A DNA stretch of 64,000 nucleotides. It comes from a virus. The stretch lies in the IMG/VR virus record IMGVR_UViG_3300045988_105924, positions 6,565 to 70,564 of that record. The stretch is one strand, 5' to 3'. Positions 1 to 64,000 of the stretch are shown here, piece by piece; positions within the stretch are counted from its first letter, which is position 1; each line of letters begins with the position of its first letter. The translations under genes were made by a program, and so were the position numbers. The notes beneath the pieces were generated by a model that ran no database searches, was not told the DNA's origin, and worked only from the letters and a program-made list of their open reading frames with translations.

Positions 1-9112: not shown

Positions 9113-9364
9113 ATGAATGAAAAGAGATTTGAAATTGATACGCCTATTGGAAAACTGGTTGCTGAAGCTGATGGAGATTATAAAGATTATCCAGGAATTT
9201 ACATTTATCTTCAGAGAGAAGATGGCGTTCAAATTGATTTGTCTTGCACGGAAATTGATAAAGAAACTGGCGAAGGCAGAGTCTTTATCTGGGAAAATAC
9301 GTCTACAGATGAATGCACTAAGATGATGCGATGGACTAAAGAACAACTTATGATTAAAGAGTGA
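9113..9364 (+). CDS. hypothetical protein (83 aa)
   Basis: SD aaggagatggtaat then ATG. Confidence 0.55.
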   Translation: MNEKRFEIDTPIGKLVAEADGDYKDYPGIYIYLQREDGVQIDLSCTEIDKETGEGRVFIWENTSTDECTKMMRWTKEQLMIKE

Positions 9365-9383
9365 GTGTAGGGAGTAAACAAAA

Positions 9384-10691
9384 ATGACTACTAATAATCC
9401 TATGACCGTAATAACCTCTAAGCCCTTTGGTGTACTGAATGTGGATGTGTACCAGAATGACAAGCATCAGTATTACATGACTCGTGAACAAATTGGTGCA
9501 GCGCTAGAGTACAATAATCCTAATAAGGCAATTCAAAACATCCATGTTAAGAATACGGATCGTCTTGACCCTCTTTCAACATTCCTCAAACTGAGGAAAG
9601 TTGAGGGCGGAATCACGAAGGAACGTGAATATATTGTTTACAGTTTGCGTGGTGTTATGGAAATCTGCCGTCTGTCACGTCAGCCGAAAGCAGATGCGTT
9701 CATGGATTTCTGCTGGGACATCATGGAATCCTTGATGCGTGGTGACACCGTTCTGGCTACGCCTCAGATGGATGCTGCACTGAGTAAAGAATTTATTGAT
9801 GTAAGACTTCACGCTCTGTTTGATAGTATGAAGAACCTTCAGAGTGAACTTGATTCCACTCGCAAGGAGCTCGGTGACCAAATTGAGGAAGCTCGTGCTA
9901 CTAGCAACGAAGCACTGAATGTAATCAGCAGCGTGTCTCAGTGTGTCCATCAGATTAAGGATAAGCAGATGGATAATTCGATTCGTGCTAAGAGCTATAC
10001 TCCTCGCAATGTGTTTCGGGATGAAATGAGTGACTGGCGTAAAGATTTGTATAGCAAGATTGGTGTGATTGCAAATACTAAAGGTTACACAAATAAAGAA
10101 ACGCTTCACAAGATCTATGAATATCTGAATCGTAATTATGGTTTTGTTTTGGAAGATGCTCGTGCAAAGTATATTAAGAGAACGAATCGTAGTGGGAAAA
10201 TTTCAATAATCGACATTATCGAAGAGGATTCCACTTGGAAATCTATCATGGAGGCTGTTGTTGCAGATATGTACGTAGCATCTATCGAGCGTCTGCATCA
10301 GAATCAGAATGAACTTCGTCCGACTCCAAAGGCTGTCGAAGCAGTTTCTGAAACAAATATGAACGTTACTCCTGTGATTGATGTGGTAGCTAAAGAAGTC
10401 GTTAACAAAAAACTTAAGAACAAGAAACAGAGTGAGACGGCGAAGATCCTTTTTCCAATCATGATGCCTCTGGCGGAAAAACTTGGTGACAAGCCACAAT
10501 ATAAGCACACTTACACTCTGATTTATGAGCGTATTGGCTATAAGAAAATGAATAATTTGTTTGTGGCTTACGAAAAGGCACACGGTAAGGCACCGCATCC
10601 GAAGACTAAGGTGTTTATCGAAAATGAAAAGAATCTCGCGCTATTTAAGAAGACTGTGAAGCAGCTGGTGAAAGGACAGGAGAATAAGTAA
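9384..10691 (+). CDS. phage antirepressor-like protein (Bro-N/AntA-type N-terminal domain)
   Basis: N-terminal FGVLNVDVYQNDKHQYYMTREQIGAALEYNNPNKAI resembles Bro-N/ANT domains; SD gggagtaaacaaaa then ATG. Confidence 0.5.
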   Translation: MTTNNPMTVITSKPFGVLNVDVYQNDKHQYYMTREQIGAALEYNNPNKAIQNIHVKNTDRLDPLSTFLKLRKVEGGITKEREYIVYSLRGVMEICRLSRQPKADAFMDFCWDIMESLMRGDTVLATPQMDAALSKEFIDVRLHALFDSMKNLQSELDSTRKELGDQIEEARATSNEALNVISSVSQCVHQIKDKQMDNSIRAKSYTPRNVFRDEMSDWRKDLYSKIGVIANTKGYTNKETLHKIYEYLNRNYGFVLEDARAKYIKRTNRSGKISIIDIIEEDSTWKSIMEAVVADMYVASIERLHQNQNELRPTPKAVEAVSETNMNVTPVIDVVAKEVVNKKLKNKKQSETAKILFPIMMPLAEKLGDKPQYKHTYTLIYERIGYKKMNNLFVAYEKAHGKAPHPKTKVFIENEKNLALFKKTVKQLVKGQENK

Positions 10692-11315
10692 ATGTATGTA
10701 ATCTCGAATGGTCATAACTATATTATGAAACGGAAGGGAGGTCGAATCTGCGCCACCTGTGATATCAATCTGGCATTGCAGTTTGAATCAAAGGGGCTGG
10801 CAATCTGTGAAATCAATAAGCTTCCCGCTGGATATAAGAACGGACACTACACGCCAAAGTCTATGGACGAGGACACCATTGCTGGTAAGAGTCCGAATAT
10901 AGCAGCTCCGGCTGATAAGCCGAATACATACGCATTTCAGATGGAAGATTCTGAATGGCTGATAGAGTTGAAGAAAAATCTTGAGGTCACAGACAAAACA
11001 ATGACCAGCCTCGATGATTTATATGCCAAAGTCTACAGTGATTTAACTGCGGCTAGCGATGAGATTGCCGATATTGAACACGCAATTGAGTTCAAAACAG
11101 TGAATGCAGCGCAAGGTTATCAGCTTATGGCGGAACTTAAAAGAGCTCGCCGGAAGCGCAGAGAAGCTAAGGATGCAAAGCTTCTGCTTGAGATTGTGAT
11201 GGACCATCGAAATAATGATGATTGGGGCCATGGTCGGCTTGGGGCTGCTATTGAACAGCTTGACTCGCGTCAGTTTACTCCGAAGGTTCGTAACGATCTG
11301 TTTGAAAAGAATTGA
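10692..11315 (+). CDS. hypothetical protein with C-terminal coiled-coil (207 aa)
   Basis: ATG overlapping upstream TAA. Confidence 0.5.
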   Translation: MYVISNGHNYIMKRKGGRICATCDINLALQFESKGLAICEINKLPAGYKNGHYTPKSMDEDTIAGKSPNIAAPADKPNTYAFQMEDSEWLIELKKNLEVTDKTMTSLDDLYAKVYSDLTAASDEIADIEHAIEFKTVNAAQGYQLMAELKRARRKRREAKDAKLLLEIVMDHRNNDDWGHGRLGAAIEQLDSRQFTPKVRNDLFEKN

Positions 11316-11326
11316 GGTATATAAAA

Positions 11327-11464
11327 ATGACGATTCATATTTTACACGAATGTATCGACTCTAGCGATTTTTACGCAGAAGGTAATATTATTACCATTAA
11401 CAAAGATAAAGAGAAGTTGTCTGAAAAGATGTTCTTGCTTTATAAGGACTGCCGGGATTCATAA
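11327..11464 (+). CDS. hypothetical small protein (45 aa)
   Basis: SD gaggtatataaaa then ATG; below the track threshold. Confidence 0.35.
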   Translation: MTIHILHECIDSSDFYAEGNIITINKDKEKLSEKMFLLYKDCRDS

Positions 11465-11584
11465 GGAAATAGTGTGAAACAGGACGAAACGTGGTGTGAT
11501 TCATGTAAGGTGTCCGTTGTTAGTGGGAATTCTGGAAATTACTATCGACATCATTGGAAAATTGACAAGTTTGAGGTGTAAATT

Positions 11585-11809
11585 ATGATGGTATATGGAA
11601 ACATAACGTGTAATCGCTGTGGCATTACATGGTATGGTCCTAAATGTGGAAAGCTCTATTGTGATGAATGTCGTAAGATAATAAGAAATGAGGCATCCAT
11701 TCGATGCAAGAATAAAAAGAAACATAAACCAACATTTGTTGAGATTGTAAGAATGGCAGATGCTGAAGGATTATCTTACGGTAAGTATTGTTTGAAGTAT
11801 GGAGTTTGA
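11585..11809 (+). CDS. zinc-ribbon protein (CNRC...CDEC)
   Basis: SD gaggtgtaaatt then ATG; two CxxC pairs. Confidence 0.55.
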   Translation: MMVYGNITCNRCGITWYGPKCGKLYCDECRKIIRNEASIRCKNKKKHKPTFVEIVRMADAEGLSYGKYCLKYGV

Positions 11810-12638
11810 GGTGAATATAATAAGCGCAGTTGTTGAAAGAAAAGAAGAACAGATACCTAAATTGATTTATTTTAATCCGAAACCTTCTGTTCCGGCTAAA
11901 AAACGTGGTGTTACAAAAAGTAAGCAGAAGCGTAAGCGTAATATTTCTCCAATTAGAAGCTTGGATGATGTTCAAATGATTTCGGAATATTTTTGGGACA
12001 AGAAGCAGTATCGTAACTGGTGCTTATTTAATGTAGGTATTGCAACTGGTTTACGTGCTAGCGATTTGCTCAAGTTGAAGGTTTCCGATATGTCTTATTG
12101 CCTTTACAATGGAAAGATTGAAGTGGTTGAAGACGCGGGAGTTTGCATTATTGAAGAAAAAACATCTAAATATCGTGAAATTATTCTTACTCCAGAAGCG
12201 AGGGATATTGTTGAAACATACATCAAGATTGCGAAACTTGGATATGATGATTGGATGTTTCCATCTCGACAGGGGAGCTGGAAAAAGTCTTTGAGAACAA
12301 ATGGTGGACATGGGAAAACCGGTATTCTTCATATCGCAGAACCCAAAAAGGCCGGTGATCCTATTGATGTTGATCATTTTGCTCGTATTCTTCGTAACGT
12401 TGGTAAAGATTTAGGTCTTAATTATAAAATTGCATCTCATTCTTGCCGCAAAACGTTTGGTTATCGTGAAATGTGTCTTAATAAGGATGATAATCAGGCA
12501 TTGTCTTGGATTCAGGGTCAGTTGAATCATAGTAGTCAGGACATTACATTACGGTACGTTGGTTTTGATGAGGATAAGGCAAAAGAATATTATAAGAAGA
12601 CTTTTTATGGTGTGAATACACACAGCTTGGAAGACTGA
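11799..12638 (+). CDS. tyrosine site-specific recombinase (XerC/integrase family), internal copy
   Basis: GLRASDLLKL, HSCRKTFG and LRYVG motifs consistent with the R..H..R..Y catalytic core. Confidence 0.7.
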   Translation: MEFEVNIISAVVERKEEQIPKLIYFNPKPSVPAKKRGVTKSKQKRKRNISPIRSLDDVQMISEYFWDKKQYRNWCLFNVGIATGLRASDLLKLKVSDMSYCLYNGKIEVVEDAGVCIIEEKTSKYREIILTPEARDIVETYIKIAKLGYDDWMFPSRQGSWKKSLRTNGGHGKTGILHIAEPKKAGDPIDVDHFARILRNVGKDLGLNYKIASHSCRKTFGYREMCLNKDDNQALSWIQGQLNHSSQDITLRYVGFDEDKAKEYYKKTFYGVNTHSLED

Positions 12639-12646
12639 GGTGTGTG

Positions 12647-13321
12647 ATGGCTGATACTTATATTAAAGTCTGGGATACTTACGAGAGCTACTTTGAACCC
12701 CTTAGTGCTGCTGAGGTGGGGCGTCTGGTACTGGCGATGATGAAATATAAATCGTCTGGAACGGAGCCTGAACTCAACGGAAATGAGCGGTATGTGTGGC
12801 CTGCTGTGAAGAGAGATTTGGACAAAGATGCCGAATACATCGAAGGTAAGAGGATTTCTGGTAAAGCTGGTGGCTCATCAAGCAAGCGTAAGCAAAACGA
12901 AGCAAACGCAAGCAAAACAAAGCTAGAAAAAGATAAAGATAAAGATAAAGATAAGATATCGTCTTCGTCTTGTGATGAGACAACAACGACGAAACCTATC
13001 GAGGATGTTTTCCGAGAGAATATCGGGAAGCTTGGTGCTACAGGGCAAAAAGCTTTGGCAGAATATGTTGAGCGCATGGGCGATGAACTTGTGCTTGCTG
13101 TGATTGGTAAGTGTTCGGATCTCGGCGGTAGCACATGGGCTTATGTGCGAAAAGCACTGGACGAAGCTGAATCACTTGGTTGTAAGACTGCTGATGATTA
13201 TCGCCGGGTATGTCCGATAGGGAGTTGTCGTAACACAAGAGTGACTAGGGAGATGCCTAGCGGTGGTGATTGGCTGAAGAACGCAACGCATAGACGTCCG
13301 CTGATAAAGAAAGACGCTTAA
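12647..13321 (+). CDS. DnaD-domain replication protein; contains a KDKDKDKDK repeat
   Basis: C-terminal LVLAVIGKCSDLGGSTWAYVRKALDEAESLG resembles the DnaD C-terminal domain; in-frame (GATAAA)4. Confidence 0.5.
   Translation: MADTYIKVWDTYESYFEPLSAAEVGRLVLAMMKYKSSGTEPELNGNERYVWPAVKRDLDKDAEYIEGKRISGKAGGSSSKRKQNEANASKTKLEKDKDKDKDKISSSSCDETTTTKPIEDVFRENIGKLGATGQKALAEYVERMGDELVLAVIGKCSDLGGSTWAYVRKALDEAESLGCKTADDYRRVCPIGSCRNTRVTREMPSGGDWLKNATHRRPLIKKDA
12932..12955 (+). repeat. (GATAAA)3-GATAAG hexanucleotide microsatellite inside a CDS
   Basis: direct tandem repeat seen in the sequence. Confidence 0.8.
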
Positions 13322-13344
13322 AAGTAATATTTTAGGAGGAGCTT

Positions 13345-13536
13345 ATGGGTAATTGGTACAAAGTATCAGGTCAATACGATGACGGTTGTAAGGTGTATAA
13401 GAAAGACTATATCGTCTTTGCAGAGTCCAGCTCTGATGCGGAACAAAAGATTTTTCACTTGAAATTGCCGTATGATTGTTCTTTTTTTCCTTGCACGGTA
13501 ACTCAGTTGATTAAAAATATTATTTATGAATTTTAA
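13345..13536 (+). CDS. hypothetical protein (63 aa)
   Basis: SD aggaggagctt then ATG. Confidence 0.55.
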   Translation: MGNWYKVSGQYDDGCKVYKKDYIVFAESSSDAEQKIFHLKLPYDCSFFPCTVTQLIKNIIYEF

Positions 13537-13565
13537 TAAAAGAGTGATTTTAGGAGGTTTAAATT

Positions 13566-13967
13566 ATGGGACTGTTTTTAGGTCTTGGTTTGCTTGGCGC
13601 AGCGTTTGCGATTGACGGTGCGAAGCAAGCACCGTTTGATAGGGCATATCGCCGCTTAGAAAATGAATGGGGCACATGCACATCGGAAGAGAGTAAGCGG
13701 TGTGATGCTCTAAAGTATGCGGTACAGAACGGCTTGTGTTTCGAGGATGAGGAGAAACCCGTGATTGAGTGGCAAAAGCTGAGAGATCTTCAGTGGAAGT
13801 ATCAGTTGGCTGGTATTTCTTGGCCGAGAGAATCTGCGATTCGGGATGTGTGCCGTCTGGCGGCTCGTGACCGTGGATTTGAATACAAGGGATATCTTCG
13901 TAATACATTGACATTTGGCTACATTACTGATCCGAAAAACATTTGCAAGCTTGGTATTGTAGATTGA
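13566..13967 (+). CDS. secreted or membrane protein with N-terminal signal-like segment (133 aa)
   Basis: MGLFLGLGLLGAAFAIDG hydrophobic N-terminus; SD taggaggtttaaatt then ATG. Confidence 0.55.
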   Translation: MGLFLGLGLLGAAFAIDGAKQAPFDRAYRRLENEWGTCTSEESKRCDALKYAVQNGLCFEDEEKPVIEWQKLRDLQWKYQLAGISWPRESAIRDVCRLAARDRGFEYKGYLRNTLTFGYITDPKNICKLGIVD

Positions 13968-13981
13968 GAGGAGATTTGAAA

Positions 13982-14287
13982 ATGAATAACACTCGTAGAA
14001 AAGCTATAAAACAGACCATTGACCGCTTTGATTCCATCCGTAAGAAGCTGGAAGAACTTGTATCTGAGGTCGAAAGTGTAAAATCCGATGTTGAGGATAT
14101 CCAATGGGAAGAAGAAGAGTATCGTGATAACATGCCGGAGAATTTGCAGGGGAGTGAGCGGTACGATAAAGCAGATAATGCTTGCACGAATCTGTCTGAT
14201 ACTGTGGATGCTCTGGATGATATGATTGGTGCTCTGGATTTTGACTTTGGTGATGTGACTACCTCTCTGGAGGAAGCGATGGAATGA
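13982..14287 (+). CDS. hypothetical acidic coiled-coil protein
   Basis: SD gagaggagatttgaaa then ATG 13982. Confidence 0.55.
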   Translation: MNNTRRKAIKQTIDRFDSIRKKLEELVSEVESVKSDVEDIQWEEEEYRDNMPENLQGSERYDKADNACTNLSDTVDALDDMIGALDFDFGDVTTSLEEAME

Positions 14288-14472
14288 TTGGTGTTTCAAA
14301 TCCGCTAAGGAGAAGCGCTTGGGCCGTATTTTTGTACAGAGGCAAGCAAGTTGCTTCGTATATTTTACGAGAAAGCAATCTTGGTGACAAGGAACGTATG
14401 GTAGAGCTGTTGGCACGAAGGTACATGACAGAGCCTGAGAATATTGTTGTAGATATTGAATTTAGAGATTGA
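14284..14472 (+). CDS. hypothetical protein (62 aa)
   Basis: ATGA overlap with upstream gene. Confidence 0.45.
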   Translation: MIGVSNPLRRSAWAVFLYRGKQVASYILRESNLGDKERMVELLARRYMTEPENIVVDIEFRD

Positions 14473-14573
14473 GGTAATATGGAATGACCGCGTTTGTAAT
14501 GTTTATTTTGAATGTGGCACTGATAACAACAGTGGATAACAATCCGTTTGCGTTTTGATTGAGAGGTGTGGAT

Positions 14574-14762
14574 ATGAGTATGTTGCAAGAAGAGTACAAT
14601 TTGACGGATGAAGAACTTAAACAGTTGCTTTATGATATTCGACGTCCGAGTATGGAAGCTGCTATACGTCGTGAAAAGACGTACAAAACATATTTATCGA
14701 ATGTAGATATTGAATATGATGGTGAATCAGAAGTGGTTGATTTTAAAGACTTGGATATTTGA
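14574..14762 (+). CDS. hypothetical protein (62 aa)
   Basis: SD gagaggtgtggat then ATG 14574. Confidence 0.5.
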   Translation: MSMLQEEYNLTDEELKQLLYDIRRPSMEAAIRREKTYKTYLSNVDIEYDGESEVVDFKDLDI

Positions 14763-14776
14763 CTGGAGGTGCAAAT

Positions 14777-15034
14777 ATGAATATTCTGAGTTTTAATGGA
14801 AATGAAAATCCAAAAGATACGGATGGTGATGCCGTTGTCAAGTTAAGTTATCAGGAACTGTTTAAGTTAAATAATATTTTGTATCACGCTCAAAAAGGCG
14901 GTGAGATAAAGGACGTAGTGGACTTTAATATTCGAAGGAATTTTTACATGGCGCTTAATTTGGTTCAATATGGTAGTCTGGATTCTGTTTCGCTAGAAAT
15001 TATGTTAAAACTTTATGAAAACAATAAAACCTAA
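14777..15034 (+). CDS. hypothetical protein (85 aa)
   Basis: SD ctggaggtgcaaat then ATG. Confidence 0.55.
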   Translation: MNILSFNGNENPKDTDGDAVVKLSYQELFKLNNILYHAQKGGEIKDVVDFNIRRNFYMALNLVQYGSLDSVSLEIMLKLYENNKT

Positions 15035-15051
15035 ATTCTTTGAAAGGATAA

Positions 15052-15303
15052 ATGGGAATGGATAGTAAGAAAACAAAAGAACTGCGGGCTGGTGTTATGA
15101 AAGTTGTCAGCTGGTTGGATAATAATTGGCGTTGGATTCATACCAATGATTTTGGAAATGAAGAAAAGGCAATGGATTCCGTTGAGATTTACCATACAGT
15201 CTTGAATACTGTTGAGATGCTTGGTGGTGATTGGCAGCGTGACGAGAATGGAAAGCATCGGGTGTTTATCGCCGGAGTTGGTGGAAAGGCAGAGACGGAG
15301 TAA
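15052..15303 (+). CDS. hypothetical protein (83 aa)
   Basis: SD aaaggataa; ATG 15052 or 15058. Confidence 0.5.
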   Translation: MGMDSKKTKELRAGVMKVVSWLDNNWRWIHTNDFGNEEKAMDSVEIYHTVLNTVEMLGGDWQRDENGKHRVFIAGVGGKAETE

Positions 15304-15408
15304 AATCCGGGTTCTTATGAGATTGCTGTAAAAAGCTTGACGATAACTGGTTATGCTGTTAAACTTTGCATAATCACAGAATGCGCAAGCATGGAATGAG
15401 GTGGACTT

Positions 15409-15708
15409 ATGAATTTACAAGGACTTGAAAATAAAAAATGGGACTTTAATAAACAAGAGGAACTAGCTATCTCTTGGCTATTAAAACATGGCTTTGAGGT
15501 GAAATTGAAAAAACAGTATACATCAAAGGATATTTATACGGTAACAAAAGATGGTATTTTAGATGAATTTATCTTTCCGAATAACCAGAAGAACATGAAC
15601 GTTCGGGCTTTTATGGAAAGATATGAGAAAAATTTTGAAACAAAGAAAGAACTCATAAAATTAAGAGCAGAGGCATCGGCTAATGGTTTGATTAAAGAAC
15701 GTAGTTGA
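15409..15708 (+). CDS. hypothetical protein (99 aa)
   Basis: SD gaggtggactt then ATG; preceded by a 105-nt promoter-like gap. Confidence 0.55.
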   Translation: MNLQGLENKKWDFNKQEELAISWLLKHGFEVKLKKQYTSKDIYTVTKDGILDEFIFPNNQKNMNVRAFMERYEKNFETKKELIKLRAEASANGLIKERS

Positions 15709-15739
15709 TGTGATAAAAGTTAAGTTCTAGGAGGATTCT

Positions 15740-15955
15740 ATGAAATTCTATGTAATTAAAACCACAAAAAATGGTATTGAGTACAAAAAATATAAATGTA
15801 TAGATGGATGGACAAAAGAGAAAACGGCAAGTTGGCAATTTTCAAAACAAGGAGCGGAAAGAATCGCTAAAAGATTAAATGATTCTGTAAAAGGACACGA
15901 GCATGAAATTCATTACAATGTGTTAGCTGCTAAAAATGATTTGGATAACTTTTGA
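15740..15955 (+). CDS. hypothetical basic protein (71 aa)
   Basis: SD taggaggattct then ATG. Confidence 0.55.
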   Translation: MKFYVIKTTKNGIEYKKYKCIDGWTKEKTASWQFSKQGAERIAKRLNDSVKGHEHEIHYNVLAAKNDLDNF

Positions 15956-16002
15956 GTGAAAAGGTATGTCTAATAAAAGCTGAGATTTAGGGAGACATAG
16001 TT

Positions 16003-16233
16003 ATGAGTGAATATAAATTAAAGCCGTGTCCTTTTTGTGGTGGAGAAGTTACCGTTGCAGAGGGCAGTTATCGCCAAACACGATGGATGTATGTTACGAG
16101 AGGAAACAAAGAAAATAGGTGCAACTGCCATGTTTTCATGGAAAGCAAAACTTACTACTTTGATTCCTCTGAAAAAGACAAGGAAAGAATCAAAGCCGAC
16201 CTTATCGAAGCGTGGAATAAGCGAGTCGAATAA
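16003..16233 (+). CDS. zinc-ribbon protein (CPFCGG...CNCH)
   Basis: SD agggagacatagtt then ATG. Confidence 0.55.
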   Translation: MSEYKLKPCPFCGGEVTVAEGSYRQTRWMYVTRGNKENRCNCHVFMESKTYYFDSSEKDKERIKADLIEAWNKRVE

Positions 16234-16261
16234 AAACTAAGATTTAATGGAGGAAAATATT

Positions 16262-16465
16262 ATGAGCGAAACAAATCATGAAAAGAACAAACATGAAGTG
16301 ACTCGACTTGACGCAATTAGAAAGATAGACATTATGGGGCTTGAAAAGTTTCTTGAGAACATTCAGAAGTATCCAGACCGTTATCCCAAGAATAAATTTG
16401 AATGGATTGTATGGTTACAGGAACCAGTTGAAGATAGAGTACATTTTGATAATAAGGTGTTTTAA
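16262..16465 (+). CDS. hypothetical protein (67 aa)
   Basis: SD aatggaggaaaatatt then ATG 16262. Confidence 0.5.
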   Translation: MSETNHEKNKHEVTRLDAIRKIDIMGLEKFLENIQKYPDRYPKNKFEWIVWLQEPVEDRVHFDNKVF

Positions 16466-16466
16466 A

Positions 16467-16802
16467 ATGATTTATACCGTAACAATGATTGACTCGTTTA
16501 AGAACGAGCAGAATGCGAAATTTAGTTCGCCAGTGTCAAATACCAAAGGCATCTACTGGATGCCGGACGACAGTTGGATTGCTGGATTCTTTACAGATTT
16601 AGCAGAGGCTATTCGAGTTGTTAAGGAAAACGTGACTGACATCTTTGAACATTGTTACAACTACGCAGTCGTTGAAGGATACGAGGAAGGTCTGTATCCA
16701 AGACCAGAATTGACGAGGTGGTTTAAATATGATGCTGAGAGTGACACAGCATTCGAGATTGAACCGCCGCTGCATAATAATGTGTGTGGATATGCGTTTT
16801 GA
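16467..16802 (+). CDS. hypothetical protein (111 aa)
   Basis: ATG 16467 after aaggtg. Confidence 0.5.
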   Translation: MIYTVTMIDSFKNEQNAKFSSPVSNTKGIYWMPDDSWIAGFFTDLAEAIRVVKENVTDIFEHCYNYAVVEGYEEGLYPRPELTRWFKYDAESDTAFEIEPPLHNNVCGYAF

Positions 16803-16819
16803 AGAAGGAGAATAAGACT

Positions 16820-16975
16820 ATGAGTAGTGTACTTATTGATCGGAACGCAGCTAAGAAGGTAGAATCTATCTTCGAGCATCCTGATAAGATCTATTCGGTG
16901 TATTTGAAGGCTGGCGGAGATGTCGTTTGGCTGCAAGGTGAAATTGAGCTGTATGAATTTTTGCGCAGCTTATAA
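16820..16975 (+). CDS. hypothetical protein (51 aa)
   Basis: SD gaaggagaataagact then ATG. Confidence 0.45.
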   Translation: MSSVLIDRNAAKKVESIFEHPDKIYSVYLKAGGDVVWLQGEIELYEFLRSL

Positions 16976-16996
16976 AACCAATATTTTTGAAGGGAA

Positions 16997-17623
16997 GTGA
17001 TTTTTATTAACTCTAATTTGTTAATAAATCGTGAGCAAAGTGTTGCCATCGTGTGTATAATGTGCTTGCTGGCAGGGAATCTGGTATCGAAGATCAGCCC
17101 GGTAATTCAAAATCAGAGCAATTCGTACCTTTATAATAGTAGTCCTCCGGCAGTAAGTGTTGTGCAGCAAGAGGAAAAGGAACCAGAAGTCATCGTAAAA
17201 ACTGTTATCGAGACGCGTGTGGTAAACTTCAGTCAGGGAAAGCGCGAACTCACTAATGATGAGCGTGCTCTTGCGGAGCAGATCGTTGCTTGTGAAGCAG
17301 GTGCTGATAGCCTAGAAGGTCAGATGGCTGTGGCTCAATGTCTTTATGATTCTGCTGTACTTGATGGTCTAACCATCCAGCAGGTCTTTAAGAAGTATGG
17401 TTATAGTTCCTTATATAATAGGAAGGTGACGGCAGAGAACGAATTGGCTGTGTCTATGGTGTTTGATTACGGCGCTAAAATTTCAAACAAACCAATTCAA
17501 TGGTTTGTGACCCCGGCGGCAGCTTCCGGCAGTTGGCACGAGCACGGAGCAACGTTCGCTGGACAATTTGGCGCACATAGGTTCTATTACAACGCGGAAC
17601 TGGTTGTGGATGATGCCGAGTGA
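16997..17623 (+). CDS. membrane-anchored cell wall hydrolase (SleB/CwlJ Hydrolase_2-like)
   Basis: N-terminal TM segment; ERALAEQIVACEAGADSLEGQMAVAQCLYDSAVLDGLTIQQVF matches the SleB-type hydrolase core; GTG start. Confidence 0.6.
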   Translation: MIFINSNLLINREQSVAIVCIMCLLAGNLVSKISPVIQNQSNSYLYNSSPPAVSVVQQEEKEPEVIVKTVIETRVVNFSQGKRELTNDERALAEQIVACEAGADSLEGQMAVAQCLYDSAVLDGLTIQQVFKKYGYSSLYNRKVTAENELAVSMVFDYGAKISNKPIQWFVTPAAASGSWHEHGATFAGQFGAHRFYYNAELVVDDAE

Positions 17624-17657
17624 ATGGCATCATCTAAAATTTTAAACTTTTACAACA

Positions 17658-17709
17658 ACAAAAAGATGTATAATATATTGACCAAAACAAAAAGATGTGT
17701 ATAATATAT
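17658..17709 (+). repeat. tandem direct repeat CAAAAAGATGT(G)TATAATATAT x2, each with a -10 box
   Basis: two near-identical 20-22 nt copies 30 nt apart. Confidence 0.7.
17678..17705 (+). promoter_or_regulatory. sigma70-like promoter TTGACC-16-TATAAT (with TGTG extension)
   Basis: consensus hexamers read in the sequence, upstream of the gene at 17748. Confidence 0.55.
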
Positions 17710-17747
17710 CTTGAAAGTTGTCTAAATGAGTGGAGGGCGGTGTTTTA

Positions 17748-18074
17748 ATGCGTGAGAGAAATGTTCTGAAGGTCATACGAGTTGATGACTTTTTAAAGTA
17801 CATAAGAAAAAAGAGAGTGTGGGTTTGTTTTATTTGCAATGGTGTAGATGTTCACATGGTCTGTAACAAAATGAACGATGTTGGAGCAGAGACACATGGG
17901 ATCGTTAAAGGCATTGGCTTCTTCGGAAACGAAAGTCATATTGAGCTGCGGCAAGAATGCCACGAAGTAAGGAGGATTGAGCTTAGACCGGGCGATAAAG
18001 AGAAAGCGTATGAGATGATCTTCGATAACACAAGCGTGTTCGTATCAGAGAACCCCGAGTTGTACGGGCACTAA
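17748..18074 (+). CDS. hypothetical protein (108 aa)
   Basis: SD ggagggcggtgtttta then ATG. Confidence 0.5.
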   Translation: MRERNVLKVIRVDDFLKYIRKKRVWVCFICNGVDVHMVCNKMNDVGAETHGIVKGIGFFGNESHIELRQECHEVRRIELRPGDKEKAYEMIFDNTSVFVSENPELYGH

Positions 18075-18093
18075 AAATATTTAAAAAACCTCT

Positions 18094-18121
18094 TGACTTC
18101 TGCAAGGGTATCCTGTATAAT
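18094..18121 (+). promoter_or_regulatory. consensus sigma70 promoter TTGACT-17-TATAAT, with GTATCCTG directly upstream of the -10 box
   Basis: perfect -35 and -10 hexamers with 17-nt spacer, 44 nt upstream of the MazF-like gene. Confidence 0.7.
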
Positions 18122-18164
18122 ATAGCTATGGAACGGAGCTACACTATTATAGAGGAGAAAGACT

Positions 18165-18584
18165 ATGGATAGTAATATTGACCCAAAGGTCGGAGAGGTT
18201 TGGTTGGTTGATCTATCCAATGCGACAGGTCACCAGCAGCGCGGTATTCGACCGTTTGTTGTGACGAGCAACAACAAGCGCAACTTCTTCAGTCCCACAA
18301 TCAAAGGGAATCCGTTGTCTTCCAGAATATACAAGCGTTCTCCGGTTCATGTCCTGCTCTCAAAGGAAGATTGCGATTTTCTGGATGTTGACAGTATCGT
18401 TCTTTGTGAAGAGACCGATACACTTAACAAAGGACAGTTCATCAAGAAACTTGGTGTCTTATCGGAGCGTCAGATGAATATGATCGCAATGGCAAGATGC
18501 AAGGATGAACCGTTCTTACTCGCAGCATTCCTGAGCGGCGTACAACATACTATGGAATTTCAGAATTTTGCCGCATTTGCTTGA
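18165..18584 (+). CDS. MazF/PemK/Kid-family endoribonuclease toxin-like protein (orphan)
   Basis: GEVWLVDLSNATGHQQRGIRPFVVTS and DSIVLCEETDTLNKGQFIKKLGVLSERQMNMI align to the PemK/MazF signature blocks; SD gaggagaaagact then ATG. Confidence 0.7.
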   Translation: MDSNIDPKVGEVWLVDLSNATGHQQRGIRPFVVTSNNKRNFFSPTIKGNPLSSRIYKRSPVHVLLSKEDCDFLDVDSIVLCEETDTLNKGQFIKKLGVLSERQMNMIAMARCKDEPFLLAAFLSGVQHTMEFQNFAAFA

Positions 18585-18637
18585 TTTTTTATAAGGGTTA
18601 ATGGTACACTACATATAATAAGAAGGAGTGTGCCACT

Positions 18638-19564
18638 ATGCTTACTGAAGAGAAAATCAACGCTTTTGCCGAAAAGTATTCTGATAGAAGCGGTGAGTTT
18701 GTTATATCGACACTTAACCATGTTATGGATTACGAGGCCGAGCGTGGGTATGAGTTGTTTGACTTCACAAAAGATGATTTTGTAAAGATGTTTGCCAAAT
18801 ACAATTGGGTGAATTCAAGTCGGTCGTTCAGAAATGTAAAGTCAATAATTACAGGTTACATCAAAAGTGAGTATCGAGCGAGCATGTATGACTTAGCTGA
18901 ATTCTCGGAGAGCGACGTGAGTTCAGACAATATGTACGAGGACAAGTATTTTGCGTCAGCTGATGAGTTTGTTGATTTCTTGGACAAGTATGAAGAACCA
19001 TATCAGATTCGTATGAACGTGATTGCCGTGCTGTACTGGATTGGTCTTACTTCCGAAGAGGTTTCTAATCTGACAATTAACGATGTTGATTTTGAATCAT
19101 GTACTGTTCTGAATAAGACCGGTGTTGACGCGAGATTGATGAATATCATTAAGCAGTGTTATGAAATGAAACAATACGATGCTCCAAATATGGGAGGATA
19201 CAGAACGTTTTATGTCATAAATGGTGATTACATTCTTCGCAAAACAGAGGATAGAACTGGTGCAGACAGTGATTCAAGAATGTCTACAAATACGATTCAT
19301 AGTTATTTCACGCGCTTGAATGATATTCTCGAAAGAAGATATCATTCAAAGGCTTTAGACCGAAGACATCTGACCAGAAACGGCGAGTATGTCAAGGTTT
19401 ATAACTACTGTAAAACTCATCCAGAATTTAATCTTGCAGAACTTAGTTTCGGAAATGGTAAAGATCCTCTTGCGGACATTATCGGAAGAAAGTGCAGCAA
19501 GGTTGCCTACATTAGTTTCCGGCAAGGATACAAGGGCTGGATCGAATACTTCCACAAAAATTAA
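18638..19564 (+). CDS. hypothetical protein (308 aa)
   Basis: SD aagaaggagtgtgccact then ATG. Confidence 0.55.
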   Translation: MLTEEKINAFAEKYSDRSGEFVISTLNHVMDYEAERGYELFDFTKDDFVKMFAKYNWVNSSRSFRNVKSIITGYIKSEYRASMYDLAEFSESDVSSDNMYEDKYFASADEFVDFLDKYEEPYQIRMNVIAVLYWIGLTSEEVSNLTINDVDFESCTVLNKTGVDARLMNIIKQCYEMKQYDAPNMGGYRTFYVINGDYILRKTEDRTGADSDSRMSTNTIHSYFTRLNDILERRYHSKALDRRHLTRNGEYVKVYNYCKTHPEFNLAELSFGNGKDPLADIIGRKCSKVAYISFRQGYKGWIEYFHKN

Positions 19565-19569
19565 AAACA

Positions 19570-19596
19570 GGGGGCTTCAGCCCCTTGATTTTAACA
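19570..19596 (+). terminator. rho-independent terminator (GGGGC-TTCA-GCCCC then T-tract)
   Basis: GC hairpin followed by ttgattttaa. Confidence 0.65.
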
Positions 19597-19602
19597 TTGT
19601 AA

Positions 19603-19620
19603 CTATATAACACAGGATAC
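19603..19620 (+). promoter_or_regulatory. conserved motif CTATATAACACAGGATAC (copy 1)
   Basis: one of five direct copies, always 13-25 nt upstream of an SD. Confidence 0.6.
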
Positions 19621-19652
19621 AGAAAATAGTATTTGAATGGAGAATGATAACA

Positions 19653-21719
19653 ATGTCTGATTTCAAGAAATTTCGTGCACTGCTGCAGGACCACTTCAAT
19701 GAGATGGTGAAGGGCGAAAGCCCTCTGTTTATCACCGATGCAGACGAGGATGAACTGTATAATCTGTATCTCGACAGCTTCCCAGCTGGCACGAATGAGT
19801 TGTTCCGTAAGCGGCGCGAGTATGACTGTTCCTGCTGCCGCCGTTTCGTAAAGAACATCGGTAAGCTGGTTTCCTTTATGGATGGTCAGATGGTTACCGT
19901 CTGGGATTTCGATACCAAGTCCGATGTTTATCAGCCGGTTGTGGATGCGCTGGCTGCCTATGTGAAAACCTGCGCTGTTGTGAACCCGTATTACGTCAGC
20001 CGCAATATGATCTCTGATAGCAAGTTTGGCACTGAGATGAACTATGAGTATGACGCTGATCATAAGGCGGTTCATACCTGGGATCATTTCGTTGTCGAGA
20101 TTCCTCAGCGGTTCATTGTGCGTCCCGATGACGTACCTACCAAGATGGCTCAGTGGCGTGATTCCGCCAATGTGTTCAAGCGCTCTCTGGAGGAGCTAAC
20201 CATGGATGCCGTGGACACCGTGCTTGAGCTGATTGCGCAGAACAGCCTGTATCGCGGTAAGGAGTTTGAATCTCTGGTTCGTGGCTTCAAAATCGATAAG
20301 CAAGTGTATGATCGTCTGCCTGATGAAAAGAAGTCCGCTTATGTTTGGATGGCTCCCGGCGGAGCTTCGATGAACCGGCTTCGCATCCGCAATACGGCAA
20401 TCGGTACTCTGCTGGTGAACCTGAGCGAGGGCATGGACGTGGATGCTGCTGTGTCTGCGTTTGAGGCCATTGTTGCTCCCGCCAACTATAAGCGTCCTAA
20501 GGCGATTTTTACCAAGAAGATGCTGGAAGACGCACAGAAAACCGTCACTGAGTTGGGCTATATGAACAGTCTGGGTCGCCGGTTTGCTACTCTGGACGAC
20601 ATCACCGTAAATAACGTTTTATTCTGTAACCGAGACGCAGCCCCTCGTATTACTGGCGCTGTGAATCCGTTTGAAGCAATGGCGAAGACTGTCGCAATCG
20701 ATCCTAAGAAGTTCGGCCGCGCAGAGGAAATCGGTATTGATAAGTTTATCAAGGACGTGCTGCCCACCGCGACTGGTCTGGAACTGTTTATGGAGAATCG
20801 GTTTGAGAAGAATATGACGTCTCTGATTGCTCCGCAGGATAAGAACGCGCCGTCTATGTTCAAGTGGGCGAATGGTTTCAGTTGGGCGTATACGGGTAAC
20901 GTGGCTGACAGCCAGATCCGTGAGAACGTCAAGAATGCAGGCGGTAAGGTTGATGGCGTGTTGCGTTTCTCTATTCAGTGGAACGATAAGCAGTGCGAGT
21001 GGGATGGAAATGACCTTGATGCCCACTGTGTTGAACCGAACGACTTTGAGATCTATTTTGGCAACAAACGAGATTGGAGTACTGGTGGCAATCTGGATGT
21101 AGATATTATTCATCCTGATCGCGATGAGGCCGCTGTTGAGAATATTACATGGCCTGACATCAAAAAGATGAAGGATGGTAAATACGAGTTCTTTGTTCAT
21201 TGCTTCTCTAACCGTGGCGGCAAAACCGGCTTCCGCGCAGAGATTGAATTTGATGGTCAAATCTACTCCTTCAATTACAATATTCCGCTGCGTCAGACTC
21301 AGAATGTTTCTGTTGCTACTGTTGTGTTGAATGATGGGCAGTTTACTATTAAGGAACATCTCAATAGTTCTACTTCTTCCCGTGAAATCTGGGGTGTGAA
21401 TTCCAATCAGTTTGTACCGGTGTCCGTAGCAATGTATTCTCCGAACTACTGGGACGAGCAGAGTGGTAACGGTAATCGTCATTACTTCTTCATGCTCAAG
21501 GATTGTGTAAACCCTGAAAAGCCCAATGGATTCTACAATGAATTCCTGAAGGCGGAACTGCTACAGCATAAGCGAGTATTCGAGGCTCTTGGTTCTCAGA
21601 TGGCAGTTCAGTCGGTAGATGACCAGCTGTCCGGCGTTGGGTTCTCTGAGACGAAACATGATTCCTTTGTTGTCAAGGTTCAGGGCGCTACTGAGCGGGT
21701 TCTGAAAGTTGTTATTTAA
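19653..21719 (+). CDS. large protein of unknown function (688 aa), GC-enriched
   Basis: long ORF with a strong C-ending codon bias distinct from flanking AT-rich genes; CSCC cluster near the N-terminus; no P-loop or other recognisable catalytic motif. Confidence 0.65.
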   Translation: MSDFKKFRALLQDHFNEMVKGESPLFITDADEDELYNLYLDSFPAGTNELFRKRREYDCSCCRRFVKNIGKLVSFMDGQMVTVWDFDTKSDVYQPVVDALAAYVKTCAVVNPYYVSRNMISDSKFGTEMNYEYDADHKAVHTWDHFVVEIPQRFIVRPDDVPTKMAQWRDSANVFKRSLEELTMDAVDTVLELIAQNSLYRGKEFESLVRGFKIDKQVYDRLPDEKKSAYVWMAPGGASMNRLRIRNTAIGTLLVNLSEGMDVDAAVSAFEAIVAPANYKRPKAIFTKKMLEDAQKTVTELGYMNSLGRRFATLDDITVNNVLFCNRDAAPRITGAVNPFEAMAKTVAIDPKKFGRAEEIGIDKFIKDVLPTATGLELFMENRFEKNMTSLIAPQDKNAPSMFKWANGFSWAYTGNVADSQIRENVKNAGGKVDGVLRFSIQWNDKQCEWDGNDLDAHCVEPNDFEIYFGNKRDWSTGGNLDVDIIHPDRDEAAVENITWPDIKKMKDGKYEFFVHCFSNRGGKTGFRAEIEFDGQIYSFNYNIPLRQTQNVSVATVVLNDGQFTIKEHLNSSTSSREIWGVNSNQFVPVSVAMYSPNYWDEQSGNGNRHYFFMLKDCVNPEKPNGFYNEFLKAELLQHKRVFEALGSQMAVQSVDDQLSGVGFSETKHDSFVVKVQGATERVLKVVI

Positions 21720-21733
21720 GAGGAGAAATTATT

Positions 21734-22117
21734 ATGGAAAAGAATCTGTTTGAAATTGCAACCCGTAATCGCTATCGCTTCAACTATAAGGGTATTATGA
21801 CTGTTGAAGATCTGTGGGATCTGAGTGTCGAGGCACTAGATGCGATTTTTAAGACCCTGAATCGTCAGAAGAAGACCGCAGACGAAGACTCCTTGCTGGC
21901 TGTTAAGAGTGCCGAAAATACCGAACTGGCAAACAAGATTGAGCTGGTCAAGTATATCGTGTCTGTCAAGCTGGCTGAATCTGAGGCTCGTGTGGATGCA
22001 GCCGAGAAGAAGGCGCAGCGCGATAAGATTATGAAGATTGTGGCAAAGAAGAAGGACAAGGAGCTGGAAGATATGGACGTAGACCAGCTGATGAAGAAGC
22101 TGGAAGAGTTGAACTAA
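21734..22117 (+). CDS. hypothetical coiled-coil protein (127 aa)
   Basis: SD agaggagaaattatt then ATG. Confidence 0.55.
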   Translation: MEKNLFEIATRNRYRFNYKGIMTVEDLWDLSVEALDAIFKTLNRQKKTADEDSLLAVKSAENTELANKIELVKYIVSVKLAESEARVDAAEKKAQRDKIMKIVAKKKDKELEDMDVDQLMKKLEELN

Positions 22118-22136
22118 AATAGACATTTTATCGTGA

Positions 22137-22163
22137 TTTTCGTTAAAATAATTAACGAAAATA
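22137..22163 (+). repeat. perfect 11-bp inverted repeat ATTTTCGTTAA-AATAA-TTAACGAAAAT
   Basis: palindrome read directly; AT-rich, so more operator-like than terminator-like. Confidence 0.6.
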
Positions 22164-22188
22164 CGTTAGAATTTTGAGGTGATTTTTG

Positions 22189-22854
22189 ATGAAAACCTAC
22201 GAAAAAATCGAAACGGTGTTTAATCGTGATATCGAAGGCACTAAAAAGCTGATTATCGGTGATTTTCGTAATGAAACCATTGAGTTCCTACAAAATAATG
22301 AGTGGGAATTTACTGAGAAAGTGGATGGCACGAATGTGCGTGTTTGCTGGGACGGTCATAAAGTCAGCTTTGCCGGACGAACTGAACGTGCCGAACTTCC
22401 TAAGAATTTGGTGGATGCACTAAATGAAATTTTCGGTACTTCTGAAGCAGAGGAATTGTTTGAACAGACTTACGGTGATAAAGAAGTAATCCTCTTTGGA
22501 GAGGGTTATGGTGGCAAAATTCAAGGATGTGGTCATGGATACCGACCTGATGAGTGGTTCATCTTGTTCGATGTCCTGGTTGGTGATAACTACCAGAGTA
22601 GAGAGTGGGTTGAAAAGACTGCTCAGATGTTTGGTATCCAAGTAGTTCCTATTTTGTTTACAGGGACGATTCGAGACGGTATCAAGTTTGTGTGTCAACA
22701 TCCGAAGTCTACGGTTTCGATTGATGACATTTATATGGAAGGTCTGGTTGGTCGTCCAAAGGTTGAGTTGAAAGACCGCAGAGGTAATCGAGTAATTGTC
22801 AAAATCAAGTGGAATGACTTCAAGGATATCGCTGATACGCTTGGTAATGAGTAA
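22189..22854 (+). CDS. ATP-dependent RNA ligase-like nucleotidyltransferase (Rnl2/DRB0094 family, minimal NTase domain)
   Basis: motif I EKVDGTN (KxDGxN), motif III FGEGYGG, motif IV EGLVGRP, motif V KIKW. Confidence 0.65.
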   Translation: MKTYEKIETVFNRDIEGTKKLIIGDFRNETIEFLQNNEWEFTEKVDGTNVRVCWDGHKVSFAGRTERAELPKNLVDALNEIFGTSEAEELFEQTYGDKEVILFGEGYGGKIQGCGHGYRPDEWFILFDVLVGDNYQSREWVEKTAQMFGIQVVPILFTGTIRDGIKFVCQHPKSTVSIDDIYMEGLVGRPKVELKDRRGNRVIVKIKWNDFKDIADTLGNE

Positions 22855-22923
22855 TTAAGACATTTTCTTCCTCCGAAAATGCCCTGAGCGGGGCTGACAG
22901 CCGGGAAAGACCGGCAATTATAT

Positions 22924-23008
22924 GCCAAGGTGCTGCAAATGGGAGACAGGGCGAGCCCAAACCTCGCTGTGGAAACACATGCGGTTTCGAATACCGTCCT
23001 TGGCACCA
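22924..23008 (+). tRNA. tRNA-Leu (anticodon CAA), type II
   Basis: hand-folded cloverleaf: acceptor GCCAAGG/CCTTGGC, 3-bp D stem, anticodon arm GCGAG-CCCAAAC-CTCGC, variable arm TGTG-GAAA-CACA, T arm GCGGT-TTCGAAT-ACCGT, encoded CCA. Confidence 0.75.
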
Positions 23009-23048
23009 GAGCCCGAACGTCCACCTATTAGATATTGGAGGCAAATTC

Positions 23049-23930
23049 ATGAAAAGAATCGACAAATTTACAAAAAAAGAAATTGAGCAAGTTTTTAGAG
23101 AGAGTAAAAGCTTAGATGCTGTTGCAAGAAAACTTGGATATAAAGACAACAGCGGTGGAACTCACTCGGCTTTAAAGAAATATGTTGAAGAGAATAATAT
23201 AGACATATCCCATTTTACTGGGCAAGGCTAGAACAAAGGTAACTTTGATTTGTCAAAATTTACAAAGGGAGTATCTTTTAGCAGTCAGTTAAGGAAAGCC
23301 TTGCTTTACATAAGACCTCATAAATGTGAATGTTGTGGCAATACAGAATAGTTGGGACATGAAATTCCATTGGAGGTTCATCATGTAGATGGAGATAGGC
23401 TTAACAATGAGTTGAGCAACCTACAACTTTTATGTCCAAATTGTCATGCTCAAACAGATAATTACTGCGGAAAAAATATAAGATACAAAGAGGCCGTTCC
23501 AGAAGAAAAGTTGATAGAAGCACTTAAAATATCACCAAATATAAAACAAGCACTTTCTAAAATTGGTATAAATTATTCCGCGAAGAGTTGGTACGACAAA
23601 GCTAAAAGATTGATGGAAGAAAACAATATCGAATTTAGTAAAAAGGAAGTTTCAGTTCCTGTTAAGAAAAGAGAACATAGATGCAGACGATGCTCTGTGT
23701 GTGGCAAACCTTTACAATACAATACAAAAGGAACGTTGTGTAAAGAATGCTATAGGCATTCGCCAGATAGAAGGAATGTTGAATGGCCATCAAAAGAAAC
23801 TTTATTGAATGATATAACAACTATGTCTTTCTTAAAGGTTGGTGAAAAATATGGAGTGACTGATAATGCCGTTAGAAAATGGTGTAGATATTATGGCCTC
23901 CCGGCAACTAGGAAAGAATTAAGAAAATAA
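23049..23930 (+). CDS. HNH homing endonuclease, one 294-codon frame containing two in-frame TAG codons (23229-23231, 23349-23351)
   Basis: single frame 23049..23930; the HNH core PHKCECCGNTE-[TAG]-LGHEIPLEVHHVDGDRLNNELSNLQLLCPNCH is contiguous only if TAG is translated; no frameshift is needed; SD ttggaggcaaattc then ATG. Confidence 0.55.
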
Positions 23931-23936
23931 TACACG

Positions 23937-23962
23937 TGGCGAGATAACTCGCCACATTATAT
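23937..23962 (+). terminator. hairpin GTGGCGAG-ATAA-CTCGCCAC plus A/T tail
   Basis: perfect 8-bp stem downstream of the HNH gene. Confidence 0.55.
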
Positions 23963-24047
23963 GCTACCGTGGTGCAATTGGCGAGACACAGTTGCCTTAA
24001 AAGCAACCGTCCGAGAGGAATTGAGGGATCATACCCCTCCGGTAGCA
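23963..24047 (+). tRNA. tRNA-Leu (anticodon UAA), type II
   Basis: acceptor GCTACCG/CGGTAGC, 3-bp D stem, anticodon arm GTTGC-CTTAAAA-GCAAC, 15-nt variable arm, T arm GAGGG-ATCATAC-CCCTC (atypical T loop). Confidence 0.6.
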
Positions 24048-24053
24048 TCATAT

Positions 24054-24127
24054 CCAGAATGTAGTGTAATGGCAGCACGCTGCGTTTGGGACGCAGAAGA
24101 GCGATTCGAATTCGACATTTTGGACCA
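24054..24127 (+). tRNA. tRNA-Pro-like (anticodon UGG), non-canonical
   Basis: acceptor CCAGAAT/ATTTTGG, anticodon arm CTGCG-TTTGGGA-CGCAG, T loop TTCGAAT, but only 3 Watson-Crick pairs in the T stem and an irregular D arm; CCA encoded. Confidence 0.4.
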
Positions 24128-24150
24128 GTGGAGTATTCCACTTTCTTTTC
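24128..24150 (+). terminator. hairpin GTGGA-GTAT-TCCAC followed by TTTCTTTTC
   Basis: stem-loop plus T-run immediately after the tRNA 3' end. Confidence 0.5.
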
Positions 24151-24223
24151 ATGAATACCTTCCTATTATTCTTGGCTCTCCAAAAAAACGGAGCAGTAGG
24201 ACGCAGCAAGCCAAGTTACATAA

Positions 24224-24313
24224 TGAGGGTTCGCCAAGTGGTAAATGGCATCTGGCTTTGACCCAGACAGCGTGCTTTATAGCCGATCGTCGGTTCGATC
24301 CCGACACCCTCAA
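24224..24313 (+). tRNA. tRNA-Gln-like (anticodon UUG) with an atypical 21-nt extra region
   Basis: acceptor TGAGGGT/ACCCTCA, D arm GCCA..TGGC, anticodon arm TCTGG-CTTTGAC-CCAGA, canonical T arm GTCGG-TTCGATC-CCGAC; a 21-nt variable-position insert is unusual for Gln. Confidence 0.45.
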
Positions 24314-24318
24314 TTTAT

Positions 24319-24407
24319 GGACACGTGATGGAATCGCAGACATGAAAGATTTAGACTCTTTTGCCGTTGATAGCGGTGTGCCCGTTCAAATCGGGTCGTG
24401 TCCACCA
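24319..24407 (+). tRNA. tRNA-Leu (anticodon UAG), type II
   Basis: acceptor GGACACG/CGTGTCC, 3-bp D stem ATG/CAT with long D loop, anticodon arm AAAGA-TTTAGAC-TCTTT, 18-nt variable arm, T arm GCCCG-TTCAAAT-CGGGT, CCA encoded. Confidence 0.6.
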
Positions 24408-24513
24408 TTATCAACTTATGGTTGCGTACCGTTTGTTGATATCCTTTGATTGCCACTATTATTCCCGGCTCGCCAGTGATGGTGCAGTAGTGCTTTGTAA
24501 GCTGGGTTTTCAT

Positions 24514-24588
24514 GCAGCGGTCGTACAACGGCTAGTACATCAGCCTTCCAAGCTGAGGATGAGGTTTCGACTACCTTTCGCTGCTCCA
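24514..24588 (+). tRNA. tRNA-Gly (anticodon UCC)
   Basis: acceptor GCAGCGG/TCGCTGC, D arm GTAC..GTAC, anticodon arm TCAGC-CTTCCAA-GCTGA, T arm GAGGT-TTCGACT-ACCTT, CCA encoded. Confidence 0.75.
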
Positions 24589-24777
24589 ATCTCGTATGGG
24601 TAGGATCTTTGGCGGTCAGATCCGGCCGCGCCTGTGCGAGATACCACCCCGAAAGGGGCGAGATATAGGAAATGTGCATCGCTGTTATTCCTTCCTCGTC
24701 TATATGATATAGATGCAATAGTGTTTTATAAGGAAGGTGCCCAGTTGAATAGTTGCAGCTATTTAACTGGTTTTTAT

Positions 24778-24858
24778 GGGACATTATCTCAATTGGTTAG
24801 AGAACTCAGCTCATAACTGAGCATATGTATCACGGTTCAAGTCCGACATGTCCCACCA
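24778..24858 (+). tRNA. tRNA-Met/fMet-like (anticodon CAU)
   Basis: acceptor GGGACAT/ATGTCCC, D arm TCTC..GAGA, anticodon arm CTCAG-CTCATAA-CTGAG, T loop GGTTCAAGTCC but a weak 3-bp T stem; CCA encoded. Confidence 0.5.
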
Positions 24859-24964
24859 GCCCGAAAGGGCGTACATAAAACCCGCTAGAACTTTTGTTTT
24901 ATAAGCGATGAAATAATATGACGTTAATACGTCTATTATTTTTCGCTAATTTTTAAAGTTCTAG

Positions 24965-24982
24965 CTATATAACACAGGATAC
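24965..24982 (+). promoter_or_regulatory. conserved motif CTATATAACACAGGATAC (copy 2)
   Basis: identical 18-mer to copy 1, followed by SD aaaaggaggag. Confidence 0.6.
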
Positions 24983-24999
24983 GAAAAGGAGGAGTTGTA

Positions 25000-25689
25000 A
25001 TCTTACGAGTTTTAATTGCCTGTGAGGAATCACAGGAAGTTTGTAAAGCATTTCGATTGCTTGGTCATGAAGCGTATTCTTGTGATATTCAACCTCCGTC
25101 CGGTGGTCACCCAGAGTGGCATATTTTGGGTGACGCACTGGCAGCTCTACAGGGTGGGCAGATAGTCACAATGGATGGCACACAACACTATGTTGAGCAG
25201 TGGGATCTATTGATTGCACATCCTCCGTGTACATATTTATCAAACGCTGGCGCACGATGGTTGTGGGCTGGACACAAATTGAATCAAGAACGGTATCAAC
25301 AGGGATTGGAAGCTAAGGAATTCTTTATGGCGTTTTACAACGCACCGATCAAACACATTTGTGTTGAAAATCCAATTCCGAGTGCTGTTTATGAAATGCC
25401 AAAACCATCGCAGATGATTCAGCCATATGAATTTTATGGTAAGGACCATCCATGGACAAAGAAGACCTGTTTATGGCTGAAAGGACTACCTAATCTAGTT
25501 CCTGTTGAAGCAGTTGAACCACAGGGTCCGTATTGTCCTTGCGGAACTTCGGCCAATAAAGGCAATGTAAGAAATCGTGGCGCAGCTAAACGTGGTGAGG
25601 ATGCAAAGAATAGGGCTAAGACCTTCCATGGGATTGCTCGTGCTTTTGCAGAACAGTTCTCAGAGTACATTGAAAATGAGGTGAATTGA
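25000..25689 (+). CDS. DNA C5-cytosine methyltransferase-like protein lacking the FxGxGG SAM loop; start codon uncertain
   Basis: motif IV LIAHPPCTYLS (PC) and motif VI ICVENP (ENV) in C5-MTase order; the motif I position reads RVLIACEESQEV instead of the Gly loop; strong SD aaaaggaggag at 24984-24994 but the first canonical in-frame start is TTG 25057; ATC 25000 or ATT 25015 would be needed to include the conserved N-terminus. Confidence 0.4.
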   Translation: MLRVLIACEESQEVCKAFRLLGHEAYSCDIQPPSGGHPEWHILGDALAALQGGQIVTMDGTQHYVEQWDLLIAHPPCTYLSNAGARWLWAGHKLNQERYQQGLEAKEFFMAFYNAPIKHICVENPIPSAVYEMPKPSQMIQPYEFYGKDHPWTKKTCLWLKGLPNLVPVEAVEPQGPYCPCGTSANKGNVRNRGAAKRGEDAKNRAKTFHGIARAFAEQFSEYIENEVN

Positions 25690-26231
25690 TGCCAGGAAAC
25701 AAAGGATATCTTACATCTGACCGATCTGCGGCAGGCGACGAGCGATACACTCCGATATACGCAGTTATTCCATTACTTGAGTTCACCCCCCCGTCGAGTA
25801 AAACAGTGATTTGGTGTCCGTTTGATAAAGAGTGGTCTGCCTTTGTGCAGGTGTTCAGAAATGCTGGATATAAAGTAGAATATAGCCACATTGATAACGG
25901 ACAAGATTTCTTTACATACGAACCGGAATATTGGGATATTATGATTTCAAACCCTCCTTTTAGTAGGAAGGATGAAGTATTGCGTAGAGCCTATGAGCTT
26001 AAAAAGCCGTTTGCTCTACTACTTCCTGCAAATAGTATTCAGGGTAAGACACGATTTGACATCTTCAAAAATGATGTACAGATGCTGTGTTTTGATTCTC
26101 GAATAGGATTCATGGACCCTAAACACGCAGACAGCCCTGTCGAGGGAGTGTCTTTTGGAAGTGCATACTTCTGTAGAAATTTTCTTCCCAGTAAGTTAGA
26201 GTTACGAAAACTTGATAAGAAAATCTCATAA
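25686..26231 (+). CDS. small phage Dam-like N6-adenine DNA methyltransferase (NPPF motif)
   Basis: ERYTP, WCPFD, DIMISNPPF motifs in gamma-class order; ATGA overlap with upstream gene. Confidence 0.55.
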   Translation: MMPGNKGYLTSDRSAAGDERYTPIYAVIPLLEFTPPSSKTVIWCPFDKEWSAFVQVFRNAGYKVEYSHIDNGQDFFTYEPEYWDIMISNPPFSRKDEVLRRAYELKKPFALLLPANSIQGKTRFDIFKNDVQMLCFDSRIGFMDPKHADSPVEGVSFGSAYFCRNFLPSKLELRKLDKKIS

Positions 26232-26257
26232 AAGGCTAATTCAAACAAGAGGTGACA

Positions 26258-26451
26258 TGATGAACAGCAAAATTCCTATCAATGTAACTATCGATCACGG
26301 CTCCTTGAGCCTTCCGGCAAGTCCTATCTTCCAGAAGGATAAGAACACGTATCTCTGTCCGTTTTGTGTGACGAAGCTGGAAAAGTTCGAGTGTGAGTGT
26401 TCTGATTGTCATCACAAGATGGATTGGAGTAAATTTGCCAAAAAGGAGTGA
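26258..26451 (+). CDS. zinc-ribbon small protein
   Basis: SD aagaggtgac then ATGATG; CPFC...CECSDCHH. Confidence 0.5.
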
Positions 26452-26456
26452 TTCCT

Positions 26457-26675
26457 ATGGAACTAGACGAATGGAAAAATGCCAGTAAGAAACGAATCGA
26501 AAAGATGACTTTTGATGAAGCAAAAAAAATTCTTGAGAATCAAATCCGACTTGGCAAGGAGGGCGGAAAGTGGTGTCCTCGTGAACACACTACTCACGCC
26601 TACGAGATGATTCTTAAACGAGCCGTCGCCTATGAAAAATTGCGAAGCATGTATGAAAATCTGTTAGAGGAGTGA
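26457..26675 (+). CDS. hypothetical protein (72 aa)
   Basis: SD aaaggagtgattcct then ATG. Confidence 0.5.
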   Translation: MELDEWKNASKKRIEKMTFDEAKKILENQIRLGKEGGKWCPREHTTHAYEMILKRAVAYEKLRSMYENLLEE

Positions 26676-26686
26676 TGCCTATGAAT

Positions 26687-26959
26687 ATAGATTTCTTCCA
26701 ACGGCGCAAGACACAGCTTGAAGATACGCTTCTTTTGAAAAATCAGGCCGTCGATATGCTTGATTATCTAAAGACGCACTGTATCAGCAATGACCAATAT
26801 TGTGCCATTCGAGACTACATTGAAGAAGCTGCCAAGATTCTGGAGAGTGACCTCGAATATGCAAACAACAAGCTACAGTCCGTATTCAGACCTAAGTATG
26901 GCCGGAATAACAGACTGACTCGTGCTCAATCTAAGATGTTCCGTGATAGAGAATATTAA
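26687..26959 (+). CDS. hypothetical protein (90 aa)
   Basis: SD gaggagtgatgcct then ATG (alternative ATG 26678). Confidence 0.5.
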   Translation: MDFFQRRKTQLEDTLLLKNQAVDMLDYLKTHCISNDQYCAIRDYIEEAAKILESDLEYANNKLQSVFRPKYGRNNRLTRAQSKMFRDREY

Positions 26960-26976
26960 AAATGGGGTGATGCCGT

Positions 26977-27189
26977 ATGAACACATGTAAGAAAATATGT
27001 AACTGGTGTGGTCGTGAAATCAAGCCGATAGGTAGCGAGCAGGGAATCAGTTTTGAGCATCAATACTCTTATGGTAGCCAACTTGATGGTTCGCTTTTGA
27101 GTTTTGATTTGTGCCCTGAATGTTCAGAACGGCTCCCAATAGTGCTCGGCGCAATGTTTGTACATAATCCTTTAAAGGACGATTTCTAA
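26977..27189 (+). CDS. zinc-ribbon small protein
   Basis: CNWCGR...CPEC; SD ggggtgatgccgt then ATG. Confidence 0.5.
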   Translation: MNTCKKICNWCGREIKPIGSEQGISFEHQYSYGSQLDGSLLSFDLCPECSERLPIVLGAMFVHNPLKDDF

Positions 27190-27334
27190 CGGCGAGTGCC
27201 GTATGAAATATAAGCCATCAATAAACCAGACGGAGGATAACACATAAAATGAATAGTGCATGAATTGATTCAAGACAATAAAAAGAAACATAAGTGATTA
27301 TCAATGAAACAAAATTATATAAAGGAGACTTGAT

Positions 27335-28438
27335 ATGGCAGATAGAATTTTTAATCTTCCTCAGACCCGTGGTTCTTTTGAGATGGCTGGTAAGGTCACC
27401 GGCACCCAGCGTAGCAACTTCTATAACGAGAAGGAGACTAAGAATGGTGCTATGCGCCGTGTCCTGAGCTTTGGCGTTCAGACTTCCAATGAAAACACTT
27501 TTTATGTTGATCTTGATGGTATGCCTCGTGATAAGGTTTACTTCTTCCGCCGTGCCGATAAGGACAAGGGCATCGAGAAGGATAAGAAGGAAGTTGCTTG
27601 GAAGGATCGTCTGACTTATGTTGCACCGGAAGGCTATGATATGATTGGCGTTAAGGTCGGTGTTACCAAGAAGACGAATGAGTCTGGTAAGGTCGTCAAT
27701 GATAACAAGACTCTGACTGACTTCGATGCAGCCAAGGAGATCTCTGATAACCTGCATGATGGTGACAATGTGTATGTCCGTGGTAACATCGAGTACAGCA
27801 CTTACAACGGCAAGCACCAAATTCGCTTCGTTCCTACTCAGGTGTCTCTGAGCTCTAAGGAAATCGACTTCGATGCAGAGGGTTTCGAGGAGCTGGCTCT
27901 GTTTACTCAGACCATTGTTTACACTGGTTGCCGCAAGAGTGATGAGGATGATGAAGTAGTTGTTGATGCAAAGATCGTGAATTACAACACCATCGAGGAT
28001 GCAGAGTTCTTCATTGACTATAAGGCAAACACTCAGAATAAGGTTCTGGCTGATTCTATTCGCAAGCGTCTGAAGCCCTACACCAGTTTCGAGTGCTTTG
28101 GTCCCATCGTTAATCAGCAGAAAGTTGAGGAAGTTGAGACTGAGAATATCTGGGGTGGTCCTAACAAGATGAAGCGTCAGGGCACTCCGGCAGTTCGCAA
28201 GCTGTATATCGAGGGTGTTAATCCTGATTCCTTTGATCCGAATCCTGGTGATAAGGATGCGGAGCCCACTTACACTGAGGACAATATCTCTGAGGCACGG
28301 GCAAAAATTGCTGCCAACGCTCAGGCAAAGAAGGACTTCGACGGCAAGGCTGCTGAGAACGACACTTCTTGGTGGGGTGGTTCTAACAAGTCTACTGCAA
28401 CTCCTGTAAACGAGGAAGAGGATGACTGGGGAGTGTAA
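27335..28438 (+). CDS. abundant acidic-tailed protein, putative ssDNA-binding protein
   Basis: very strong codon bias; acidic C-terminus NEEEDDWGV; lies directly upstream of the recombination ATPase; SD ataaaggagacttgat then ATG. Confidence 0.4.
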   Translation: MADRIFNLPQTRGSFEMAGKVTGTQRSNFYNEKETKNGAMRRVLSFGVQTSNENTFYVDLDGMPRDKVYFFRRADKDKGIEKDKKEVAWKDRLTYVAPEGYDMIGVKVGVTKKTNESGKVVNDNKTLTDFDAAKEISDNLHDGDNVYVRGNIEYSTYNGKHQIRFVPTQVSLSSKEIDFDAEGFEELALFTQTIVYTGCRKSDEDDEVVVDAKIVNYNTIEDAEFFIDYKANTQNKVLADSIRKRLKPYTSFECFGPIVNQQKVEEVETENIWGGPNKMKRQGTPAVRKLYIEGVNPDSFDPNPGDKDAEPTYTEDNISEARAKIAANAQAKKDFDGKAAENDTSWWGGSNKSTATPVNEEEDDWGV

Positions 28439-28455
28439 TTTTTAGTCTTAGCTAA

Positions 28456-28469
28456 GTAATACAGGATAC
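28456..28469 (+). promoter_or_regulatory. conserved motif variant GTAATACAGGATAC (copy 3)
   Basis: shares the ATACAGGATAC core with the other copies; SD ataaggag follows. Confidence 0.5.
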
Positions 28470-28484
28470 ATAAGGAGTTTAGTT

Positions 28485-28778
28485 ATGCAGAATACTCTTG
28501 AGTATACCGCTTATAATGGTATGAAATTTTACATTGTCTATATCGAAGCGCTTGAAAAGGAACCTGAAGAAGACTCTCCGATGATGTCTATTGTGTTTAC
28601 TACGCATCCTGAGATTATTGCAGAAGCTAAAGCCGACGCGGAATGCAATGGTGGTGCTGTTCCGGTAGGGTGTAAAGACCTTCTGGTTGATAGTGTGGAT
28701 AACATCACCCGTCAGTTGGATTATGTTGCTCATGCAGTTGAAACGGGTGATCCGTGGTATGAGTGTTTGAAAGTTTAA
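28485..28778 (+). CDS. hypothetical protein (97 aa)
   Basis: SD ataaggagtttagtt then ATG. Confidence 0.55.
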   Translation: MQNTLEYTAYNGMKFYIVYIEALEKEPEEDSPMMSIVFTTHPEIIAEAKADAECNGGAVPVGCKDLLVDSVDNITRQLDYVAHAVETGDPWYECLKV

Positions 28779-28811
28779 TAAAAGAAAAGATTTAGAGAGG
28801 AATTTACATAT

Positions 28812-29960
28812 ATGGCTATGATTCGTAAGGCATCTGCTGTTCGTAAGAAGCTTCATATGCTGATTTATGGTGAACAGGGAACTGGTAAATCTCGTACTGC
28901 TATGCAGCTGTGCTATCTGAAGAATGCAGACGGTAAGCCATTCCGTGTTCTGTATTTGGATACCGAGAATGGTTCTATTGATAATTACACCGAGGAACTG
29001 GAAGCTAATGGTGTGAATCCTGACAATCTGTTGATTGTTTACACCCAGTCTCTGGCAGAAGTTCAGGATTATATCAAAATGGTTACCAACGATGAGGACA
29101 TCGAGGATGAGAATGGAGATGTTTATCTGGACGCAAATGGCAAGCCGTTCCGTGCAGACGCTTTGGTTGTTGACTCTGCATCTATTCTCAAGATGACAGC
29201 CACTCAGGGGCTCACCGCCTTCTCGCAGAAGCGTGCCAAGGTTAAGGCCGCATCTCAGGGTCTGACTGGTGATGAAAAGGCAGTTAAGATTGAGGGTGCT
29301 GGCATGGAGCTCAAGGATTTCAATACCCTGAACTTCAAGGGTCAGTCTCTGATTTTGGATCTGAATGCATCTGGTGTGAACTACATCGTTGTTTGCCGAG
29401 AGAAGGACGAGAAGCATACTAAGGTTGTGAATGGTTCTATCGTAAGTGAGCCTACTGGTCGTAAGATTCCTGATGGGTTTGCTGGTCAGGAGTACAACGT
29501 TGATACTGAGTTCCGCCTGTATTTTCAGGATGGTCAGCAGCTCGCTTTCTTCGATAAGGATCGTACCGGTATGCATAAGGGCGGTGAGGTCGTTGAGGAT
29601 CTGACCCTGCTTGAGTATCAGGATATTATCTCTAGTAGCGCAAAGAATCGGGAGAACGTCATCAAGAACGGCTTAAACGATGCTGTTAAGACTGAGGTTA
29701 AGCTGAGTATGCGTGACCTTGGTATCGAAAACGATGAGCCGGATGATGTTCCGGCAGATAAGAGTTCTGATAGTAAAGAGCCTTCTATGGATGACATCAA
29801 GGCAAAGCTGAACGACCTGATTGCTTCCGCTTCTCCTGTGAAGAAGAGCGCAGCACAGAAGGCTGTTAAGGCGGCTGGCCTGTCTACCGCGTTCCGTTCT
29901 ATGACTGATATTGAGGAACTGAAGAAGGTCGCCGCAATCATGGAGAAGGAACTGGCTTAA
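28812..29960 (+). CDS. RecA-fold AAA_24-family ATPase (Sak4-like recombination protein)
   Basis: Walker A GEQGTGKS near the N-terminus with a typical AAA_24 layout; SD tagagaggaatttacatat then ATG. Confidence 0.55.
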   Translation: MAMIRKASAVRKKLHMLIYGEQGTGKSRTAMQLCYLKNADGKPFRVLYLDTENGSIDNYTEELEANGVNPDNLLIVYTQSLAEVQDYIKMVTNDEDIEDENGDVYLDANGKPFRADALVVDSASILKMTATQGLTAFSQKRAKVKAASQGLTGDEKAVKIEGAGMELKDFNTLNFKGQSLILDLNASGVNYIVVCREKDEKHTKVVNGSIVSEPTGRKIPDGFAGQEYNVDTEFRLYFQDGQQLAFFDKDRTGMHKGGEVVEDLTLLEYQDIISSSAKNRENVIKNGLNDAVKTEVKLSMRDLGIENDEPDDVPADKSSDSKEPSMDDIKAKLNDLIASASPVKKSAAQKAVKAAGLSTAFRSMTDIEELKKVAAIMEKELA

Positions 29961-30652
29961 TGGAACTAACCCGTAAATGCAAGATTTGCGGGAAGAACAT
30001 TTTCATCGAGCGAGACCGTAGCACATTTTTCTACGACAAGACTGGTTTTTATCATAAGGATTGTTTTGTAGAAAAAAAGAAAAATCAAAAACGCCCTTGG
30101 ACAGATGACCTGCTAAGGGCATTTTTTGACAAAGTGAATGACACTACGGATAAAAAGGTCGATGATCTTCTTTCCAAAAAGAGAGAACAAGACCACAATC
30201 GTGAGCTTGCACATATCAAACAGGAAGAGAAAAAGATTCTTTTCGACCATATTCGAGATATATACGCCCCGGCGGTTGTTCCTGGTAGCTTCTACTCGAA
30301 ACTTGCGCAGTTAATTTCCGGTAATTATTACAAATACAGAGGTTCTATTCCTCCGCTAGAACTTTACGATATGTGGGTTCTAGCGAAACCCCGACTAGAT
30401 AAGATAGTTGCCGAGAAAGAAGCAAAGGGTTGTGATATGAGTCAGCGATGGAATTACGACTTGGCTGTTTTATTGGCTCAATATCCTAGTTATCTCGATC
30501 GAAAAGAAAGACTAGCTTCGATTCGCAGTGAAAGCGAAGAAAAAATGAAGGAAAATCTGACTGAAACGGTACTGAAACGTATGAAAACAGCACCGAAACA
30601 GAGTAAAAACGAGAATGAAATTGATATAAGTGCAATTCTCGATGAGATATAA
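29960..30652 (+). CDS. zinc-finger protein upstream of the helicase (possible loader or organizer)
   Basis: CKICGK...HKDC; ATGG overlap; no P-loop. Confidence 0.45.
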   Translation: MELTRKCKICGKNIFIERDRSTFFYDKTGFYHKDCFVEKKKNQKRPWTDDLLRAFFDKVNDTTDKKVDDLLSKKREQDHNRELAHIKQEEKKILFDHIRDIYAPAVVPGSFYSKLAQLISGNYYKYRGSIPPLELYDMWVLAKPRLDKIVAEKEAKGCDMSQRWNYDLAVLLAQYPSYLDRKERLASIRSESEEKMKENLTETVLKRMKTAPKQSKNENEIDISAILDEI

Positions 30653-30669
30653 AAGAGGGAGGTGGATGA

Positions 30670-32193
30670 GTGGAACTCATTTCAAATATCCCGAACGAAA
30701 TTCTATTTGTTGGCGCAATTTACAAGCATCCTGACTATTTGGTCGAGTATGGGCATTATGTCAAGAGCAAGTACGATTTTGCCGATGAAGCAACAAAATT
30801 TTTCTACGATGCAGCGCTAATTATTTATGAAACTCGGACTCAAGAATTTAATAAAACATCTGTTTTAACGTTTATGGCTGAAGACGAGTCCAGATTGTCC
30901 CAATACAAGCGGCTGAAGGGCTGGTCAACCATTGAATACTACATAAGCCTTGCGAATGACGATGACATCAAGGGGTACTTCAATATCCTGAAGAAATATT
31001 CTCTACTTCGTGAGTACCAGAGAAACGGATTTAACATTGAGGGAATCTTGAAGCATCGACAGTTTGAAATGTTTGGTGCTCAGGACATTTACAAATTGAT
31101 TCGTGGCAAGGCAGACAAGATCAATACGGTTATCATCACAAACGATGATGCTGAGATTTTGAATAATGGTCTGCTGCCAATGGTTAATGAACGTCTGAGT
31201 GTTCCTGATATGGGCTTGCCGTTCCAGTATCCTATCATGAATGATTTGTTCCGAGGATTGAAGCTGGGCACTGTGATGTTCAATGGTATGCCATCTAACG
31301 CTGGCAAGACTAGATACATGATGGCGATTGTTGCCTACGTTACATTGGTTCAAAAGCAGAAAGCTCTTCTGCTGCTGAACGAAATGGATCTTGAATCAGT
31401 CCGGTATTGCTTACTGGTCACCGCCATCAATAATCCTGAGTTTCAAGAGTTGCATGGTCATCGTTTCCATAAGGATGAGCGAGAGATCACTCTTGGAATG
31501 TACCGGGATGCAAACGGAAATTTCATCTTCCGAAAGCAAAACGAAGATGGAGAATACATAGAAAGCATTGATGAGTTTACCGCTCGTGTCTACGAAGAAA
31601 GCGAAGAGTACCGCAATGTGCTTGATGTTTGCCAGTGGATTGAAAGCGAGTCACAAGGCTTGATTATCGCAAAGGATGTTTCTGCTGATTATAGTGATAA
31701 GTCCCTGCGATTTGAAATCCAGAAGGCAGTTCTCACTCAGGGAGTTAAGTATGTGTTCTACGATACTCTAAAGAACGACATTGCTTCGATTGGTGAGTGG
31801 GCAGCATTCAAGGTGACAGCAACCGAGCTTGAAGAGATTGCGAAAAATCTAAAGATCTTTATCTATGGTAGTATCCAGTTGGCCGAAAACGCTCATGAGT
31901 ATCTTCCTGATGAGTTGAATTCAAACAACATTGCTGAGTCAAAAATGATTAAGCATGTTGCTTGGACAATGGTTCTGTTCAAGGAGATTCCAAAAGATAA
32001 GTTCGTGAAGTATCAATACATCTCTCATGACCCTGAGTGGGGCGGTGACTGTGCCCATCGGCTAAATCCAGATAAGCGGTATTACGTTGGAAACATCGAT
32101 AAGAACCGCTTTGGTGAGAAAAAGAAAATCATGTTTGAAGTGAATTTGAACCGGAATGTCTGGAAAGAGGTCGGTGTCTGCACCAGAAAGTAA
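30670..32193 (+). CDS. dnaB: DnaB-like replicative DNA helicase
   Basis: DnaB N-terminal-like IPNEILFVGAIYKHPDYL; RecA-fold Walker A GMPSNAGKT; 507 aa. Confidence 0.65.
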   Translation: MELISNIPNEILFVGAIYKHPDYLVEYGHYVKSKYDFADEATKFFYDAALIIYETRTQEFNKTSVLTFMAEDESRLSQYKRLKGWSTIEYYISLANDDDIKGYFNILKKYSLLREYQRNGFNIEGILKHRQFEMFGAQDIYKLIRGKADKINTVIITNDDAEILNNGLLPMVNERLSVPDMGLPFQYPIMNDLFRGLKLGTVMFNGMPSNAGKTRYMMAIVAYVTLVQKQKALLLLNEMDLESVRYCLLVTAINNPEFQELHGHRFHKDEREITLGMYRDANGNFIFRKQNEDGEYIESIDEFTARVYEESEEYRNVLDVCQWIESESQGLIIAKDVSADYSDKSLRFEIQKAVLTQGVKYVFYDTLKNDIASIGEWAAFKVTATELEEIAKNLKIFIYGSIQLAENAHEYLPDELNSNNIAESKMIKHVAWTMVLFKEIPKDKFVKYQYISHDPEWGGDCAHRLNPDKRYYVGNIDKNRFGEKKKIMFEVNLNRNVWKEVGVCTRK

Positions 32194-32202
32194 GGAACTA
32201 CA

Positions 32203-33225
32203 ATGGTAAATATCGCAGATCTGAAAAATTACATTCTTGAAGAACAGCAGATTGAACCGATTCTGGAGGAACTTGGTTGTCATCATATCAGTCACAAGAC
32301 TGGTTATTACCAGTGTACAAATCCAGATGGTGACAATAGAACGGCACTCTGTATCTACGAGAATGAAAATCTTACTGCGGTAGATTACACACGAGATATT
32401 GCCAATGGAAAGACCAGTTATGATTTGATTTCTGTCGTCCAGTTCTTTCTGGAACTGTCTTTCCCAAAAGCTATCAAGCAAATCTGCGAATGGGTTGGTC
32501 TTGACTACTATCACAACTTCGAGGAAGACCTTCCTAAAAGTATGTTGATTCTAAAAGAGCTCATTGCCATGCAAAATGAAAGTGAAGAACACGAGGATGA
32601 TCGTCCGATAGTCCCCATCTCCGAAGCCATCCTCGGTTATTACAAACCTTATGTGAACCAGATTTTTGCTGACGATGGGATATCTTATGAGACGCAGCAG
32701 GAGTTTGAAATTGGTTTTGATGAACTGACAAATAGAATCACGATTCCAATCAGAGATGAAATTGGCACTCTGGTTGGTGTAAAGGGAAGATACTTTGGTA
32801 AGCCGCCTGAAGGCGAGATGAAGTACAAGTATATTGAGCCGTGTGCCAGAAACCGCATTCTATATGGTCTGTATAAGACAGAGCCGTATATCAAGAATGA
32901 AGGTCTGGTATATGTTGGTGAGGCCGAAAAGTCTGTCATGCAGATGTGGAACATGGATGTCTGCAACTGTGTGGCGACTGGCGGTAAGAAGGTTTCACAG
33001 AATCAAATTGAAATTTTAACACGTCTTTGCGTTGATATTTGTTTTGTCTTTGATAAAGACGTTCAGCTTAGTGAGCTTATGGTTCTTGCTAATCGATTTG
33101 TCGATGGCGTAAGTGTGTATGCTGTAGTAGATGATAAAGGGATTCTGGATGAAAAGGAAGCCCCGACTGACAATCCCGAAAAATTTAAGGCATTGATTGA
33201 GAACTGCGTTAGGAGAATTAAATGA
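32203..33225 (+). CDS. dnaG: DnaG-like DNA primase (zinc-binding domain plus TOPRIM)
   Basis: CHHISHKTGYYQCTNPDGDN zinc motif; TOPRIM-like VYVGEAEKSVMQ and FDKD. Confidence 0.6.
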   Translation: MVNIADLKNYILEEQQIEPILEELGCHHISHKTGYYQCTNPDGDNRTALCIYENENLTAVDYTRDIANGKTSYDLISVVQFFLELSFPKAIKQICEWVGLDYYHNFEEDLPKSMLILKELIAMQNESEEHEDDRPIVPISEAILGYYKPYVNQIFADDGISYETQQEFEIGFDELTNRITIPIRDEIGTLVGVKGRYFGKPPEGEMKYKYIEPCARNRILYGLYKTEPYIKNEGLVYVGEAEKSVMQMWNMDVCNCVATGGKKVSQNQIEILTRLCVDICFVFDKDVQLSELMVLANRFVDGVSVYAVVDDKGILDEKEAPTDNPEKFKALIENCVRRIK

Positions 33226-34946
33226 ATGTAAAACTCTGGAAGGGAAGTAGGAACGACCTATCAGACCCGATTGGAACGATTATGGAGAACAGAGGGGTCA
33301 AGGATTATAAGACCTACATGAATCTGGATGATTCTTGCTTGAATTCTCCGTGGGAATTGGACAATATCGAGTATGCTGTCATGATGTTGAATAAACACCT
33401 TTGGAAAAAATCTATCATCTCTATCCTTGTAGACTGTGATGTGGACGGTTTTACAAGTGCTTCGATGATGTTTCAGTATTTGAAAGCGATTGGTTATTTT
33501 GGAAAAATCAATGTTCTGCATCATAGTGGTAAGGAACATGGACTCTCTAAAGAAATCGAGGTTCCACCTGAAACTACTCTGCTGATTATTCCTGACGCTG
33601 GCAGCAACGACGTTGAACAGTGCAAGGAACTCCGTGAAAATGGCATCGATATTCTGATTCTTGACCATCACATCTGCGACAGAGAGAATCCATACGCAGT
33701 AATTGTCAACAACCAGAATGGTACATATCCTAACAAGGAACTGTCCGGTGCGGGTGTTGTGTATAAGTTCCTTCAGGCTGTTGATGAGGATAATTGGACT
33801 GATGTTGCAGACCGGTATCTTGATCTGGTGGCTGTCGGAAACATTGGTGATGTCATGGATATGCACTCGTATGAGACGAAGCGCCTTTGCACGAAAGGTC
33901 TGGCACGTATTGTGAATCCGATGATTTGTGCTCTAGTTGAAGCAAATAGCTTCAATATTAAGGGTGATCCGACTATCAATGATGTTCAGTTCTATGTTGT
34001 TCCGATGATGAACGCACTGATTCGTGTTGGCTCATCTGAACAAAAGAAGCGGATGTTCCGTGCAATGGTCGGTGAAGAACAGACTTTCCAGTACACTCCG
34101 ACTCGTGGTAAGAATGCTGGTGTCACGATTGATGAAACTCTGGCGCAGCATGTGGCTCGTGAGTGTTCCTCTTGCAAGTATCAGCAGAATAAAATCAAGG
34201 ACAAGGCTGTTGGAGAGCTCCAGAAGTTGATTGAAAAGCACGGTGCAGACCAGAATAAGATTCTTTTCTGTAACTCCACAGGTATTCTTGATAACACTCT
34301 GACCGGTGTTGTAGCAATCAAGCTGGCTGAAATGTACGCAAAACCGTGTGTGTTGCTTCGTACTTTTACTGATGAGCCGGACTATTATGGTGGCTCGATG
34401 AGAAATCCTGATGGTTCTCCGATTGAAAGCCTAAAGGAATTCTTGATGAGCACCGGAGATTTTGAATCGGTTCTTGGTCACGACAATGCTGCTGGTGTGA
34501 AAATCAAGAAAGAAAACGTGCCAAAGGCTATTGCAGACTGTGATGAGCTACTTAAAGATGTCACGATGAGTAAGGCGATCGTGGTTGACTTTGATTTTGA
34601 TTATAATAAATTGAACGTTGCATTGCCGAAAACAATGTACGAGATGCACAAAGTCTGGGCGCAGGGTATTTCTGAGCCGTATTTCTATATTAGAAACATT
34701 CCGCTTGTTCATAGTGGGTGTGCTCCGATGGGCAAAAACGGTAATATGTGGAAGTATTCTGATGAAGAAAAAGGCATTGATTTTGTGTGCTTTGCGGATA
34801 ATGACCGGATGCTTGGTTGGATCAATAATGATTTCTATGGTGGTCGGGAAGAGAAATACATCAATGCGGTATGCCGGTTGTCCCTAAATCAGTATGGGAA
34901 CAAGGTTACACCGCAGGCACAGATTGTTGATTTTGAGGTGATTTGA
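33222..34946 (+). CDS. RecJ-like DHH/DHHA1 phosphoesterase (ssDNA exonuclease)
   Basis: DHH motifs ILVDCDVDGFTS, IPDAGSND, ILDHHI. Confidence 0.65.
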   Translation: MNVKLWKGSRNDLSDPIGTIMENRGVKDYKTYMNLDDSCLNSPWELDNIEYAVMMLNKHLWKKSIISILVDCDVDGFTSASMMFQYLKAIGYFGKINVLHHSGKEHGLSKEIEVPPETTLLIIPDAGSNDVEQCKELRENGIDILILDHHICDRENPYAVIVNNQNGTYPNKELSGAGVVYKFLQAVDEDNWTDVADRYLDLVAVGNIGDVMDMHSYETKRLCTKGLARIVNPMICALVEANSFNIKGDPTINDVQFYVVPMMNALIRVGSSEQKKRMFRAMVGEEQTFQYTPTRGKNAGVTIDETLAQHVARECSSCKYQQNKIKDKAVGELQKLIEKHGADQNKILFCNSTGILDNTLTGVVAIKLAEMYAKPCVLLRTFTDEPDYYGGSMRNPDGSPIESLKEFLMSTGDFESVLGHDNAAGVKIKKENVPKAIADCDELLKDVTMSKAIVVDFDFDYNKLNVALPKTMYEMHKVWAQGISEPYFYIRNIPLVHSGCAPMGKNGNMWKYSDEEKGIDFVCFADNDRMLGWINNDFYGGREEKYINAVCRLSLNQYGNKVTPQAQIVDFEVI

Positions 34947-35764
34947 TGAGAGAAGCGATCTGCGTACATTTATACGGAGACGGTTCAAGAAATAATAGAC
35001 TTAGAGCAGAGTACATCTATTGCGATAGGGCAAATGAATGCTCTGCATATAAGCAGGGAAGATGTCTTTGTGTTACATATCCATTTTCCAGTCGTTGCCC
35101 AGTTGGGAATGTTGAAAGTGTTGATGGTGGAACGAAACGCTCAAAGATGTTTACAAGGGTAAAAGACTGTGCAAAGTCAGCCCCTTATTACGGAGCACTT
35201 CGGTACTCAAGTAATTTGAAAATTGTTCGCATCGGAGATGATGCGGTTCTATCATTAAGCTATGTGAGCTTAAAAATCGAAAATGGCGATTTGAAAGTTG
35301 ATGGCCCTTGGGAAAGTGGCAGCAAAATACTTTTTATCCCGATGGAAATTCTTACGGCTGATAATATTTTGAAAGTTTGCGAGTGTAAGCCGATGGCTCT
35401 TATGGGTGGAGAAATTGAGTCGTACCAAAAGGACGAAGTTCCAATGTTTTTGAGACAACTTCGGAAATTATTCCCAGAAATCTATACAGAGCTTATAGTA
35501 AAGTCTCCGGTTCAAGAGAACAAAATGCCACATTTTGTTGGAAAGCGAGCAAAATTGCTTACGCTTAAACCGAATTGCAAATATAAAACGAGATATGGTA
35601 GTTTCTTCTTTGATGGAAAGTACGCATATTTCGATAATTACGATACTGATTTTAAGCCGTTCTTGAAATGTGGGAACATGAGCGCGAAGGTAGAGATCAC
35701 AAACGATACAGTGGTTACGGTGTCCGACAATGAACAGGTATTGGAAATGACAGAGTTTGTATGA
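34943..35764 (+). CDS. hypothetical Cys-rich protein (273 aa)
   Basis: ATGA overlap; N-terminal Cys cluster. Confidence 0.5.
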   Translation: MMREAICVHLYGDGSRNNRLRAEYIYCDRANECSAYKQGRCLCVTYPFSSRCPVGNVESVDGGTKRSKMFTRVKDCAKSAPYYGALRYSSNLKIVRIGDDAVLSLSYVSLKIENGDLKVDGPWESGSKILFIPMEILTADNILKVCECKPMALMGGEIESYQKDEVPMFLRQLRKLFPEIYTELIVKSPVQENKMPHFVGKRAKLLTLKPNCKYKTRYGSFFFDGKYAYFDNYDTDFKPFLKCGNMSAKVEITNDTVVTVSDNEQVLEMTEFV

Positions 35765-35775
35765 GGTGATTTGAT

Positions 35776-36117
35776 ATGGGGAATTGGAAACGTGCTATCG
35801 CCATCGATTTTGATGGCACTCTCTGTGAGAATAATTATCCTGATATCGGTGAGCCAAACTGGAATATCATTTATCAAGCAATCCAGGAACAGAAGCACGG
35901 TGCTGGGTTGATTCTCTGGACTTGCCGGGAAGGAAAGCTTCTGTATGATGCGATGGAAGCTTGTTTTGATTGGGGAATCCAGTTTGATGCCATCAATGAA
36001 AGTCTTCCTGAGTGGAAAGAGCATTTTGGTACTGCACCTAGAAAGGTCGGTGCTGATGAATATTGGGATGATAAGGCCAGAACTGTAAAGAATGGAGAGT
36101 TGGTTGACAATGACTAA
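35776..36117 (+). CDS. small HAD-superfamily phosphatase-like protein
   Basis: motif I IAIDFDGTL (DxDGT); SD gaggtgatttgat then ATG. Confidence 0.45.
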   Translation: MGNWKRAIAIDFDGTLCENNYPDIGEPNWNIIYQAIQEQKHGAGLILWTCREGKLLYDAMEACFDWGIQFDAINESLPEWKEHFGTAPRKVGADEYWDDKARTVKNGELVDND

Positions 36118-36415
36118 TGCGAATAATTACGTTTTATCATTAAATCTATTGGATGGTGTACATCAATCACTCTGGAATGCTCTTAAAAGCTTGGAATTGT
36201 TTCGACAAGGAACTGCGTTTAATCAGGTTTTGAATGATGATACGCATATTATTGAACCGGATGAATTGACTTATGTTCTTGATAAATTTGCAGAACAGCA
36301 TCCTGATTGGAAAATCTGTATTGAAACTGACCATGGGACGGTTAGTGAAAAACTCAAAATGAATCATAATTTCTACGAAGGAATGGGTAATATGATTGTC
36401 CTTGATTTTGAATGA
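36110..36415 (+). CDS. hypothetical protein (101 aa)
   Basis: ATG 36110 overlapping the upstream end. Confidence 0.45.
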   Translation: MTNANNYVLSLNLLDGVHQSLWNALKSLELFRQGTAFNQVLNDDTHIIEPDELTYVLDKFAEQHPDWKICIETDHGTVSEKLKMNHNFYEGMGNMIVLDFE

Positions 36416-36666
36416 AGATGACAAAACGACAATATAGACATAACAGAATTGATTATCGCACATATAATTACACACTCAAGAAATATCACAACTTACACAG
36501 AGAAATCTACGCTAAAAATGCAAGAGATGCAGTTAAAATGCTAAGAAGTAAAGAATGTAATCGTGAGTTTGAGATTGTTAAAGTCTGGTTTGTTGATATT
36601 TTTGGTGATAGAAACGATAGATTTTATCCACGAACTTATGTGATTGACAAAGAAGATTATGAGTGA
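36412..36666 (+). CDS. hypothetical basic protein (84 aa)
   Basis: ATGA overlap. Confidence 0.45.
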   Translation: MKMTKRQYRHNRIDYRTYNYTLKKYHNLHREIYAKNARDAVKMLRSKECNREFEIVKVWFVDIFGDRNDRFYPRTYVIDKEDYE

Positions 36667-36678
36667 GGTGAGGACGCA

Positions 36679-37437
36679 ATGGCGGTATACATCACGGGTG
36701 ATATTCATGGTGATTTTAATCGGTTTTTAGAATTGGAAAAGTTTTGCCATGAACACAATCTTGGAAAGAATGACTGGATTGTCTGCCTTGGCGATGTCGG
36801 TTTGAACTACTACGGTAAGGATGATCCTCGTGAATGGAGTATCAAGACTATCGCCGCAGATATTCCTGCGAATCTGTTTTGTATTCATGGCAACCACGAA
36901 CGCCGCCCGTCTCGTAAGGATGGTTATAGAACAAAGGAAATCAGTGGAGATATTTGTAGTAAGGTGTGGCATGACTCACATTATCCCAATCAGTATTTCG
37001 CTATTGATGGTGAGGTTTACCAGATTCTTTCCGGCGTAGAGATGTTGAATTGTCTTGTTTGTGGTGGAGCTTATTCTGTGGATAAGTATTATCGACTAGA
37101 GTGGGGATATAATTGGTGGACGGATGAGCAGCCGAATGAGAAGACTAAGAAAAAGATCTGGAATATTACACATGACCATCAAATCGATGATATTGATGTT
37201 ATGCTCACGCATACCTGTCCATTCCGGTTCATTCCAACTGAATTGTTTATCGGTGGTATTGATCAAAGCACAGTGGATCAGTCAACTGAAATATTCTTTG
37301 ATAATATATACGAATGCTATCCTAACGATCGTAAACCATTCTGGTACTTCGGCCATTTTCATGGCAACAAGTATACCGATGACTATGTGATGCTTTTCGA
37401 CGATATTATTAAGTTTGGAAATAAGAGGAAGGAGTAA
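36679..37437 (+). CDS. calcineurin-like metallophosphoesterase
   Basis: GDIHGD, GNHE and GHFH motifs; SD gaggtgaggacgca then ATG. Confidence 0.65.
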   Translation: MAVYITGDIHGDFNRFLELEKFCHEHNLGKNDWIVCLGDVGLNYYGKDDPREWSIKTIAADIPANLFCIHGNHERRPSRKDGYRTKEISGDICSKVWHDSHYPNQYFAIDGEVYQILSGVEMLNCLVCGGAYSVDKYYRLEWGYNWWTDEQPNEKTKKKIWNITHDHQIDDIDVMLTHTCPFRFIPTELFIGGIDQSTVDQSTEIFFDNIYECYPNDRKPFWYFGHFHGNKYTDDYVMLFDDIIKFGNKRKE

Positions 37438-37439
37438 GA

Positions 37440-40400
37440 ATGTCAAGTAGTTTACACACGCACTCGAATTACAGTCTGCTAGATGGGTACTCTTCTCCTG
37501 AAGAAAATTTAAAAAGAGCATCTGAACTCGGTTTAAAGGCCGTTGCTATTACGGAGCATGGTGAGGTAACAAGCTGGCCGTACTACTCAGAACTGAAGGA
37601 CAAGTATCCGAATGTAAAACTTCTTTATGGTATTGAGGCATACGAGTGTGAAAACAGGGAAGTTAAGGATAAGAACAGTAAATACTGGCACCTGATTATT
37701 ATCGCAAAGAATGAGGCTGGCCGTCAGGCTGTTAATCGCTTGTCTACACTCGGTCATCTTCATGGTTTTTATAGCCGTCCTCGTATCACAAAAGAGGATA
37801 TCGCTAAGGAAGATACGAATAATTTGATTATCCTGTCTGCTTGTTTAGCAAGTAGGCTATCCAGAACAGATGATTATAACGCTTGTATTAAGCTGGTTCA
37901 AGAGTATAAGAGCTTATTTCCTCACTATTATCTTGAAGTTCAGGCTCATGCAAACAGTGAACAGGCAAAATACAATCAAAAAATCATGCGGCTGGCGAAT
38001 GATACTCATACAAAAGTAGTTGTCACAAACGATGTTCACGCTGCCACCAAAGAAGATCTTTATTATCAAGATTATTTCCTTCGTATCGCTCATGATACGG
38101 AAACCGCCGCAGAAATCTATGAAGGATGCTACTTCATGTCTCGTGAGGAACAGCATAGAGTTCTTGATAGCCAGATTGGATACGAAGCGGCAGAATGGTG
38201 TATCAATAATACTGACGAGGTTGCCGACCTGTGTGATGATGTAGATATGCCTTGGCATGAACCTGAACTTCCCAAAATTGAGATTCCGCCACAGTATTCT
38301 AATTCGGCAGCTTACCTGAAAGACCTTGTAAAAGAGGGATGGAAGAAACGTGGAATTGATAAGTTTGATGCAGAAAAGCAGAAAATCTATCGCAAACGTG
38401 TTGATGATGAGTTGTTTGTCATCGAGAAGAAAGACTTCTGTGACTACTTTTTGATTCTAGTCGATTACATCAACTGGTGTAAACAGAACGATGTTATTGT
38501 TGGCCCAGGGCGAGGTTCTGCTGCTGGTTCACTTGTATGTTACTTGATTGGTATTACGCAGCTTGACTCTATCAAATACGAGCTTGATTTCGGACGATTC
38601 CTTACTATTGAACGAAAGGACCTTCCTGACGTTGATGTGGACGTTAGCGACCGTGCGAAGGTTGTTGAGTATTTGACACAGAAGTATGGAGAAGATCGAG
38701 TGGTTCAGGTTATGAATATCGTGTACACTACTCCGGTCACTTCGATTCAAGACGTTGGTAAAGTTCTCGGCTTTCCGTATGCTGAAATAAGAAAAATCAG
38801 CGAGAAGTTTGTTCAAAAGACATGGAAGGATTGCCTTGATGCCAACCCGGAAGTGGCTGAAAATCCGAAGTATAAGGAACTACTTGACATCGCAAGTCAT
38901 ATCAATGGTCGCCCACGAGGATATGGTATTCATGCTGGCGGTGTTATTGTCTGCCGACATCCTTATTATGAGTATATCGGCATTCGGCACGGCACTGACG
39001 GAGAACATGTTATTTCTGTTGATAAAGTGATGGACGAGAAGATTGGACTCGTCAAGTTTGATATTCTTGGTGTTGCGTCGCTGGTTGCTATCGATGAGGC
39101 AAAACGTGAAGACAATATTCCAGACTGGGAGATTGATATTAACAATCCAGAGTTTGAAAACGATAAGGCAACTTACGATTTGATTTGCTCCGGGCGGACA
39201 GACAATCTATTCCAGATTGAGTCTTCGGGAATGAAGGATCTGGTTGCACAGCTTCAGCCGAGGTCGATTGAAGAGCTATCCGCTTTGATTGCACTTTATC
39301 GCCCTGATGCAATGCCGTCCATTCCTACATACGTTGATTGCAAATACCATCCTGAGCACATTCATTATTTTCATCCTGATATGGAACCGATTTTCCGCAG
39401 CACATACGGTGTGAATATTTATCAGGAACAGAGTATGAAGCTCACGAAGGTGTTCGGTGGTCGAAACGATGCCGGAGCTGACAGAATGCGTAAGTGCTTG
39501 GCAAAGAAAAAACCTGAGAAAGTCAAGGAAGAGGTCGAGCTTCTTTACGATGAGATTCTTGCAAACGGATACGATAAAGCAACCGCCGAATATATTTGCG
39601 ATGAACTGTCAACGAAGGGCGGCTACGGATTTAACAAGTCACATTCTCAGGCGTATGCCGTTATCTGCCTTCAAACAGCATACTTAAAAACACACCATCC
39701 GCTTGCATTCTTTAAGGCTATGCTAAACCTGAATAAAGCAAAGGTCGGTAAGGTAAACAAGATTATGGTGGATGCACGGAGTTTTGGTGTTCAGGTTCTT
39801 CCTCCGAGTATCAATCGTTCCGGCATGGATTTTACTGTATCGAATGGGAAAATTCTATTTGGCCTATCCGCAATCGGTGGTATTGGTGATACGCTTGCCG
39901 ATGCTATTATTGCCGAAAGAGATAAGAATGGAAAGTTCAAGGGTCTTGATGACTTCACGAGCCGTGTCCGTGCAACAAAGGCACAGATCATCGCACTGGT
40001 TAAGTCTGGTGCCATTCCTACAAAGAATAAACGAGCATTCTTGGAAAAGTACATTGCGAGTGGTTTGGAGCAATCTGAGTTCAAACCGGTAAGCACACTT
40101 CCTACAAAAGCTGTCCTGCTGAGTAAGTGGGATATTGATACGGAGCATTATAAGGTTGGTAAGAAGGTTGATAAAGAAACTGTCCTACGAATCTATAACG
40201 AAAAACGCCGTGTTGTATATGAAACTGAAAAGCTCAAGAAAAAAGAAGCATACATGACTGAGCAGTCAGAGAAGTATTTGAAGGACGAGCAATTCTGGGA
40301 GTTCCAGACATTACAGACGTTCATCATCGATAAGAATCCGTTTGAAAAGGCATACGAGTACATTCAGGATTTCTCAGAGATTGAGAGTGGCGACTCTTGT

Positions 40401-40655
40401 GTGCTGGTTGGTATTATCGCAAAGATTCAGAAGAAGAAAACAAAGACTGGTATGCAGTTTGCATTTGTAAATCTGTACTCTGGTGATGGTATCATTGAGC
40501 TAACTGTGTGGCCGAGAATCCTTTCTGATTATCAGGATTTGATTGTTAAGGGAAGTCAGGTAGCTGTGCTTGGTAAGAAGGAAGATGATTCGCACGTTAT
40601 TGCAAATGACTTCAAGCCTTACAAGCAATGGCTGCATGATAGAGAGATAAGGTAA
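37440..40655 (+). CDS. dnaE: DNA polymerase III alpha subunit (DnaE-type, PHP domain N-terminus)
   Basis: PHP motif HTHSNYSLLDG...ITEHG; 1071 aa; catalytic fingers and OB region length consistent with DnaE. Confidence 0.8.
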   Translation: MSSSLHTHSNYSLLDGYSSPEENLKRASELGLKAVAITEHGEVTSWPYYSELKDKYPNVKLLYGIEAYECENREVKDKNSKYWHLIIIAKNEAGRQAVNRLSTLGHLHGFYSRPRITKEDIAKEDTNNLIILSACLASRLSRTDDYNACIKLVQEYKSLFPHYYLEVQAHANSEQAKYNQKIMRLANDTHTKVVVTNDVHAATKEDLYYQDYFLRIAHDTETAAEIYEGCYFMSREEQHRVLDSQIGYEAAEWCINNTDEVADLCDDVDMPWHEPELPKIEIPPQYSNSAAYLKDLVKEGWKKRGIDKFDAEKQKIYRKRVDDELFVIEKKDFCDYFLILVDYINWCKQNDVIVGPGRGSAAGSLVCYLIGITQLDSIKYELDFGRFLTIERKDLPDVDVDVSDRAKVVEYLTQKYGEDRVVQVMNIVYTTPVTSIQDVGKVLGFPYAEIRKISEKFVQKTWKDCLDANPEVAENPKYKELLDIASHINGRPRGYGIHAGGVIVCRHPYYEYIGIRHGTDGEHVISVDKVMDEKIGLVKFDILGVASLVAIDEAKREDNIPDWEIDINNPEFENDKATYDLICSGRTDNLFQIESSGMKDLVAQLQPRSIEELSALIALYRPDAMPSIPTYVDCKYHPEHIHYFHPDMEPIFRSTYGVNIYQEQSMKLTKVFGGRNDAGADRMRKCLAKKKPEKVKEEVELLYDEILANGYDKATAEYICDELSTKGGYGFNKSHSQAYAVICLQTAYLKTHHPLAFFKAMLNLNKAKVGKVNKIMVDARSFGVQVLPPSINRSGMDFTVSNGKILFGLSAIGGIGDTLADAIIAERDKNGKFKGLDDFTSRVRATKAQIIALVKSGAIPTKNKRAFLEKYIASGLEQSEFKPVSTLPTKAVLLSKWDIDTEHYKVGKKVDKETVLRIYNEKRRVVYETEKLKKKEAYMTEQSEKYLKDEQFWEFQTLQTFIIDKNPFEKAYEYIQDFSEIESGDSCVLVGIIAKIQKKKTKTGMQFAFVNLYSGDGIIELTVWPRILSDYQDLIVKGSQVAVLGKKEDDSHVIANDFKPYKQWLHDREIR

Positions 40656-40667
40656 GAGGGTTGTAAG

Positions 40668-42998
40668 GTGGCAGATAAGAAATTTAATGAAAATATGATC
40701 CGTTGCTATATCAGGATAAAACGAGTCTTTTATCCGAAAGATGGGAAGGAGGTGGAGCCCGGCGGCTTCGCCACTTTCTCTGCCGAGGTGGTAAAAGTCA
40801 AGCAGGGAAATCCTGTTATGAGTCGATACAGTGACCTCCGGTTAAAGGGCAACGTTCCTAGCCTCGATATGAATAAAACTTATTCGTTCTGTGGTGAGTA
40901 TGTTCATCATGAAAAGTTTGGTGACCAGTATAAAATCATTTATATGAATGAGTTTCAAGAGATTACTGACCCGGAAGAACAGAAAAGCTTTCTCCATTAT
41001 ATCCTGACCGACCATCAGTTTGAGATACTTTATGAAGCATTCGAAAATCCGTATGAGATTATCAAGAATGGTGATATCAAGTCGCTTTGCACTGTTAGTG
41101 GTATTACGGAAGGCAGAGCTCAAAAGATCATTGATACTTATGAAAACAACATTGATAACAGTGAGGCGTACACAAAGCTAATTGAGTACGGTCTGACCCC
41201 TAGTGCTATTGAAAAGCTTGTCCGTCAATATCATGGTGCAGACACTCTGGTGAGAAAGATTGAAGAGAATCCTTACGTCCTGATTGACGATGTGTATGGC
41301 ATCGGCTGGAAGAAGGCTGACGCTCTTGCTTTGAATATGGGTTTAAAGCACAATTCGCAATTCAGAATCGAAGCTTACGTCATGCACTTTCTCGCCGCCC
41401 GCGCCGAGGAAGGCAACTCTATCATCCCGGCAAACCAGACAATCAATAGCTGCATCAAGGAACTTGAATTGGATGAGGGAGACCAAGAGGTCATCAAGAG
41501 GGCACTTTTTCATTTGCATGATGTCCGTGAAACACTTTGGTGGAGCGATGACCGTCAGGAATTTGCTTTAACTAGAGTGTGGAATCTGGAAGATAGTATT
41601 GCGAAGGAAATCAAGCGTCTGGCGGATGCTCCTGTTGAGCCGATTGGTCGAAATATGGATGCAGCAATCAATGAGGCCGAAGATGCGCTTGGCATCGAGT
41701 ATACCGAAGAGCAGAGAGATGCCATTAAAAAGGTATGCTCTAATAATATTGCTATCGTCACAGGTCTTGGTGGATGCGGTAAAAGTACCGTTGTCGCTGG
41801 TGTTCTAAAGGTTCTTCGTGGGAAGTCTTTCGCTCAGACTGCACTCTCTGGACGTGCCGCAGCTCGTATGCAGGAGATTACTGGTCAGGACGGTAAGACC
41901 ATTCATCGTCTTCTTGGTTATGATATTGAGAATGGTGGTTTCATTCATAACAAGGATAATCCTCTTGAAGAAGATATTATCATTTTGGATGAGACTTCTA
42001 TGGTTGGAGCTCAGTTGTTCTATGATTTGATTCAGGCAATTGAAACAGGCAAGCGATTCATCATGATTGGTGATGACGGCCAGCTTGAGAGTATCGGTAT
42101 GTGCAACATCTTCAAGGATATGCTTGCATCTAAGGTTGTTCCTGTGGCTCGTTTGACTAAGATCCATCGTCAGGCAGCTAAGTCTGCAATTATTACGGAG
42201 AGCATCAAGGTTCGTAACGCTACACAGTTGGTTTCTTATGGCTGGGCTGGCAATGAGGTTCGTGGTGAACTTCGTGATCTGGAACTTGATATCTATAAGG
42301 ACGCAAGTGAGTCGTTCAACCACATCATCAATCAATACCGTACCTTATATAATAAGGTAGGGAGTGATAGTGCGAAGATCCAGATTGTACTTCCACAGAA
42401 GCTGCGTGGCAGTATCTGTACCTATGAAGTCAATAATGCCATTCAGGAAATTGTGAATCCAAGTCGTGGTCAAGCAGAAGCAAAGGTCACAATCTATGGT
42501 GATGGCAAGGATAGGGTGTATACTCTGCGTGAGGGTGATCAGGTCATCATCAACAAGAACAACTATGAGCTTCACACATACAATCTCAAGACAAAGAAAA
42601 AAGAAGAGAAGTGTCCGGTGTTCAACGGAAACCGTGGCATTATTCGAAAGATTGAGAGTAGTTTTATCCTGGTTGATTTTGACCAGTGGGGAACGATTTT
42701 CATTCCTCATTACTTTGGTGGGAATAACATTTGGACAACGCTTGAACTTGCTTATGCTTTAAGTTGTCATAAGTTGCAGGGCAGTGAGGCTCCGTATGTG
42801 ATTGTTGGCATGGACAACTCTGCGTACCTGATGTTGACGAGAGAATGGCTCTATACGGCCATCACTCGTGCCAAGAAGTATTGTGTGATTTGTGCCGAAA
42901 CTCATGCTCTTGATCGGGCTGTAAAGACTTCGAGAGTTCCATATAAGCGGACGTTCTTGAAGGAATTTTTACGGAAAGAATTTGCAGAAAAGCATTGA
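40668..42998 (+). CDS. RecD/Dda-like superfamily 1 DNA helicase (AAA_30 plus UvrD_C_2)
   Basis: Walker A GLGGCGKST, Walker B ILDETSMV, C-terminal CHKLQGSEAPYVIV...TAITRAK. Confidence 0.7.
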   Translation: MADKKFNENMIRCYIRIKRVFYPKDGKEVEPGGFATFSAEVVKVKQGNPVMSRYSDLRLKGNVPSLDMNKTYSFCGEYVHHEKFGDQYKIIYMNEFQEITDPEEQKSFLHYILTDHQFEILYEAFENPYEIIKNGDIKSLCTVSGITEGRAQKIIDTYENNIDNSEAYTKLIEYGLTPSAIEKLVRQYHGADTLVRKIEENPYVLIDDVYGIGWKKADALALNMGLKHNSQFRIEAYVMHFLAARAEEGNSIIPANQTINSCIKELELDEGDQEVIKRALFHLHDVRETLWWSDDRQEFALTRVWNLEDSIAKEIKRLADAPVEPIGRNMDAAINEAEDALGIEYTEEQRDAIKKVCSNNIAIVTGLGGCGKSTVVAGVLKVLRGKSFAQTALSGRAAARMQEITGQDGKTIHRLLGYDIENGGFIHNKDNPLEEDIIILDETSMVGAQLFYDLIQAIETGKRFIMIGDDGQLESIGMCNIFKDMLASKVVPVARLTKIHRQAAKSAIITESIKVRNATQLVSYGWAGNEVRGELRDLELDIYKDASESFNHIINQYRTLYNKVGSDSAKIQIVLPQKLRGSICTYEVNNAIQEIVNPSRGQAEAKVTIYGDGKDRVYTLREGDQVIINKNNYELHTYNLKTKKKEEKCPVFNGNRGIIRKIESSFILVDFDQWGTIFIPHYFGGNNIWTTLELAYALSCHKLQGSEAPYVIVGMDNSAYLMLTREWLYTAITRAKKYCVICAETHALDRAVKTSRVPYKRTFLKEFLRKEFAEKH

Positions 42999-43023
42999 CA
43001 ATTATGTGCGTATCCTGTATAAT
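42995..43023 (+). promoter_or_regulatory. consensus sigma70 promoter TTGACA-17-TATAAT, with GTATCCTG directly upstream of the -10 box
   Basis: perfect hexamers; the -35 overlaps the helicase stop codon. Confidence 0.65.
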
Positions 43024-43036
43024 ATAGTTATAAAAA

Positions 43037-43060
43037 GTCTCCACCCGGAGGCTTAAAATT
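43037..43060 (+). terminator. hairpin GTCTCC-ACCC-GGAGGC followed by a T-rich tract
   Basis: 6-bp GC stem plus ttaaaattctctcttt. Confidence 0.5.
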
Positions 43061-43070
43061 CTCTCTTTAA

Positions 43071-43088
43071 CTGTATAATACAGGATAC
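43071..43088 (+). promoter_or_regulatory. conserved motif variant CTGTATAATACAGGATAC (copy 4)
   Basis: TATAAT followed by ACAGGATAC. Confidence 0.55.
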
Positions 43089-43090
43089 GG

Positions 43091-43128
43091 GAAAGAAATG
43101 GCTTGCTCGTAACGACAAGCCTTTCTTT
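43091..43128 (+). other. long hairpin AAAGAAATGGCTTG-loop-CAAGCCTTTCTTT
   Basis: 13/14-bp inverted repeat between two motif copies; may act as an attenuator or terminator. Confidence 0.5.
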
Positions 43129-43138
43129 ATTAGCTATA

Positions 43139-43157
43139 ACTATATAACACAGGATAC
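43139..43157 (+). promoter_or_regulatory. conserved motif CTATATAACACAGGATAC (copy 5)
   Basis: identical to copies 1 and 2; 13 nt upstream of the ligase ATG. Confidence 0.6.
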
Positions 43158-43170
43158 GCAAGGAGGCTTT

Positions 43171-44484
43171 ATGACAGATAAAGAGCTCATAGGTAAGCTT
43201 AATGCGATGGTTAAGGCATTGCAGAAAGCAAAGAAGAAGACGGACAAGACCCGCATTTTGCTGGATGCACGAAAGGATTTTGGCGACGAAGATGATGAGC
43301 TGATGTTTTTCTTCAGATTTTTGCTTGACCCAGCAATTGTGACTGGACTGTCTGACGCAAAGATCAACAAGAAGGTGGTGGCAAAGCCTGATTTAGATTT
43401 TGAGCATTACAGTTGTGGATGTCTTTATCTAATGGGTAAAGGTCACAACACTGGCTCTGATGCATCCATCGCAACAATCCAAAATTACTTACATAAAAAC
43501 CCTGAGTACGAAGAGTTCCTGAAGCGACTGTTCACTAAGAACCTGCCGATTGGAGTTGAAGCAGCTACCATCAATAAGGTGTACAGCGAAGAGATTATTC
43601 CTGTCTGGGAGGTTCAGCAGGGATATCCGATTGACAAGGTTAAACTGAAGCGGAATGAAATGATTTTTGTATCGCGCAAATTAAATGGAGTGCGCGGCAC
43701 CTTTATCAATGGTCAGCTCATTTCCAGACAGGCGCAAAAGTTTACTGGACTTGACCACATTATCAACGATATTAAAAATACTGGCTATTTTGGTTATGTA
43801 TTTGATGGAGAGTTAATTCGTAAGAATGTCGATGGTCTGTCAGATAACAAAAATTTCGTTGTTGGGACAGGCATTATTAACAGCGATTCTACAGATAAGA
43901 GCTGCATCAAGTTCGTAATTTTCGATATGGTTCTACAGAGACAGTTTGAAAATGACGAGTGTGTTGAACGATATTCAGTTCGTAAACAGCGGCTTCTTGA
44001 GCTGAAAGAGAAAATCAAGCAGCACAATCTTCAAAACATTGAAGTTGTCGAGATGGTCTACGAAGGAACCGACCATTCACAGATTACTAAATGGCTTGAT
44101 TATGCTGTTGAAAATGACTGGGAAGGACTTGTCTGTAACAGAGATGTCCCTTACCGCCGGGCACGACATAATGGATGCCTGAAAGTAAAACGTTTTTATA
44201 CTGTTGATCTTCGTATCATCGCGATTGAAGAAGGTCAGAACCGTCTGGCTGGTACGATGGGCGCTCTGGTTGTTGATTACAAAGGTAACGAGATTCGTGT
44301 TGGTTCCGGTTTTGATGATGCTACGAGAGCTGCTGTGTGGGCAAATCCTGATAATTACATCGGCAAGATTGTGGAGTGTAAATATAAAGAGGTCACGATG
44401 GATAAAAAGACCGGCCTTGAGTCTCTGCAATTCCCGACGTTTGTAAGATTTAGAGATGACAAGAACGAGGTGTCTTATGGCTGA
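43171..44484 (+). CDS. ATP-dependent DNA ligase
   Basis: motif I RKLNGVRG (KxNG variant), motif III FDGELI, motif IV EGLVC, motif V LKVKR, C-terminal OB-like region. Confidence 0.65.
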   Translation: MTDKELIGKLNAMVKALQKAKKKTDKTRILLDARKDFGDEDDELMFFFRFLLDPAIVTGLSDAKINKKVVAKPDLDFEHYSCGCLYLMGKGHNTGSDASIATIQNYLHKNPEYEEFLKRLFTKNLPIGVEAATINKVYSEEIIPVWEVQQGYPIDKVKLKRNEMIFVSRKLNGVRGTFINGQLISRQAQKFTGLDHIINDIKNTGYFGYVFDGELIRKNVDGLSDNKNFVVGTGIINSDSTDKSCIKFVIFDMVLQRQFENDECVERYSVRKQRLLELKEKIKQHNLQNIEVVEMVYEGTDHSQITKWLDYAVENDWEGLVCNRDVPYRRARHNGCLKVKRFYTVDLRIIAIEEGQNRLAGTMGALVVDYKGNEIRVGSGFDDATRAAVWANPDNYIGKIVECKYKEVTMDKKTGLESLQFPTFVRFRDDKNEVSYG

Positions 44485-44773
44485 TGTTAGGTTGATTGAC
44501 GCAAATGCTTTGCTTGACCGAAATAATTGGACAATCAAGCAATACAGTGAAAAAGAAGCCGATGCTTGGCGAGACGGTATCGCTCTCATGAAGAAAAATA
44601 TTGAAAACGCTCCGACAATTGACGCGGAATCTATGCGGCCTAGAGGATATTGGATTCGGCGTAAAGATAGATACGATGGGGCATGGGGTTGCTCAATCTG
44701 TGGGAATCCCGTAGGACCAGTCATAGCCCCATGTTCAAAATACTGTCTAAATTGCGGAGCAAAAATGAGGTAA
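44477..44773 (+). CDS. hypothetical protein with C-terminal zinc ribbon
   Basis: ATG 44477; CSICGN...CLNCG. Confidence 0.45.
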   Translation: MADVRLIDANALLDRNNWTIKQYSEKEADAWRDGIALMKKNIENAPTIDAESMRPRGYWIRRKDRYDGAWGCSICGNPVGPVIAPCSKYCLNCGAKMR

Positions 44774-44860
44774 ATATGCCTAAAAACAAGCTAAAAGATT
44801 CCTTTTATTGGATGGGTGGAAACGATAAGAATGAAGTAAGCTACGGCTAAGGAGAGGATT

Positions 44861-45244
44861 ATGAAAACTTATTACGCAGTAACCAAAGGAGAATACTCAG
44901 AATATCGAATTATTACCATCACTGAGGATAAAGAGAAAGCAGAAAGAATCGCTGCGGCCTACGATTGTGATGTCGAAGAGTACGAGGATTGTATCATAAA
45001 TCCGATTGGCGTTTGGAAGGTTTATTACTACGAAAAAAATAGAAACTGGCTCATAATCCATTCCAATAGAGATGTTGAAAATATTAAAGACAAAGAGTGG
45101 AAACCTGATTATTTTGATTCGGCTCTTTACGACGAGGGAATGGTGTGGACTATTTATGTCACCGCTGAGAATAGAGAACTTGCTCAAAAGATTGCTTATG
45201 ATAAGTATGCTCAGTGGAAAGCTGAACGGGAGGGGCTGGCATGA
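44861..45244 (+). CDS. hypothetical protein (127 aa)
   Basis: SD aaggagaggatt then ATG. Confidence 0.55.
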   Translation: MKTYYAVTKGEYSEYRIITITEDKEKAERIAAAYDCDVEEYEDCIINPIGVWKVYYYEKNRNWLIIHSNRDVENIKDKEWKPDYFDSALYDEGMVWTIYVTAENRELAQKIAYDKYAQWKAEREGLA

Positions 45245-45519
45245 ATCTTTCCAAAAAGACCATTAAACACATTCTTCGGATTCTTGATAACAAATGTGTC
45301 GAGAGTCCATCCAAAACCACAACAATTAGCTTTGGCGGTAATCGAATTCCAACTCGTGAATTCACGCCTAAGAATAAAGAAGCGTATGGATGGTGGACTA
45401 TTGTTTACGTTCCATCCGAAGGTTACTTTTGGGGAATCAAGAATGAAATGTCTGAGGAGTTTGGGATGGATTTGGATAGTCCAGATATCTGGTCTCCTGC
45501 ACAGCTTGCCGATTTGTGA
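45241..45519 (+). CDS. hypothetical protein (92 aa)
   Basis: ATGA overlap. Confidence 0.5.
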   Translation: MNLSKKTIKHILRILDNKCVESPSKTTTISFGGNRIPTREFTPKNKEAYGWWTIVYVPSEGYFWGIKNEMSEEFGMDLDSPDIWSPAQLADL

Positions 45520-45527
45520 GGTGTAAA

Positions 45528-45740
45528 ATGCTACTTTTAACGCAAGACGGGAATATTGTAAACCTAGAACGTATGGTAACCATTGATACCGCAAGCCTTA
45601 ATGTTTATGTAAGGCATGGCATGAATGAGCGTGGAATTATTCTTGGTAGCTACAATACTGAGTCGAGATGTTATGATGTTATCGCAAATATTCTTGACTG
45701 CTATCGAAAAAATGAGAAAGTATACATAATGCCAAAATGA
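45528..45740 (+). CDS. hypothetical protein (70 aa)
   Basis: SD gaggtgtaaa then ATG 45528. Confidence 0.45.
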   Translation: MLLLTQDGNIVNLERMVTIDTASLNVYVRHGMNERGIILGSYNTESRCYDVIANILDCYRKNEKVYIMPK

Positions 45741-45976
45741 ACGACTTCCGAAAACTAGCCATCCCAAAGAAAGAACGACTTGAAGTTCAACTTACCGATG
45801 GCACAGAAGAACATAATATATTGTACATAATTACATCTCTAGCCACTATTAAAGGTGCTGAGATTTTTAAAAATTTTCGTTTGTATTCTGTAGGCTCCGC
45901 CGGGGAGCTCAACTTATTAGAGAAGCAAGACGGCGATCCCTACTTTGATAAGCTGAAAGGAACAGAATATGAGTAA
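45737..45976 (+). CDS. hypothetical protein (79 aa)
   Basis: ATGA overlap. Confidence 0.45.
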   Translation: MNDFRKLAIPKKERLEVQLTDGTEEHNILYIITSLATIKGAEIFKNFRLYSVGSAGELNLLEKQDGDPYFDKLKGTEYE

Positions 45977-46316
45977 TTCGATGAATCGAGAAGACCGGCG
46001 CAGAGAACAGCGTAAGGCACGAATCCTTGCCCGGCGAATCAAGAAGGCCGGTGGCCCCGACTTTCTGGCTGGAATGCCAGTTGAAGAGTGGGAGCCAAAG
46101 ATTGGTGATGAGGTCACCATTAAGGTAAAGAGGATTCAAGGTAAGAAAGATTTCTTCAAGATGAGTCCGCAGTATCAGGACTTTATCAATAGACTTGAAG
46201 ACGGAAAGCCTTACAAAATCACCAGTACCGGCATGAAGGGCCAGGTTTACGGCATTGACGCACATCCTTATTTCCAGATTTGGAAGGGCGATATGGAACC
46301 CTATAAGGAGTCCTAA
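45969..46316 (+). CDS. hypothetical protein with basic N-terminus (115 aa)
   Basis: ORF; N-terminal REDRRREQRKARILARRIKK. Confidence 0.5.
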   Translation: MSNSMNREDRRREQRKARILARRIKKAGGPDFLAGMPVEEWEPKIGDEVTIKVKRIQGKKDFFKMSPQYQDFINRLEDGKPYKITSTGMKGQVYGIDAHPYFQIWKGDMEPYKES

Positions 46317-46564
46317 TGAGGATGTACTTCAGGACGGATTATAAAGAGTGGGGCCCGGCAGAAGCCACTTTGCAGAAAGGACACTGGTATAAGGTTCTTT
46401 GTGATGCTGGCGACTTCTACATAATTGACAACAGACCAGAAAGTAACAAGTGTGGTCTGCGACTAGGAGAAATATCGTTTGTTGATAAAGAAGACCTTGA
46501 AGATGATGTCTATGTCGTAACCGGCAAGAGTGAAGAATTTGAGAAAGGAGGTGGGGCGATATGA
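46316..46564 (+). CDS. hypothetical protein (82 aa)
   Basis: TAATG overlap. Confidence 0.45.
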   Translation: MRMYFRTDYKEWGPAEATLQKGHWYKVLCDAGDFYIIDNRPESNKCGLRLGEISFVDKEDLEDDVYVVTGKSEEFEKGGGAI

Positions 46565-46764
46565 TTGGTATTGACCATCGTGAACAGGGTCGTAAGGAAC
46601 GAGCCCTTGCAGAATATTACAGAACCTTGGCTCGATATCCTACTGAGTGCGGAGAGCCGATTATATATCAGTTGTCCGATGAGCAACTTAAACAGGTTCT
46701 CTGTGGAGAGGTTACTGTTGATGAATTGATTGAAAGAGGTGAGGTAAATGAGAGACAGGATTAA
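46561..46764 (+). CDS. hypothetical protein (67 aa)
   Basis: ATGA overlap. Confidence 0.45.
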   Translation: MIGIDHREQGRKERALAEYYRTLARYPTECGEPIIYQLSDEQLKQVLCGEVTVDELIERGEVNERQD

Positions 46765-46912
46765 GATGTTGATCGCTTTCATTAAGATTTTTAAGGATTA
46801 TCTTATTGCGGTCGGAATCATGATTGCGTTGTGGCTGCTGTCTTGCCTTATCAAATACGGGATTTCAGTATCCAACTTTCCAGATTGGTTTAAGTTTGCA
46901 CTTCTAAAGTGA
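46748..46912 (+). CDS. small membrane protein (54 aa)
   Basis: hydrophobic segment LIAVGIMIALWLLSCLI; below the track threshold. Confidence 0.35.
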   Translation: MRDRIKMLIAFIKIFKDYLIAVGIMIALWLLSCLIKYGISVSNFPDWFKFALLK

Positions 46913-46923
46913 AGGAGGATTAA

Positions 46924-47715
46924 ATGGAAGTTAAACTGATTACACATACTCCTGATCCTGAAAAGGTGGTAGCCGCAGCCGCAAAACTGTGTTACTCCAA
47001 TTCGAGTATTCAGGATTTGATGGATGGATTGACCGATGAGAAGGTTGATGAGTTTCTAAATCGACTTTCTAGCCTTGGTCACGCTAGTCCTACGGAGCAT
47101 GTGACTTTTACTTTTGGAATCGAAGGTGTGAGCCGGTCTTTACTTGCCCAGATTACCCGGCATCGCATTGCATCATTCAGTGTACAGAGTCAGCGCTATG
47201 TGCGAATGAATAATGCGGAAATCATCATTCCTGATGTTATTGACGATGATAGCGAAGCAAGAGAGGCATTTAAACAGGCAATTCAGACCGCTGAATATTC
47301 TTATAAGCACCTGTGTCAGATTCTTGAGGACAAAATTACTGAAGAACTGATGGTTGCTGATTCTCGTTTGACTGAGAAAAAGGCACGCGTAAAAGCATCC
47401 AAGATTGCAAATGAGAACGCACGTTCTGTTCTGCCAAATGCTTGTTCCACGAAGATGATTGTTACAATGAACGCTCGTTCGTTGAACAATTTCTTTAATC
47501 TGCGTTGCTGTGAACGTGCGCAACCTGAAATAAAGGAGCTTGCAACCGAGATGCTAAAGCTGGTTTATCCGATTGCTCCTCATCTGTTCAAGTGTGCTGG
47601 TCCCAACTGCTGTGGCAATGGTTGTACCGAAGGAATGATGTCTTGTGGTAAGTTCCACGAGATTCGTGATAAATACGACAAACTGAAACAGGAGGCATTA
47701 AATGGAAACACTTGA
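46924..47715 (+). CDS. thyX: flavin-dependent thymidylate synthase ThyX
   Basis: ThyX signature RHRIASFSVQSQRY; SD aaggaggattaa then ATG. Confidence 0.8.
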   Translation: MEVKLITHTPDPEKVVAAAAKLCYSNSSIQDLMDGLTDEKVDEFLNRLSSLGHASPTEHVTFTFGIEGVSRSLLAQITRHRIASFSVQSQRYVRMNNAEIIIPDVIDDDSEAREAFKQAIQTAEYSYKHLCQILEDKITEELMVADSRLTEKKARVKASKIANENARSVLPNACSTKMIVTMNARSLNNFFNLRCCERAQPEIKELATEMLKLVYPIAPHLFKCAGPNCCGNGCTEGMMSCGKFHEIRDKYDKLKQEALNGNT

Positions 47716-48142
47716 CGAAATTAAGAAGAACGTAGACCATCCAGTCCATTACGGGGGTGCAGACAATCCCTATGAGGCCATCAAAGTGCTGCGGGAGTGG
47801 CAGTTAGACAATGATGCTTATCTCTGGAATGTTGGTAAGTATTTAAGCCGGGCAGGTCACAAAGATGGTAATTCTCAGCTTCAGGATTTAACGAAGGCAC
47901 GTTGGTATTTGGACTATAAAATCCGGCTTTTAGAGGAACAGCAGAAGGTTGCTGAAAGTGTCGTAGATACGCTCAAGAAAGTCCCTAACGAGGTAACTGA
48001 TAAGCTGACTACGATGTCGGATTACATTCCTCGTCATGCAAAGCCCGACTATACGGATGATTTGGTTTTCTGTCCAGAAATCCATGCTCCAAACATCGAA
48101 ACTGCCGTGGTCCCTGATTGTGCCGATGAGGTCAAGTTTTAA
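47702..48142 (+). CDS. DUF3310-like phage protein
   Basis: VDHPVHYGG block typical of DUF3310 proteins often found beside thyX in phages. Confidence 0.4.
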   Translation: METLDEIKKNVDHPVHYGGADNPYEAIKVLREWQLDNDAYLWNVGKYLSRAGHKDGNSQLQDLTKARWYLDYKIRLLEEQQKVAESVVDTLKKVPNEVTDKLTTMSDYIPRHAKPDYTDDLVFCPEIHAPNIETAVVPDCADEVKF

Positions 48143-48267
48143 GAGGTTTACATAAATGAGAATGAGATACAACTGGGAAGAACCATTTGCGGCATTTGCC
48201 CTGTTTGTTACAATGTTGATTTTTGGCTTTGCCAAATTTGTTTTAAGATAATCAAGGAGAAAAATAC

Positions 48268-49791
48268 ATGAATATGATGTTTATTGCAATTCCTGTCGTT
48301 GTTGTCTTTCTGATCGCCTTTGCATTTACTTGCTATAAGAAGGCTCCTCCTACTCAGGCAATCGTCGTAACAGGTTTTGGACTGTCTAAGCCGAAAGTTA
48401 TCTGTGGTCGTGGCGTGTTCGTCCTTCCGGTTATTCAGCGAGCTGACCGTCTGAATATGCGATTGCTCAAGATTGATGTCAAGACTCCTGAAACCGGTGT
48501 AAAGACTAAAGAGGGTGTTTCTCTGTGGCTGGACTCTGTTGTTACTGTTCAGGTTTACTCTGAGAACTCTACTGTAACTGATGATGAGATTAAGAGTGCC
48601 GGTTGTGAGGATGCAAAGACTTATATTAGTGCTCGTCAGCAGGCTGCTATTTCCAACTTCCTTGGCATGAGTGAAGATGGCATTAACGAAAAGATCAACG
48701 ATGTCCTTCAGGGCAATCTGCGAGAGATTGTTTCTGAGATGACTGTCAATGATATCCTGACCAATCGTAAACAGATGGCAATTTCCGTTGTTGAGAATGC
48801 TCGTCCTGATTTAGCAAAGATGGGTCTGGAAGTTGTTACTTTCAATGTTCAGGATATTAAGGATGCTATTGATGCTCAGGGTCATAATCATGGTGTCATT
48901 GAGGCAATTGGTGTTCAGCAGGAAGAGCTGGTGAAGAAACAGGCAGAGATTGCTAAGGCCGAAGCCGCTCGTGATATTGCTCGTGCTAAGGCGGATACTG
49001 CTCGTGAATCAAATGAAAAGGAAATTGAATCCAAGACCGCTATTGCACAGCGCAACAATGAGTATCTTCTGACTCAGGCCGCTCTGAAGGCGGAGGCTGA
49101 TAAGGCAAATGCTGATGCAGAAGCTGCTGGTGAGATTCAAATGAATCTGCGTGATAAGGAAATTAAGGAAGCTGAAGCTGACGCAGCTATTGCAAAGCAG
49201 AAGAAGATGGTTGAGTTGGCCGCTCAGGAAGCAGAAGTTCGTCAGCAAAAGCTGGATGCGGAGATTCGCAAGCAGGCAGACGCCGACCTGTATAAGCGTC
49301 AGAAGGAAGCTGAAGCAAAGAAGTACGAAGCAGAGCGTTCTGCAGAATCCGCAAAGTTCGCTAAGGAACAGGAGGCAGAAGGCATCCGTATGGTTGGCAT
49401 GGCGGAAGCTGAGGCCATCAGGCAGAAGGGTCTTGCTGAAGCAGAAGCTATGCTGAAGAAGGCCGAAGCTTACAAGCAGTACAATGGTGCGGCTATGGGT
49501 GAAATGATCATTAAGATTCTTCCTAGCATTGCAGCTGAGGTTGCAAAGCCGCTGGCGTCCATTGACAAGGTTTCCATCATTGGCAGTAACGCAAATGGTG
49601 TTTCTGAGATTTCCGGCAATGTCCCAGCAGTCATGGCTCAGACTTTTGAGGCCGTTCGTGAAGCAACTGGCATTGATATGAAGGAAATTGTCCGTGCCAA
49701 CAGTTACGATGCAAAGGTCACTAAGAATGTGAACCTTGTAAGCGATTCGACGATTGTTTCTGAAAAGAACGATGCGCAGGATGCTGAGTAA
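48268..49791 (+). CDS. flotillin-like SPFH/band-7 protein with EA-repeat coiled-coil
   Basis: N-terminal TM, SPFH core (AIVVTGFG...PETGVKTKEGV...VTFNVQDI), C-terminal AEAEA/EAEAK-rich repeats. Confidence 0.65.
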   Translation: MNMMFIAIPVVVVFLIAFAFTCYKKAPPTQAIVVTGFGLSKPKVICGRGVFVLPVIQRADRLNMRLLKIDVKTPETGVKTKEGVSLWLDSVVTVQVYSENSTVTDDEIKSAGCEDAKTYISARQQAAISNFLGMSEDGINEKINDVLQGNLREIVSEMTVNDILTNRKQMAISVVENARPDLAKMGLEVVTFNVQDIKDAIDAQGHNHGVIEAIGVQQEELVKKQAEIAKAEAARDIARAKADTARESNEKEIESKTAIAQRNNEYLLTQAALKAEADKANADAEAAGEIQMNLRDKEIKEAEADAAIAKQKKMVELAAQEAEVRQQKLDAEIRKQADADLYKRQKEAEAKKYEAERSAESAKFAKEQEAEGIRMVGMAEAEAIRQKGLAEAEAMLKKAEAYKQYNGAAMGEMIIKILPSIAAEVAKPLASIDKVSIIGSNANGVSEISGNVPAVMAQTFEAVREATGIDMKEIVRANSYDAKVTKNVNLVSDSTIVSEKNDAQDAE

Positions 49792-49802
49792 GAGGTGATT
49801 AC

Positions 49803-52004
49803 ATGGAATATGTGATTAAACGCGATGGAACGGAAGTCCCTTTTGATAAAAGTAAGATTGTGAATGCAGTCGAGAAGGCGATGACCTGTACACCGGGTAG
49901 TATCGACGCTCGTGTGTCGAATGCGATTGCTGACTATATCGCAGACATGCCGGGCATTCTTTCTGTTGAGCAGATTCAGGATATCGTAGTGGACAGTCTA
50001 GCAAATAGCCCGTTTATTGACGTTGCAAATGCATATAGTCAGTGGCGGCAGTATCGTCAGGAAATTCGAGATAAAGAGAAAACCAACGCAAGTATTCTTG
50101 AAATTCTTGATGCCCAGAACGACGCAATCAATCAGGAAAACAGTAATAAGAACGCAACCATCAATAGCACGCAACGTGATTACATGGCCGGAGAGGTATC
50201 TAAGGAACTAACTGACAGACTTCTACTTCCAAAGGATATCCGAGATGCACACAAAAGTGGTTTAATTCATGTGCATGATAAAGATTATTTTGTGATGCAC
50301 TGCCATAATTGCGATCTGGTCAATCTTGAAGATATGCTCCAGAACGGCACCGTCATCTCCGGCACCTATATTGAAAAACCTCACAGCTTTTCCACCGCCT
50401 GCAACATTGCCACCCAGATCATTGCACAGGTAGCTTCGATGCAATTTGGAGGTCAGAGTATTACACTTTCACATCTGGCTCCATTCGTAGATGTTTCCCG
50501 CAAGAAGATCACAAGTGAAGTACACCAAGAATTTTACGAGATGGTTCAGAATAATGAAATCGATAAGATGCCGGAGTCTGAAACTATCAATCGAATTGTA
50601 GAAGATCGTTTACATAAAGAAATTGCTCGTGGCGTGCAGACCATCCAGTATCAGGTTGTCACTTTGATGACGACAAACGGCCAGGCCCCTTTTATCACCG
50701 TGTTTATGTACCTCGATGAAGTTCCAGAAGGTCAAACTCGTGATGATTTGGCTCTAATTGTTGAAGAAGTGTTAAAACAGCGCATTCAGGGTGTAAAGAA
50801 TGAAGTTGGTGTATGGGTCACTCCGGCCTTCCCAAAGCTCATTTATGCTCTTGATGAGGATAACATTCATTCTGATTCTAAGTATTATTACCTGACTGAG
50901 CTGGCAGCTAAGTGTACTGCCAAGCGAATGGTTCCTGATTATATTTCCGCAAAGGTTATGAAGGAGCTTAAAGGCGGTGTGTGGCCTAGCATGGGCTGTA
51001 GATCCTTCCTTACTCCTGACCGCACCACTGAGAACGTAGCTAGTGCCAAGAATTGGGTTAAGGGGCATAAGTATTATGGCCGCTTCAATCAGGGCGTCGT
51101 GACCATCAATCTGGTGGACGTGGCTTGCAGTTCAGAAGGGGACAAGGATAAATTCTGGAAAATCTTCGATGAACGACTCGAATTGTGTCATCGAGCTCTA
51201 CAGATTCGTCACAAGCGTCTACTCGGCACTTCTTCTGATATGGCCCCCATCCTGTGGCAGTACGGTGCATTAGCTCGTCTAAAGAAGGGCGAGAAGATCG
51301 ACAAGTTGCTCTTCGGCGGCTACTCCACCATCAGCCTGGGTTATGCCGGTCTGTATGAGTGTGTGAAGTATATGACCGGCAAGAGCCACACCGATCCTGA
51401 TGCTAAACCTTTTGCTCTCGAAATTATGCGGCACATGAATGATAAGTGTAACGAGTGGAAGGCCGCTGAAAACATCGATTACTCTCTGTATGGTACTCCT
51501 TTGGAGTCCACTACATATGAATTTGCACGTTGCTTGCAGAAGCGGTTTGGTATGATTCCAGATATTACTGACCATGACTACGTAACAAATTCTTATCATG
51601 TCGTTGTCCGTGAACATATCGATGCTTTCACTAAGCTAAAGTTTGAGAGCGAGTTCCAGAAGCTTTCTCCAGGAGGGGCGATTAGCTATATCGAGGTGCC
51701 AAATCTGCAGCAGAACATTCCTGCGGTGCTTAGTGTTATGCAGTTCATTTACGACAACATCATGTATGCGGAGCTGAACACCAAGTCCGACTACTGCCAG
51801 TGCTGCGGCTACGACGGCGAAATTAAAATTGTAGAAGATGAGAAAAACCACAAGCTTGTATGGGAGTGCCCGAATTGTGGTAATCGTGACCAGAACAAAA
51901 TGAATGTCGTAAGACGTACTTGTGGTTACCTGGGAACCAATTTTTGGAATCAGGGGCGCACTCAGGAAATTCGAGATCGAGTGGTTCATTTGAGCGACAA
52001 TTAA
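49803..52004 (+). CDS. nrdD: anaerobic ribonucleoside-triphosphate reductase NrdD
   Basis: N-terminal ATP-cone-like region, C-terminal Zn ribbon CCGY...CPNCG and glycyl-radical motif RRTCGYLG. Confidence 0.85.
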   Translation: MEYVIKRDGTEVPFDKSKIVNAVEKAMTCTPGSIDARVSNAIADYIADMPGILSVEQIQDIVVDSLANSPFIDVANAYSQWRQYRQEIRDKEKTNASILEILDAQNDAINQENSNKNATINSTQRDYMAGEVSKELTDRLLLPKDIRDAHKSGLIHVHDKDYFVMHCHNCDLVNLEDMLQNGTVISGTYIEKPHSFSTACNIATQIIAQVASMQFGGQSITLSHLAPFVDVSRKKITSEVHQEFYEMVQNNEIDKMPESETINRIVEDRLHKEIARGVQTIQYQVVTLMTTNGQAPFITVFMYLDEVPEGQTRDDLALIVEEVLKQRIQGVKNEVGVWVTPAFPKLIYALDEDNIHSDSKYYYLTELAAKCTAKRMVPDYISAKVMKELKGGVWPSMGCRSFLTPDRTTENVASAKNWVKGHKYYGRFNQGVVTINLVDVACSSEGDKDKFWKIFDERLELCHRALQIRHKRLLGTSSDMAPILWQYGALARLKKGEKIDKLLFGGYSTISLGYAGLYECVKYMTGKSHTDPDAKPFALEIMRHMNDKCNEWKAAENIDYSLYGTPLESTTYEFARCLQKRFGMIPDITDHDYVTNSYHVVVREHIDAFTKLKFESEFQKLSPGGAISYIEVPNLQQNIPAVLSVMQFIYDNIMYAELNTKSDYCQCCGYDGEIKIVEDEKNHKLVWECPNCGNRDQNKMNVVRRTCGYLGTNFWNQGRTQEIRDRVVHLSDN

Positions 52005-52108
52005 ATAATGTATAAGCGGTGGGTTGGTGGGGTTACATAAAATGAAAATTTTAGCGTAAATGTGTTAATAAAATATAACGTGTTATCGTTAGAAATAGAG
52101 GTGATAAA

Positions 52109-52327
52109 TTGAACGCATGGAAAAATTTCTTTAAGGCACTTGGTTTTTTTCTGGGAATCGTTCTGATTCTGGCAGCTACATATTTTACCTCGTGGATTAT
52201 CACGATTGGTATTATTTGGCTGATTTTTAAGCTGCTGAATATCACTTTTACCGTTAAAGTGGCGACAGGCATCTGGCTGGCTCTAGTTTTTCTGGAACGA
52301 TTCATTAAGGGTAGCCGAGGTAAGTAA
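52109..52327 (+). CDS. small integral membrane protein (72 aa, 2 TM)
   Basis: two hydrophobic helices; SD gaggtgataaa then TTG. Confidence 0.45.
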   Translation: MNAWKNFFKALGFFLGIVLILAATYFTSWIITIGIIWLIFKLLNITFTVKVATGIWLALVFLERFIKGSRGK

Positions 52328-52507
52328 ATAAACAAGCAGGGTGGGTGTGGTGGCATGAAAACATGGATGTGGAACGTATACGTCAGTTGATTCTCGAAAT
52401 TATTCGAGTCATACAACAAGCGAACAATATTAGTCAAAATGAAATGGAAGATATTATTTCTGATGTTGAGTTTGATTTTTATAACGGTCGATAAAGAAAG
52501 GAGTCTT

Positions 52508-52684
52508 ATGGATTATTGGTCTGTTGAAGTAATGTACTACGATGATGGGAATCAGGCATTCAATACATATATGGTAAAGGCGCAGGATCAGAATGATGCT
52601 ATGAACAAGGCGCATCATCGCTTTGAAAAGGCTCATCCTAACATGAGTTGTATGATTCAGAGCATTGAAAAGGCAGGTGGCTGA
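52508..52684 (+). CDS. hypothetical protein (58 aa)
   Basis: SD aaaggagtctt then ATG 52508. Confidence 0.45.
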   Translation: MDYWSVEVMYYDDGNQAFNTYMVKAQDQNDAMNKAHHRFEKAHPNMSCMIQSIEKAGG

Positions 52685-52685
52685 G

Positions 52686-53027
52686 ATGGACTTCAAATGT
52701 AAGTGTGGCAGTGAATCCTTCTTTATCCAGAGTAAAGGTAGCCAGATTGGTCTGTATTGCTCTGCTTGTGGTAAGTGGCAGAAATGGCTCACCAAGAATG
52801 AAGTGAAACAGTTTGAGTACGAGACGAATATGTTAGATTCAAAAGAAAACAATCCTAAAGATGACTTTTATGAAAAATTTGCTTTAACTCCATGGGGTTG
52901 TCTACATTGTGCTTTTAGAGATTTTGGTTTAGACCTTCCTGAAATCTCTGGTAAGATGGCCGATGCTCTTATGGAAGATTTCTTCGAGATTATGAAAAGG
53001 GCTGATATTATTGAGAAGAAGGAGTAA
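52686..53027 (+). CDS. zinc-ribbon protein
   Basis: CKCGS...CSACG; SD aggcaggtggctgag then ATG. Confidence 0.5.
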   Translation: MDFKCKCGSESFFIQSKGSQIGLYCSACGKWQKWLTKNEVKQFEYETNMLDSKENNPKDDFYEKFALTPWGCLHCAFRDFGLDLPEISGKMADALMEDFFEIMKRADIIEKKE

Positions 53028-53028
53028 A

Positions 53029-53181
53029 GATGATTAAGTTCTTGAAACGTCTACTCCGTTGGTTCCTTCCAGAGTGCAGCCGATGTGGCGGAACGATGCT
53101 CTATGATGGCAACCATAGTTGGCATGACAAGTGGCATTTCGTTTGTGACACTTGTGGTAGAGAAAAGTGGGGTACTTTATG
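53029..53181 (+). CDS. small zinc-ribbon protein (50 aa)
   Basis: CSRCGG...CDTCG; below the track threshold. Confidence 0.35.
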
Positions 53182-53547
53182 AAACTATGGGGCGTTTTTA
53201 CAAACTTTTATGACGGCATCACGATTGACGGTAGAGAAGCTTTTGTATCTGAATATGATACGAAAGATGATGCATTAAAAGAGGCAATTAGATACGGACT
53301 TCAAATTCTGAATCATTTCAAAACAGATGACTTTATGAATGAATGTCTGTATGGAAAACAAGAACCTGACGATAAGTATAAACTGAGTGTTGTGTACGAA
53401 CCTGCTTCCGTTACTCTTTACGAAAAACGAGAGACCGATATGGTTCCAATTCGTAAATGGTCTTGTAAAGAAGTTTACGATATGGATTCGGAAGATTTAT
53501 TTATGTTCTCTATCGAGGGGAACGCGGGGTTGTTTACAACTTTATAA
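53167..53547 (+). CDS. hypothetical protein (126 aa)
   Basis: ORF tiling with its neighbours. Confidence 0.5.
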   Translation: MGYFMKLWGVFTNFYDGITIDGREAFVSEYDTKDDALKEAIRYGLQILNHFKTDDFMNECLYGKQEPDDKYKLSVVYEPASVTLYEKRETDMVPIRKWSCKEVYDMDSEDLFMFSIEGNAGLFTTL

Positions 53548-53572
53548 AAGTGCCGTTTTGTGAGGTAAATAT

Positions 53573-53971
53573 ATGAAGAAATGGACAAAAAAGCAGCTTG
53601 AGGCTGAAGGATACGAAATTTGGAATGCAGAAATTAAGAATGTGTCTCTTAGTATGGAAGATCACGCTTGCCTTGTTTCTTATCTGAGTCTTGATGGTCA
53701 TGGCCCTTGTTGTTGCTATGGTGGCTACGTCCTTGGTAAAGGATATGTAGGAGCAAAAGACTTTAAAGGTTATGCTTCCGGCATTGAGGCCATCATGCGG
53801 ATTATGGATACGGTTGGCTGTAGTACGTATGAGGGCATGAAAGGGAAATACGTCCGTGTTGCAACTAAAGGTTGGGGCAGTACAGTAAAGATTATCGGCA
53901 ATATTCTTGAGGATAAGTGGTTTGATTATGAATCTTTTTTTGATGATAAAGAGAAAGAGGAGGCTGGCTAA
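53573..53971 (+). CDS. hypothetical protein (132 aa)
   Basis: SD gaggtaaatat then ATG. Confidence 0.55.
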   Translation: MKKWTKKQLEAEGYEIWNAEIKNVSLSMEDHACLVSYLSLDGHGPCCCYGGYVLGKGYVGAKDFKGYASGIEAIMRIMDTVGCSTYEGMKGKYVRVATKGWGSTVKIIGNILEDKWFDYESFFDDKEKEEAG

Positions 53972-53972
53972 T

Positions 53973-54341
53973 ATGGATGCGGATGAGTTCATTATTAACG
54001 TAATTGCAAAGAAAAACAACGGAACAATTGAACTCTCTGTTCCTGATGATGTATTCAATCAAGCTGAACGTATTCTTTTGAAAAACGAACAAGGCGTATT
54101 TTGCAAGACTTTCCAAGCGGAATCCTTTGGCAGTGATTCGTGGATTAGCGTAAAAGAAGATTTGCCCAAAACTAATCCAAAGACTTGTGAAAGCGAGCCT
54201 GTTCTTGTTTATGACCCAGAAATGGGGAAGGCGGTAGTATTTTATCACGAGAATGGGCACTGGTATGATATTGTTGACCGTAATTGGTGTCGTGTAGAGC
54301 CAACTCGTTGGATGTTTTTGCCCGATGATCCACAGGAGTAA
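53973..54341 (+). CDS. hypothetical protein (122 aa)
   Basis: SD gaggaggctggctaat then ATG 53973. Confidence 0.55.
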   Translation: MDADEFIINVIAKKNNGTIELSVPDDVFNQAERILLKNEQGVFCKTFQAESFGSDSWISVKEDLPKTNPKTCESEPVLVYDPEMGKAVVFYHENGHWYDIVDRNWCRVEPTRWMFLPDDPQE

Positions 54342-54346
54342 TTGAC

Positions 54347-54601
54347 ATGGAAAAGAAATACGTAAAAATTTTTAAATGCCGTGGATGTGATCGCTACATC
54401 ACTTTTTATGATGTTGATTTATCTGCTGTTGAGGAATGGACTCTTTCCGAAATGTTTAGAGATGGGCGTAAACCCGCTGAAGTATCTGGTGGATCTAGGC
54501 TTTCTGGACAAAATAAATTCTTGCTCCACAGATGTGATCCGGAAAAGCTTTGTGTTTGTGATTTTATTGGATGGAAAGAAATCGAGGCTGGACATGATTA
54601 A
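54347..54601 (+). CDS. zinc-ribbon protein (84 aa)
   Basis: CRGCDR; SD caggagtaattgac then ATG. Confidence 0.5.
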   Translation: MEKKYVKIFKCRGCDRYITFYDVDLSAVEEWTLSEMFRDGRKPAEVSGGSRLSGQNKFLLHRCDPEKLCVCDFIGWKEIEAGHD

Positions 54602-54932
54602 CAATCCTTTTGTAGAGGAAGGCATTATCGCTTGCCAGTATTGTGGCAGCGGCGAGTATCTTTGTAATGAAGATGGGAATCGAAATAGTTATTGCGGTCA
54701 GTGTGGCACTCGAATTGACTGGCCGGAAACTAAGTTGGATGACTGGAATGTCCCGACGATAAATCTTCCGAAGCCTTGTAGCACTGTCATAGCAAAATAC
54801 GGAGAACGAGAAACTAGAGTGTGGTATTCAAAGCAAGGAAATTGGATGCCGGACGGTGTGTTTGATTATTTAAAAGTGCCTGATGCATGGCGGTATTTAA
54901 AGGAGAATGAACGTGAAGAAAGTGACCATTGA
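54594..54932 (+). CDS. zinc-ribbon protein (112 aa)
   Basis: ATG 54594; CQYCGSG...CGQCG. Confidence 0.5.
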   Translation: MINNPFVEEGIIACQYCGSGEYLCNEDGNRNSYCGQCGTRIDWPETKLDDWNVPTINLPKPCSTVIAKYGERETRVWYSKQGNWMPDGVFDYLKVPDAWRYLKENEREESDH

Positions 54933-55236
54933 ACTTTTAGTTGATGAGATCGATAAAGAAAATATTAAGTCCATTGAAGATGATGTTCGTATGGAACTTT
55001 CCAATTGTTATCATAGCATCGAGATTTCATCCTATAAGGAAGTTGATTATGATCCACGGTGGATTCGAGTAAAAGATAGAGAACCAGTGGTAAATAATAA
55101 ACTTTGTTCTGATAATGTCTACATCAGATACGGTAATGATGGACCATCAGAAATTGGTTTTATGGGCTGGAACACTCAATGGTACGATTTAAATTGCGAT
55201 GTTATCGACAAGCCTGATTATTGGCGATGCATGTGA
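54907..55236 (+). CDS. hypothetical protein (109 aa)
   Basis: SD aaaggagaatgaac; start ATG 54907 or GTG 54913. Confidence 0.5.
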   Translation: MNVKKVTIELLVDEIDKENIKSIEDDVRMELSNCYHSIEISSYKEVDYDPRWIRVKDREPVVNNKLCSDNVYIRYGNDGPSEIGFMGWNTQWYDLNCDVIDKPDYWRCM

Positions 55237-55343
55237 CAGGGGATGAAAACAATCCTGATTTTAGTTAAATTTAATCAACGTGTTATCGCAATAAGTTTTT
55301 GGCGATTTTTAATAGAATTCCGCTTTTAACAGAAAGGAAGGGT

Positions 55344-55652
55344 ATGTTTAAAATTTTTAAAAATACTGCCGTATGCATACTTCTAGCAACGATTATACTG
55401 ACTGGATGTAGTACAAGGGTGAAAGACTCAGTAGGAAATGTAACTGTAGCGAATGGCTGGTTCTATCGTATCGGTGACACTCCTATGGTGTACGACAAGG
55501 ATACACACATCATGTATTATTTGTTCGGAAAAGGTGCAGGCTACACAGGCTACGGCTATATGTCTCCTTATTATAATGAGCACGGTCAGATGTGCCACTA
55601 CGTTGATGGTCAGATTATTCCTATCGAGGAGGTGCTAATCGATGTAGATTGA
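55344..55652 (+). CDS. lipoprotein (lipobox LTGC)
   Basis: MFKIFKNTAVCILLATIILTGCST signal peptide with lipobox; SD gaaaggaagggt then ATG. Confidence 0.6.
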   Translation: MFKIFKNTAVCILLATIILTGCSTRVKDSVGNVTVANGWFYRIGDTPMVYDKDTHIMYYLFGKGAGYTGYGYMSPYYNEHGQMCHYVDGQIIPIEEVLIDVD

Positions 55653-55830
55653 TTTTACGATTGCTGTCTTAGCAACTCTAATTATGATGGGCTGTTGCAT
55701 CCGATGTGAGCAGCTTATCGTTGAAGTGTCCAAGGCAAGTTTTGATGACGAAAGCACACAGAAGTTCTTTTGTGGAGTTGTGAATGTTGCTATTGTCGTG
55801 TTTGCAGCATTACAGACGTTTAAGCATTGA
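55642..55830 (+). CDS. small membrane protein whose second codon is TAG (ATG-TAG-61 sense codons)
   Basis: SD GAGGAGGTG 7 nt upstream of ATG 55642; codon 2 is TAG; the frame continues IDFTIAVLATLIMMGCC... to TGA 55828; in the standard code the only alternative is an SD-less internal ATG that truncates the TM helix. Confidence 0.45.
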
Positions 55831-55841
55831 GGTGGTTTAAG

Positions 55842-56210
55842 ATGGCGAAATACATTCCTGAAAATGCTCGATGGGCGGATATCACTCCTTTGCTAGATGA
55901 GATTGACAGTGGCTTAAAACATATGCGCTTTTATGACGAACAAGATGACTATTCTGATTTTCTAGCAGAAGAACGCGAAGATCTACTGAGGCTTCCGAAA
56001 GCAGAATCTAATACGGTTCGCGCTATCGCACACTGGGATCACTGGTCATGCGATGACGAAGAAGACTTTGTATATCATTGCTCTAACTGTAGTGAACAGT
56101 TTTACGAAGATTTCTTTTATCCTCGTGAGAATCCTTGTGTTGGTTCTGAAAAGTATAAACCTTTTAAGTATTGCCCTTATTGCGGGGCGAAAATGGAGGG
56201 CGTTAAATGA
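55842..56210 (+). CDS. hypothetical protein with C-terminal zinc ribbon
   Basis: SD gaggtggtttaag then ATG; CSNCS...CPYCG. Confidence 0.5.
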   Translation: MAKYIPENARWADITPLLDEIDSGLKHMRFYDEQDDYSDFLAEEREDLLRLPKAESNTVRAIAHWDHWSCDDEEDFVYHCSNCSEQFYEDFFYPRENPCVGSEKYKPFKYCPYCGAKMEGVK

Positions 56211-56752
56211 ACTACGCTAAAATTGTTCCATGTGATATTGCGAATGGGCCAGGCGTAAGAGTCACGTTGTTCTGCGCGGGATGTAACCATCATTGCCCCG
56301 GCTGTCAGAATCCTACCACATGGGACCCGAATGGTGGTCAGCCATTCACAGATGAAATGCTTGATAAAATTGTAGATTTACTTCGACCTGATTACATTCA
56401 GGGACTGACTCTCACTGGTGGAGATCCACTCTTGCCGGAGAATAGAACTACAATCTTTCGTATCTGCAAATGTGTTTACAAAGAGTTTGGGCGAAAAAAA
56501 GATATCTGGTTATGGACGGGGTACACATATGAAGAACTGCGACAAGAATGGATGGAATCATGGGATAGCGTCATTCTTGTCAACATTTTTTCATACACAA
56601 CAGTTCTTGTTGATGGTCCTTTTATTGAGGCGAAAAAAGATATTTCTCTTCCATATATGGGAAGCTCAAATCAGAGGGTGATTGATATTTGGAGGAGCGC
56701 AGGAAAAGATAATCCAGTCCTTTGGTGGACTCCAGAAGAGAAAGGAAAATAA
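56207..56752 (+). CDS. nrdG: anaerobic ribonucleotide reductase activating protein NrdG (radical SAM)
   Basis: CAGCNHHCPGCQN radical-SAM cluster motif typical of NrdG; adjacent to nrdD. Confidence 0.8.
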   Translation: MNYAKIVPCDIANGPGVRVTLFCAGCNHHCPGCQNPTTWDPNGGQPFTDEMLDKIVDLLRPDYIQGLTLTGGDPLLPENRTTIFRICKCVYKEFGRKKDIWLWTGYTYEELRQEWMESWDSVILVNIFSYTTVLVDGPFIEAKKDISLPYMGSSNQRVIDIWRSAGKDNPVLWWTPEEKGK

Positions 56753-56753
56753 T

Positions 56754-57287
56754 ATGGATTTAGGAAACACAACTACTAATCTTGGCTATGGCATGAGTCG
56801 GATGCCGTATCGCCCCAACATTAAAATCAATAAACTGCACGAAGATGCTCATCTGCCGACTTATGGCTCAAAAAACGCTGCTTGTGCAGACCTGTATGCT
56901 TATATCGGGTTTGATGATGCAACGATGGTAAACAAGAATGGTGACCGCTGCATCATGATTCAGCCGGGTGAAACCGTTAAGGTTCATACTGGTCTGCGAA
57001 TGGCTCCGCCGGAAGGTTGGTATGTCGCTATCTATGCTCGCAGCGGTATGGCAACTAAGCTTGGACTTGCTCCTGCGAACAAAATTGGCGTGTGCGATCA
57101 AGATTACCGTGGAGAGTATATCGTTGCGCTACATAACCACTCCAATATCCCGCAGATGATTACTCATGGTGATCGCATTGCTCAGATGGCAGTTGTTCCA
57201 TTTTGGCAGGCTGATTTTAAAGAAGTTTCCGAATTGGACGAAACTGAGCGCGGAGCCGGTGGTTTTGGAAGTACCGGAAAACAGTAA
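56754..57287 (+). CDS. dut: dUTP diphosphatase
   Basis: dUTPase motifs AACADLYA, ARSGMATKLGL, GVCDQDYRGE, C-terminal GGFGSTGK; SD agaaaggaaaataat then ATG. Confidence 0.8.
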   Translation: MDLGNTTTNLGYGMSRMPYRPNIKINKLHEDAHLPTYGSKNAACADLYAYIGFDDATMVNKNGDRCIMIQPGETVKVHTGLRMAPPEGWYVAIYARSGMATKLGLAPANKIGVCDQDYRGEYIVALHNHSNIPQMITHGDRIAQMAVVPFWQADFKEVSELDETERGAGGFGSTGKQ

Positions 57288-57353
57288 GAGAATAAAGCTG
57301 ATGTTTTAAAGAGGGTTAAAGCTAAGGACAGCATCAAGTAAGGAGAATATATA

Positions 57354-57677
57354 ATGAAGTATTATATTATCGAATCTCATTACGAGAAAGAAGCTCCATT
57401 TGGAATTGCATGGCAAGTAAAGCTGTTTGACGAGCACACGCTTTTGGAAGAGTACGACCACATCTTCTATAACGAGATTGCCGGTTACTGTAAATGTCTT
57501 GAGGACATTGGGTTTATTGAAAATGTCGAAGTGAAAGTTGATATTAAAAGCGAATTGAAGAAATTGCAGGAATTCCAGAAGAGCATCGGTGAAATTATCG
57601 CATCGGCTGCAACGCTGGAGAATCCTGCAAAAAGTGTAGAAACACCTTCGATTAGAACGAAATATTCATTCCGGTAA
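57354..57677 (+). CDS. hypothetical protein (107 aa)
   Basis: SD taaggagaatatata then ATG. Confidence 0.55.
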   Translation: MKYYIIESHYEKEAPFGIAWQVKLFDEHTLLEEYDHIFYNEIAGYCKCLEDIGFIENVEVKVDIKSELKKLQEFQKSIGEIIASAATLENPAKSVETPSIRTKYSFR

Positions 57678-57724
57678 AAGGTAAATTTTATGGGTGGGTG
57701 GGAGGAATAAGAGGATGTGAATGA

Positions 57725-58462
57725 ATGGAACTTTATAATGATGATTGTTTGAAAATTATGCCACAAATCACAGATAAATCTATCGATATGATTCTTTGTG
57801 ACTTGCCCTATGGTGTCACTCATAATAAATGGGATTCTGTGATTCCTTTCGATAAGCTGTGGGAACAATACAACCGAATCATTAAGGATAACGGTGCGAT
57901 TTGCCTATTTGCCGATGGAATGTTTATGGCAGATCTTATGGAAAGTAACCGCAAAATGTGGCGATATAATCTCGTGTGGAACAAAGTTCTTTCATCTGGA
58001 TTTTTGAATGCAAAACGAATGCCACTCCGCAGTACAGAAGAAATTGTTGTTTTTTATAAAAGGCTTCCTACATATAATCCACAATTCACAGAAGGTGAAC
58101 CGCTACACGGAATGGGCACAAAATATAAAGATGGAAATCGTAAAAACAACAACTACGGCAACTTTAATTCTACAAATCAGGCATCTGCGGAAAGAGTAGG
58201 AGACACAAAGAAGTATCCAAAATCTTTGGTGACTTTTCCAAGAGCGCATAGTTCTGTTATGCTTCATCCAACCGAAAAGCCAGTGGCTTTAATGGAGTGG
58301 CTTATCAGTACATATACGAATAAAGGTGAAACCGTTCTTGATAATTGTATGGGAGTTGGTGGAAGTGGCGTCGCCGCTAGAAAGCTTGAACGAAATTATA
58401 TTGGAATAGAGCTTAATCAGAAATATTTTGAAATTGCCAAAGAAAGAATCGAGGTCGCATGA
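57725..58462 (+). CDS. DNA methyltransferase (beta-class N6-adenine/N4-cytosine; motif IV DLPY before motif I)
   Basis: ILCDLPYGV then C-terminal LDNCMGVGGSG; no cognate restriction endonuclease nearby. Confidence 0.7.
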   Translation: MELYNDDCLKIMPQITDKSIDMILCDLPYGVTHNKWDSVIPFDKLWEQYNRIIKDNGAICLFADGMFMADLMESNRKMWRYNLVWNKVLSSGFLNAKRMPLRSTEEIVVFYKRLPTYNPQFTEGEPLHGMGTKYKDGNRKNNNYGNFNSTNQASAERVGDTKKYPKSLVTFPRAHSSVMLHPTEKPVALMEWLISTYTNKGETVLDNCMGVGGSGVAARKLERNYIGIELNQKYFEIAKERIEVA

Positions 58463-58695
58463 AAGCACATATTCGAGAAGAAAAGAAAACAGCTCCATTA
58501 AAACTTGGTGAGGGAACTCTATTTCAAAATAAAGACAGCAAACTGTATAAGATTTGCGACACGGCAGAATATGATGAGACATATACCGACGATGAAGTTA
58601 TCAAGGTTGCTTTATCTGAAGGAAATAAGATTCAAGAAAAAAATCTCAAAGATATTTTTAATAGGTCGTTTGTGTTTGCGGCGAATAATATTTGA
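58459..58695 (+). CDS. hypothetical protein (78 aa)
   Basis: ATGA overlap. Confidence 0.45.
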   Translation: MKAHIREEKKTAPLKLGEGTLFQNKDSKLYKICDTAEYDETYTDDEVIKVALSEGNKIQEKNLKDIFNRSFVFAANNI

Positions 58696-58705
58696 GGAAT
58701 AAAAT

Positions 58706-59059
58706 ATGGTTTACGACATTAAAACAGTCCCAGAAGATACTCCTCTATGGTGTACTGGATTTAGATTTGACGATACAAAGGCTGGCATCAAATGTGAGCC
58801 TGTCTTTGGTACTTTTGAAGAAAGAAGTTACTATTCTAAGTTCCATACCTTGAGTAACAAAACGAGATCAAAGACTTTTAGCGTTGGGGCAAATCCTGAT
58901 TGTTATCGTTTCGCAGACACTTATGAAGAAGCGGCAACTGAATATAATGGTATGATTTTCGCTGCCAAATACGAGCTTATGAAAAAACAAAAATATCTAG
59001 AGCAGTGCTTGCTGGCTGATAAGAATGGGTCAGTATATAATCGTGTGAGTATGCAGTAA
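58706..59059 (+). CDS. hypothetical protein (117 aa)
   Basis: SD gaggaataaaat then ATG. Confidence 0.55.
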   Translation: MVYDIKTVPEDTPLWCTGFRFDDTKAGIKCEPVFGTFEERSYYSKFHTLSNKTRSKTFSVGANPDCYRFADTYEEAATEYNGMIFAAKYELMKKQKYLEQCLLADKNGSVYNRVSMQ

Positions 59060-59082
59060 AATGTATGTTTTAGGAGAATTCG

Positions 59083-59319
59083 ATGTGGATAAAAACTGAA
59101 GACGAACCAATCCCTGCTTATGGACAGAACAACAAAACATTTCGGCTACTACTTCAATTTCACGAATATTATGGGTATGAACCATACGGGAATGATAATA
59201 TTTGTGTCATGGCAATTTGGGATAGTACAAATGAATGCTTCTTTGAAAAAGAAACTAGATTGCGAATCCGAAATGAAGATATTTATATGTGGTGGAAAAA
59301 TGAGCAAACATTGGTATGA
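59083..59319 (+). CDS. hypothetical protein (78 aa)
   Basis: SD taggagaattcg then ATG. Confidence 0.5.
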   Translation: MWIKTEDEPIPAYGQNNKTFRLLLQFHEYYGYEPYGNDNICVMAIWDSTNECFFEKETRLRIRNEDIYMWWKNEQTLV

Positions 59320-59623
59320 CGAGTGGGAAATCACTGGTGTCACATTCGATACATCTGATAATCTAAATAAGAAATTTTTCAAGCCGGTTTATATAATGCC
59401 AGATGGGGACATCGTGGCTTGCGATGGAACTCACGATTTTAATTATGATCCTAACAAAGAAATTCAAATTGTCCCAAAAGAATCTATTCCATTTTATGGT
59501 AAGCCGACAGAACCTGCCGTTTATCGTGATGATTATGGCAACTGTGTGGATGTTGACGGTAGTCCTCTCGGTATGAAATGGGACGACTTTATGGAGAAAC
59601 GGTTACGAATGGTAAATAAATAA
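59300..59623 (+). CDS. hypothetical protein (107 aa)
   Basis: SD ggtggaaaa then ATG 59300. Confidence 0.45.
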   Translation: MSKHWYDEWEITGVTFDTSDNLNKKFFKPVYIMPDGDIVACDGTHDFNYDPNKEIQIVPKESIPFYGKPTEPAVYRDDYGNCVDVDGSPLGMKWDDFMEKRLRMVNK

Positions 59624-59687
59624 CGTATCATCGCTATAAAAATTAGCGAAAAATACGGTAAAACTAGACTTTTATGAGGTGGATTGA

Positions 59688-60149
59688 TTGGACGATAGAT
59701 TTTCAATCGAAAAAAATCACTGGGAAATACAAAATCCAGAATGGGAGAGCTATTCTCATTTCATCTGCACTAAAGACCATTATTGGACTGGTGTACACGG
59801 TATCAGCAACTATTTTCTTCAATATAAGAATTTTGGCAGAAGTAAACCAGTCGAACGATTTTCTGTAGAATGGCCGAACTTCGTAGAGCACATGTGGTTT
59901 ATCCATTGGCGTGGCCCATGGGACTATATCTTTGCTTCATATAAATTATCCGAGATTAAACGATTTTTAGAACTTGATATTGATACTATTAAAAAGAACC
60001 ATTGGCCGGATGGACGCTGTACTTGCTACAGTATTTATGACTACGTGAAGAAAAAATGGTACTATTTTAAAATCGAAAATTTGGGAACATTTTATGGATG
60101 CAAGTGGCCGTTAGGTGATGATACTGGTGAGGTGATTAGTTGTGACTAA
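59688..60149 (+). CDS. hypothetical Trp/His-rich protein (153 aa)
   Basis: TTG start after gaggtgg. Confidence 0.45.
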   Translation: MDDRFSIEKNHWEIQNPEWESYSHFICTKDHYWTGVHGISNYFLQYKNFGRSKPVERFSVEWPNFVEHMWFIHWRGPWDYIFASYKLSEIKRFLELDIDTIKKNHWPDGRCTCYSIYDYVKKKWYYFKIENLGTFYGCKWPLGDDTGEVISCD

Positions 60150-60630
60150 GCAAATAGGCTGTTATAAATCCGACTGGTACATTATGGGCATCGATGGAAA
60201 ATATAACAATGCCTGTATCTCGCATACAGAATCACAGCTTCGGTATACAGTTCCAAGGTCGCCAGAATGGACTATCAATGGATTGGGCTTTGCTTACCTT
60301 AGAGAACATGGATTTGAAGATTATCCTGAACTCTATGGTATTGTATTCTATGATATGGAGTGGTGGCGACGAAAACGCTATCCGGGTGACTTTTATGTAG
60401 AGATACCAATTTGCGATTCGTGTGCGGATACCTTTCATTTAAAATGGCGTTGTAAGGAATTTCGTGTACACCAGTGGTCTAACTTGAGAAAAGAAACAAA
60501 GTGGGTGAAAGGCAGAAGTAGTTACACTGTTTGTGAACTTGCACATAAGTTGCCACACGAAGAATTTATAGAATATCTTAAAGACAACGGCATCTATATT
60601 GTAAACGAAGGTGGTGTTGAACTTGGATGA
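60142..60630 (+). CDS. hypothetical Cys/Trp-rich protein (162 aa)
   Basis: overlapping start-stop coupling. Confidence 0.5.
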   Translation: MTKQIGCYKSDWYIMGIDGKYNNACISHTESQLRYTVPRSPEWTINGLGFAYLREHGFEDYPELYGIVFYDMEWWRRKRYPGDFYVEIPICDSCADTFHLKWRCKEFRVHQWSNLRKETKWVKGRSSYTVCELAHKLPHEEFIEYLKDNGIYIVNEGGVELG

Positions 60631-61069
60631 TAAAATTTGTTTTGTGAATTACCGACCATACCTTACAATAGTAGATTACGGAGATTGGACTCCAAGATGG
60701 AAAATCGCATATTGGATTGATATAGATGGATTTAAGCCTGGATTTAGAATCTCAAGGAACTTCATTCATCCATATCTAAATAACGTCACGCGCCCATGTT
60801 TAAACGTAGTAGCCTATGTCGATATGTATGATCCATTCGTTAAAACACTTTTGTTGAGTTGTATGACAACAGATAAGTCAAACCTAATTCCGGGTGATTT
60901 ATATCTTGTGTGGAGATGTCCCGGTAATTTTTCATGGCCGGACTGCGAGCCACATTTTACATTAAGAAAGTTCAATCAGAAATATTTATTCAAAGATGGC
61001 GACGTGAAATGTTGGGTGAATATGAAAAATATCGATTGGAGCAAACAATGGCTCCTTCATCGTATTTGA
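60611..61069 (+). CDS. hypothetical protein (about 150 aa), start uncertain
   Basis: candidate starts GTG 60611 or TTG 60623 after gaaggtggtg. Confidence 0.4.
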   Translation: MVLNLDDKICFVNYRPYLTIVDYGDWTPRWKIAYWIDIDGFKPGFRISRNFIHPYLNNVTRPCLNVVAYVDMYDPFVKTLLLSCMTTDKSNLIPGDLYLVWRCPGNFSWPDCEPHFTLRKFNQKYLFKDGDVKCWVNMKNIDWSKQWLLHRI

Positions 61070-61077
61070 GGCAATAA

Positions 61078-61323
61078 ATGAGTAAAAATAATAGCGATAA
61101 TTCGTTAAATAAAAGCGACAAATTTACAGTAGAATTAGGGTTTTATAAAGACCAAACAGAATATTATAAAAGATCAATCGAAGATCTACTGCACCATTAT
61201 ACTGATAGCTGTGGCATGTGTACGGTTAATTTAGATTGCAGTGAATGCGTTGTTGATGGTTTTATCAATCAGCTACGAAATATTCTGTATAGTAGTAGTG
61301 AGTATAAAGGAGAAAACATATGA
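61078..61323 (+). CDS. hypothetical protein (81 aa)
   Basis: ORF tiling. Confidence 0.45.
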   Translation: MSKNNSDNSLNKSDKFTVELGFYKDQTEYYKRSIEDLLHHYTDSCGMCTVNLDCSECVVDGFINQLRNILYSSSEYKGENI

Positions 61324-61730
61324 AGCTGCTTTTACAGTCTAATGGAGGATTTTCTGGATTCTATAGTAGATTTATTTTGATTGATACAGACCTACACAAA
61401 ATGGTAAAAACGGATAGCCTCATGAAAGATGGTCTAACTGGAATAAAATATATTTGGGACTATATCGATAATGAGAAGATTCCAGATATTGATGATTTTG
61501 GTAAATCTCTTTGTCAGGATTTCAATTATGATATTTCATTACTTGAATGTTTTTTACCGACCGCCAAAGTTGTCACTAATGAGTCCATCATAATGAACGA
61601 CATCAATTATGATGTTTATCTATCATCTGAAAACGTTCCGTACAGAAAGTTCAGATTGAATTCTTCATCATATCTTGAAAATGACGCTCTCAGCGCAAAG
61701 CTTAGGAAACTATTTCAGACATTCTTATAA
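61320..61730 (+). CDS. hypothetical protein (136 aa)
   Basis: ATGA overlap. Confidence 0.5.
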   Translation: MKLLLQSNGGFSGFYSRFILIDTDLHKMVKTDSLMKDGLTGIKYIWDYIDNEKIPDIDDFGKSLCQDFNYDISLLECFLPTAKVVTNESIIMNDINYDVYLSSENVPYRKFRLNSSSYLENDALSAKLRKLFQTFL

Positions 61731-61742
61731 AGGAGACTCACA

Positions 61743-62561
61743 ATGATTATTGACTGCAAATCTATCGCACAGGATATCAAAAATAAAATCAAGAATGTCA
61801 TCGCAGAAGATGACTATGCTCCTATTTTACATATTTATCAAGTAGGGGACAACCCTGCATCCAATGCTTATATTCGCGGCAAGCTGCGTGACTGTGAAGA
61901 GGTTGGAATCGGAGTGGAGCTTGTCAAACTGCCAGAAAATATTACCGAAGATGAATTGAACAACAAGATCTTAGAAGATTATAATTGGGAATATGTGGAC
62001 GGTATCATTGTTCAGCTTCCGTTGCCAAAACATATCGACCCTAAAAATATTTGTATTCCAGATGAACTTGACGTTGATGGCTTTAATTCTACATCTAAAT
62101 TTCAGCCCTGCACTCCGCTGGGCGTTATGAAGATTTTTGACTCCATCGGTTACGATCTGGATGGCAAGAATGTACTCGTATGCGGTCAATCTGATATTGT
62201 TGGTCGTCCGCTGGTTGATATGCTGATTAAACGGCACTGTAATGTGATCTCTGTGAATAGCACGGGTTCCCGCATGAAGGCCACTACTCTTGGATTTGAA
62301 ATGGTCGATGTGGTCATCTCTGCTGTGGGCAAGCGCAACTTTATCACACCGTTTGGTCTTGATCGGGTTGAAGTCTGCATCGATGTTGGCATCAACTATG
62401 ACGAGAACGGAAAGCAACACGGCGACTGTGCCGATGATATTTATGAGATGGAAGATATCAAAGTAACCCCTCGTATCGGCGGAGTTGGCCTTATGACACG
62501 TGCTATGCTACTTTACAATGTATGTGTGGCAAGGTATGGAGAAGAGAAGATGGAGAGGTGA
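61743..62561 (+). CDS. folD: bifunctional methylenetetrahydrofolate dehydrogenase/cyclohydrolase FolD
   Basis: whole-length FolD pattern (YIRGKLRDCEEVGI, DGIIVQLPLP, VLVCGQSDIVGRPLVDML, Rossmann GxSxxxG); SD aaaggagactcaca then ATG. Confidence 0.75.
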   Translation: MIIDCKSIAQDIKNKIKNVIAEDDYAPILHIYQVGDNPASNAYIRGKLRDCEEVGIGVELVKLPENITEDELNNKILEDYNWEYVDGIIVQLPLPKHIDPKNICIPDELDVDGFNSTSKFQPCTPLGVMKIFDSIGYDLDGKNVLVCGQSDIVGRPLVDMLIKRHCNVISVNSTGSRMKATTLGFEMVDVVISAVGKRNFITPFGLDRVEVCIDVGINYDENGKQHGDCADDIYEMEDIKVTPRIGGVGLMTRAMLLYNVCVARYGEEKMER

Positions 62562-62565
62562 TTGA

Positions 62566-62760
62566 ATGAAGGAAGTCCCAATTTGGGAAAAGACGACCCT
62601 GACGTTAGATGAAGCGGCTGCTTACACGGGGATTGGGGTCTGCCGACTAAGAGCGATTACTGATGATGAAAACTGTCCATTGGTACTTTGGGTGGGGAAT
62701 AAACGTCTTATCAAACGTAAAGCTCTCGAAAAATATATAGATCAAACGTATTCTGTTTGA
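62566..62760 (+). CDS. xis: excisionase/MerR-like HTH DNA-binding protein
   Basis: 64-aa protein with HTH LTLDEAAAYTGIGVCRLR, immediately upstream of the integrase. Confidence 0.5.
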   Translation: MKEVPIWEKTTLTLDEAAAYTGIGVCRLRAITDDENCPLVLWVGNKRLIKRKALEKYIDQTYSV

Positions 62761-62785
62761 AATATAGGCTCTGATGTGGTATACT
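62757..62785 (+). promoter_or_regulatory. sigma70 promoter TTGAAA-17-TATACT (TGG extension), followed by an inverted-repeat operator-like element
   Basis: hexamers read directly; GCTCTG...CAGAGC and GGTGT-C-ACACC inverted repeats overlap the +1 region. Confidence 0.55.
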
Positions 62786-62833
62786 CATGGTGTCACACCA
62801 GAGCTTCTTATATAACGTAAGGAGTTCTGCATC

Positions 62834-64000
62834 ATGATAAGACGTAAAGATAATAATGGCAAAGTTTTAAAAGACGGCGAGAGCCAGAGAAAGGATGGGA
62901 GATACCAATATAGATGGACAAACAAACTTGGAAAACGCTCAATAATATACGCCACTTCACTTAAAGAATTGAGAGAAAAAGAAGCTGAAATCCAAGAAAA
63001 ACTTAATTTGGGTATAACGTCTACTTCAAAAATCACAGTGTACCAATTAGCAAAAAGACATCTCGAAGAAACAAAACTTACTATTAGGCCAAGCAGCTAT
63101 AAAACAAAATCGCAGAATTTGAAAATCTTTCAGAATCACCTAATTGGGGAAATGAATGCAACTGATATTTTAGTGCGCGATGTAAAACAATTTGCACGAG
63201 AATTGGATAACGAAGGATATTGTTATACAACAATCAGAGATGTCATGTCTTTAGCTAGACCGGCATTTCAAGAAATGTTTGATGAGAATATAATTCCTAG
63301 AAATCCATTCGTTTTTAAATTAAATACAGTTGTCAAATGTGACTCAAAAGAAAAAGAAATATTAACAGAAGAGCAGTATCAAAATCTGATCAAGTTCATG
63401 AAATCTAGTCGAGTATATAAAAGGCATGTTGGCATGGTGATGCTTTTGCACGAGACCGGACTTCGAGCAGGAGAATTATGCGGGCTAACAAAAAAGTCAT
63501 TTGATTTTGATAACAACACTGTTACTATATCTCATCAGATGGTGTACGATGGAAAGAGCGGCGGGCTGTATTTAGCACCTACAAAAACAGAAAGTGGGAT
63601 AAGGACTATCCCATTATCTAAAGACGCCATCATTGCTTTTGAAGAAGCGATAAAACAACGTCCGATTGTAAAAGCAGAGAGAATAATAGATGGGCAAGCC
63701 GACTTCTTGTTCATAGCAAAAACTGGAAGGCCCTATACGAATAAAAACCTTGTTAGAATTTTTGAAGGACTAATCAAAGCCTATAATAGTTGCCATGATG
63801 AACCATTGCCTGAAGTCACTGCCCATAGTATGCGCCACGAATATTGTACACGGCTTGTCAAAGCCAAGATGGATGTTAAATCGGTTCAATACCTCATGGG
63901 ACATTCGTCGCCCGATATAACCTTGAAAGTGTATACTCATATCTTAAAAGAAGAGACCGAAGCAGAGGCAATCAAACAGTTTAATAGGATTGTTTCCTAA
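62834..64000 (+). CDS. int: tyrosine integrase (phage integrase family)
   Basis: N-terminal SAM-like/core-binding region; catalytic box LRAGEL, HSMRHEYCTRL and LMGHSSPDITLKVYTH (R-H-R-Y pattern); stop at 63998-64000. Confidence 0.8.
   Translation: MIRRKDNNGKVLKDGESQRKDGRYQYRWTNKLGKRSIIYATSLKELREKEAEIQEKLNLGITSTSKITVYQLAKRHLEETKLTIRPSSYKTKSQNLKIFQNHLIGEMNATDILVRDVKQFARELDNEGYCYTTIRDVMSLARPAFQEMFDENIIPRNPFVFKLNTVVKCDSKEKEILTEEQYQNLIKFMKSSRVYKRHVGMVMLLHETGLRAGELCGLTKKSFDFDNNTVTISHQMVYDGKSGGLYLAPTKTESGIRTIPLSKDAIIAFEEAIKQRPIVKAERIIDGQADFLFIAKTGRPYTNKNLVRIFEGLIKAYNSCHDEPLPEVTAHSMRHEYCTRLVKAKMDVKSVQYLMGHSSPDITLKVYTHILKEETEAEAIKQFNRIVS

Follow-up and report, generated by a model that had tools for sequence, protein, structure and literature searches.

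The DNA considered here is a 64-kb stretch, hereafter the window, of a phage of ~130 kb. At the locus of interest a MazF-like gene is followed by a gene for a 308-aa protein, and the two are framed by a promoter, a terminator and two copies of a repeated element. In the order of the sequence, the features are:

17748..18074, + strand: upstream gene for a 108-aa protein, syntenic with mazF in most lineages seen and very poorly conserved
18093..18121, + strand: sigma-A-type promoter TTGACT-17-TATAAT of the mazF/repressor operon, from a promoter scan, with equivalents in relatives
18108..18128, - strand: copy of a 21-bp element and candidate operator (TAGCTATATTATACAGGATAC on the - strand), inverted and overlapping the -10 box of the mazF promoter
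18152..18157, + strand: Shine-Dalgarno sequence of mazF, GAGGAG, read off the sequence, 7 nt before the ORF
18165..18584, + strand: mazF-like gene with ATG start, 139 aa, comprising a MazF core and a conserved extra C-terminal segment of ~25 aa
18610..18615, + strand: TACATA (UACAUA in the mRNA), candidate MazF cleavage site and sole conserved block of the 53-nt mazF-repressor spacer
18623..18628, + strand: Shine-Dalgarno sequence of the repressor-like gene, AAGGAG, read off the sequence
18638..19564, + strand: gene for a 308-aa homologue (Pfam, hhalign) of the integrase-fold repressor MrpR/YopR/SroF known from SPbeta-type phages
19569..19585, + strand: intrinsic terminator closing the bicistronic unit, from a terminator scan, with GC-rich hairpins at the same place in relatives
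19600..19620, + strand: second copy of the 21-bp element, just past the terminator and before the next transcription unit

The 139-aa product matches the Pfam family PF02452 (PemK_toxin) over residues 8-109, covering profile positions 1-103 of 109, with an E-value of 2.8e-19 and a score of 69.8 bits compared to a curated cut-off of 23.1 bits. The PHROG profile phrog_1936, annotated as 'MazF-like growth inhibitor', is matched with an E-value of 3e-21 (77 bits). The nearest solved structures by sequence are S. aureus MazF (E 1.5e-14) and B. subtilis EndoA/YdcE (E 1e-10), and the MazF enzymes of the same two species are the top PDB matches found by Foldseek (E 1e-11, target-normalised TM 0.83-0.86) for an AlphaFold model (AF2) that was built from 26 family members and has a pLDDT of 88. 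The predicted model has the SH3-like beta-barrel fold of MazF. A sequence-only reading of the same DNA had placed the product in the PemK/MazF family and named PF02452 as the comparison to make; the profile matches and the fold bear it out. Based on the profiles and the model, the ORF at 18165..18584 is understood as a MazF/PemK-family endoribonuclease gene.

The HMMER alignment brings the catalytic Arg24 and Thr47 of S. aureus MazF (SaMazF) opposite Arg29 and Ser52 of the phage protein (catalytic equivalents: Sa R24/Ec R29 for the arginine, Sa T47/Ec T52 for the threonine). All 26 family members (59-98% identity) have Arg29, either Ser or Thr occupies position 52, and the replacement of Thr by Ser52 appears as a conservative change. 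Recognition of the UACAU core in SaMazF and YdcE involves ten reported side chains (PMC4041440). As judged from the alignment to SaMazF, seven of the ten are kept and invariant in the phage family (Q25, S/T52, K57, H62, L73, S77, E82), and three are changed (S18 to H23, L55 to S59, Q78 to E83). Since H23, S59 and E83 differ from SaMazF, the specificity of the phage enzyme may not be UACAUA. The C-terminal addition shows conservation of its own, at A110 R111 .. D114 E115 P116. L118 .. F122 .. F132 (a DEPFL motif within ARCxDEPFL..F..F), and is predicted as two extra helices at a pLDDT of ~90. Representatives bearing the extension were found down to ~30-40% identity, and ordinary MazFs align to residues 8-108 only.

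The protein encoded by the second gene shows its affiliation in profile comparisons. The window protein alone gives a match to MrpR_N_CB (PF22822) at an E-value of 4e-4 and 21.4 bits, under the Pfam threshold of 27, and 5 of 7 family members match the same domain (best E 4e-8); MrpR_C_cat (PF22823) gives a match as well, and precomputed matches to it are present on close relatives. A profile of seven orthologues was aligned by hhalign with YopR of SPbeta at a probability of 90.8% (E 1.2e-6) over 251 columns, in collinear fashion, so that the homology to MrpR extends, at the level of profiles, across the core-binding and the catalytic-like domain. When the window protein was searched with tblastn against deposited phages, nothing was found, and the YopR homology emerged only with profiles. 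In SPbeta, MrpR acts as the master repressor and has an integrase fold (PMC10516654), and from the profile evidence the 308-aa protein is assigned as a homologue of this master repressor (MrpR/YopR/SroF). Among recombinases, the only significant alignment is that with XerA (E 0.004); it places the first catalytic Arg (TGVR) opposite the Thr of GLTSEE, and the other catalytic positions are unreliably aligned. The repressor homology of the second gene had gone unrecognised in the earlier reading of the DNA.

The promoter ahead of mazF, TTGACT-17-TATAAT, is the sole match of its kind in 64 kb, with 0.07 expected by chance and at least one match in 7 of 100 shuffles; taken alone, the match is only suggestive. 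In the eight related lineages inspected, a -35 hexamer of the form TTGAC(A/T) or TTGATT precedes mazF, mostly with a TAnnAT box 17 nt downstream. The consensus promoter noticed earlier is thus real, with its start at 18093 and not at 18094. A promoter scan of 15500..22500 found no promoter-like site on the + strand in the mazF-repressor spacer (18585..18637), and no terminator was detected between mazF and the 308-aa gene, the sole match ahead of the one at 19569..19585 being a weak 5-bp stem within the mazF ORF (18241..18255). Because neither a promoter nor a terminator separates the two genes, mazF is read as not free-standing. The flanking ORFs are those described before, 17748..18074 (108 aa) upstream and 18638..19564 (308 aa) downstream; in place of a free-standing toxin, mazF is taken as the leading gene of a bicistronic unit with its promoter at 18093 and its terminator at 19569..19585. 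From its sequence anatomy and its recurrence in relatives, we consider that mazF and the repressor-like gene form one conserved two-gene operon transcribed from the 18093 promoter. No terminator was found between mazF and the 108-aa gene ahead of it.

The promoter of this operon carries a repeated element. The 21-bp element TAGCTATATAACACAGGATAC occurs in 7 copies in the window, all of them intergenic, compared to 0 expected, and its 9-mer core ACAGGATAC occurs 7 times compared to 0.3 expected. Besides the inverted copy on the mazF promoter, another inverted copy spans the -10 box of a further perfect promoter at 42996. The direct copies are located at 19600, after the terminator, and at 24962, 28449, 43068 and 43137, before other transcription units. 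Analogous repeats, arranged alike but with different, lineage-specific sequences, are present in the lineages L001 and L004, as expected of operators that co-evolve with a fast-diverging repressor. By analogy, the 21-bp element might be the operator bound by the 308-aa protein. The + strand copies adjoin ribosome-binding sites and could instead be part of a phage-specific promoter or an RNA element.

A search for an antitoxin extended over the 64-kb window of the ~130-kb phage. Neither by sequence nor by fold was an adjacent MazE/PemI-like antitoxin (AbrB-SpoVT or RHH fold), as in type II MazEF, recognised. The upstream 108-aa protein has zero matches in Pfam, PHROG and PADLOC, and the fold of its AF2 model (pLDDT 80) is similar to that of B. 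subtilis YojF and to PH-like beta folds, and differs from the AbrB and RHH antitoxin folds. The 78 small ORFs on the + strand of the window match 49 Pfam families, and the 25 of these with the best scores (E up to 0.024) include no antitoxin family. Across 16500..20500, TRF detected no tandem repeats, such as ToxIN-like RNA repeats upstream of the toxin gene, and Rfam no family, which argues against a type III RNA antitoxin. A canonical or hidden antitoxin was rejected on the combined negative outcome of Pfam, PHROG and PADLOC for both neighbours, the Pfam scan of small ORFs and the TRF/Rfam analysis. For the 64 kb covered, the absence of a visible antitoxin noted in the sequence-only reading holds.

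The pairing of mazF with an mrpR-like gene recurs in 9-10 lineages, namely that of the window, L001, L004, L007, L009, L010, L094, L180, L182 and probably L183. In seven of them (the window clade, L001, L004, L007, L009, L010, L094) the order small ORF, mazF, mrpR-like gene is found, with a MazF identity of 59-70%. The more distant lineages are L180 (MazF identity 52%; partner confirmed by hhalign at 98.6%; mazF and partner gene overlapping by 17 nt), L183 (44%; partner ORF incomplete at the contig end, its likeness to MrpR_N_CB judged only by eye) and L182 (41%; partner matching MrpR_N_CB). Across the seven lineages MazF is 59-70% identical while both its neighbours are at 15-28%. Within the window clade, dN/dS is 0.029 for mazF, 0.07 for the repressor-like gene and 0.10 for the upstream gene, and 51 DNA alleles of mazF in ~157 copies contain 0 internal stops. 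Judging from these substitution patterns, MazF is the most constrained element of the module and under strong purifying selection, which fits an enzyme acting on conserved substrates. The region 3' of the terminator differs between relatives. In relatives, genes of SPbeta type (YorF, YorH) are present nearby and a Pnkp-Rnl1 fusion, combining RNA healing and sealing, lies immediately downstream; the window has an RNA ligase at 22186..22854.

The spacers between mazF and the repressor-like gene are 51-76 nt long and cannot be aligned except for one motif: TACATA is located 26-42 nt before the repressor start codon in 7 of 7 lineages and in 18 of 18 spacer variants seen. It is the only 6-mer common to the seven spacers, and any shared 6-mer was obtained in 0 of 20000 shuffles, a statistic that overstates independence because the lineages are related. 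The motif is also present in L183 (MazF identity 44%) and is kept in 8 of 10 lineages overall; L180, with its overlapping genes, and L182 lack it. U^ACAUA is the strict site of the B. subtilis, Listeria and S. aureus MazF (bioRxiv 10.64898/2026.08.06.743204). The MazFs that cut at this site include the closest solved relatives of the phage protein. Inside both ORFs, TACATA occurs 0 times in the seven lineages compared to 2.5-6.5 expected, a marginal depletion (P ~0.08, codon shuffling). A depletion of UACAU in the operon, of the kind reported for the phi3T sro operon, was rejected, for 7 occurrences were observed compared to 11.7 expected, with only the hexamer absent, and the window repressor-like ORF holds three TACAT pentamers. 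On the sense strand of the window TACATA is over-represented, with 34 observed compared to 14-25 expected and 16 on the antisense strand; this excess recalls the enrichment of MazF sites reported for SPbeta and phi3T transcripts.

Two other causes of the motif's conservation were considered. For a conserved RNA structure exposing TACATA the outcome is mixed, the site being predicted unpaired in 4 of 7 lineages and paired in 3 of 7. A promoter in the spacer was rejected as the main cause, the scan having found none; a -10 box in register (TAnnnT from the last TA of TACATA) occurs in about half of the lineages, and a sigma-K-like CATAnnnTA fits 3 of 7.

Near its end, the window encodes a Tn916-type excisionase (Xis, 62566..62757) and an integrase (Int, from 62834). 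By its gene content, then, the phage is a temperate prophage, and the occurrence of the identical MazF on contigs as long as 489 kb is in keeping with this. The lineage is very common in the human gut: 525 contigs encode the identical MazF protein, and the collection lists one allele of the neighbouring repressor gene in 753 blocks. The phage carries an anaerobic ribonucleotide reductase (NrdD), which indicates an anaerobic host. Among deposited phages, nucleotide relatives are limited to one unannotated faecal contig, and a protein-pattern scan of one genome per species gave no relative. Earlier, the gene had been set in a phage early region, where it might act on host or competitor RNAs. Given a temperate prophage with Xis and Int, and with a repressor homologue as the partner of mazF, the locus is better read as part of a lysogeny-control module than as one of generic early host takeover; the earlier suggestions of an action on host or competitor RNAs, or of neutralisation by an unrelated protein, may nevertheless hold.

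Comparison with the known systems delineates what is common and what is distinct at this locus. With B. subtilis and S. aureus MazF (EndoA/NdoA) the phage protein has in common the fold, ~35-38% identity and the catalytic Arg and Thr/Ser. Compared to the MazEF systems of these organisms, the phage gene lacks an upstream mazE, has the C-terminal segment and shares its operon with a repressor cistron. The closest parallel in layout is the yopM-yopR (sroA-F) operon of SPbeta and phi3T. In SPbeta, MrpR binds a repeated element, SPBRE, in the yopM promoter region; yopR, too, closes its operon ahead of a terminator, and annotated palindromes lie in the promoter region of yopM and past the terminator of yopR. 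Shared with the present locus are therefore the repressor in last position, the terminator and a repeat that lies both on the promoter and past the terminator. Unlike SPbeta, the window reveals no aimR, aimP or aimX and no equivalents of yopM-Q (no AimR-like match among its ORFs scanned with Pfam, about half of the phage), and its repeat is unrelated in sequence to SPBRE. The hosts of SPbeta are Bacillus, here the host is an anaerobic gut bacterium; integration involves a Tn916-type tyrosine Int with Xis here and the serine recombinase SprA in SPbeta (PMC10516654).

Considering function, the arbitrium circuit of phi3T and SPbeta provides the relevant precedent. In phi3T, the MazF of the host destroys the bulk of the phage mRNAs but leaves the sroF operon intact, and so promotes lysogeny (PMC10769878). 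A MazF RNase is likewise tied to a repressor-based decision there, but it is encoded by the host; at the present locus, unlike in SPbeta and phi3T, the MazF is phage-encoded and placed within the repressor operon itself.

Toxin-first type II modules, such as HigBA, MqsRA and HicAB, have an antitoxin that is a DNA-binding repressor. The gene pair resembles them in that a toxin gene precedes that of a DNA-binding protein in one operon of autoregulated appearance; it differs in that the partner is a 308-aa integrase-fold phage repressor and not a small, labile antitoxin.

From this evidence we tentatively favour, as quite possibly correct, the interpretation that the locus encodes an active MazF RNase without antitoxin, controlled transcriptionally within an MrpR-type repressor operon and biasing the phage towards lysogeny. 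The output of MazF would be limited by repression of the operon promoter, with the 21-bp element positioned on the -10 box, and not by an antitoxin. In addition, MazF may cut the mRNA of its own operon at the conserved intercistronic UACAUA and further limit its output in this way: upon such cleavage the mazF half would lose the terminator hairpin, and the repressor half would retain its ribosome-binding site and the terminator. Cleavage of UACAUA-type sites in phage and host transcripts would then bias the outcome to the establishment or the keeping of lysogeny. By analogy, the locus might represent a phage-owned version of the host-MazF step that is exploited by phi3T and SPbeta; it is plausible, on that analogy, that the phage-borne MazF pushes the decision to lysogeny or acts in the lysogen. 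A more far-reaching form of the proposal is a self-contained RNase switch free of antitoxin, in which MazF acts as effector of the decision between lysis and lysogeny. It would cut phage transcripts rich in UACAUA as well as its own mRNA, ending its own synthesis but sparing the repressor cistron, and gut SPbeta-like phages would have internalised the host MazF step; we consider this speculative and, as a whole, improbable. The 2',3'-cyclic-phosphate and 5'-OH ends might be rejoined by the products of the adjacent Pnkp/RNA-ligase genes.

Alternative explanations have to be weighed against transcriptional control of an active RNase. The locus could be an unconventional toxin-antitoxin or addiction module, with the MrpR-like protein or the 108-aa neighbour as protein antitoxin, which would stabilise the prophage or, when the repressor is lost, abort infections by competitor phages. 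The conserved three-gene synteny and co-transcription of mazF with mrpR, the lack of a terminator between the 108-aa gene and mazF, and the nature of the partner as a DNA-binding, probably autoregulatory protein would all be in keeping with such a module, and the 17-nt overlap of the genes in L180 suggests translational coupling. We nevertheless regard it as unlikely, for known MazF-antitoxin folds are absent from both neighbours, identity has dropped to 15-28% in these two proteins compared to 59-70% in MazF, and MrpR of SPbeta represses without a linked toxin (PMC10516654). Similarly doubtful is a lytic host shut-off nuclease, that is, a MazF expressed early from a strong promoter for degradation of host mRNA, with the phage tolerating or repairing damage to its own RNA and the link to the repressor being incidental. 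Conservation of the repressor pairing over 9-10 lineages, while the surroundings vary, speaks against an incidental link, as does the operator-like element on the mazF promoter; if TACATA is the site, its excess on the phage's own sense strand (34 compared to 14-25 expected) would mean that the nuclease hits the phage itself. Host shut-off could account for the consensus sigma-A promoter, the filing of the family under 'host takeover' in PHROG and the occurrence of orphan MazF-like genes in 76 phage records in varied contexts, and an RNA-repair function is at hand in the Pnkp-Rnl1 fusion downstream in relatives and the RNA ligase (22186..22854) in the window.

The toxin might also be neutralised in trans, in a split toxin-antitoxin system, by a chromosomal MazE of the host or by an unlinked phage inhibitor of the AimX/YosL type. 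We hold this to be quite improbable: no antitoxin family is present among the best 25 of the 49 families matched by the 78 small window ORFs. These ORFs come from 64 kb of a ~130-kb phage; phi3T does encode unlinked MazE-like inhibitors, AimX and YosL, and the conserved extra C-terminal helices could be a surface for partner binding. Neutralisation in trans is compatible with the favoured explanation and not exclusive of it. A non-catalytic role of the MazF-like protein is unlikely. That the MazF fold is no longer a nuclease, acting for example as a regulator or as a decoy for host MazE, might be suggested by the conserved C-terminal segment and the three changed RNA-recognition positions; the invariant catalytic Arg, the retained Ser/Thr, the seven of ten recognition residues that are invariant and a dN/dS of 0.03 across the whole core make it very improbable indeed.

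MazF toxins are usually viewed as one half of a toxin-antitoxin pair, and their connection to lysogeny is known only from Bacillus phages that manipulate the MazEF of the host. The present study places, in an abundant gut prophage lineage, a MazF lacking an evident antitoxin next to a master-repressor homologue; a literature search gave no paper in which a MazF encoded by a phage is linked with a repressor of MrpR/SroF type or with a conserved UACAUA site. If the favoured interpretation is correct, RNase-based control of lysogeny would extend beyond Bacillus and could be autonomous to the phage, and a 'toxin' with a long recognition site could be kept safely under transcriptional control alone. 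Comprising two genes with one promoter and a single conserved site, the locus is a compact system open to direct testing, possibly involving a new sequence-specific RNase, of interest for both lysis-lysogeny control and toxin-antitoxin biology.

Membership in the MazF family is in itself ordinary, and orphan phage genes of this kind are already known (PHROG 1936). The orphan MazF-like genes that tblastn retrieved from the 76 phage records stand in varied contexts. The PHROG 1936 members inspected are likewise without an annotated antitoxin; they differ in their size of ~105-120 aa, in having tail/lysis or replication genes as neighbours, and in lacking both the C-terminal segment and the MrpR-like partner. 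In the Enterocloster phage PMBT24, the MazF-like gene is found among structural genes. The occurrence of phage MazF-like genes in unrelated contexts implies that MazF in phages need not be tied to lysogeny.

In most relatives, the repressor terminator is followed directly by a gene for a 736-754-aa protein in which polynucleotide kinase (AAA_33), phosphatase (Metallophos) and T4-type RNA ligase 1 domains are fused. This fusion heals and seals RNA, and the ends it acts on are of the types that MazF makes. The window has in its place a 691-aa protein without assigned function, a 127-aa ORF and then a 222-aa RNA ligase. The genes concerned, those of the relatives being designated by lineage (L001, L004 and L174, the last a close relative), are as follows.

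L001 7583-9814, kinase/phosphatase/RNA ligase 1 fusion
L004 7591-9855, kinase/phosphatase/RNA ligase 1 fusion
L174 4062-6272, kinase/phosphatase/RNA ligase 1 fusion
Window 19644-21719, 691-aa protein (phrog_1735)
Window 22186-22854, 222-aa RNA ligase (PF09414)

Regarding the toxin itself, residues 110-139 of the window MazF (18165-18584) form a conserved C-terminal extension (ARCxDEPFL..AF..F), for which two extra helices are predicted and which is common to a subfamily of ~140-aa MazF homologues, down to ~30-40% identity. It might alter oligomerisation, prevent an antitoxin from binding or act in cis. The hexamer TACATA occurs 34 times on the plus (sense) strand of the window, about twofold more often than its reverse complement (16) and above the Markov expectation of ~14 for the whole window; seven of the 34 copies lie outside picked ORFs, that is, in ~6% of the window.

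The window contains seven copies of a 21-bp element (TAGCTATATAACACAGGATAC, core ACAGGATAC), all of them intergenic.

18108-18128, minus strand, inverted copy
43010-43030, minus strand, inverted copy
19600-19620, direct copy
24962-24982, direct copy
28449-28469, direct copy
43068-43088, direct copy
43137-43157, direct copy

Each inverted copy lies across the -10 box of a different consensus promoter, and the direct copies are followed by ribosome-binding sites 3-25 nt further on. The element could be an operator resembling SPBRE, the repeat bound by the SPbeta master repressor MrpR, or it could be a piece of a phage-specific promoter or leader. Two promoter-like 29-nt repeats stand in tandem upstream of the 108-aa gene (window 17649-17706), with the layout TTTACA/TTGACC .. 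AAAAAGATGT(G)TATAAT. Given that no terminator lies between the 108-aa gene and mazF in the window, read-through from the former into the latter is possible. In one lineage (L094), a divergent 90-aa ORF (4068-4340, minus strand), judged by eye to be Cro/CI-type helix-turn-helix-like, sits ~180 nt before the small ORF preceding mazF; such a Cro/CI-like gene is absent from the window.

Among other neighbouring genes, a 76-aa zinc-ribbon protein (window 16003-16233) occupies the position equivalent to that of a 76-aa gene in L174, the latter matching the Lar restriction-alleviation family (PF14354), which is also matched by one small window ORF (E 1e-9). Large replication and metabolic cargo is found at window 37440-44484, 48268-52004 and 61743-62561, comprising a PolIII-alpha-type DNA polymerase (1071 aa), RecD2 helicase and ATP-dependent DNA ligase together with a Band7/flotillin protein, anaerobic ribonucleotide reductase NrdD and a FolD-like enzyme. 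Relatives also carry NAD-salvage genes (NAMPT, NAD synthase and a weak PRPP-synthetase-like match; L004 2099-5361).

Whereas SPbeta employs the serine recombinase SprA, the window phage has a Tn916-type excisionase followed by a Tn916-type tyrosine integrase. The early region additionally encodes a short tyrosine-recombinase-family protein and, after it, a DUF6291/DnaB_2-like protein.

62566-62757, Tn916-type excisionase (E 2.3e-21)
62834-64000, continuing past the window end, Tn916-type tyrosine integrase (Integrase_DNA + Phage_integrase)
11799-12638, 279-aa tyrosine-recombinase-family protein
12644-13321, DUF6291/DnaB_2-like protein

The 279-aa protein may be a second integrase-fold regulator; homologous short recombinases are found at matching relative position in the related lineages L002, L007, L009 and L010.

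Follow-up and report, generated by a model that had tools for sequence, protein, structure and literature searches.

A recurrent asymmetric 21-bp element, the probable operator box of an integrase-fold repressor in an SPbeta-like phage of Faecalibacterium

Seven copies of an oriented element in the window

The DNA analysed here (the window, a stretch of 64 kb) belongs to a temperate phage of Faecalibacterium that resembles SPbeta. A consensus sigmaA promoter, TTGACT-17-TATAAT (18093..18121, + strand), drives an operon (18165-19564) that begins with a PemK/MazF-like toxin gene (18165..18584, +; Pfam PemK_toxin, E 2.8e-19) and continues with a gene for a 308-aa protein (18638..19564, +), the candidate repressor of the MrpR/YopR/SroF family described below. 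The operon is closed by an intrinsic terminator (19563..19592, +; -17.3 kcal/mol, z -4.5). The candidate repressor gene lies between two copies of a short element, which we call the box. The first is reversed (18108..18128, -; TAGCTATATTATACAGGATAC on the minus strand) and covers the spacer, the -10 and the start region of the operon's promoter, the final 8 spacer bases reading GTATCCTG. The second is forward (19600..19620, +) and is located directly 3' of the terminator, between it and the Shine-Dalgarno sequence of a 688/691-aa gene.

Further copies are found downstream. A forward box (24962..24982, +) comes after a tRNA cluster and a terminator (24905-24946), ahead of a methyltransferase operon. 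Another (28449..28469, +; TAGCTAAGTAATACAGGATAC), 10 nt past the stop of a YorF-like gene, heads a 14.5-kb replication operon; this box has no terminator ahead of it, and AGTAAT, its internal hexamer, does not resemble a -10. 3' of a RecD2-like gene, a second consensus sigmaA promoter, TTGACA-17-TATAAT (42995..43023, +), has GTATCCTG in its spacer and a reversed box (43010..43030, -) embedded in it. Two forward boxes follow, one (43068..43088, +) flanked by a small hairpin (43037-43052) on its 5' side and by a strong terminator-like hairpin (43091-43128) on its 3' side, the other (43137..43157, +) with the DNA ligase start codon 13 nt downstream. All seven copies are intergenic, each is 21 bp long, and none has a dyad.

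The original prediction described an element of 15-18 nt in five direct and two inverted copies. The recurrence is borne out: ACAGGATAC matches exactly seven times in the window (five on the + strand, two on the - strand) against 0.29 expected, and none of 100 shuffles reached seven. The conserved unit is, however, 21 nt long, an asymmetric 21-mer TAGCTA-TATAAY-ACAGGATAC (general form TAGCTA-N6-ACAGGATAC) with sharp edges, conservation spanning -12 to +8 and dropping to background beyond either side. The 18-mer CTATATAACACAGGATAC is exact at 19603 and 24965, as predicted, and at 43140, one nucleotide from the position given originally (43139); the remaining four copies differ from it by 2-3 mismatches. 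When the window was scanned with a position-weight matrix derived from family sites, only the seven copies scored (27-36 bits), the range of 8-27 bits was empty, and no box was found between 44 and 64 kb. It had been noted correctly that GTATCCTG abuts TATAAT in both minus-strand copies, inside the promoters at 18093-18121 and 42995-43023. The palindromic frame GTATCCTG-TATAAT-ACAGGATAC derived from this does not occur at any one site, each of which has one half. A major gene had also been said to start 13-25 nt after each copy, behind a Shine-Dalgarno sequence. The latter does lie a few bases after four of the five forward copies, but the start codon is at 32 nt for the 688-aa gene and at 75 nt for the methyltransferase ORF, and what follows the copy at 43068-43088 is a terminator instead of a gene.

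The exact 18-mer is present in more than 112 IMG/VR stretches, and the element is kept in over 100 related gut-phage contigs, each of about 130 kb, with additional copies on the other genome arm. In these relatives, whose loci were oriented by GC skew, the internal hexamer drifts (CGTGAC, AGTAAT, TATGAC) and both flanking blocks are invariant. A nucleotide search of a phage collection returned two unannotated faecal contigs only, and a literature search for the box 9-mer returned primers only. Two 18-mer matches in species-representative genomes were dismissed as chance, being dissimilar to the window, with about 17 expected in 1.2e12 positions.

Relative to sigmaA promoters, the box adopts at least four geometries in both orientations. 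It is found reversed, spanning the spacer, -10 and start site of a consensus promoter; forward and just 3' of a promoter (in one example 10 nt after an extended -10 promoter); overlapping a -35; and forward between a terminator and the adjacent Shine-Dalgarno sequence. In a divergent control region, two copies are arranged tail to tail around TTGAAT-17-TATAAT. Besides the two reversed boxes of the window, a third lies just 5' of window position 1. Among the relatives' reversed copies, which fall into three independent flank classes, the distance from TTGAC to the box is exactly 9 nt; the eight spacer bases inside the box never change, whereas those outside it do. SigmaA hexamers at 16-18 bp spacing are present for the two reversed copies in the window and absent for the five forward ones. 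For the latter, neither a -35 at 15-18 bp spacing nor a TG extension was found, and their most frequent hexamer is TATAAC, which ends in C and has no -35 partner, contrary to the fixed role as centre of a -10 that had been proposed. TAGCTA was also considered as a -35, but this reading was dropped since nothing -10-like is located downstream of the box.

Boxes precede early, accessory, methyltransferase, replication, ligase and repressor operons and, in relatives, also the operon of a YonO-like RNA polymerase (927 aa, NGADFDGD motif, Pfam RdRP). The polymerase gene, which has a box copy ahead of it, lies outside the window; within the window no polymerase or sigma gene was found. Past the polymerase gene, 10 kb of late genes (YonK, YonJ, YonG and terminase; positions 12784-22784 of the related locus L126) contain no box.

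A candidate integrase-fold repressor and its co-varying boxes

At the level of sequence profiles, the gene at 18638-19564 is a homologue of the integrase-fold repressors MrpR, YopR and SroF, which combine an integrase-like core-binding domain with a catalytic-like one but do not perform recombinase chemistry. A profile built from 39 homologues and compared with PDB sequences matched YopR (E 1.4e-9) and MrpR (E 7.5e-9; residues 1-289), the next match being XerA (E 0.007), and hhalign aligned the protein to SPbeta YopR (96.7%, E 3.6e-10, 264 columns). The homology to MrpR reaches significance only with a diverse alignment; single-sequence and shallow-alignment comparisons of the 308-aa protein with MrpR were not significant, and tblastn of the repressor against phages gave nothing significant. 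For Pfam MrpR_N_CB, whose cut-off is 27 bits, the window protein scores 21.4 bits and a 78% identical homologue 27.7 bits, and MrpR_C_cat is among the precomputed matches. With a low-confidence structure model (mean pLDDT 60.7), the six best Foldseek matches were all SroF, MrpR or YopR, at TM-scores to SroF and MrpR of only 0.27-0.34. The position of the first catalytic arginine, in a catalytic-like domain modelled at low confidence, reads GLT or GLS in all alleles of the 308-aa protein, GLA in YopR and GLR in Tn1549 Int. The intergenic regions that were read showed no obvious LexA box of the Cheo type.

To our knowledge, integrase-fold monomeric repressors have been recognised only in 2023-2025, and only in SPbeta-like phages of Bacillus. 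In this family, about ten promoter regions are bound at a non-palindromic box that recurs in them (PMC10516654), and the protein binds as a monomer, reading 24 of the 26 bp (bioRxiv 10.1101/2025.11.27.690993).

Relatives in which the repressor allele differs provide a natural comparison. At three related loci (L129, L130 and L131) the repressor shows 35% identity, against 94% for PemK and 70-86% for the other neighbours. Both boxes flanking the repressor gene at these loci share the same five changes (C4G, T9G, G17A, A20T and C21T) and match each other at 18 of 19 positions. The variant box of the phages with the swapped allele (P0268/P0269) is AGTATAGTAAACAGAATTT, with ACAGAATTT in place of ACAGGATAC. 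At L128, which has a third repressor allele, a related third box sequence is found at the forward site. Thus, at the two sites adjoining the repressor gene, three repressor alleles pair with three box variants. At L122, the repressor is 74% identical and the second integrase-like gene only 49%, and ACAGGATAC is retained. At L129, the site upstream of the methyltransferase reproduces the new box only imperfectly. As the co-varying boxes flank the repressor gene, cassette exchange could move gene and sites together, which we count against the co-variation as evidence of recognition. The variant repressor had no match in IMG/VR. Neither box type is present at L127, a more distant relative whose polymerase is 60% identical and whose control region was too divergent for alignment.

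A probable operator for a master repressor, and competing explanations

We consider that the 21-bp element is probably the operator box of the phage's MrpR/SroF-type master repressor, the 308-aa protein. By analogy with phi3T SroF, one 308-aa monomer would close its two domains around a single asymmetric box, and a monomer wrapped in this way would account for an element that is oriented and yet has no dyad symmetry. Boxes would sit wherever early or lytic transcription must be held off. Protein bound to a reversed box would exclude RNA polymerase from the sigmaA promoter, and, since one such promoter drives the repressor's own operon, the arrangement implies autoregulation. On a forward box, a DNA-encircling protein may either cover a weak initiation site or stop an elongating polymerase. 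The distribution of boxes, ahead of early, replication, ligase, repressor and polymerase operons and absent from the late genes, matches that of a master repressor. The original prediction had offered two readings, an operator for a dimeric regulator or a class of promoters specific to the phage, in which the initial transcribed sequence is conserved. The link to promoters stands and the operator reading is supported. The dimer on a palindrome is not: the element is asymmetric, no site has both halves, and the family of the candidate binder acts as a monomer on a non-palindromic box (bioRxiv 10.1101/2025.11.27.690993). The promoter class fits poorly with at least four registers relative to the sigmaA hexamers, a hexamer that is not kept -10-like and the lack of a late-gene copy.

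What counts against a pure operator is that three forward copies (19600, 24962 and 43137) come after strong terminators, without another recognisable promoter. These could be initiation sites that need a box-bound phage protein, the integrase-fold protein or a partner acting in an orientation-dependent manner, the reversed box shutting off consensus sigmaA promoters and the forward box licensing promoters devoid of a -35; we regard this as a long shot.

The element could instead be a promoter for a phage polymerase or specificity factor, such as the YonO-like RNA polymerase or a sigma that went unseen, the forward copies starting middle-gene transcripts and the reversed ones firing antisense and occluding early sigmaA promoters. 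Forward copies come after strong terminators, are co-oriented with genes and lie a few bases 5' of Shine-Dalgarno sequences, have no -35 and are poor -10 sequences for sigmaA, while the length of 21 bp and the sharp edges resemble promoters of single-polypeptide polymerases. The phage family does encode the 927-aa polymerase with its NGADFDGD motif, which also weighs against the operator. In SPbeta, however, the late genes are the YonO regulon (PMC5467207), and here the 10 kb from YonK to terminase are without a copy. A copy ahead of the polymerase gene itself would pose a bootstrapping problem, one copy sits 10 nt inside a sigmaA transcript, and copies vary in where they lie and which way they point relative to transcription units. 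In three independent contexts, reversed copies are set in an unvarying register to the sigmaA hexamers, and the box sequence co-varies with the adjacent repressor allele. We therefore judge this explanation unlikely. An ordinary family of host sigmaA promoters with an unusually conserved spacer and discriminator, spread by duplication and without a dedicated binder, would be consistent with the TATAAT-like hexamer readable on the + strand in every copy and with the two copies that are textbook promoters. It is nevertheless very unlikely, given that forward copies have neither a -35 nor a TG extension and mostly end in C, that the hexamer degenerates to AGTAAT, TATGAC or CGTGAC between invariant blocks, that the spacer drifts everywhere except in the eight box bases, and that the concerted changes of the variant phages fall outside the -10.

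The presence of two integrase-like genes, coding for proteins of 308 and 279 aa, and of copies in both orientations, one inverted pair (18108/19600) bracketing an integrase-fold gene, raises the question of whether the element is the recombination site of an active tyrosine recombinase that inverts or deletes DNA between copies. Four observations make this highly improbable. The first-arginine position reads GLT or GLS in the 308-aa protein and all its alleles, and GLA in SPbeta YopR; a pair of inverted arms enclosing a 6-8 bp crossover spacer is absent from every site; all relatives examined show the same order and orientation of genes between copies; and the 279-aa integrase-like gene diverges to 47-49% identity while the box is unchanged. 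Finally, the element might act as RNA, as a motif of the leader or as a target for cleavage, the co-encoded PemK/MazF-like endoribonuclease being one conceivable enzyme. Relatives of this enzyme cleave at ACA-containing sites, the motif contains ACA and is located in 5' leaders, and the PemK-like gene adjoins it. Reversed copies would, however, yield the complementary RNA, the box is partly upstream of any plausible start site, and PemK is still 94% identical where the box changes, leaving this explanation with next to no credibility.

Relation to known systems and significance

The closest parallel to an operator of a master repressor is MrpR (YopR) with its SPBRE box in the Bacillus subtilis prophage SPbeta, where, as here, a repeated non-palindromic box occurs in many intergenic regions, inside, just after or just before sigmaA promoters (PMC10516654). 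Both phages have a YonO-like polymerase, YonK/J/G/D, YorF and a yorG-L-like replication module. In both, boxes precede three operons (that of the repressor itself, the replication operon and the phage RNA polymerase operon) as well as the gene that follows DNA polymerase, and none is found in the late arm; two SPBRE positions, one ahead of the yorE-L replication operon and one immediately behind the polymerase gene, are syntenic with boxes here. The systems also differ. The hosts are Bacillus and Faecalibacterium, the box sequences are unrelated (ACAAATACAAATAATATGTATA in SPbeta, TAGCTATATAAYACAGGATAC here), the repressors are only about 16% identical, and the one described here is co-transcribed with a PemK-like toxin, unlike that of SPbeta. 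Most SPbeta boxes are full promoters (TAGACA-17-TATAAT), whereas most forward boxes here have no -35.

SroF of phage phi3T (PDB 9rd5, 9rgl) is the best structural match to the 308-aa model, as far as that model can be trusted. The SroF monomer encircles an asymmetric AT-rich 26-bp box, which fits an oriented 21-bp element whose two conserved blocks are spaced by about one helical turn, although the box here is shorter in conserved length and has more G+C at one end. Distinct repressor-box specificities exist among SroF phages, as they do here. In phi3T, SroF works with a small antirepressor, Sar, which is under LexA control (bioRxiv 10.1101/2025.11.27.690993); no antirepressor came to light here. 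Operators clustered at early promoters, an autoregulated repressor gene and heteroimmune alleles recall CI/Cro of the lambda type, whose operators are, however, dyad-symmetric and bound by helix-turn-helix dimers, in contrast to the asymmetric element and integrase-fold candidate binder here. Near-identical copies of about 20 bp, matched in orientation to genes and placed after terminators, resemble promoters of T7-type polymerases, but no T7-type polymerase was found here, copies also occur reversed in sigmaA promoters, and none lies ahead of late genes.

If forward boxes did license transcription, the dual repressor/activator role would be one that is not described for the MrpR/SroF protein family. 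The sites reported here represent a complete candidate operator set for an integrase-fold repressor from an abundant family of phages that infect Faecalibacterium, a major commensal of the human gut. The natural allele pairs, in which repressor and box have changed together, are material for deciphering the recognition code of the integrase fold and useful for predicting immunity groups among gut prophages. More broadly, the SPbeta genome plan, with its YonO-type polymerase, replication module and master repressor with repeated boxes, reaches well beyond Bacillus.

Extent and shape of the repeated box

The sequence ACAGGATAC occurs 7 times in the window (5 copies on the plus strand, 2 on the minus strand) against 0.29 expected under a dinucleotide-preserving null, and every copy is intergenic. 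The repeated element of the original prediction is thus real, and its copy coordinates were borne out except for one, which was off by one. The 18-mer CTATATAACACAGGATAC is present in three exact copies, the four further copies carrying 2-3 mismatches. All genes of the window are on the plus strand, with strong Shine-Dalgarno sequences throughout. A scan of the window with a weight matrix built from sequences of related phages returned the same 7 sites at 27-36 bits and none other, the range between 8 and 27 bits being empty. Among IMG/VR contigs, over 112 stretches also contain the exact 18-mer; these contigs are mostly of 115-140 kb and from human gut samples.

To obtain a conservation profile, 125 distinct sites from relatives were aligned. 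Conservation extends over 21 positions, T-A-(G/A)-C-T-A / T-A-T-(A/T)-A-(C/T) / A-C-A-G-G-A-T-A-C, and drops to background directly outside on both sides. The box is asymmetric. Its inner hexamer is the weakest-constrained portion, with TATGAC, TATTAC, AGTAAT and CGTGAC observed in relatives while both outer blocks are unchanged. A palindromic frame centred on the -10 had been proposed; GTATCCTG and ACAGGATAC are never found on opposite sides of a single site, and the frame is therefore a composite of two orientations.

Position of the box relative to promoters and terminators

Both reversed copies in the window sit within textbook sigmaA promoters with consensus hexamers, TTGACT-17-TATAAT at 18093-18121 and TTGACA-17-TATAAT at 42995-43023. 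Across relatives, reversed copies fall into three classes with flanks unrelated to each other, and all three place TTGAC at a distance of exactly 9 nt from the box; in the spacer, the 9 bases outside the box are variable while the 8 inside it are invariant. The third class is located directly upstream of window position 1; there, a forward copy comes 64 nt after the reversed one and precedes the first gene of the window. One forward copy in relatives begins 10 nt past an extended -10 promoter (TGgTATAAT) and, in their divergent control region, two tail-to-tail copies flank TTGAAT-17-TATAAT, one of them overlapping the -35 of a leftward promoter. The other forward copies directly precede Shine-Dalgarno sequences, with neither a -35 nor a TG extension, and three are preceded by strong intrinsic terminators (19563-19592, 24905-24946 and 43091-43128). 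Such varied registers can be tolerated by a binding site, though not by a promoter element. Genes behind the post-terminator boxes could be served by weak, -35-less initiation in the box, by terminator read-through or by another factor.

Several other features of the window were observed. From the promoter at 42995, segment 43024-43128 runs through a small hairpin, a box copy and a strong terminator-like hairpin to the ligase gene; this segment, with a fold of -38.5 kcal/mol (z -3.8), may yield a short RNA about 100 nt long or serve as an attenuated leader. Ahead of gene 17730-18074, a direct duplication of ACAAAAAGATGT(G)TATAATATAT has given rise to two tandem sigmaA promoters at 17649-17707, neither with a box. 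Another motif that recurs, TAACGTRTYAWCG, frequently takes the form of the palindrome AACG-N6-CGTT and has 6 matches against 0.44 expected (22154-22168, 52076-52090, 55276-55288, 59621-59633, and also 11604 and 61095), most of them in intergenic stretches among the nucleotide-metabolism genes. Relatives also carry this motif between the arm with the YonO-like polymerase and the late genes (locus L126, about 13540; locus L007, about 10880), and the more distant L127 has it too; it may serve another regulator or be the late promoter. Finally, a promoter-like site ahead of an RNA-ligase-like gene is overlapped by an 11-bp inverted repeat at 22130-22165, ATTTTCGTTAA...TTAACGAAAAT, and this segment is 98% identical in the related locus L129 despite diverged surroundings.

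A candidate repressor and its co-variation with the box

The gene at 18638-19564 is flanked by the reversed copy at 18108, which lies within the promoter of its operon, and by the forward copy at 19600. The operon's first gene is PemK/MazF-like (18165-18584), a toxin gene co-transcribed with the repressor and with no obvious antitoxin gene beside it. MrpR/YopR, the master repressor of SPbeta, has a tyrosine-recombinase fold and no recombinase activity (PMC10516654). SroF, the orthologue in phi3T, acts as a monomer whose two domains close round a non-palindromic 26-bp box of which 24 bp are read, and repressor specificities differ among related phages (bioRxiv 10.1101/2025.11.27.690993). Alone, the 308-aa product scores 21.4 bits against Pfam MrpR_N_CB, under the cut-off of 27, while a 78% homologue passes; MrpR_C_cat is present in precomputed annotations. 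A shallow-alignment comparison with the family was not significant. A profile of 39 homologues, with identities down to about 20%, matched YopR (E 1.4e-9) and MrpR (E 7.5e-9) in the PDB along almost the entire length, with XerA coming next (E 0.007), and hhalign against SPbeta YopR gave 96.7% probability (E 3.6e-10). For an AlphaFold model of modest quality (pLDDT 60.7), the top six Foldseek matches were DNA-bound phi3T SroF, SroF-Sar, MrpR and YopR structures, with Cre and XerA lower. Where the first catalytic arginine would be, every repressor allele has GLT or GLS, and YopR has GLA.

A profile search yielded a repressor allele 35-37% identical, and further searching yielded relatives on contigs with the same gene order. 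In L129, PemK is 94% identical to its window counterpart and other neighbours 70-86%, against 35% for the repressor; the nucleotide alignment to the window starts inside the reversed box, spans PemK and ends where the repressor gene begins. The box comparison in variant phages covers the two sites adjoining that gene. In the promoter, the box reads AAATTCTG-TATACT-ATACTTA in place of GTATCCTG-TATAAT-ATAGCTA, and after the terminator it reads GTAGTATAGTAAACAGAATTT in place of TAACTATATAACACAGGATAC; the two variant boxes match each other at 18/19 positions and have in common five changes from the window-type box. At the L129 site upstream of the methyltransferase gene, the variant box is not cleanly reproduced. 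Locus L128, with a third repressor allele, has a third, related box sequence at the forward site. As a control, L122 has a 74% identical repressor and an only 49% identical second integrase-like protein (279 aa), and keeps ACAGGATAC; the 279-aa gene, at identities down to 47-49%, varies separately from the box. The concerted change of the boxes with the swapped repressor, together with this control, argues at the sequence level that box specificity would follow the MrpR-like gene and not PemK or the 279-aa integrase-like gene. The PemK/MazF-like protein keeps 94-96% identity even where the repressor allele is exchanged.

Kinship with SPbeta and nature of the element

This phage family has the same gene order as SPbeta, a Bacillus prophage. 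The window holds genes for a Sak4-like ATPase, DnaB-like helicase, primase, RecJ-like nuclease, PolIII-alpha-type polymerase, RecD2-like helicase and DNA ligase, nucleotide-metabolism genes and seven tRNAs; in relatives, Pfam YorF adjoins the replication module. On their other genome arm lies a 927-aa YonO-type single-chain RNA polymerase (Pfam RdRP, NGADFDGD motif; L019 4906-7689, L021 8882-11665, L126 10001-12784), with YonK, YonJ, YonG, terminase and YonD homologues 3' of it. Its homologues number thousands in gut metagenomes; one source assigns one to an Oscillospiraceae bacterium, and one labels a fragment Faecalibacterium prausnitzii. Some members of the repressor-homologue clusters sit on contigs as long as 784 kb, suggestive of integrated prophages.

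An HNH-endonuclease-like ORF (23352-23930) splits the tRNA cluster at 22924-24858 (Leu x3, Pro, Gln, Gly, Met), and the matching region of L122 has a TnpB/Cas12f-like gene. A 691-aa protein of unknown function (19644-21719, phrog_1735) has homologues about 55% identical in Bacillus cereus-group myoviruses and others in hundreds of Salmonella, Klebsiella and other phages; in close relatives, a Pnkp-like kinase/phosphatase/RNA-ligase protein occupies its slot. The second tyrosine-recombinase-like gene (Pfam Phage_integrase) is in the early region at 11799-12638; close to the end of the window, at 62566-62760, there is a Tn916-Xis-like gene.

SPBRE copies were mapped in the SPbeta record for comparison. 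They lie within promoters TAGACA-17-TATAAT whose spacer the box fills, just past the -10 and before a Shine-Dalgarno sequence, or just upstream of the -35, and precede, among others, yonP-yonO, yopM (the mrpR operon), yorE (the replication operon) and yorM, which directly follows the polymerase gene; the late arm of SPbeta has none. The box described here shares this logic and the syntenic positions, but its sequence is unrelated.

The phage family encodes its own polymerase and the forward copies resemble phage-polymerase promoters, yet we consider it improbable that the box is the promoter of such an enzyme: the polymerase gene itself has a copy upstream, reversed copies would fire into upstream genes, and no copy is found at 44-64 kb of the window or in the 10 kb past the polymerase gene, from the YonK homologue to the terminase gene. 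In the SPbeta late operon, YonO initiates upstream of YonK (PMC5467207). That we do not rate this explanation lower still is due mainly to the copies at 19600, 24962 and 43137, each placed behind a strong terminator with no other promoter to be seen. Altogether, the element is likely to be the set of operators for an integrase-fold repressor of the MrpR/SroF type, in a Faecalibacterium phage akin to SPbeta. Systems pairing such a repressor with a box are of a kind described only recently, to which the element here would add a member.

What the first reader, a model, noticed from the sequence alone, without database searches (positions are those of the whole stretch)
22924..24858. A cluster of seven tRNA or tRNA-like genes with an embedded HNH endonuclease, directly downstream of an RNA ligase
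Hand-folding gives Leu(CAA), Leu(UAA), Pro(UGG)-like, Gln(UUG)-like, Leu(UAG), Gly(UCC) and Met(CAU)-like genes, most with encoded CCA. The three Leu isoacceptors cover UUG, UUA and CUA codons. None of the seven has a CUA anticodon, so if amber is decoded the suppressor must lie elsewhere in the genome or use a non-standard mechanism. The cluster sits between an Rnl2-family RNA ligase gene and the methyltransferase genes. HNH endonucleases inside phage tRNA clusters are common.
Basis: seen in the sequence. Interest (0 to 1): 0.6.

Follow-up and report, generated by a model that had tools for sequence, protein, structure and literature searches.

The report
Phage tRNA cluster; amber read as tryptophan
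The seven tRNA genes and the nuclease gene among them are real and fairly ordinary for a large phage, but the nuclease's two in-frame TAG "stops" led to evidence that this group of gut phages reads TAG as tryptophan, using a special tRNA encoded outside the window, a code change I did not find described for phages.

Summary
Between the first two tRNAs lies an HNH endonuclease gene (23049..23930). Upstream is a 222-aa RNA ligase that has only the Rnl2-like nucleotidyltransferase domain.

No tRNA with a CUA anticodon exists anywhere in the 64-kb window. The HNH gene nevertheless has two in-frame TAG codons, at positions that are invariant Trp in standard-code homologues. None of 92 + strand ORFs ends in TAG.

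I walked into about 130-kb IMG/VR relatives and found a second tRNA cluster next to the terminase gene. It holds either tRNA-Trp(CCA) or a closely related tRNA(CUA), never both. ARAGORN misses the CUA variant carried by the window's closest relatives.

In late genes, every TAG site shared by three or more genomes (bar one codon-4 column, probably upstream of the start) alternates only with TGG. TAG occurs in 38 of 47 CUA genomes but 1 of 28 others.

TAG is therefore most likely a Trp codon here, read by a Trp-derived suppressor about 24 kb left of the window. The charged amino acid is inferred, not shown. The cluster is ordinary; the code variant looks new.

The parts
22186..22854 (+). RNA ligase, 222 aa. 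It has the Rnl2-like nucleotidyltransferase domain only and lacks the Rnl2 C-terminal domain.
   Evidence: Pfam PF09414 scores 60.8 bits over the full domain. NCBIfam Rnl2 scores 31.6 bits against a cut-off of 197 and covers only profile positions 21-224 of 326. Motif I, EKVDGTN (KxDGxN), is present. No PDB match by sequence.
22924..23008 (+). tRNA-Leu(CAA), 85 nt, class II, encoded ACCA. The anticodon loop is CCCAAAC, with C33 in place of U33.
   Evidence: ARAGORN and model R1 at 19.4 bits; not reported by Rfam. The identical gene occurs in relatives, and a second, divergent sequence type also has C33.
23049..23930 (+). HNH homing-endonuclease gene of 293 codons with two in-frame TAG codons. 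A GGAGG lies 8 nt upstream of the ATG.
   Evidence: Pfam HNH and HNH_3. There are 697 homologues; the invariant residues are CxxC...HH...N...CxxCH. The gene is present or absent at the same intergenic site in relatives and sits at another site of the cluster in L004.
23229..23231 (+). In-frame TAG in the motif GQG[TAG]NKG. This column is Trp in standard-code homologues.
   Evidence: Column 61 of the DNA-based HNH alignment holds 51 TGG, 8 TAG and no CAA or CAG.
23349..23351 (+). In-frame TAG in the motif CGNTE[TAG]LG. This column is essentially invariant Trp.
   Evidence: Column 101 holds 85 TGG, 8 TAG and no CAA or CAG.
23962..24049 (+). tRNA-Leu(UAA), class II. Its 3' end is AUCA where relatives have ACCA.
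   Evidence: ARAGORN, Rfam 44.2 bits, comparison with L353-L357.
24054..24127 (+). tRNA-Pro(UGG), 74 nt, with a shortened T stem and encoded ACCA.
   Evidence: ARAGORN, Rfam 45.2 bits.
24224..24313 (+). tRNA-Gln(UUG), 90 nt. A roughly 17-nt insertion in the variable region (about 24269-24285) forms an extra hairpin. A73, no encoded CCA.
   Evidence: ARAGORN and Rfam 52.8 bits, with the insertion shown. The minimum-energy fold is a cloverleaf plus a variable-arm hairpin. The exact 31-mer spanning the insertion occurs in 10 IMG/VR contigs. Other relatives have 71-74-nt Gln tRNAs.
24319..24407 (+). tRNA-Leu(UAG), 89 nt, class II, encoded ACCA.
   Evidence: ARAGORN, Rfam 46.0 bits.
24514..24588 (+). 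tRNA-Gly(UCC), 75 nt, encoded UCCA.
   Evidence: ARAGORN, Rfam 55.5 bits.
24589..24646 (+). Conserved 58-nt structured RNA element directly after the CCA of tRNA-Gly. It ends in ACCA and is followed by a CCCC-GAAA-GGGG hairpin. Function unknown.
   Evidence: Folds at -26.9 kcal/mol, z = -2.9. Relatives show compensatory changes. No Rfam match.
24778..24858 (+). tRNA with a CAU anticodon, 81 nt (Met, or lysidine-type Ile2). It has an enlarged variable region and a weak T stem; ACCA is encoded.
   Evidence: ARAGORN, Rfam 46.2 bits. In relatives the slot alternates with tRNA-Ile(UAU), which has a similar 5' half.

Best explanation
The region is a genuine tRNA gene cluster of a roughly 125-140-kb, probably temperate, human-gut phage. 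It holds seven tRNA genes that read UUG, UUA/UUG, CCN, CAA, CUN, GGN and AUG (or AUA). The genes sit in a mosaic array whose slots are exchanged among related phages. A free-standing HNH homing endonuclease gene has inserted between the two first Leu tRNAs, and a single-domain RNA ligase lies directly upstream. None of the seven tRNAs decodes TAG. The two in-frame TAG codons of the HNH gene are sense codons for tryptophan. In this phage clade TAG is not used as a stop. It is read by a phage tRNA(CUA) that derives from the clade's own tRNA-Trp(CCA). That tRNA lies in a second tRNA cluster immediately upstream of the terminase and structural genes, outside the window: about 24 kb left of its start and on the other strand in the closest relative. 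Full-length HNH, the large terminase and some structural proteins can therefore be made only when that suppressor is expressed. SHOWN: the tRNAs; the HNH gene and its TAG codons; the absence of a CUA tRNA in the window; the absence of TAG stops; the TGG/TAG alternation; the link between TAG codons and the CUA tRNA; and the kinship of the CUA and Trp tRNAs. INFERRED: that the CUA tRNA is charged with Trp; that the window's own genome carries it; that this acts as a late-expression licence; and that the seven tRNAs plus the ligase serve codon supply or protection against tRNA-targeting host defences.
For: 1. tRNAs.
2. HNH gene with TAG at 23229 and 23349.
3. TAG is kept at the same two positions, with a third added, in HNH genes of relatives that are only 50-66% identical and otherwise intact.
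4. The 'Q' printed at those positions in database homologues is really TAG.
5. Codon table of 97 HNH genes read from DNA: the window clade has TAG at Trp columns (column 61: 51 TGG, 8 TAG; column 101: 85 TGG, 8 TAG; no CAA or CAG). HNH genes of other phages (L158, L164, L195) have TAG at Gln/Glu/Lys columns. That is an internal control showing the method can tell the two codes apart.
6. Of 92 + strand ORFs in the window, 47 end in TGA, 45 in TAA and none in TAG. TAG makes up 12% of stop triplets on that strand, so about 11 were expected by composition (P about 8e-6).
7. The second cluster holds tRNA(CUA) or tRNA-Trp(CCA), never both.
8. The CUA and Trp tRNAs share an invariant acceptor stem (G1.U72), G73, the D arm and the CUCYAAA loop. 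98.3% of cells are paired and 13 of 21 pairs show compensatory changes. For the L303/L317 types, the nearest neighbours among 858 distinct tRNAs are the clade's Trp tRNAs.
9. ARAGORN misses the CUA variant with a non-canonical T loop. Rfam scores it at 40 bits and it folds as a cloverleaf. It is present in the window's closest relatives: contigs 112321, 094716, 110678, 119437, 107720 and 127311.
10. Apart from one column at codon 4 of the 345-aa protein, where TAG sits beside CCG and which probably lies upstream of the true start, late-gene columns with TAG in three or more genomes hold only TGG or TAG: terminase W58 and W65, the 345-aa protein W73 and W93, and two more proteins.
11. TAG at these columns occurs in 38 of 47 CUA genomes, 0 of 11 Trp(CCA) genomes and 1 of 17 genomes with neither (Fisher p = 1.7e-11). 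The TAG codons lie on several different CUA-tRNA types.
Against: The amino acid is inferred from alignments and tRNA ancestry; nothing here shows which synthetase charges the tRNA. In E. coli, tRNAs with a CUA anticodon are usually charged with Gln: 28 of 29 phage tRNA(CUA) tested in 10.1101/2025.10.30.685624, and from my own knowledge the su+7 tRNA-Trp(CUA) suppressor. One TAG in a relative's HNH gene (P0001) lies at a conserved Gln, and three single-genome CAG-to-TAG changes exist. The window itself does not contain the suppressor, and no IMG/VR contig is identical to the window, so its presence in this genome is extrapolated from 6 of 6 relatives. The genomes compared are related and the terminase gene is close to the tRNA, so the Fisher p-value overstates independence. 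The non-canonical T loop (CCCAAAA) of the variant in the closest relatives could impair function. The host is unknown.
Confidence: 0.75

Rival explanations
1. TAG is read as glutamine (classical code 15), as in crAss-like, Lak, Garnet and Topaz phages. On this view the TAG codons at Trp positions are tolerated Trp-to-Gln replacements.
For: This is the only amber reassignment reported for phages (10.1101/2021.08.26.457843, read; PMC9523058). tRNAs with a CUA anticodon are good GlnRS substrates in E. coli (10.1101/2025.10.30.685624). One TAG lies at a conserved Gln in P0001. Gene callers already print Q at these sites.
Against: In the clade, no TAG column seen in several genomes contains CAA or CAG; outside a likely pre-start column at codon 4 they contain only TGG and TAG. 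The affected Trp residues are invariant in 51-85 standard-code HNH genes and sit just before the terminase Walker A motif. In the same HNH family, other phages do show the Gln pattern, so the method would have detected it. The suppressor is a paralogue of tRNA-Trp and alternates with it.
Confidence: 0.1
2. The HNH gene in the window is a dead pseudogene and its two TAG codons are ordinary nonsense mutations (TGG to TAG is the easiest route to a stop). On this view nothing in this genome decodes TAG.
For: The window has no suppressor tRNA. Only one gene in 64 kb carries in-frame TAG. Homing endonuclease genes often decay.
Against: The same two TAG codons are kept in HNH genes 50-66% identical to this one. 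Across about 295 codons these genes have no frameshift and no TAA or TGA. TAG is never a stop in 92 ORFs. All six relatives that carry a TAG-containing HNH and have a readable second cluster also have a CUA tRNA. Essential genes such as the terminase carry TAG in the same population.
Confidence: 0.08
3. One of the seven tRNAs of this cluster reads TAG by non-standard pairing. Candidates are Leu(CAA), with its unusual C33 loop, and the long-armed Gln(UUG).
For: Both tRNAs have conserved oddities. From my own knowledge, eukaryotic tRNA-Leu(CAA) and tRNA-Gln act as weak natural amber suppressors. One HNH TAG column has Leu in the window.
Against: TAG aligns with Trp, not with Leu or Gln. A dedicated CUA tRNA exists, and its presence predicts TAG use. 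Genomes with the same first cluster but with tRNA-Trp(CCA) in place of CUA were not seen to carry TAG in late genes.
Confidence: 0.03

Closest known systems
tRNA gene clusters of large lytic phages, with embedded homing endonucleases and tRNA-repair enzymes (T4 tRNA region with segB and the Pnkp/Rnl1 repair pathway; T5 tRNA region with HNH endonucleases). Cited from my own knowledge.
   Same: A tight array of tRNA genes on one strand, a free-standing homing endonuclease gene between tRNA genes, an RNA ligase gene nearby, and extra small structured RNAs within the array.
   Different: The ligase here is a 222-aa nucleotidyltransferase domain with no Rnl1 or Rnl2 C-terminal domain. No polynucleotide kinase-phosphatase turned up among 44 window proteins scanned, Pfam on 29 of them. 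The endonuclease gene contains amber codons. The phage appears temperate.
Amber-recoded gut phages using code 15, TAG to Gln (crAss-like, Lak, Garnet, Topaz; Borges et al., 10.1101/2021.08.26.457843; Peters et al., PMC9523058)
   Same: TAG is avoided as a stop. In-frame TAG occurs in late genes (terminase, structural) but not in the integrase or replication genes. The tRNA(CUA) is phage-encoded and placed beside the late module. The proposed role is to hold back lytic functions.
   Different: TAG aligns with Trp, not Gln. The suppressor is a paralogue of tRNA-Trp. TAG is very sparse, with one to a few codons in a handful of genes. The state is polymorphic within one recombining population: a CCA or a CUA tRNA at the locus, and TGG or TAG in the genes.
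Opal-recoded phages using code 4, TGA to Trp (Agate, Jade, some crAss-like; same references)
   Same: A stop codon is reassigned to tryptophan by a phage tRNA derived from tRNA-Trp.
   Different: The codon here is TAG, which needs a C35-to-U35 change in the anticodon, whereas TGA needs C34 to U34. TGA is a normal and frequent stop in this window: 47 of 92 ORFs.
E. coli su+7 (supU) amber suppressor, tRNA-Trp with CCA changed to CUA. Cited from my own knowledge.
   Same: The same single anticodon change on a tRNA-Trp body.
   Different: In E. coli it is mischarged mainly with Gln. Here the codon-substitution pattern indicates Trp. The host and its synthetases are unknown.
Theta (minimal HDV-like) ribozymes directly downstream of gut-phage tRNAs (Kienbeck et al., PMC10879173), and the small stable RNAs of the T4 tRNA region (my own knowledge)
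   Same: The 58-nt conserved structured element at 24589-24646 starts exactly after the CCA of tRNA-Gly. That is where theta ribozymes sit, and they cut there to make the tRNA 3' end.
   Different: I could not fit the HDV-like double pseudoknot to it and Rfam gives no hit. It ends in ACCA like a tRNA, so it may instead be an RNase P substrate or a reduced tRNA-like RNA.

Membership tests
tRNA (Rfam RF00005) | Cloverleaf with acceptor, D, anticodon and T arms, scoring above the family cut-off of 29 bits | tested here: met
   Six of seven genes score 44.2-55.5 bits and all seven are called by ARAGORN. Leu(CAA) is not reported by Rfam but is found by ARAGORN and by R1 and is conserved.
tRNA (Rfam RF00005) | Canonical anticodon loop with U33, and standard size for the isotype | tested here: inconclusive
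   Leu(CAA) has C33. Gln is 90 nt with an extra variable arm. The CAU tRNA is 81 nt with a weak T stem. Pro has a shortened T stem. Conservation of these variants argues that they function, but this is not shown.
Amber suppressor tRNA within 22924-24858 or elsewhere in the window | A tRNA with anticodon CUA | tested here: not met
   None was found by ARAGORN, by Rfam, by BLAST with the clade's CUA tRNAs, or by covariance model R1 with filters off over all 64 kb.
HNH endonuclease (Pfam PF01844 / PF13392) | The beta-beta-alpha-metal motif: two CxxC pairs, a catalytic His, and conserved Asn and His | tested here: met
   PF01844 scores 25.0 bits (cut-off 21.4) and PF13392 scores 24.8 bits (cut-off 24.8). 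C93, C96, H111, N119/N124, C129, C132 and H133 are invariant in 31 homologues.
Homing endonuclease (mobile, free-standing) | Presence or absence at the same intergenic site among close relatives | tested here: met
   The gene lies between Leu(CAA) and Leu(UAA) in the window, L001, L002, L016, L151, L353, L359 and L360. It is absent there in L003, L352 and L358. It lies between Leu(UAG) and Gly in L004.
Homing endonuclease (mobile, free-standing) | Site-specific cleavage of the allele that lacks the gene | not testable with these tools
   This needs biochemistry.
Rnl2-family RNA ligase (NCBIfam TIGR02307) | Score above the equivalog cut-off of 197 bits | tested here: not met
   31.6 bits.
Rnl2-family RNA ligase (NCBIfam TIGR02307) | Covalent nucleotidyltransferase domain with the motif I lysine (KxDGxN) | tested here: met
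   EKVDGTN is present at residues 44-50. Pfam PF09414 scores 60.8 bits over positions 2-171 of 171.
Rnl2-family RNA ligase (NCBIfam TIGR02307) | The C-terminal domain needed by T4 Rnl2 for nick sealing | tested here: not met
   The protein is 222 aa and matches only profile positions 21-224 of 326.
Genetic code 15 (TAG to Gln) phage | TAG is not used as a stop and occurs in frame in genes | tested here: met
   None of 92 ORFs ends in TAG. In-frame TAG occurs in HNH and in the terminase and structural genes of relatives.
Genetic code 15 (TAG to Gln) phage | In-frame TAG aligns with Gln (CAA/CAG) in homologues | tested here: not met
   Leaving aside a likely pre-start column at codon 4, TAG columns seen in several genomes contain only TGG and TAG. 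The Gln pattern is seen only in unrelated phages of the same HNH family.
Phage tRNA-repair system of the T4 type (Pnkp + RNA ligase) | A polynucleotide kinase-phosphatase partner gene | tested here: not met
   No Pnkp-like domain was found among 44 window proteins scanned, 29 of them against Pfam. A calcineurin-type phosphoesterase lies at 36679-37437, next to the DNA polymerase.

The most novel reading that the evidence does not exclude
A large, recombining clade of roughly 130-kb temperate gut phages carries a natural amber-to-tryptophan genetic code at an early, still polymorphic stage. One tRNA locus is either Trp(CCA) or its CUA derivative, TAG has been purged as a stop, and a handful of TGG codons in the terminase, structural and homing-endonuclease genes have flipped to TAG only in genomes that carry the CUA tRNA. 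This would be a code reassignment not listed for any phage or bacterium. It would also be a live example of stop-codon capture, and it may license late genes and selfish endonucleases.
Probability: 0.65. Interest if true: 0.8.

Novelty: new variant of a known kind. Interest (0 to 1): 0.65.

Why it matters
Three consequences follow if the reading holds.

1. The rule stated for phages, that TAG goes only to Gln and TGA only to Trp (10.1101/2021.08.26.457843), would have an exception. Gene callers that assume code 15 already print the wrong amino acid (Q for W) in public protein databases.

2. The clade shows codon reassignment in progress. There are allelic CCA and CUA tRNAs, only a few TGG/TAG polymorphic sites, and no TAG stops. 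This makes long-standing ideas about codon capture and ambiguous intermediates testable on natural variants.

3. A Trp-inserting CUA tRNA that evades Gln charging would interest genetic-code expansion work.

There is also a practical point. ARAGORN misses the suppressor variant with a non-canonical T loop, so some recoded phages reported as having "no suppressor tRNA" may be detection failures.

The tRNA cluster in the window is by itself an ordinary feature of a large phage.

Tried and rejected
1. **Complete relatives in the INPHARED phage collection.** There are none; only short 80-84% fragments turned up.
2. **Host identification** through the integrase in GTDB genomes. The best match was only 29% identical, so the host stays unknown.
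3. **The window's own contig** in IMG/VR, searched with the unique Gln insertion. Ten contigs share it, at 93-98% identity, but none is identical.
4. **RNA ligase against PDB sequences.** No hit.
5. **Whole-window test for recoding by ORF length.** It was uninformative, because only one gene in the window has in-frame TAG.
6. **TAG-to-residue comparison using all ORFs of the window.** It was dominated by non-coding frames, so I discarded it in favour of real genes.
7. **First 20 kb left of the window.** It contains no tRNA and no TAG-containing gene.
8. **A reading I withdrew.** I first took the long CUA tRNAs of L167 and L219 to be Gln-like from their U1-A72 pair. The nearest-neighbour test put L167's next to its own tRNA-Trp.
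9. **A conclusion I corrected.** I first concluded that the window's closest relatives lack a suppressor. This was wrong: ARAGORN misses their variant.
10. **Fitting the 58-nt element after tRNA-Gly to the HDV-like/theta ribozyme fold.** I found no convincing fit.
11. **Code-change machinery in the window** (aaRS, release factor, Pnkp). None found.
12. **Codon-supply explanation.** The codons read by the seven tRNAs are minor codons in the window's own genes (UUA 11%, CUA 8%, CAA 27%, GGA 24%). Simple matching to early-gene codon usage is therefore not supported.
Full report
**Observation**

ARAGORN finds exactly seven tRNA genes in the 64-kb window.
- Leu(CAA) 22924-23008
- Leu(UAA) 23962-24049
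- Pro(UGG) 24054-24127
- Gln(UUG) 24224-24313
- Leu(UAG) 24319-24407
- Gly(UCC) 24514-24588
- Met(CAU) 24778-24858

With sensitive filters, the Rfam tRNA model scores six of them at 44-55 bits against a cut-off of 29. The seventh, Leu(CAA), has the anticodon loop CCCAAAC, with C33 in place of U33. Rfam does not report it. My own tRNA covariance model does find it, and it is identical in several relatives.

Five genes encode CCA. Leu(UAA) ends AUCA where relatives have ACCA, and Gln has no CCA.

Between Leu(CAA) and Leu(UAA) lies an ORF, 23049-23930, that matches Pfam HNH and HNH_3. It is preceded by a GGAGG.

Upstream, 22186-22854 encodes a 222-aa protein that matches Pfam RNA_ligase PF09414 at 60.8 bits and has motif I, EKVDGTN. 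The NCBIfam Rnl2 model gives only 31.6 bits against a cut-off of 197, and the match covers only the N-terminal two thirds of the profile. The protein is therefore a stand-alone Rnl2-like nucleotidyltransferase domain, not an Rnl2 equivalent.

**Context**

The window is the replication and nucleotide-metabolism arm of a large phage. It encodes a PolIII-alpha-type DNA polymerase, a DnaB-like helicase, RecJ-like and exonuclease V-like proteins, DNA ligase, NrdD, ThyX, dUTPase and a DNA methylase. An integrase gene ends at the last base of the window.

IMG/VR holds well over a hundred related contigs of about 110-150 kb. All of them stop within 0-300 bp after that integrase, although a few are circularly permuted. 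The only hits in the annotated phage collection are human-faecal fragments. No close relative exists in GTDB representative genomes, so the host is unknown.

**The cluster in relatives**

The closest relatives have the same slot order: Leu(CAA), [HNH], Leu(UAA), Pro, Gln, Leu(UAG), Gly, then Met(CAU) or Gly plus Ile(UAU).

A given slot often holds tRNAs with the same anticodon but very different, fully compensated bodies. This argues for function and for cassette-like exchange between phages.

The HNH gene is present at the same site in some genomes and absent in others. In L004 it sits between Leu(UAG) and Gly. This is the behaviour of a mobile homing endonuclease.

The window's Gln tRNA is 90 nt long because of a roughly 17-nt insertion in the variable region. 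The insertion folds as an extra hairpin, and the exact sequence occurs in 10 IMG/VR contigs. Other relatives have 71-74-nt versions.

The CAU tRNA shares its slot, and in the 77-nt version its 5' half, with tRNA-Ile(UAU). It may therefore be a lysidine-type tRNA-Ile2 rather than tRNA-Met.

**The amber codons**

The HNH ORF has in-frame TAG codons at 23229 and 23349. Relatives whose HNH is only 50-66% identical keep TAG at the same two positions and add a third. Otherwise their ORFs are intact.

The closest database homologues show 'Q' at these sites. Their DNA shows that every such Q is TAG, translated under code 15 by the gene caller.

I built a codon table from 97 distinct HNH genes read from DNA:
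- The window clade's TAG codons fall on Trp columns. GQG[W]NKG has 51 TGG, 8 TAG and no CAA or CAG. CGxxE[W] has 85 TGG, 8 TAG and no CAA or CAG.
- HNH genes from unrelated phages (L158, L164, L195) have TAG on Gln/Glu/Lys columns, the classical code-15 pattern.

The same protein family therefore provides a positive control for Gln-type recoding and shows that the window clade is different.

In the window, none of 92 + strand ORFs ends in TAG; 47 end in TGA and 45 in TAA. TAG is 12% of stop triplets on that strand.

**Where the suppressor is**

No CUA anticodon exists in the window. ARAGORN, Rfam, BLAST with the clade's CUA tRNAs, and a dedicated covariance model run with filters off all find none.

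I then walked leftward through IMG/VR relatives. Left of the window the genes switch strand. About 24 kb from the window start lies a second tRNA cluster: Thr, Thr, Asn or Tyr, Ser, Lys, X, Met. It sits directly upstream of a 415-aa protein, the large terminase (PHROG terminase families), and the structural genes.

Slot X holds either tRNA-Trp(CCA) or a tRNA(CUA), never both.

At first the window's closest relatives seemed to have neither. BLAST and a motif search then revealed a CUA tRNA with a non-canonical T loop (CCCAAAA or CTCGAAA) that ARAGORN does not report. Rfam scores it at 40 bits and it folds as a cloverleaf.

All six genomes that carry a TAG-containing HNH and whose second cluster I could read have a CUA tRNA: contigs 112321, 094716, 110678, 086263, 107720 and 127311.

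**Kinship of the CUA and Trp tRNAs**

I aligned eight CUA types with three Trp(CCA) types:
- The acceptor stem is invariant, including G1.U72.
- All share G73-CCA, a similar D arm and the loop CUC[C/U]AAA.
- The anticodon and T stems are fully compensated: 98.3% of cells are paired, 13 of 21 pairs show changes on both sides, and 0 of 500 shuffles reach the observed score.

For two CUA types, the five nearest neighbours among 858 distinct tRNAs are the clade's Trp tRNAs. For the other types, Trp tRNAs are among the top hits.

**TAG in late genes**

I compared 80 genomes covering the second cluster plus about 10 kb of late genes. With one exception, every column with TAG in three or more genomes contains only TGG and TAG:
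- terminase W58 and W65, the latter just before the Walker A motif ACSRNFGKS
- a 345-aa late protein, W73 and W93
- two further proteins, W90 and W72

The exception is codon 4 of the 345-aa protein, where 8 genomes have TAG beside CCG; this column most likely lies upstream of the true start.

CAG-to-TAG, TAT-to-TAG and GAG-to-TAG changes occur only as singletons, mostly in genomes without the tRNA.

TAG at the Trp columns occurs in:
- 38 of 47 genomes with the CUA tRNA
- 0 of 11 genomes with tRNA-Trp(CCA)
- 1 of 17 genomes with neither

The single exception, L367, has a CUA tRNA gene that is interrupted after CTCTA. Fisher's test gives p = 1.7e-11. The genomes are related, so this p-value is optimistic. 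However, the TAG codons lie on several different CUA-tRNA types and at different sites.

**Interpretation**

The most economical reading has four parts:
1. This clade has removed TAG from its stops.
2. One tRNA-Trp gene has acquired a CUA anticodon.
3. A few TGG codons in the terminase, structural and homing-endonuclease genes have become TAG.
4. Those proteins are completed only when the suppressor, which sits at the head of the late module, is expressed.

This matches the regulatory logic proposed for code-15 phages, but with tryptophan. The literature I could search reports only TAG to Gln and TGA to Trp for phages.

The amino acid is not shown directly. CUA tRNAs are usually charged with Gln in E. 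coli. That is the main rival, and the codon-substitution pattern argues against it.

The seven tRNAs of the finding do not take part in TAG decoding. Their codons are minor ones in the window's own genes. Their role may be supply for late genes or insurance against host tRNA depletion or cleavage, together with the neighbouring ligase. That role is inference only. No kinase-phosphatase, synthetase or release factor was found in the window.

**Verdict**

The two TAG codons inside the HNH gene are the visible tip of what appears to be an undescribed amber-to-Trp code variant. Its key component lies outside the window and was missed by the standard tRNA finder.

Noticed in passing
window 24589-24646 (and 24647-24672): A 58-nt conserved structured RNA starts exactly after the CCA of tRNA-Gly and ends in ACCA. 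A CCCC-GAAA-GGGG hairpin follows it. The same ACCA plus GCCC-GAAA-GGGC arrangement follows the last tRNA at 24855-24869. Relatives show compensatory changes, and two supported helices would form a pseudoknot. There is no Rfam hit. It could be a processing element (ribozyme or RNase P substrate) or a reduced tRNA-like RNA.
   Followed up: partly
window 22956-22962 (anticodon loop of tRNA-Leu(CAA)): The loop is CCCAAAC, with C33 in place of the near-universal U33. The same loop occurs in a second, divergent Leu(CAA) sequence type in relatives, so it is a conserved feature.
   Followed up: partly
window 24269-24285; L273 15015-15102; L356 (92-nt Met): Short insertions of 12-17 nt in the variable region recur in tRNAs of this clade that are normally class I: Gln 90 nt, Thr(UGU) 88 nt against 73-76 nt, and Met 92 nt. 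The reason is unknown.
   Followed up: partly
L273 15967-16041 and 28 other loci: A tRNA(CUA) with a non-canonical T loop (CCCAAAA or CTCGAAA) goes undetected by ARAGORN, although Rfam scores it at 40 bits. Surveys that report recoded phages without a suppressor tRNA may miss such genes.
   Followed up: yes
L273 17954-18348 (contig IMGVR_UViG_3300045988_112321): The large terminase gene is split after residue 104 by about 395 nt that are absent from relatives. This may be an intron or another insertion.
   Followed up: no
L367 6778-6813: The 5' 36 nt of a CUA tRNA are intact up to CTCTA, and then the sequence diverges. The gene is interrupted or carries an insertion in the anticodon loop. This is the one genome with TAG in a late gene but no intact CUA tRNA.
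   Followed up: no
window 24163-24182, 24456-24475, 24933-24947: The motif CTATTATTC(TT/CC)GGCTC is repeated about 60 nt upstream of the Gln and Gly tRNAs and again after the cluster. Each of the first two copies begins a hairpin. These may be promoters or processing signals.
   Followed up: no
window 24046-24049: The window's Leu(UAA) gene ends AUCA, while otherwise identical genes in L353-L357 end ACCA. This is a point change in the encoded CCA.
   Followed up: no
window 62834-64000; L125-L149: All related contigs end 0-300 bp after the integrase, which suggests prophage boundaries or a fixed assembly break. A few contigs (088805, 087097, 094674) are permuted, which suggests a circular form. 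Two further tyrosine-recombinase-like genes lie inside the window at 11799-12638 and 18638-19564.
   Followed up: partly
L160 3430-8681 (contig IMGVR_UViG_3300045988_109524): A more distant relative (RNA ligase 52% identical) has a 76-nt tRNA(CUA) in a large tRNA array. Four ORFs with 4-9 in-frame TAG codons each follow it directly. This is a heavily amber-recoded phage, and I did not determine what TAG means there.
   Followed up: no

What the first reader, a model, noticed from the sequence alone, without database searches (positions are those of the whole stretch)
23049..23930. HNH homing endonuclease whose catalytic motif spans an in-frame TAG: evidence that amber is read as sense
A single reading frame runs from ATG 23049 to TAA 23930 (294 codons). 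It is interrupted only by two TAG codons (23229-23231 and 23349-23351), with no frameshifts and no TGA or TAA. The second TAG sits inside the HNH catalytic core. PHKCECCGNTE lies immediately upstream of it and LGHEIPLEVHHVDGDRLNNELSNLQLLCPNCH immediately downstream, so the Cys pair and the His-His/Asn/Cys-x2-His elements form one domain only if TAG is translated. A decayed pseudogene would be expected to carry mixed stop types and indels. Two amber-only interruptions suggest suppression or reassignment of TAG, as described for some phages that recode stop codons.
Basis: seen in the sequence. Interest (0 to 1): 0.9.

Follow-up and report, generated by a model that had tools for sequence, protein, structure and literature searches.

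The report
Amber codon read as tryptophan
A mobile DNA-cutting enzyme gene in this human-gut phage is kept intact despite two in-frame TAG "stop" codons, because this phage group appears to read TAG as tryptophan using its own modified tryptophan tRNA, an assignment I found no report of in phages.

Summary
Window 23049-23930 (+) is one 294-codon frame interrupted only by TAG at 23229 and 23349, and the second TAG splits a Pfam-recognised HNH nuclease core.

It is not a dead gene. Relatives as little as 51-66% identical keep TAG at the same columns, carry no other stops, and show dN/dS of 0.10-0.24.

Both TAGs fall on columns that are Trp in all 89 TAG-free full-length homologues.

TAG never terminates any of about 105 genes in the window. 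A second gene, 6714-7208, also has an in-frame TAG, at a Tyr/Trp column.

The window has no tRNA(CUA). Related 110-148 kb genomes do carry one, in a second tRNA cluster about 17 kb beyond the window's left edge. It shares slot, acceptor stem and discriminator G73 with the phage's tRNA-Trp(CCA).

All 8 HNH-bearing contigs whose slot could be read have this tRNA. The large terminase has TAG at a Trp codon in 16 of 35 genomes with the tRNA and 0 of 42 without.

This is a new variant of known phage stop-codon recoding. The inserted amino acid and the suppressor in the window's own genome remain inferred.

The parts
23049..23930 (+). HNH homing-endonuclease ORF: 293 aa plus stop, read through two TAG codons
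   Evidence: Pfam HNH and HNH_3; 697 homologues; dN/dS 0.10-0.24 against TAG-bearing orthologues.
23229..23231 (+). In-frame TAG no. 1 (codon 61, motif GQG-TAG-NKG), at a Trp column
   Evidence: The column is W in all 89 database homologues picked for W at both TAG columns. The only other residues seen at column 61 are Q in the eight flagged as Q at column 61 or 101 (Q was TAG in all five Q-bearing homologues whose DNA was read) and H in P0003. It is TAG in all 9 diverged copies read as DNA.
23349..23351 (+). In-frame TAG no. 2 (codon 101, motif CGNTE-TAG-LGHE), inside the HNH core, at a Trp column
   Evidence: It is TAG in 7 of 9 diverged copies and TGG in the other 2 (L428, L431).
23325..23453 (+). 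HNH catalytic core (residues 93-135): CxxC ... HH ... N ... N ... CPNCH
   Evidence: PF01844 residues 93-135. Invariant H111, N120, N124, C129, C132 and H133, with H112 near-invariant (at least 90%).
22924..24858 (+). tRNA array that hosts the HNH insertion: Leu-CAA | HNH | Leu-UAA, Pro-UGG, Gln-UUG, Leu-UAG, Gly-UCC, Met-CAU. No CUA anticodon.
   Evidence: In L004 and L008 the HNH sits at a different site in the same array, between Leu-UAG and Gly-UCC.
6714..7208 (+). Second gene of the window with an in-frame TAG (7029-7031). 164 aa, function unknown.
   Evidence: 86 relatives have one continuous 168-173 aa ORF. The codon at this column is TAT x25, TGG x19, TAC x2 and TAG x1.
62834..64000 (+). 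Tn916-type tyrosine integrase at the end of the genome arm (context: the phage is temperate). The ORF runs off the window.
   Evidence: PF00589, PF02920. Related contigs end at the match or within about 300 bases beyond it.

Best explanation
The ORF 23049-23930 is a functional HNH homing-endonuclease gene inserted in the phage's tRNA array. Its two TAG codons are translated as sense codons, most likely as tryptophan.

The decoder is a phage-encoded amber suppressor tRNA(CUA) that evolved from the phage's own tRNA-Trp(CCA) by a change of C35 to U. In related genomes it sits in a second tRNA cluster on the other genome arm, about 17 kb left of the window and about 1.7 kb upstream of the large-terminase gene.

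The whole phage group has purged TAG as a terminator, so suppression does no harm. A handful of genes use TAG in place of TGG: this HNH, window gene 6714-7208, and in many relatives the terminase and two neighbouring genes. Full-length product from those genes can then be made only when the suppressor tRNA is expressed. This probably keeps a DNA-cutting selfish enzyme and the packaging enzyme silent in the lysogen or early in infection.

Shown: the intact, selected ORF; TAG at Trp columns; absence of TAG terminators; and the existence, Trp-like features and co-occurrence of the tRNA(CUA).

Inferred: that the tRNA is charged with Trp, that this exact genome carries it, and the timing and regulatory role.
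For: 1. The ORF is intact and the domain spans the TAG.

2. Orthologues only 51-66% identical (L001, L003, L004-L008) keep TAG at codons 61 and 101, and most also at codon 22. They have no TAA, TGA or frameshift. dN/dS is 0.10-0.24, while dS is above 2 or saturated between lineages.

3. In 9 diverged copies read as DNA, the TAGs lie at two Trp-invariant columns and three aromatic Y/W/F columns. Close relatives L429 and L431 swap TAG and TGG at two columns. The enrichment at Trp-only columns has p of about 5e-4.

4. In the same gene family, a true code-15 phage (L014) puts TAG at Gln columns and keeps TGG for Trp.

5. In the window, + strand genes end in TGA x54 and TAA x49. The only apparent TAG ends are the two in-frame sites. 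In 80 left-arm loci, 3 of about 1,220 genes of at least 120 aa end in TAG.

6. Nine tRNA(CUA) variants share with the phage tRNA-Trp(CCA) the slot (Ser-UGA | X | Met-CAU), the 5' acceptor strand GCGCC(C/T)(A/G)T, discriminator G73, the CCA end, and the loop CU-CUA-AA against CU-CCA-AA. On the 3' strand, position 69 differs: GGGCGT in the CUA tRNAs, GGACGT in tRNA-Trp. CUA tRNAs of other phages in the set (L016, L024, L066) are Gln-like, with U1...A72. The variant that ARAGORN misses scores 45.3 bits on Rfam's tRNA model.

7. All 8 HNH-bearing contigs whose slot is covered carry this tRNA, against 35 of 80 (44%) in the group at large.

8. Terminase codons 56 and 63 are TGG in 42 of 42 genomes without the tRNA. 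One of them is TAG in 16 of 35 genomes with it (Fisher p = 3e-7). 33 of 35 occurrences of recurrent in-frame TAG in left-arm genes are in tRNA(CUA)+ genomes.
Against: - The window itself holds no tRNA(CUA). Its own left arm is not available, so the suppressor is inferred for this genome.

- One HNH allele (L001/L002) has a TAG at the highly conserved Gln (82 of 89 homologues) of NLQLLCPNCH, and one (L431) has a TAG at a Tyr/Met column. Decoding may therefore not be purely Trp, or those alleles may be impaired.

- Changing C35 of a tRNA-Trp anticodon normally weakens recognition by TrpRS. In E. coli the analogous su7 tRNA is largely charged with Gln (own knowledge). Charging has not been tested.

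- Two HNH copies (L271, L277) carry frameshifts, so some copies do decay.

- L423 and L424 have a TAG at a Trp column without a recognisable tRNA(CUA).

- The association tests are not corrected for shared ancestry.
Confidence: 0.72

Rival explanations
1. Standard phage code 15: TAG is read as glutamine, as in crAss-like, Lak and phAss-1 phages. The Trp-to-Gln replacements are simply tolerated.
For: TAG to Gln is the only amber reassignment described for phages. The public protein database already translates these genes with Q at the TAG sites. One allele has TAG at the conserved Gln 126. A tRNA-Trp(CUA) is charged mostly with Gln in E. coli (own knowledge).
Against: The TAGs sit on Trp-invariant or aromatic columns in the HNH, the terminase and two other genes, not on Gln columns, although CAG codons are about twice as common as TGG in these genes. 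The tRNA(CUA) resembles tRNA-Trp and not the phage's tRNA-Gln or the Gln-like suppressors of other phages. In the same HNH family, the code-15 phage L014 shows the contrasting Gln pattern.
Confidence: 0.13
2. Ambiguous or aromatic decoding: TAG is read as Tyr, or as a mixture (Trp with Gln or Tyr), either by the suppressor tRNA or by near-cognate host tRNAs.
For: Several TAG columns are mainly Tyr or Phe in relatives (HNH columns 22 and 139; window 7029 has TAT x25 against TGG x19). One TAG is at a Gln column and one at a Tyr/Met column.
Against: Six independent columns are Trp in every TAG-free relative: HNH 61 and 101, terminase 56 and 63, and the 341-aa protein 69 and 89. Trp occurs naturally at all the mixed aromatic columns. 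The tRNA(CUA) does not resemble the phage's tRNA-Tyr, which has a long variable arm.
Confidence: 0.1
3. A decaying homing-endonuclease pseudogene: the TAGs are real stops produced by TGG-to-TAG transitions, and nothing reads through them.
For: Homing endonuclease genes often decay. Two related copies have frameshifts. No suppressor tRNA is present in the window.
Against: dN/dS is 0.10-0.24 over the whole ORF, with saturated synonymous divergence and the same TAGs retained. TGA and TAA never occur, although TGG to TGA is as easy a change as TGG to TAG. There are no TAG terminators genome-wide. The essential terminase carries TAG only where the tRNA(CUA) is present.
Confidence: 0.04

Closest known systems
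Code-15 (TAG to Gln) recoded gut phages: crAss-like, Lak, phAss-1 (PMC10607447; PMC9523058; bioRxiv 10.1101/2021.08.26.457843)
   Same: Human-gut phages. TAG lies in frame in conserved genes, including the terminase. TAG is avoided as a terminator. A phage-encoded tRNA(CUA) is present. Early genes are compatible with both codes. Recoding is proposed to gate expression of late genes.
   Different: Here TAG aligns with Trp, not Gln, and the suppressor looks like tRNA-Trp, not tRNA-Gln. Recoded codons are very sparse: three in 64 kb, and a few genes per genome, against 28% of ORFs in phAss-1. The suppressor occupies a variable slot that in sister genomes holds tRNA-Trp(CCA), tRNA-Lys or nothing.
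Code-4 (TGA to Trp) Agate and Jade phages, in which a group I intron homing endonuclease prefers TGA over TGG (bioRxiv 10.1101/2021.08.26.457843)
   Same: A homing endonuclease gene in an early region replaces Trp codons with a recoded stop. The authors interpret this as delaying nuclease production until the suppressor is present.
   Different: The stop codon differs: TAG here, TGA there. No phage TrpRS or release factor was seen among the 20 window proteins scanned, all of at least 245 aa.
Balanophoraceae plastid code (NCBI table 32, TAG to Trp). Own knowledge; UAG to Trp is mentioned in bioRxiv 10.64898/2026.01.09.698701.
   Same: The same codon-to-amino-acid assignment.
   Different: That is a plant organelle with an extremely AT-rich, reduced genome and a genome-wide reassignment. 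It has no relation to phages or to a mobile suppressor tRNA.
E. coli su7 (tRNA-Trp with anticodon CUA) and laboratory amber suppressors in phage T4 tRNA genes (own knowledge)
   Same: An amber suppressor created by a single anticodon change in a tRNA-Trp or in a phage tRNA gene.
   Different: Those are laboratory mutants. su7 inserts mainly Gln. Here the suppressor family is natural, has diversified into nine variants, and is coupled to TAG-for-TGG replacement in phage genes.

Membership tests
HNH endonuclease (Pfam PF01844 / PF13392) | Sequence match to the HNH beta-beta-alpha metal-finger profile at or above the curated cut-off | tested here: met
   PF01844 at 25.0 bits (cut-off 21.4), residues 93-135. 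PF13392 at 24.8 bits (cut-off 24.8).
HNH endonuclease (Pfam PF01844 / PF13392) | Conserved catalytic His, Asn and His, and the Cys pairs | tested here: met
   invariant H111, N120, N124, C129, C132 and H133, and near-invariant H112 (at least 90%), in 29 homologues. C93 and C96 lie upstream of TAG no. 2.
Homing (mobile) endonuclease gene | Sporadic presence among otherwise collinear genomes, and more than one insertion site | tested here: met
   Found in at least 12 of roughly 150 contigs of the group (against 31, 34, 54). It sits between Leu-CAA and Leu-UAA in the window and L005-L007, L009, but between Leu-UAG and Gly-UCC in L004 and L008.
Homing (mobile) endonuclease gene | Site-specific cleavage of the empty allele | not testable with these tools
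   Needs biochemistry.
Stop-codon-recoded (alternatively coded) phage | The recoded stop lies in frame in conserved genes under selection | tested here: met
   HNH, gene 6714-7208, and the terminase plus two more genes in relatives.
Stop-codon-recoded (alternatively coded) phage | The recoded stop is not used as a terminator | tested here: met
   0 of about 105 window genes. 3 of about 1,220 left-arm genes of at least 120 aa.
Stop-codon-recoded (alternatively coded) phage | A cognate suppressor tRNA is encoded by the phage | tested here: inconclusive
   Absent from the window. Present in at least 115 related contigs and in all 8 HNH-bearing contigs whose slot is covered. The window's own left arm is not available.
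Stop-codon-recoded (alternatively coded) phage | A marked gain in coding density or gene length under the alternative code | tested here: not met
   Only two window genes change. Coverage under the standard code is already 91%.
Genetic code 15 (TAG = Gln) | In-frame TAG aligns with Gln in conserved proteins | tested here: not met
   TAG aligns with Trp or aromatic columns. Only one of 14 TAG columns is Gln.
Genetic code 15 (TAG = Gln) | The suppressor tRNA(CUA) has tRNA-Gln features | tested here: not met
   The acceptor stem and slot match the phage tRNA-Trp. The phage tRNA-Gln and the Gln-like suppressors of other phages differ.
TAG = Trp code (as in NCBI table 32) | In-frame TAG aligns with Trp, and TAG interchanges with TGG between close relatives | tested here: met
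   Six Trp-only columns in four genes. TAG/TGG swaps between L429 and L431, between L001 and L003, and in the terminase.
TAG = Trp code (as in NCBI table 32) | Trp is actually inserted at TAG | not testable with these tools
   Needs proteomics or aminoacylation assays.

The most novel reading that the evidence does not exclude
A widespread group of large (110-148 kb) temperate human-gut phages uses a natural amber-to-tryptophan code. The code is carried by a diversified family of tRNA-Trp-derived CUA suppressors that sit in a swappable tRNA slot next to the packaging genes. It is used sparingly, as a switch on a few genes: a homing endonuclease, the terminase and a few others. Current pipelines mistranslate these genes as code 15, putting Gln where Trp belongs. 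I found no report of such an amber reassignment in viruses, and it would be a case of a genetic-code variant that is polymorphic within one phage population.
Probability: 0.6. Interest if true: 0.8.

Novelty: new variant of a known kind. Interest (0 to 1): 0.72.

Why it matters
Stop-codon recoding in phages is known only as TAG to Gln, TGA to Trp and TGA to Gly. An amber-to-Trp assignment would add a new natural code.

It would also show that a tRNA-Trp can be turned into a working amber suppressor in nature. That bears on tRNA identity rules and on genetic-code engineering.

It would expose a systematic annotation error. Public protein databases already hold these proteins with Gln at conserved Trp positions.

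The system is also a tractable model. Sister genomes carry tRNA-Trp(CCA), tRNA(CUA) or neither in the same slot, and the number of TAG codons is tiny. It captures an early or minimal stage of codon reassignment, and it ties recoding to control of a selfish nuclease and of DNA packaging.

Tried and rejected
- **All-frame BLAST tally.** I tallied what TAG aligns with across every locus. The result was dominated by non-coding and antisense frames and only reproduced the one-mutation neighbours of TAG (Q, W, L, K, E, Y). I replaced it with tallies anchored on reliable reference genes.

- **ARAGORN alone.** This suggested that several HNH-bearing genomes lacked a suppressor. In fact ARAGORN misses one tRNA(CUA) variant with an unusual T-loop. 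A family-specific pattern and Rfam's tRNA model recovered it.

- **Annotated relatives.** Megablast and tblastn against GenBank phages found only unannotated fragments and 30-35% identical DNA polymerases from phages of Bacillus-like hosts.

- **phAss-1 (PMC10607447).** I considered it a possible relative. It is a dense code-15 phage with Gln-type suppressors.

- **Host search.** One scan of 185,579 species genomes with the integrase gave no close match.

- **Artefact or base-modification miscall.** Rejected, because the same TAGs recur in independent assemblies from Logan, ENA, JGI and IMG/VR.

- **Apparent exception L258 (contig 110678).** The locus is cut before the tRNA slot.

- **Release factor or TrpRS genes.** None was seen among the 20 window proteins scanned, all of at least 245 aa. 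The smaller window proteins were not scanned.

Full report
**1. The observation**

Window 23049-23930 (+) is a single 294-codon frame from ATG to TAA. Its only internal stops are TAG at 23229-23231 (codon 61) and TAG at 23349-23351 (codon 101).

With the TAGs masked, Pfam HNH (PF01844) aligns residues 93-135 across the second TAG, above its curated cut-off. HNH_3 (PF13392) meets its cut-off.

The gene lies inside an array of seven tRNA genes (22924-24858). None of them has a CUA anticodon.

**2. The gene is alive, and the TAGs are old**

A database search returned 697 homologues. In the alignment, distant homologues have Trp at both TAG columns (GQGWNKG and NTEWLG). The closest database proteins show Gln there and at other Trp columns.

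Reading their DNA showed that those Gln residues are TAG codons that the database's gene caller translated as Gln.

Related IMG/VR contigs (L004-L009, L268-L277) carry the same gene, in the same tRNA array, with TAG at the same columns.

Between lineages that are only 51-66% identical in protein, dN/dS over the whole ORF is 0.10-0.24. Synonymous sites are at or near saturation (dS above 2 or not computable). The TAGs at codons 61 and 101 are retained, and no TAA, TGA or frameshift occurs.

A pseudogene would not behave this way. TGG to TGA is as easy a mutation as TGG to TAG, yet only TAG is seen.

The gene is present in at least 12 of roughly 150 contigs of this phage group, and it occupies two different sites in the tRNA array. 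That is what a mobile homing endonuclease looks like.

Two copies (L271, L277) do carry frameshifts, so some copies decay.

**3. What TAG stands for**

I read nine diverged copies as DNA. Their TAGs fall as follows:

| Column(s) | Residue in TAG-free homologues |
|---|---|
| 61, 101 | Trp in all 89 full-length homologues |
| 22, 139, 181 | aromatic or mixed: Tyr, Phe, Trp |
| 45 (one allele) | Tyr/Met |
| 126 (one allele) | Gln |
| 20 (one allele) | variable |

The close relatives L429 and L431 exchange TAG and TGG at two columns.

In the same gene family, a classical code-15 phage (L014, a 213 kb contig) shows the opposite pattern. There TAG sits at Gln columns (G-TAG-GWN, IR-TAG-AL) and TGG is kept for Trp.

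TGG makes up only 8% of the codons one mutation away from TAG in the genes concerned. The concentration of TAG on Trp-only columns is therefore unlikely by chance (p of about 5e-4, a rough test).

**4. The rest of the window**

The window is the replication arm of the genome. It encodes a DnaB-like helicase, a RecJ-like exonuclease, a PolIII-alpha-type DNA polymerase, an exonuclease V-like protein, NrdD, a ligase, ThyX, a methylase and FolD, and it ends in a Tn916-type integrase.

Of about 105 + strand genes, 54 end in TGA and 49 in TAA. The only apparent TAG ends are in-frame sites. One is the HNH. The other is gene 6714-7208, whose TAG at 7029 corresponds to TAT (25), TGG (19) or TAC (2) in 86 relatives that have one continuous ORF.

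So TAG terminates nothing in 64 kb, and it is a rare sense codon in two genes.

**5. The suppressor**

The window corresponds to the right-hand 64 kb of linear contigs of 110-148 kb. These come from a very abundant human-gut phage group.

I walked leftwards through related contigs. About 17 kb beyond the window's left edge I found a second tRNA cluster on the other strand, ordered Thr, Thr, (Tyr/Asn), Ser, X, Met. Slot X is variable: tRNA-Trp(CCA), a tRNA with anticodon CUA, tRNA-Lys(UUU), or nothing.

The nine CUA variants share these features with the phage's tRNA-Trp(CCA):

- the slot itself;
- the 5' acceptor strand, GCGCC(C/T)(A/G)T;
- discriminator G73 and the CCA end (the 3' acceptor strand differs at position 69: GGGCGT in the CUA tRNAs, GGACGT in tRNA-Trp);
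- the anticodon loop, CU-CUA-AA against CU-CCA-AA.

Five of the six variants ARAGORN detects are also closest overall to tRNA-Trp.

The CUA tRNAs of other phages in the data set (L016, L024, L066) have Gln-type ends instead (U1...A72).

ARAGORN misses one variant. Rfam's tRNA model scores it at 45.3 bits.

**6. Co-occurrence**

All eight HNH-bearing contigs whose slot is covered carry the tRNA(CUA): 127311, 086263, 112321, 114123, 107720, 114640, 103907 and 119057. In the group at large, 35 of 80 contigs carry it.

Two further HNH-bearing contigs are undetermined. For 110678 the locus stops short of the slot. For 097151 the region was not fetched.

Just downstream of the tRNA cluster lies the large terminase. 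Its Trp codons 56 and 63 sit next to the Walker A motif. They are TGG in all 42 genomes without the tRNA(CUA). One of them is TAG in 16 of 35 genomes with it (Fisher p = 3e-7, not corrected for phylogeny).

Two neighbouring genes show the same behaviour at Trp columns. 33 of 35 occurrences of recurrent in-frame TAG are in tRNA(CUA)+ genomes.

TAG terminators are almost absent from the left arm too, whatever the slot holds.

**7. Mechanism**

Shown:
- An intact, selected HNH gene with TAG at Trp positions.
- A phage group without TAG terminators.
- A Trp-like tRNA(CUA) that travels with TAG-for-TGG replacements in essential genes.

Inferred:
- The tRNA is charged with Trp.
- The window's own genome carries it.
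- The sparse TAGs act as a gate, so that full-length nuclease and terminase appear only when the tRNA cluster next to the packaging genes is expressed.

Borges et al. proposed the same logic for a TGA-rich homing endonuclease in TGA-recoded phages.

**8. Caveats**

- The Gln-column TAG in L001/L002 and the Tyr-column TAG in L431 do not fit a pure Trp reading.
- L423 and L424 have a TAG at a Trp column without a recognisable suppressor. They hold an odd tRNA-like element in the slot.
- An anticodon change from CCA to CUA is expected to weaken TrpRS recognition. In E. coli the analogous su7 tRNA inserts mainly Gln (own knowledge).
- The host is unknown.

**9. Comparison and novelty**

Phage stop-codon recoding is established as TAG to Gln and TGA to Trp or Gly. 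Borges et al. state that they observed only TAG to Gln and TGA to Trp in phages whose code differs from the host's.

Five full-text searches found no report of TAG to Trp in a virus. The assignment is known to me only from Balanophora plastids.

This is therefore a new variant of a known kind. Its distinctive features are the Trp assignment, a Trp-derived suppressor family, very low density of recoded codons, and polymorphism of the code-changing tRNA within one phage population.

Noticed in passing
window 24224-24313: tRNA-Gln(UUG) is 90 nt long, with an extra arm of about 16 nt in the variable region. This holds in the window and in the L009-type genomes, 8 loci in all. The same gene is a normal 74 nt in L004-L008. 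Rfam still scores it at 52.8 bits.
   Followed up: partly
window 22924-23008: The tRNA-Leu(CAA) that ARAGORN calls immediately upstream of the HNH has C rather than U at position 33 (my reading of the sequence). Rfam's tRNA model does not report it even at E<=1. It may be a degenerate tRNA next to the HNH insertion.
   Followed up: partly
window 62834-64000: The last gene is a Tn916-type tyrosine integrase. Related contigs end at the match or within about 300 bases beyond it. These 110-148 kb phages are therefore probably temperate. One scan of 185,579 species genomes with this integrase found no close relative.
   Followed up: partly
window 27218-28441 (-), also 28479-29672 (-) and 20619-21560 (-): There are very long stop-free frames (314-408 codons) antisense to + strand genes, for example opposite 27335-28438. 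They are probably a by-product of codon usage. I did not examine them.
   Followed up: no
database proteins P0001, P0004-P0007, P0009, P0011, P0022: Public protein collections hold these HNH proteins translated with Gln at TAG, as under code 15. This places Gln at conserved Trp positions. Other entries are truncated to start just after the second TAG (P0002, P0013, P0042, P0044).
   Followed up: yes
L423 and L424, about 9430-9545: The tRNA slot holds an odd tRNA-like element of about 108 nt (GAGCTTG...CAAGCTC) with a normal T-arm but no standard anticodon loop. These two genomes still have a TAG at a Trp column of the 341-aa protein.
   Followed up: partly
L425 9275-9346: A tRNA-Lys(UUU)-like gene sits just upstream of the tRNA(CUA). 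Its anticodon loop is shortened by a deletion, and ARAGORN does not call it.
   Followed up: no
L003 6345-6726: A related JGI contig carries a tmRNA gene (tag peptide ANNNSYRCAA) beside the tRNA array.
   Followed up: no
L258 5329-5568 (-): There is a sub-threshold match to HEARO RNA, the HNH-endonuclease-associated RNA: 33.9 bits against a gathering score of 83, E = 3e-4. It lies between the two genome arms.
   Followed up: no
L271 (contig 114640) and L277 (contig 119057): These two HNH copies carry a frameshift, near the N-terminus and in an A-run near the C-terminus respectively. The cause could be decay or homopolymer assembly error.
   Followed up: no
window 46924-47715, 57725-58462, 61743-62561: The phage carries ThyX (Thy1), an N6/N4 DNA methylase and a FolD-type methylene-THF dehydrogenase/cyclohydrolase, besides NrdD.
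   Followed up: no
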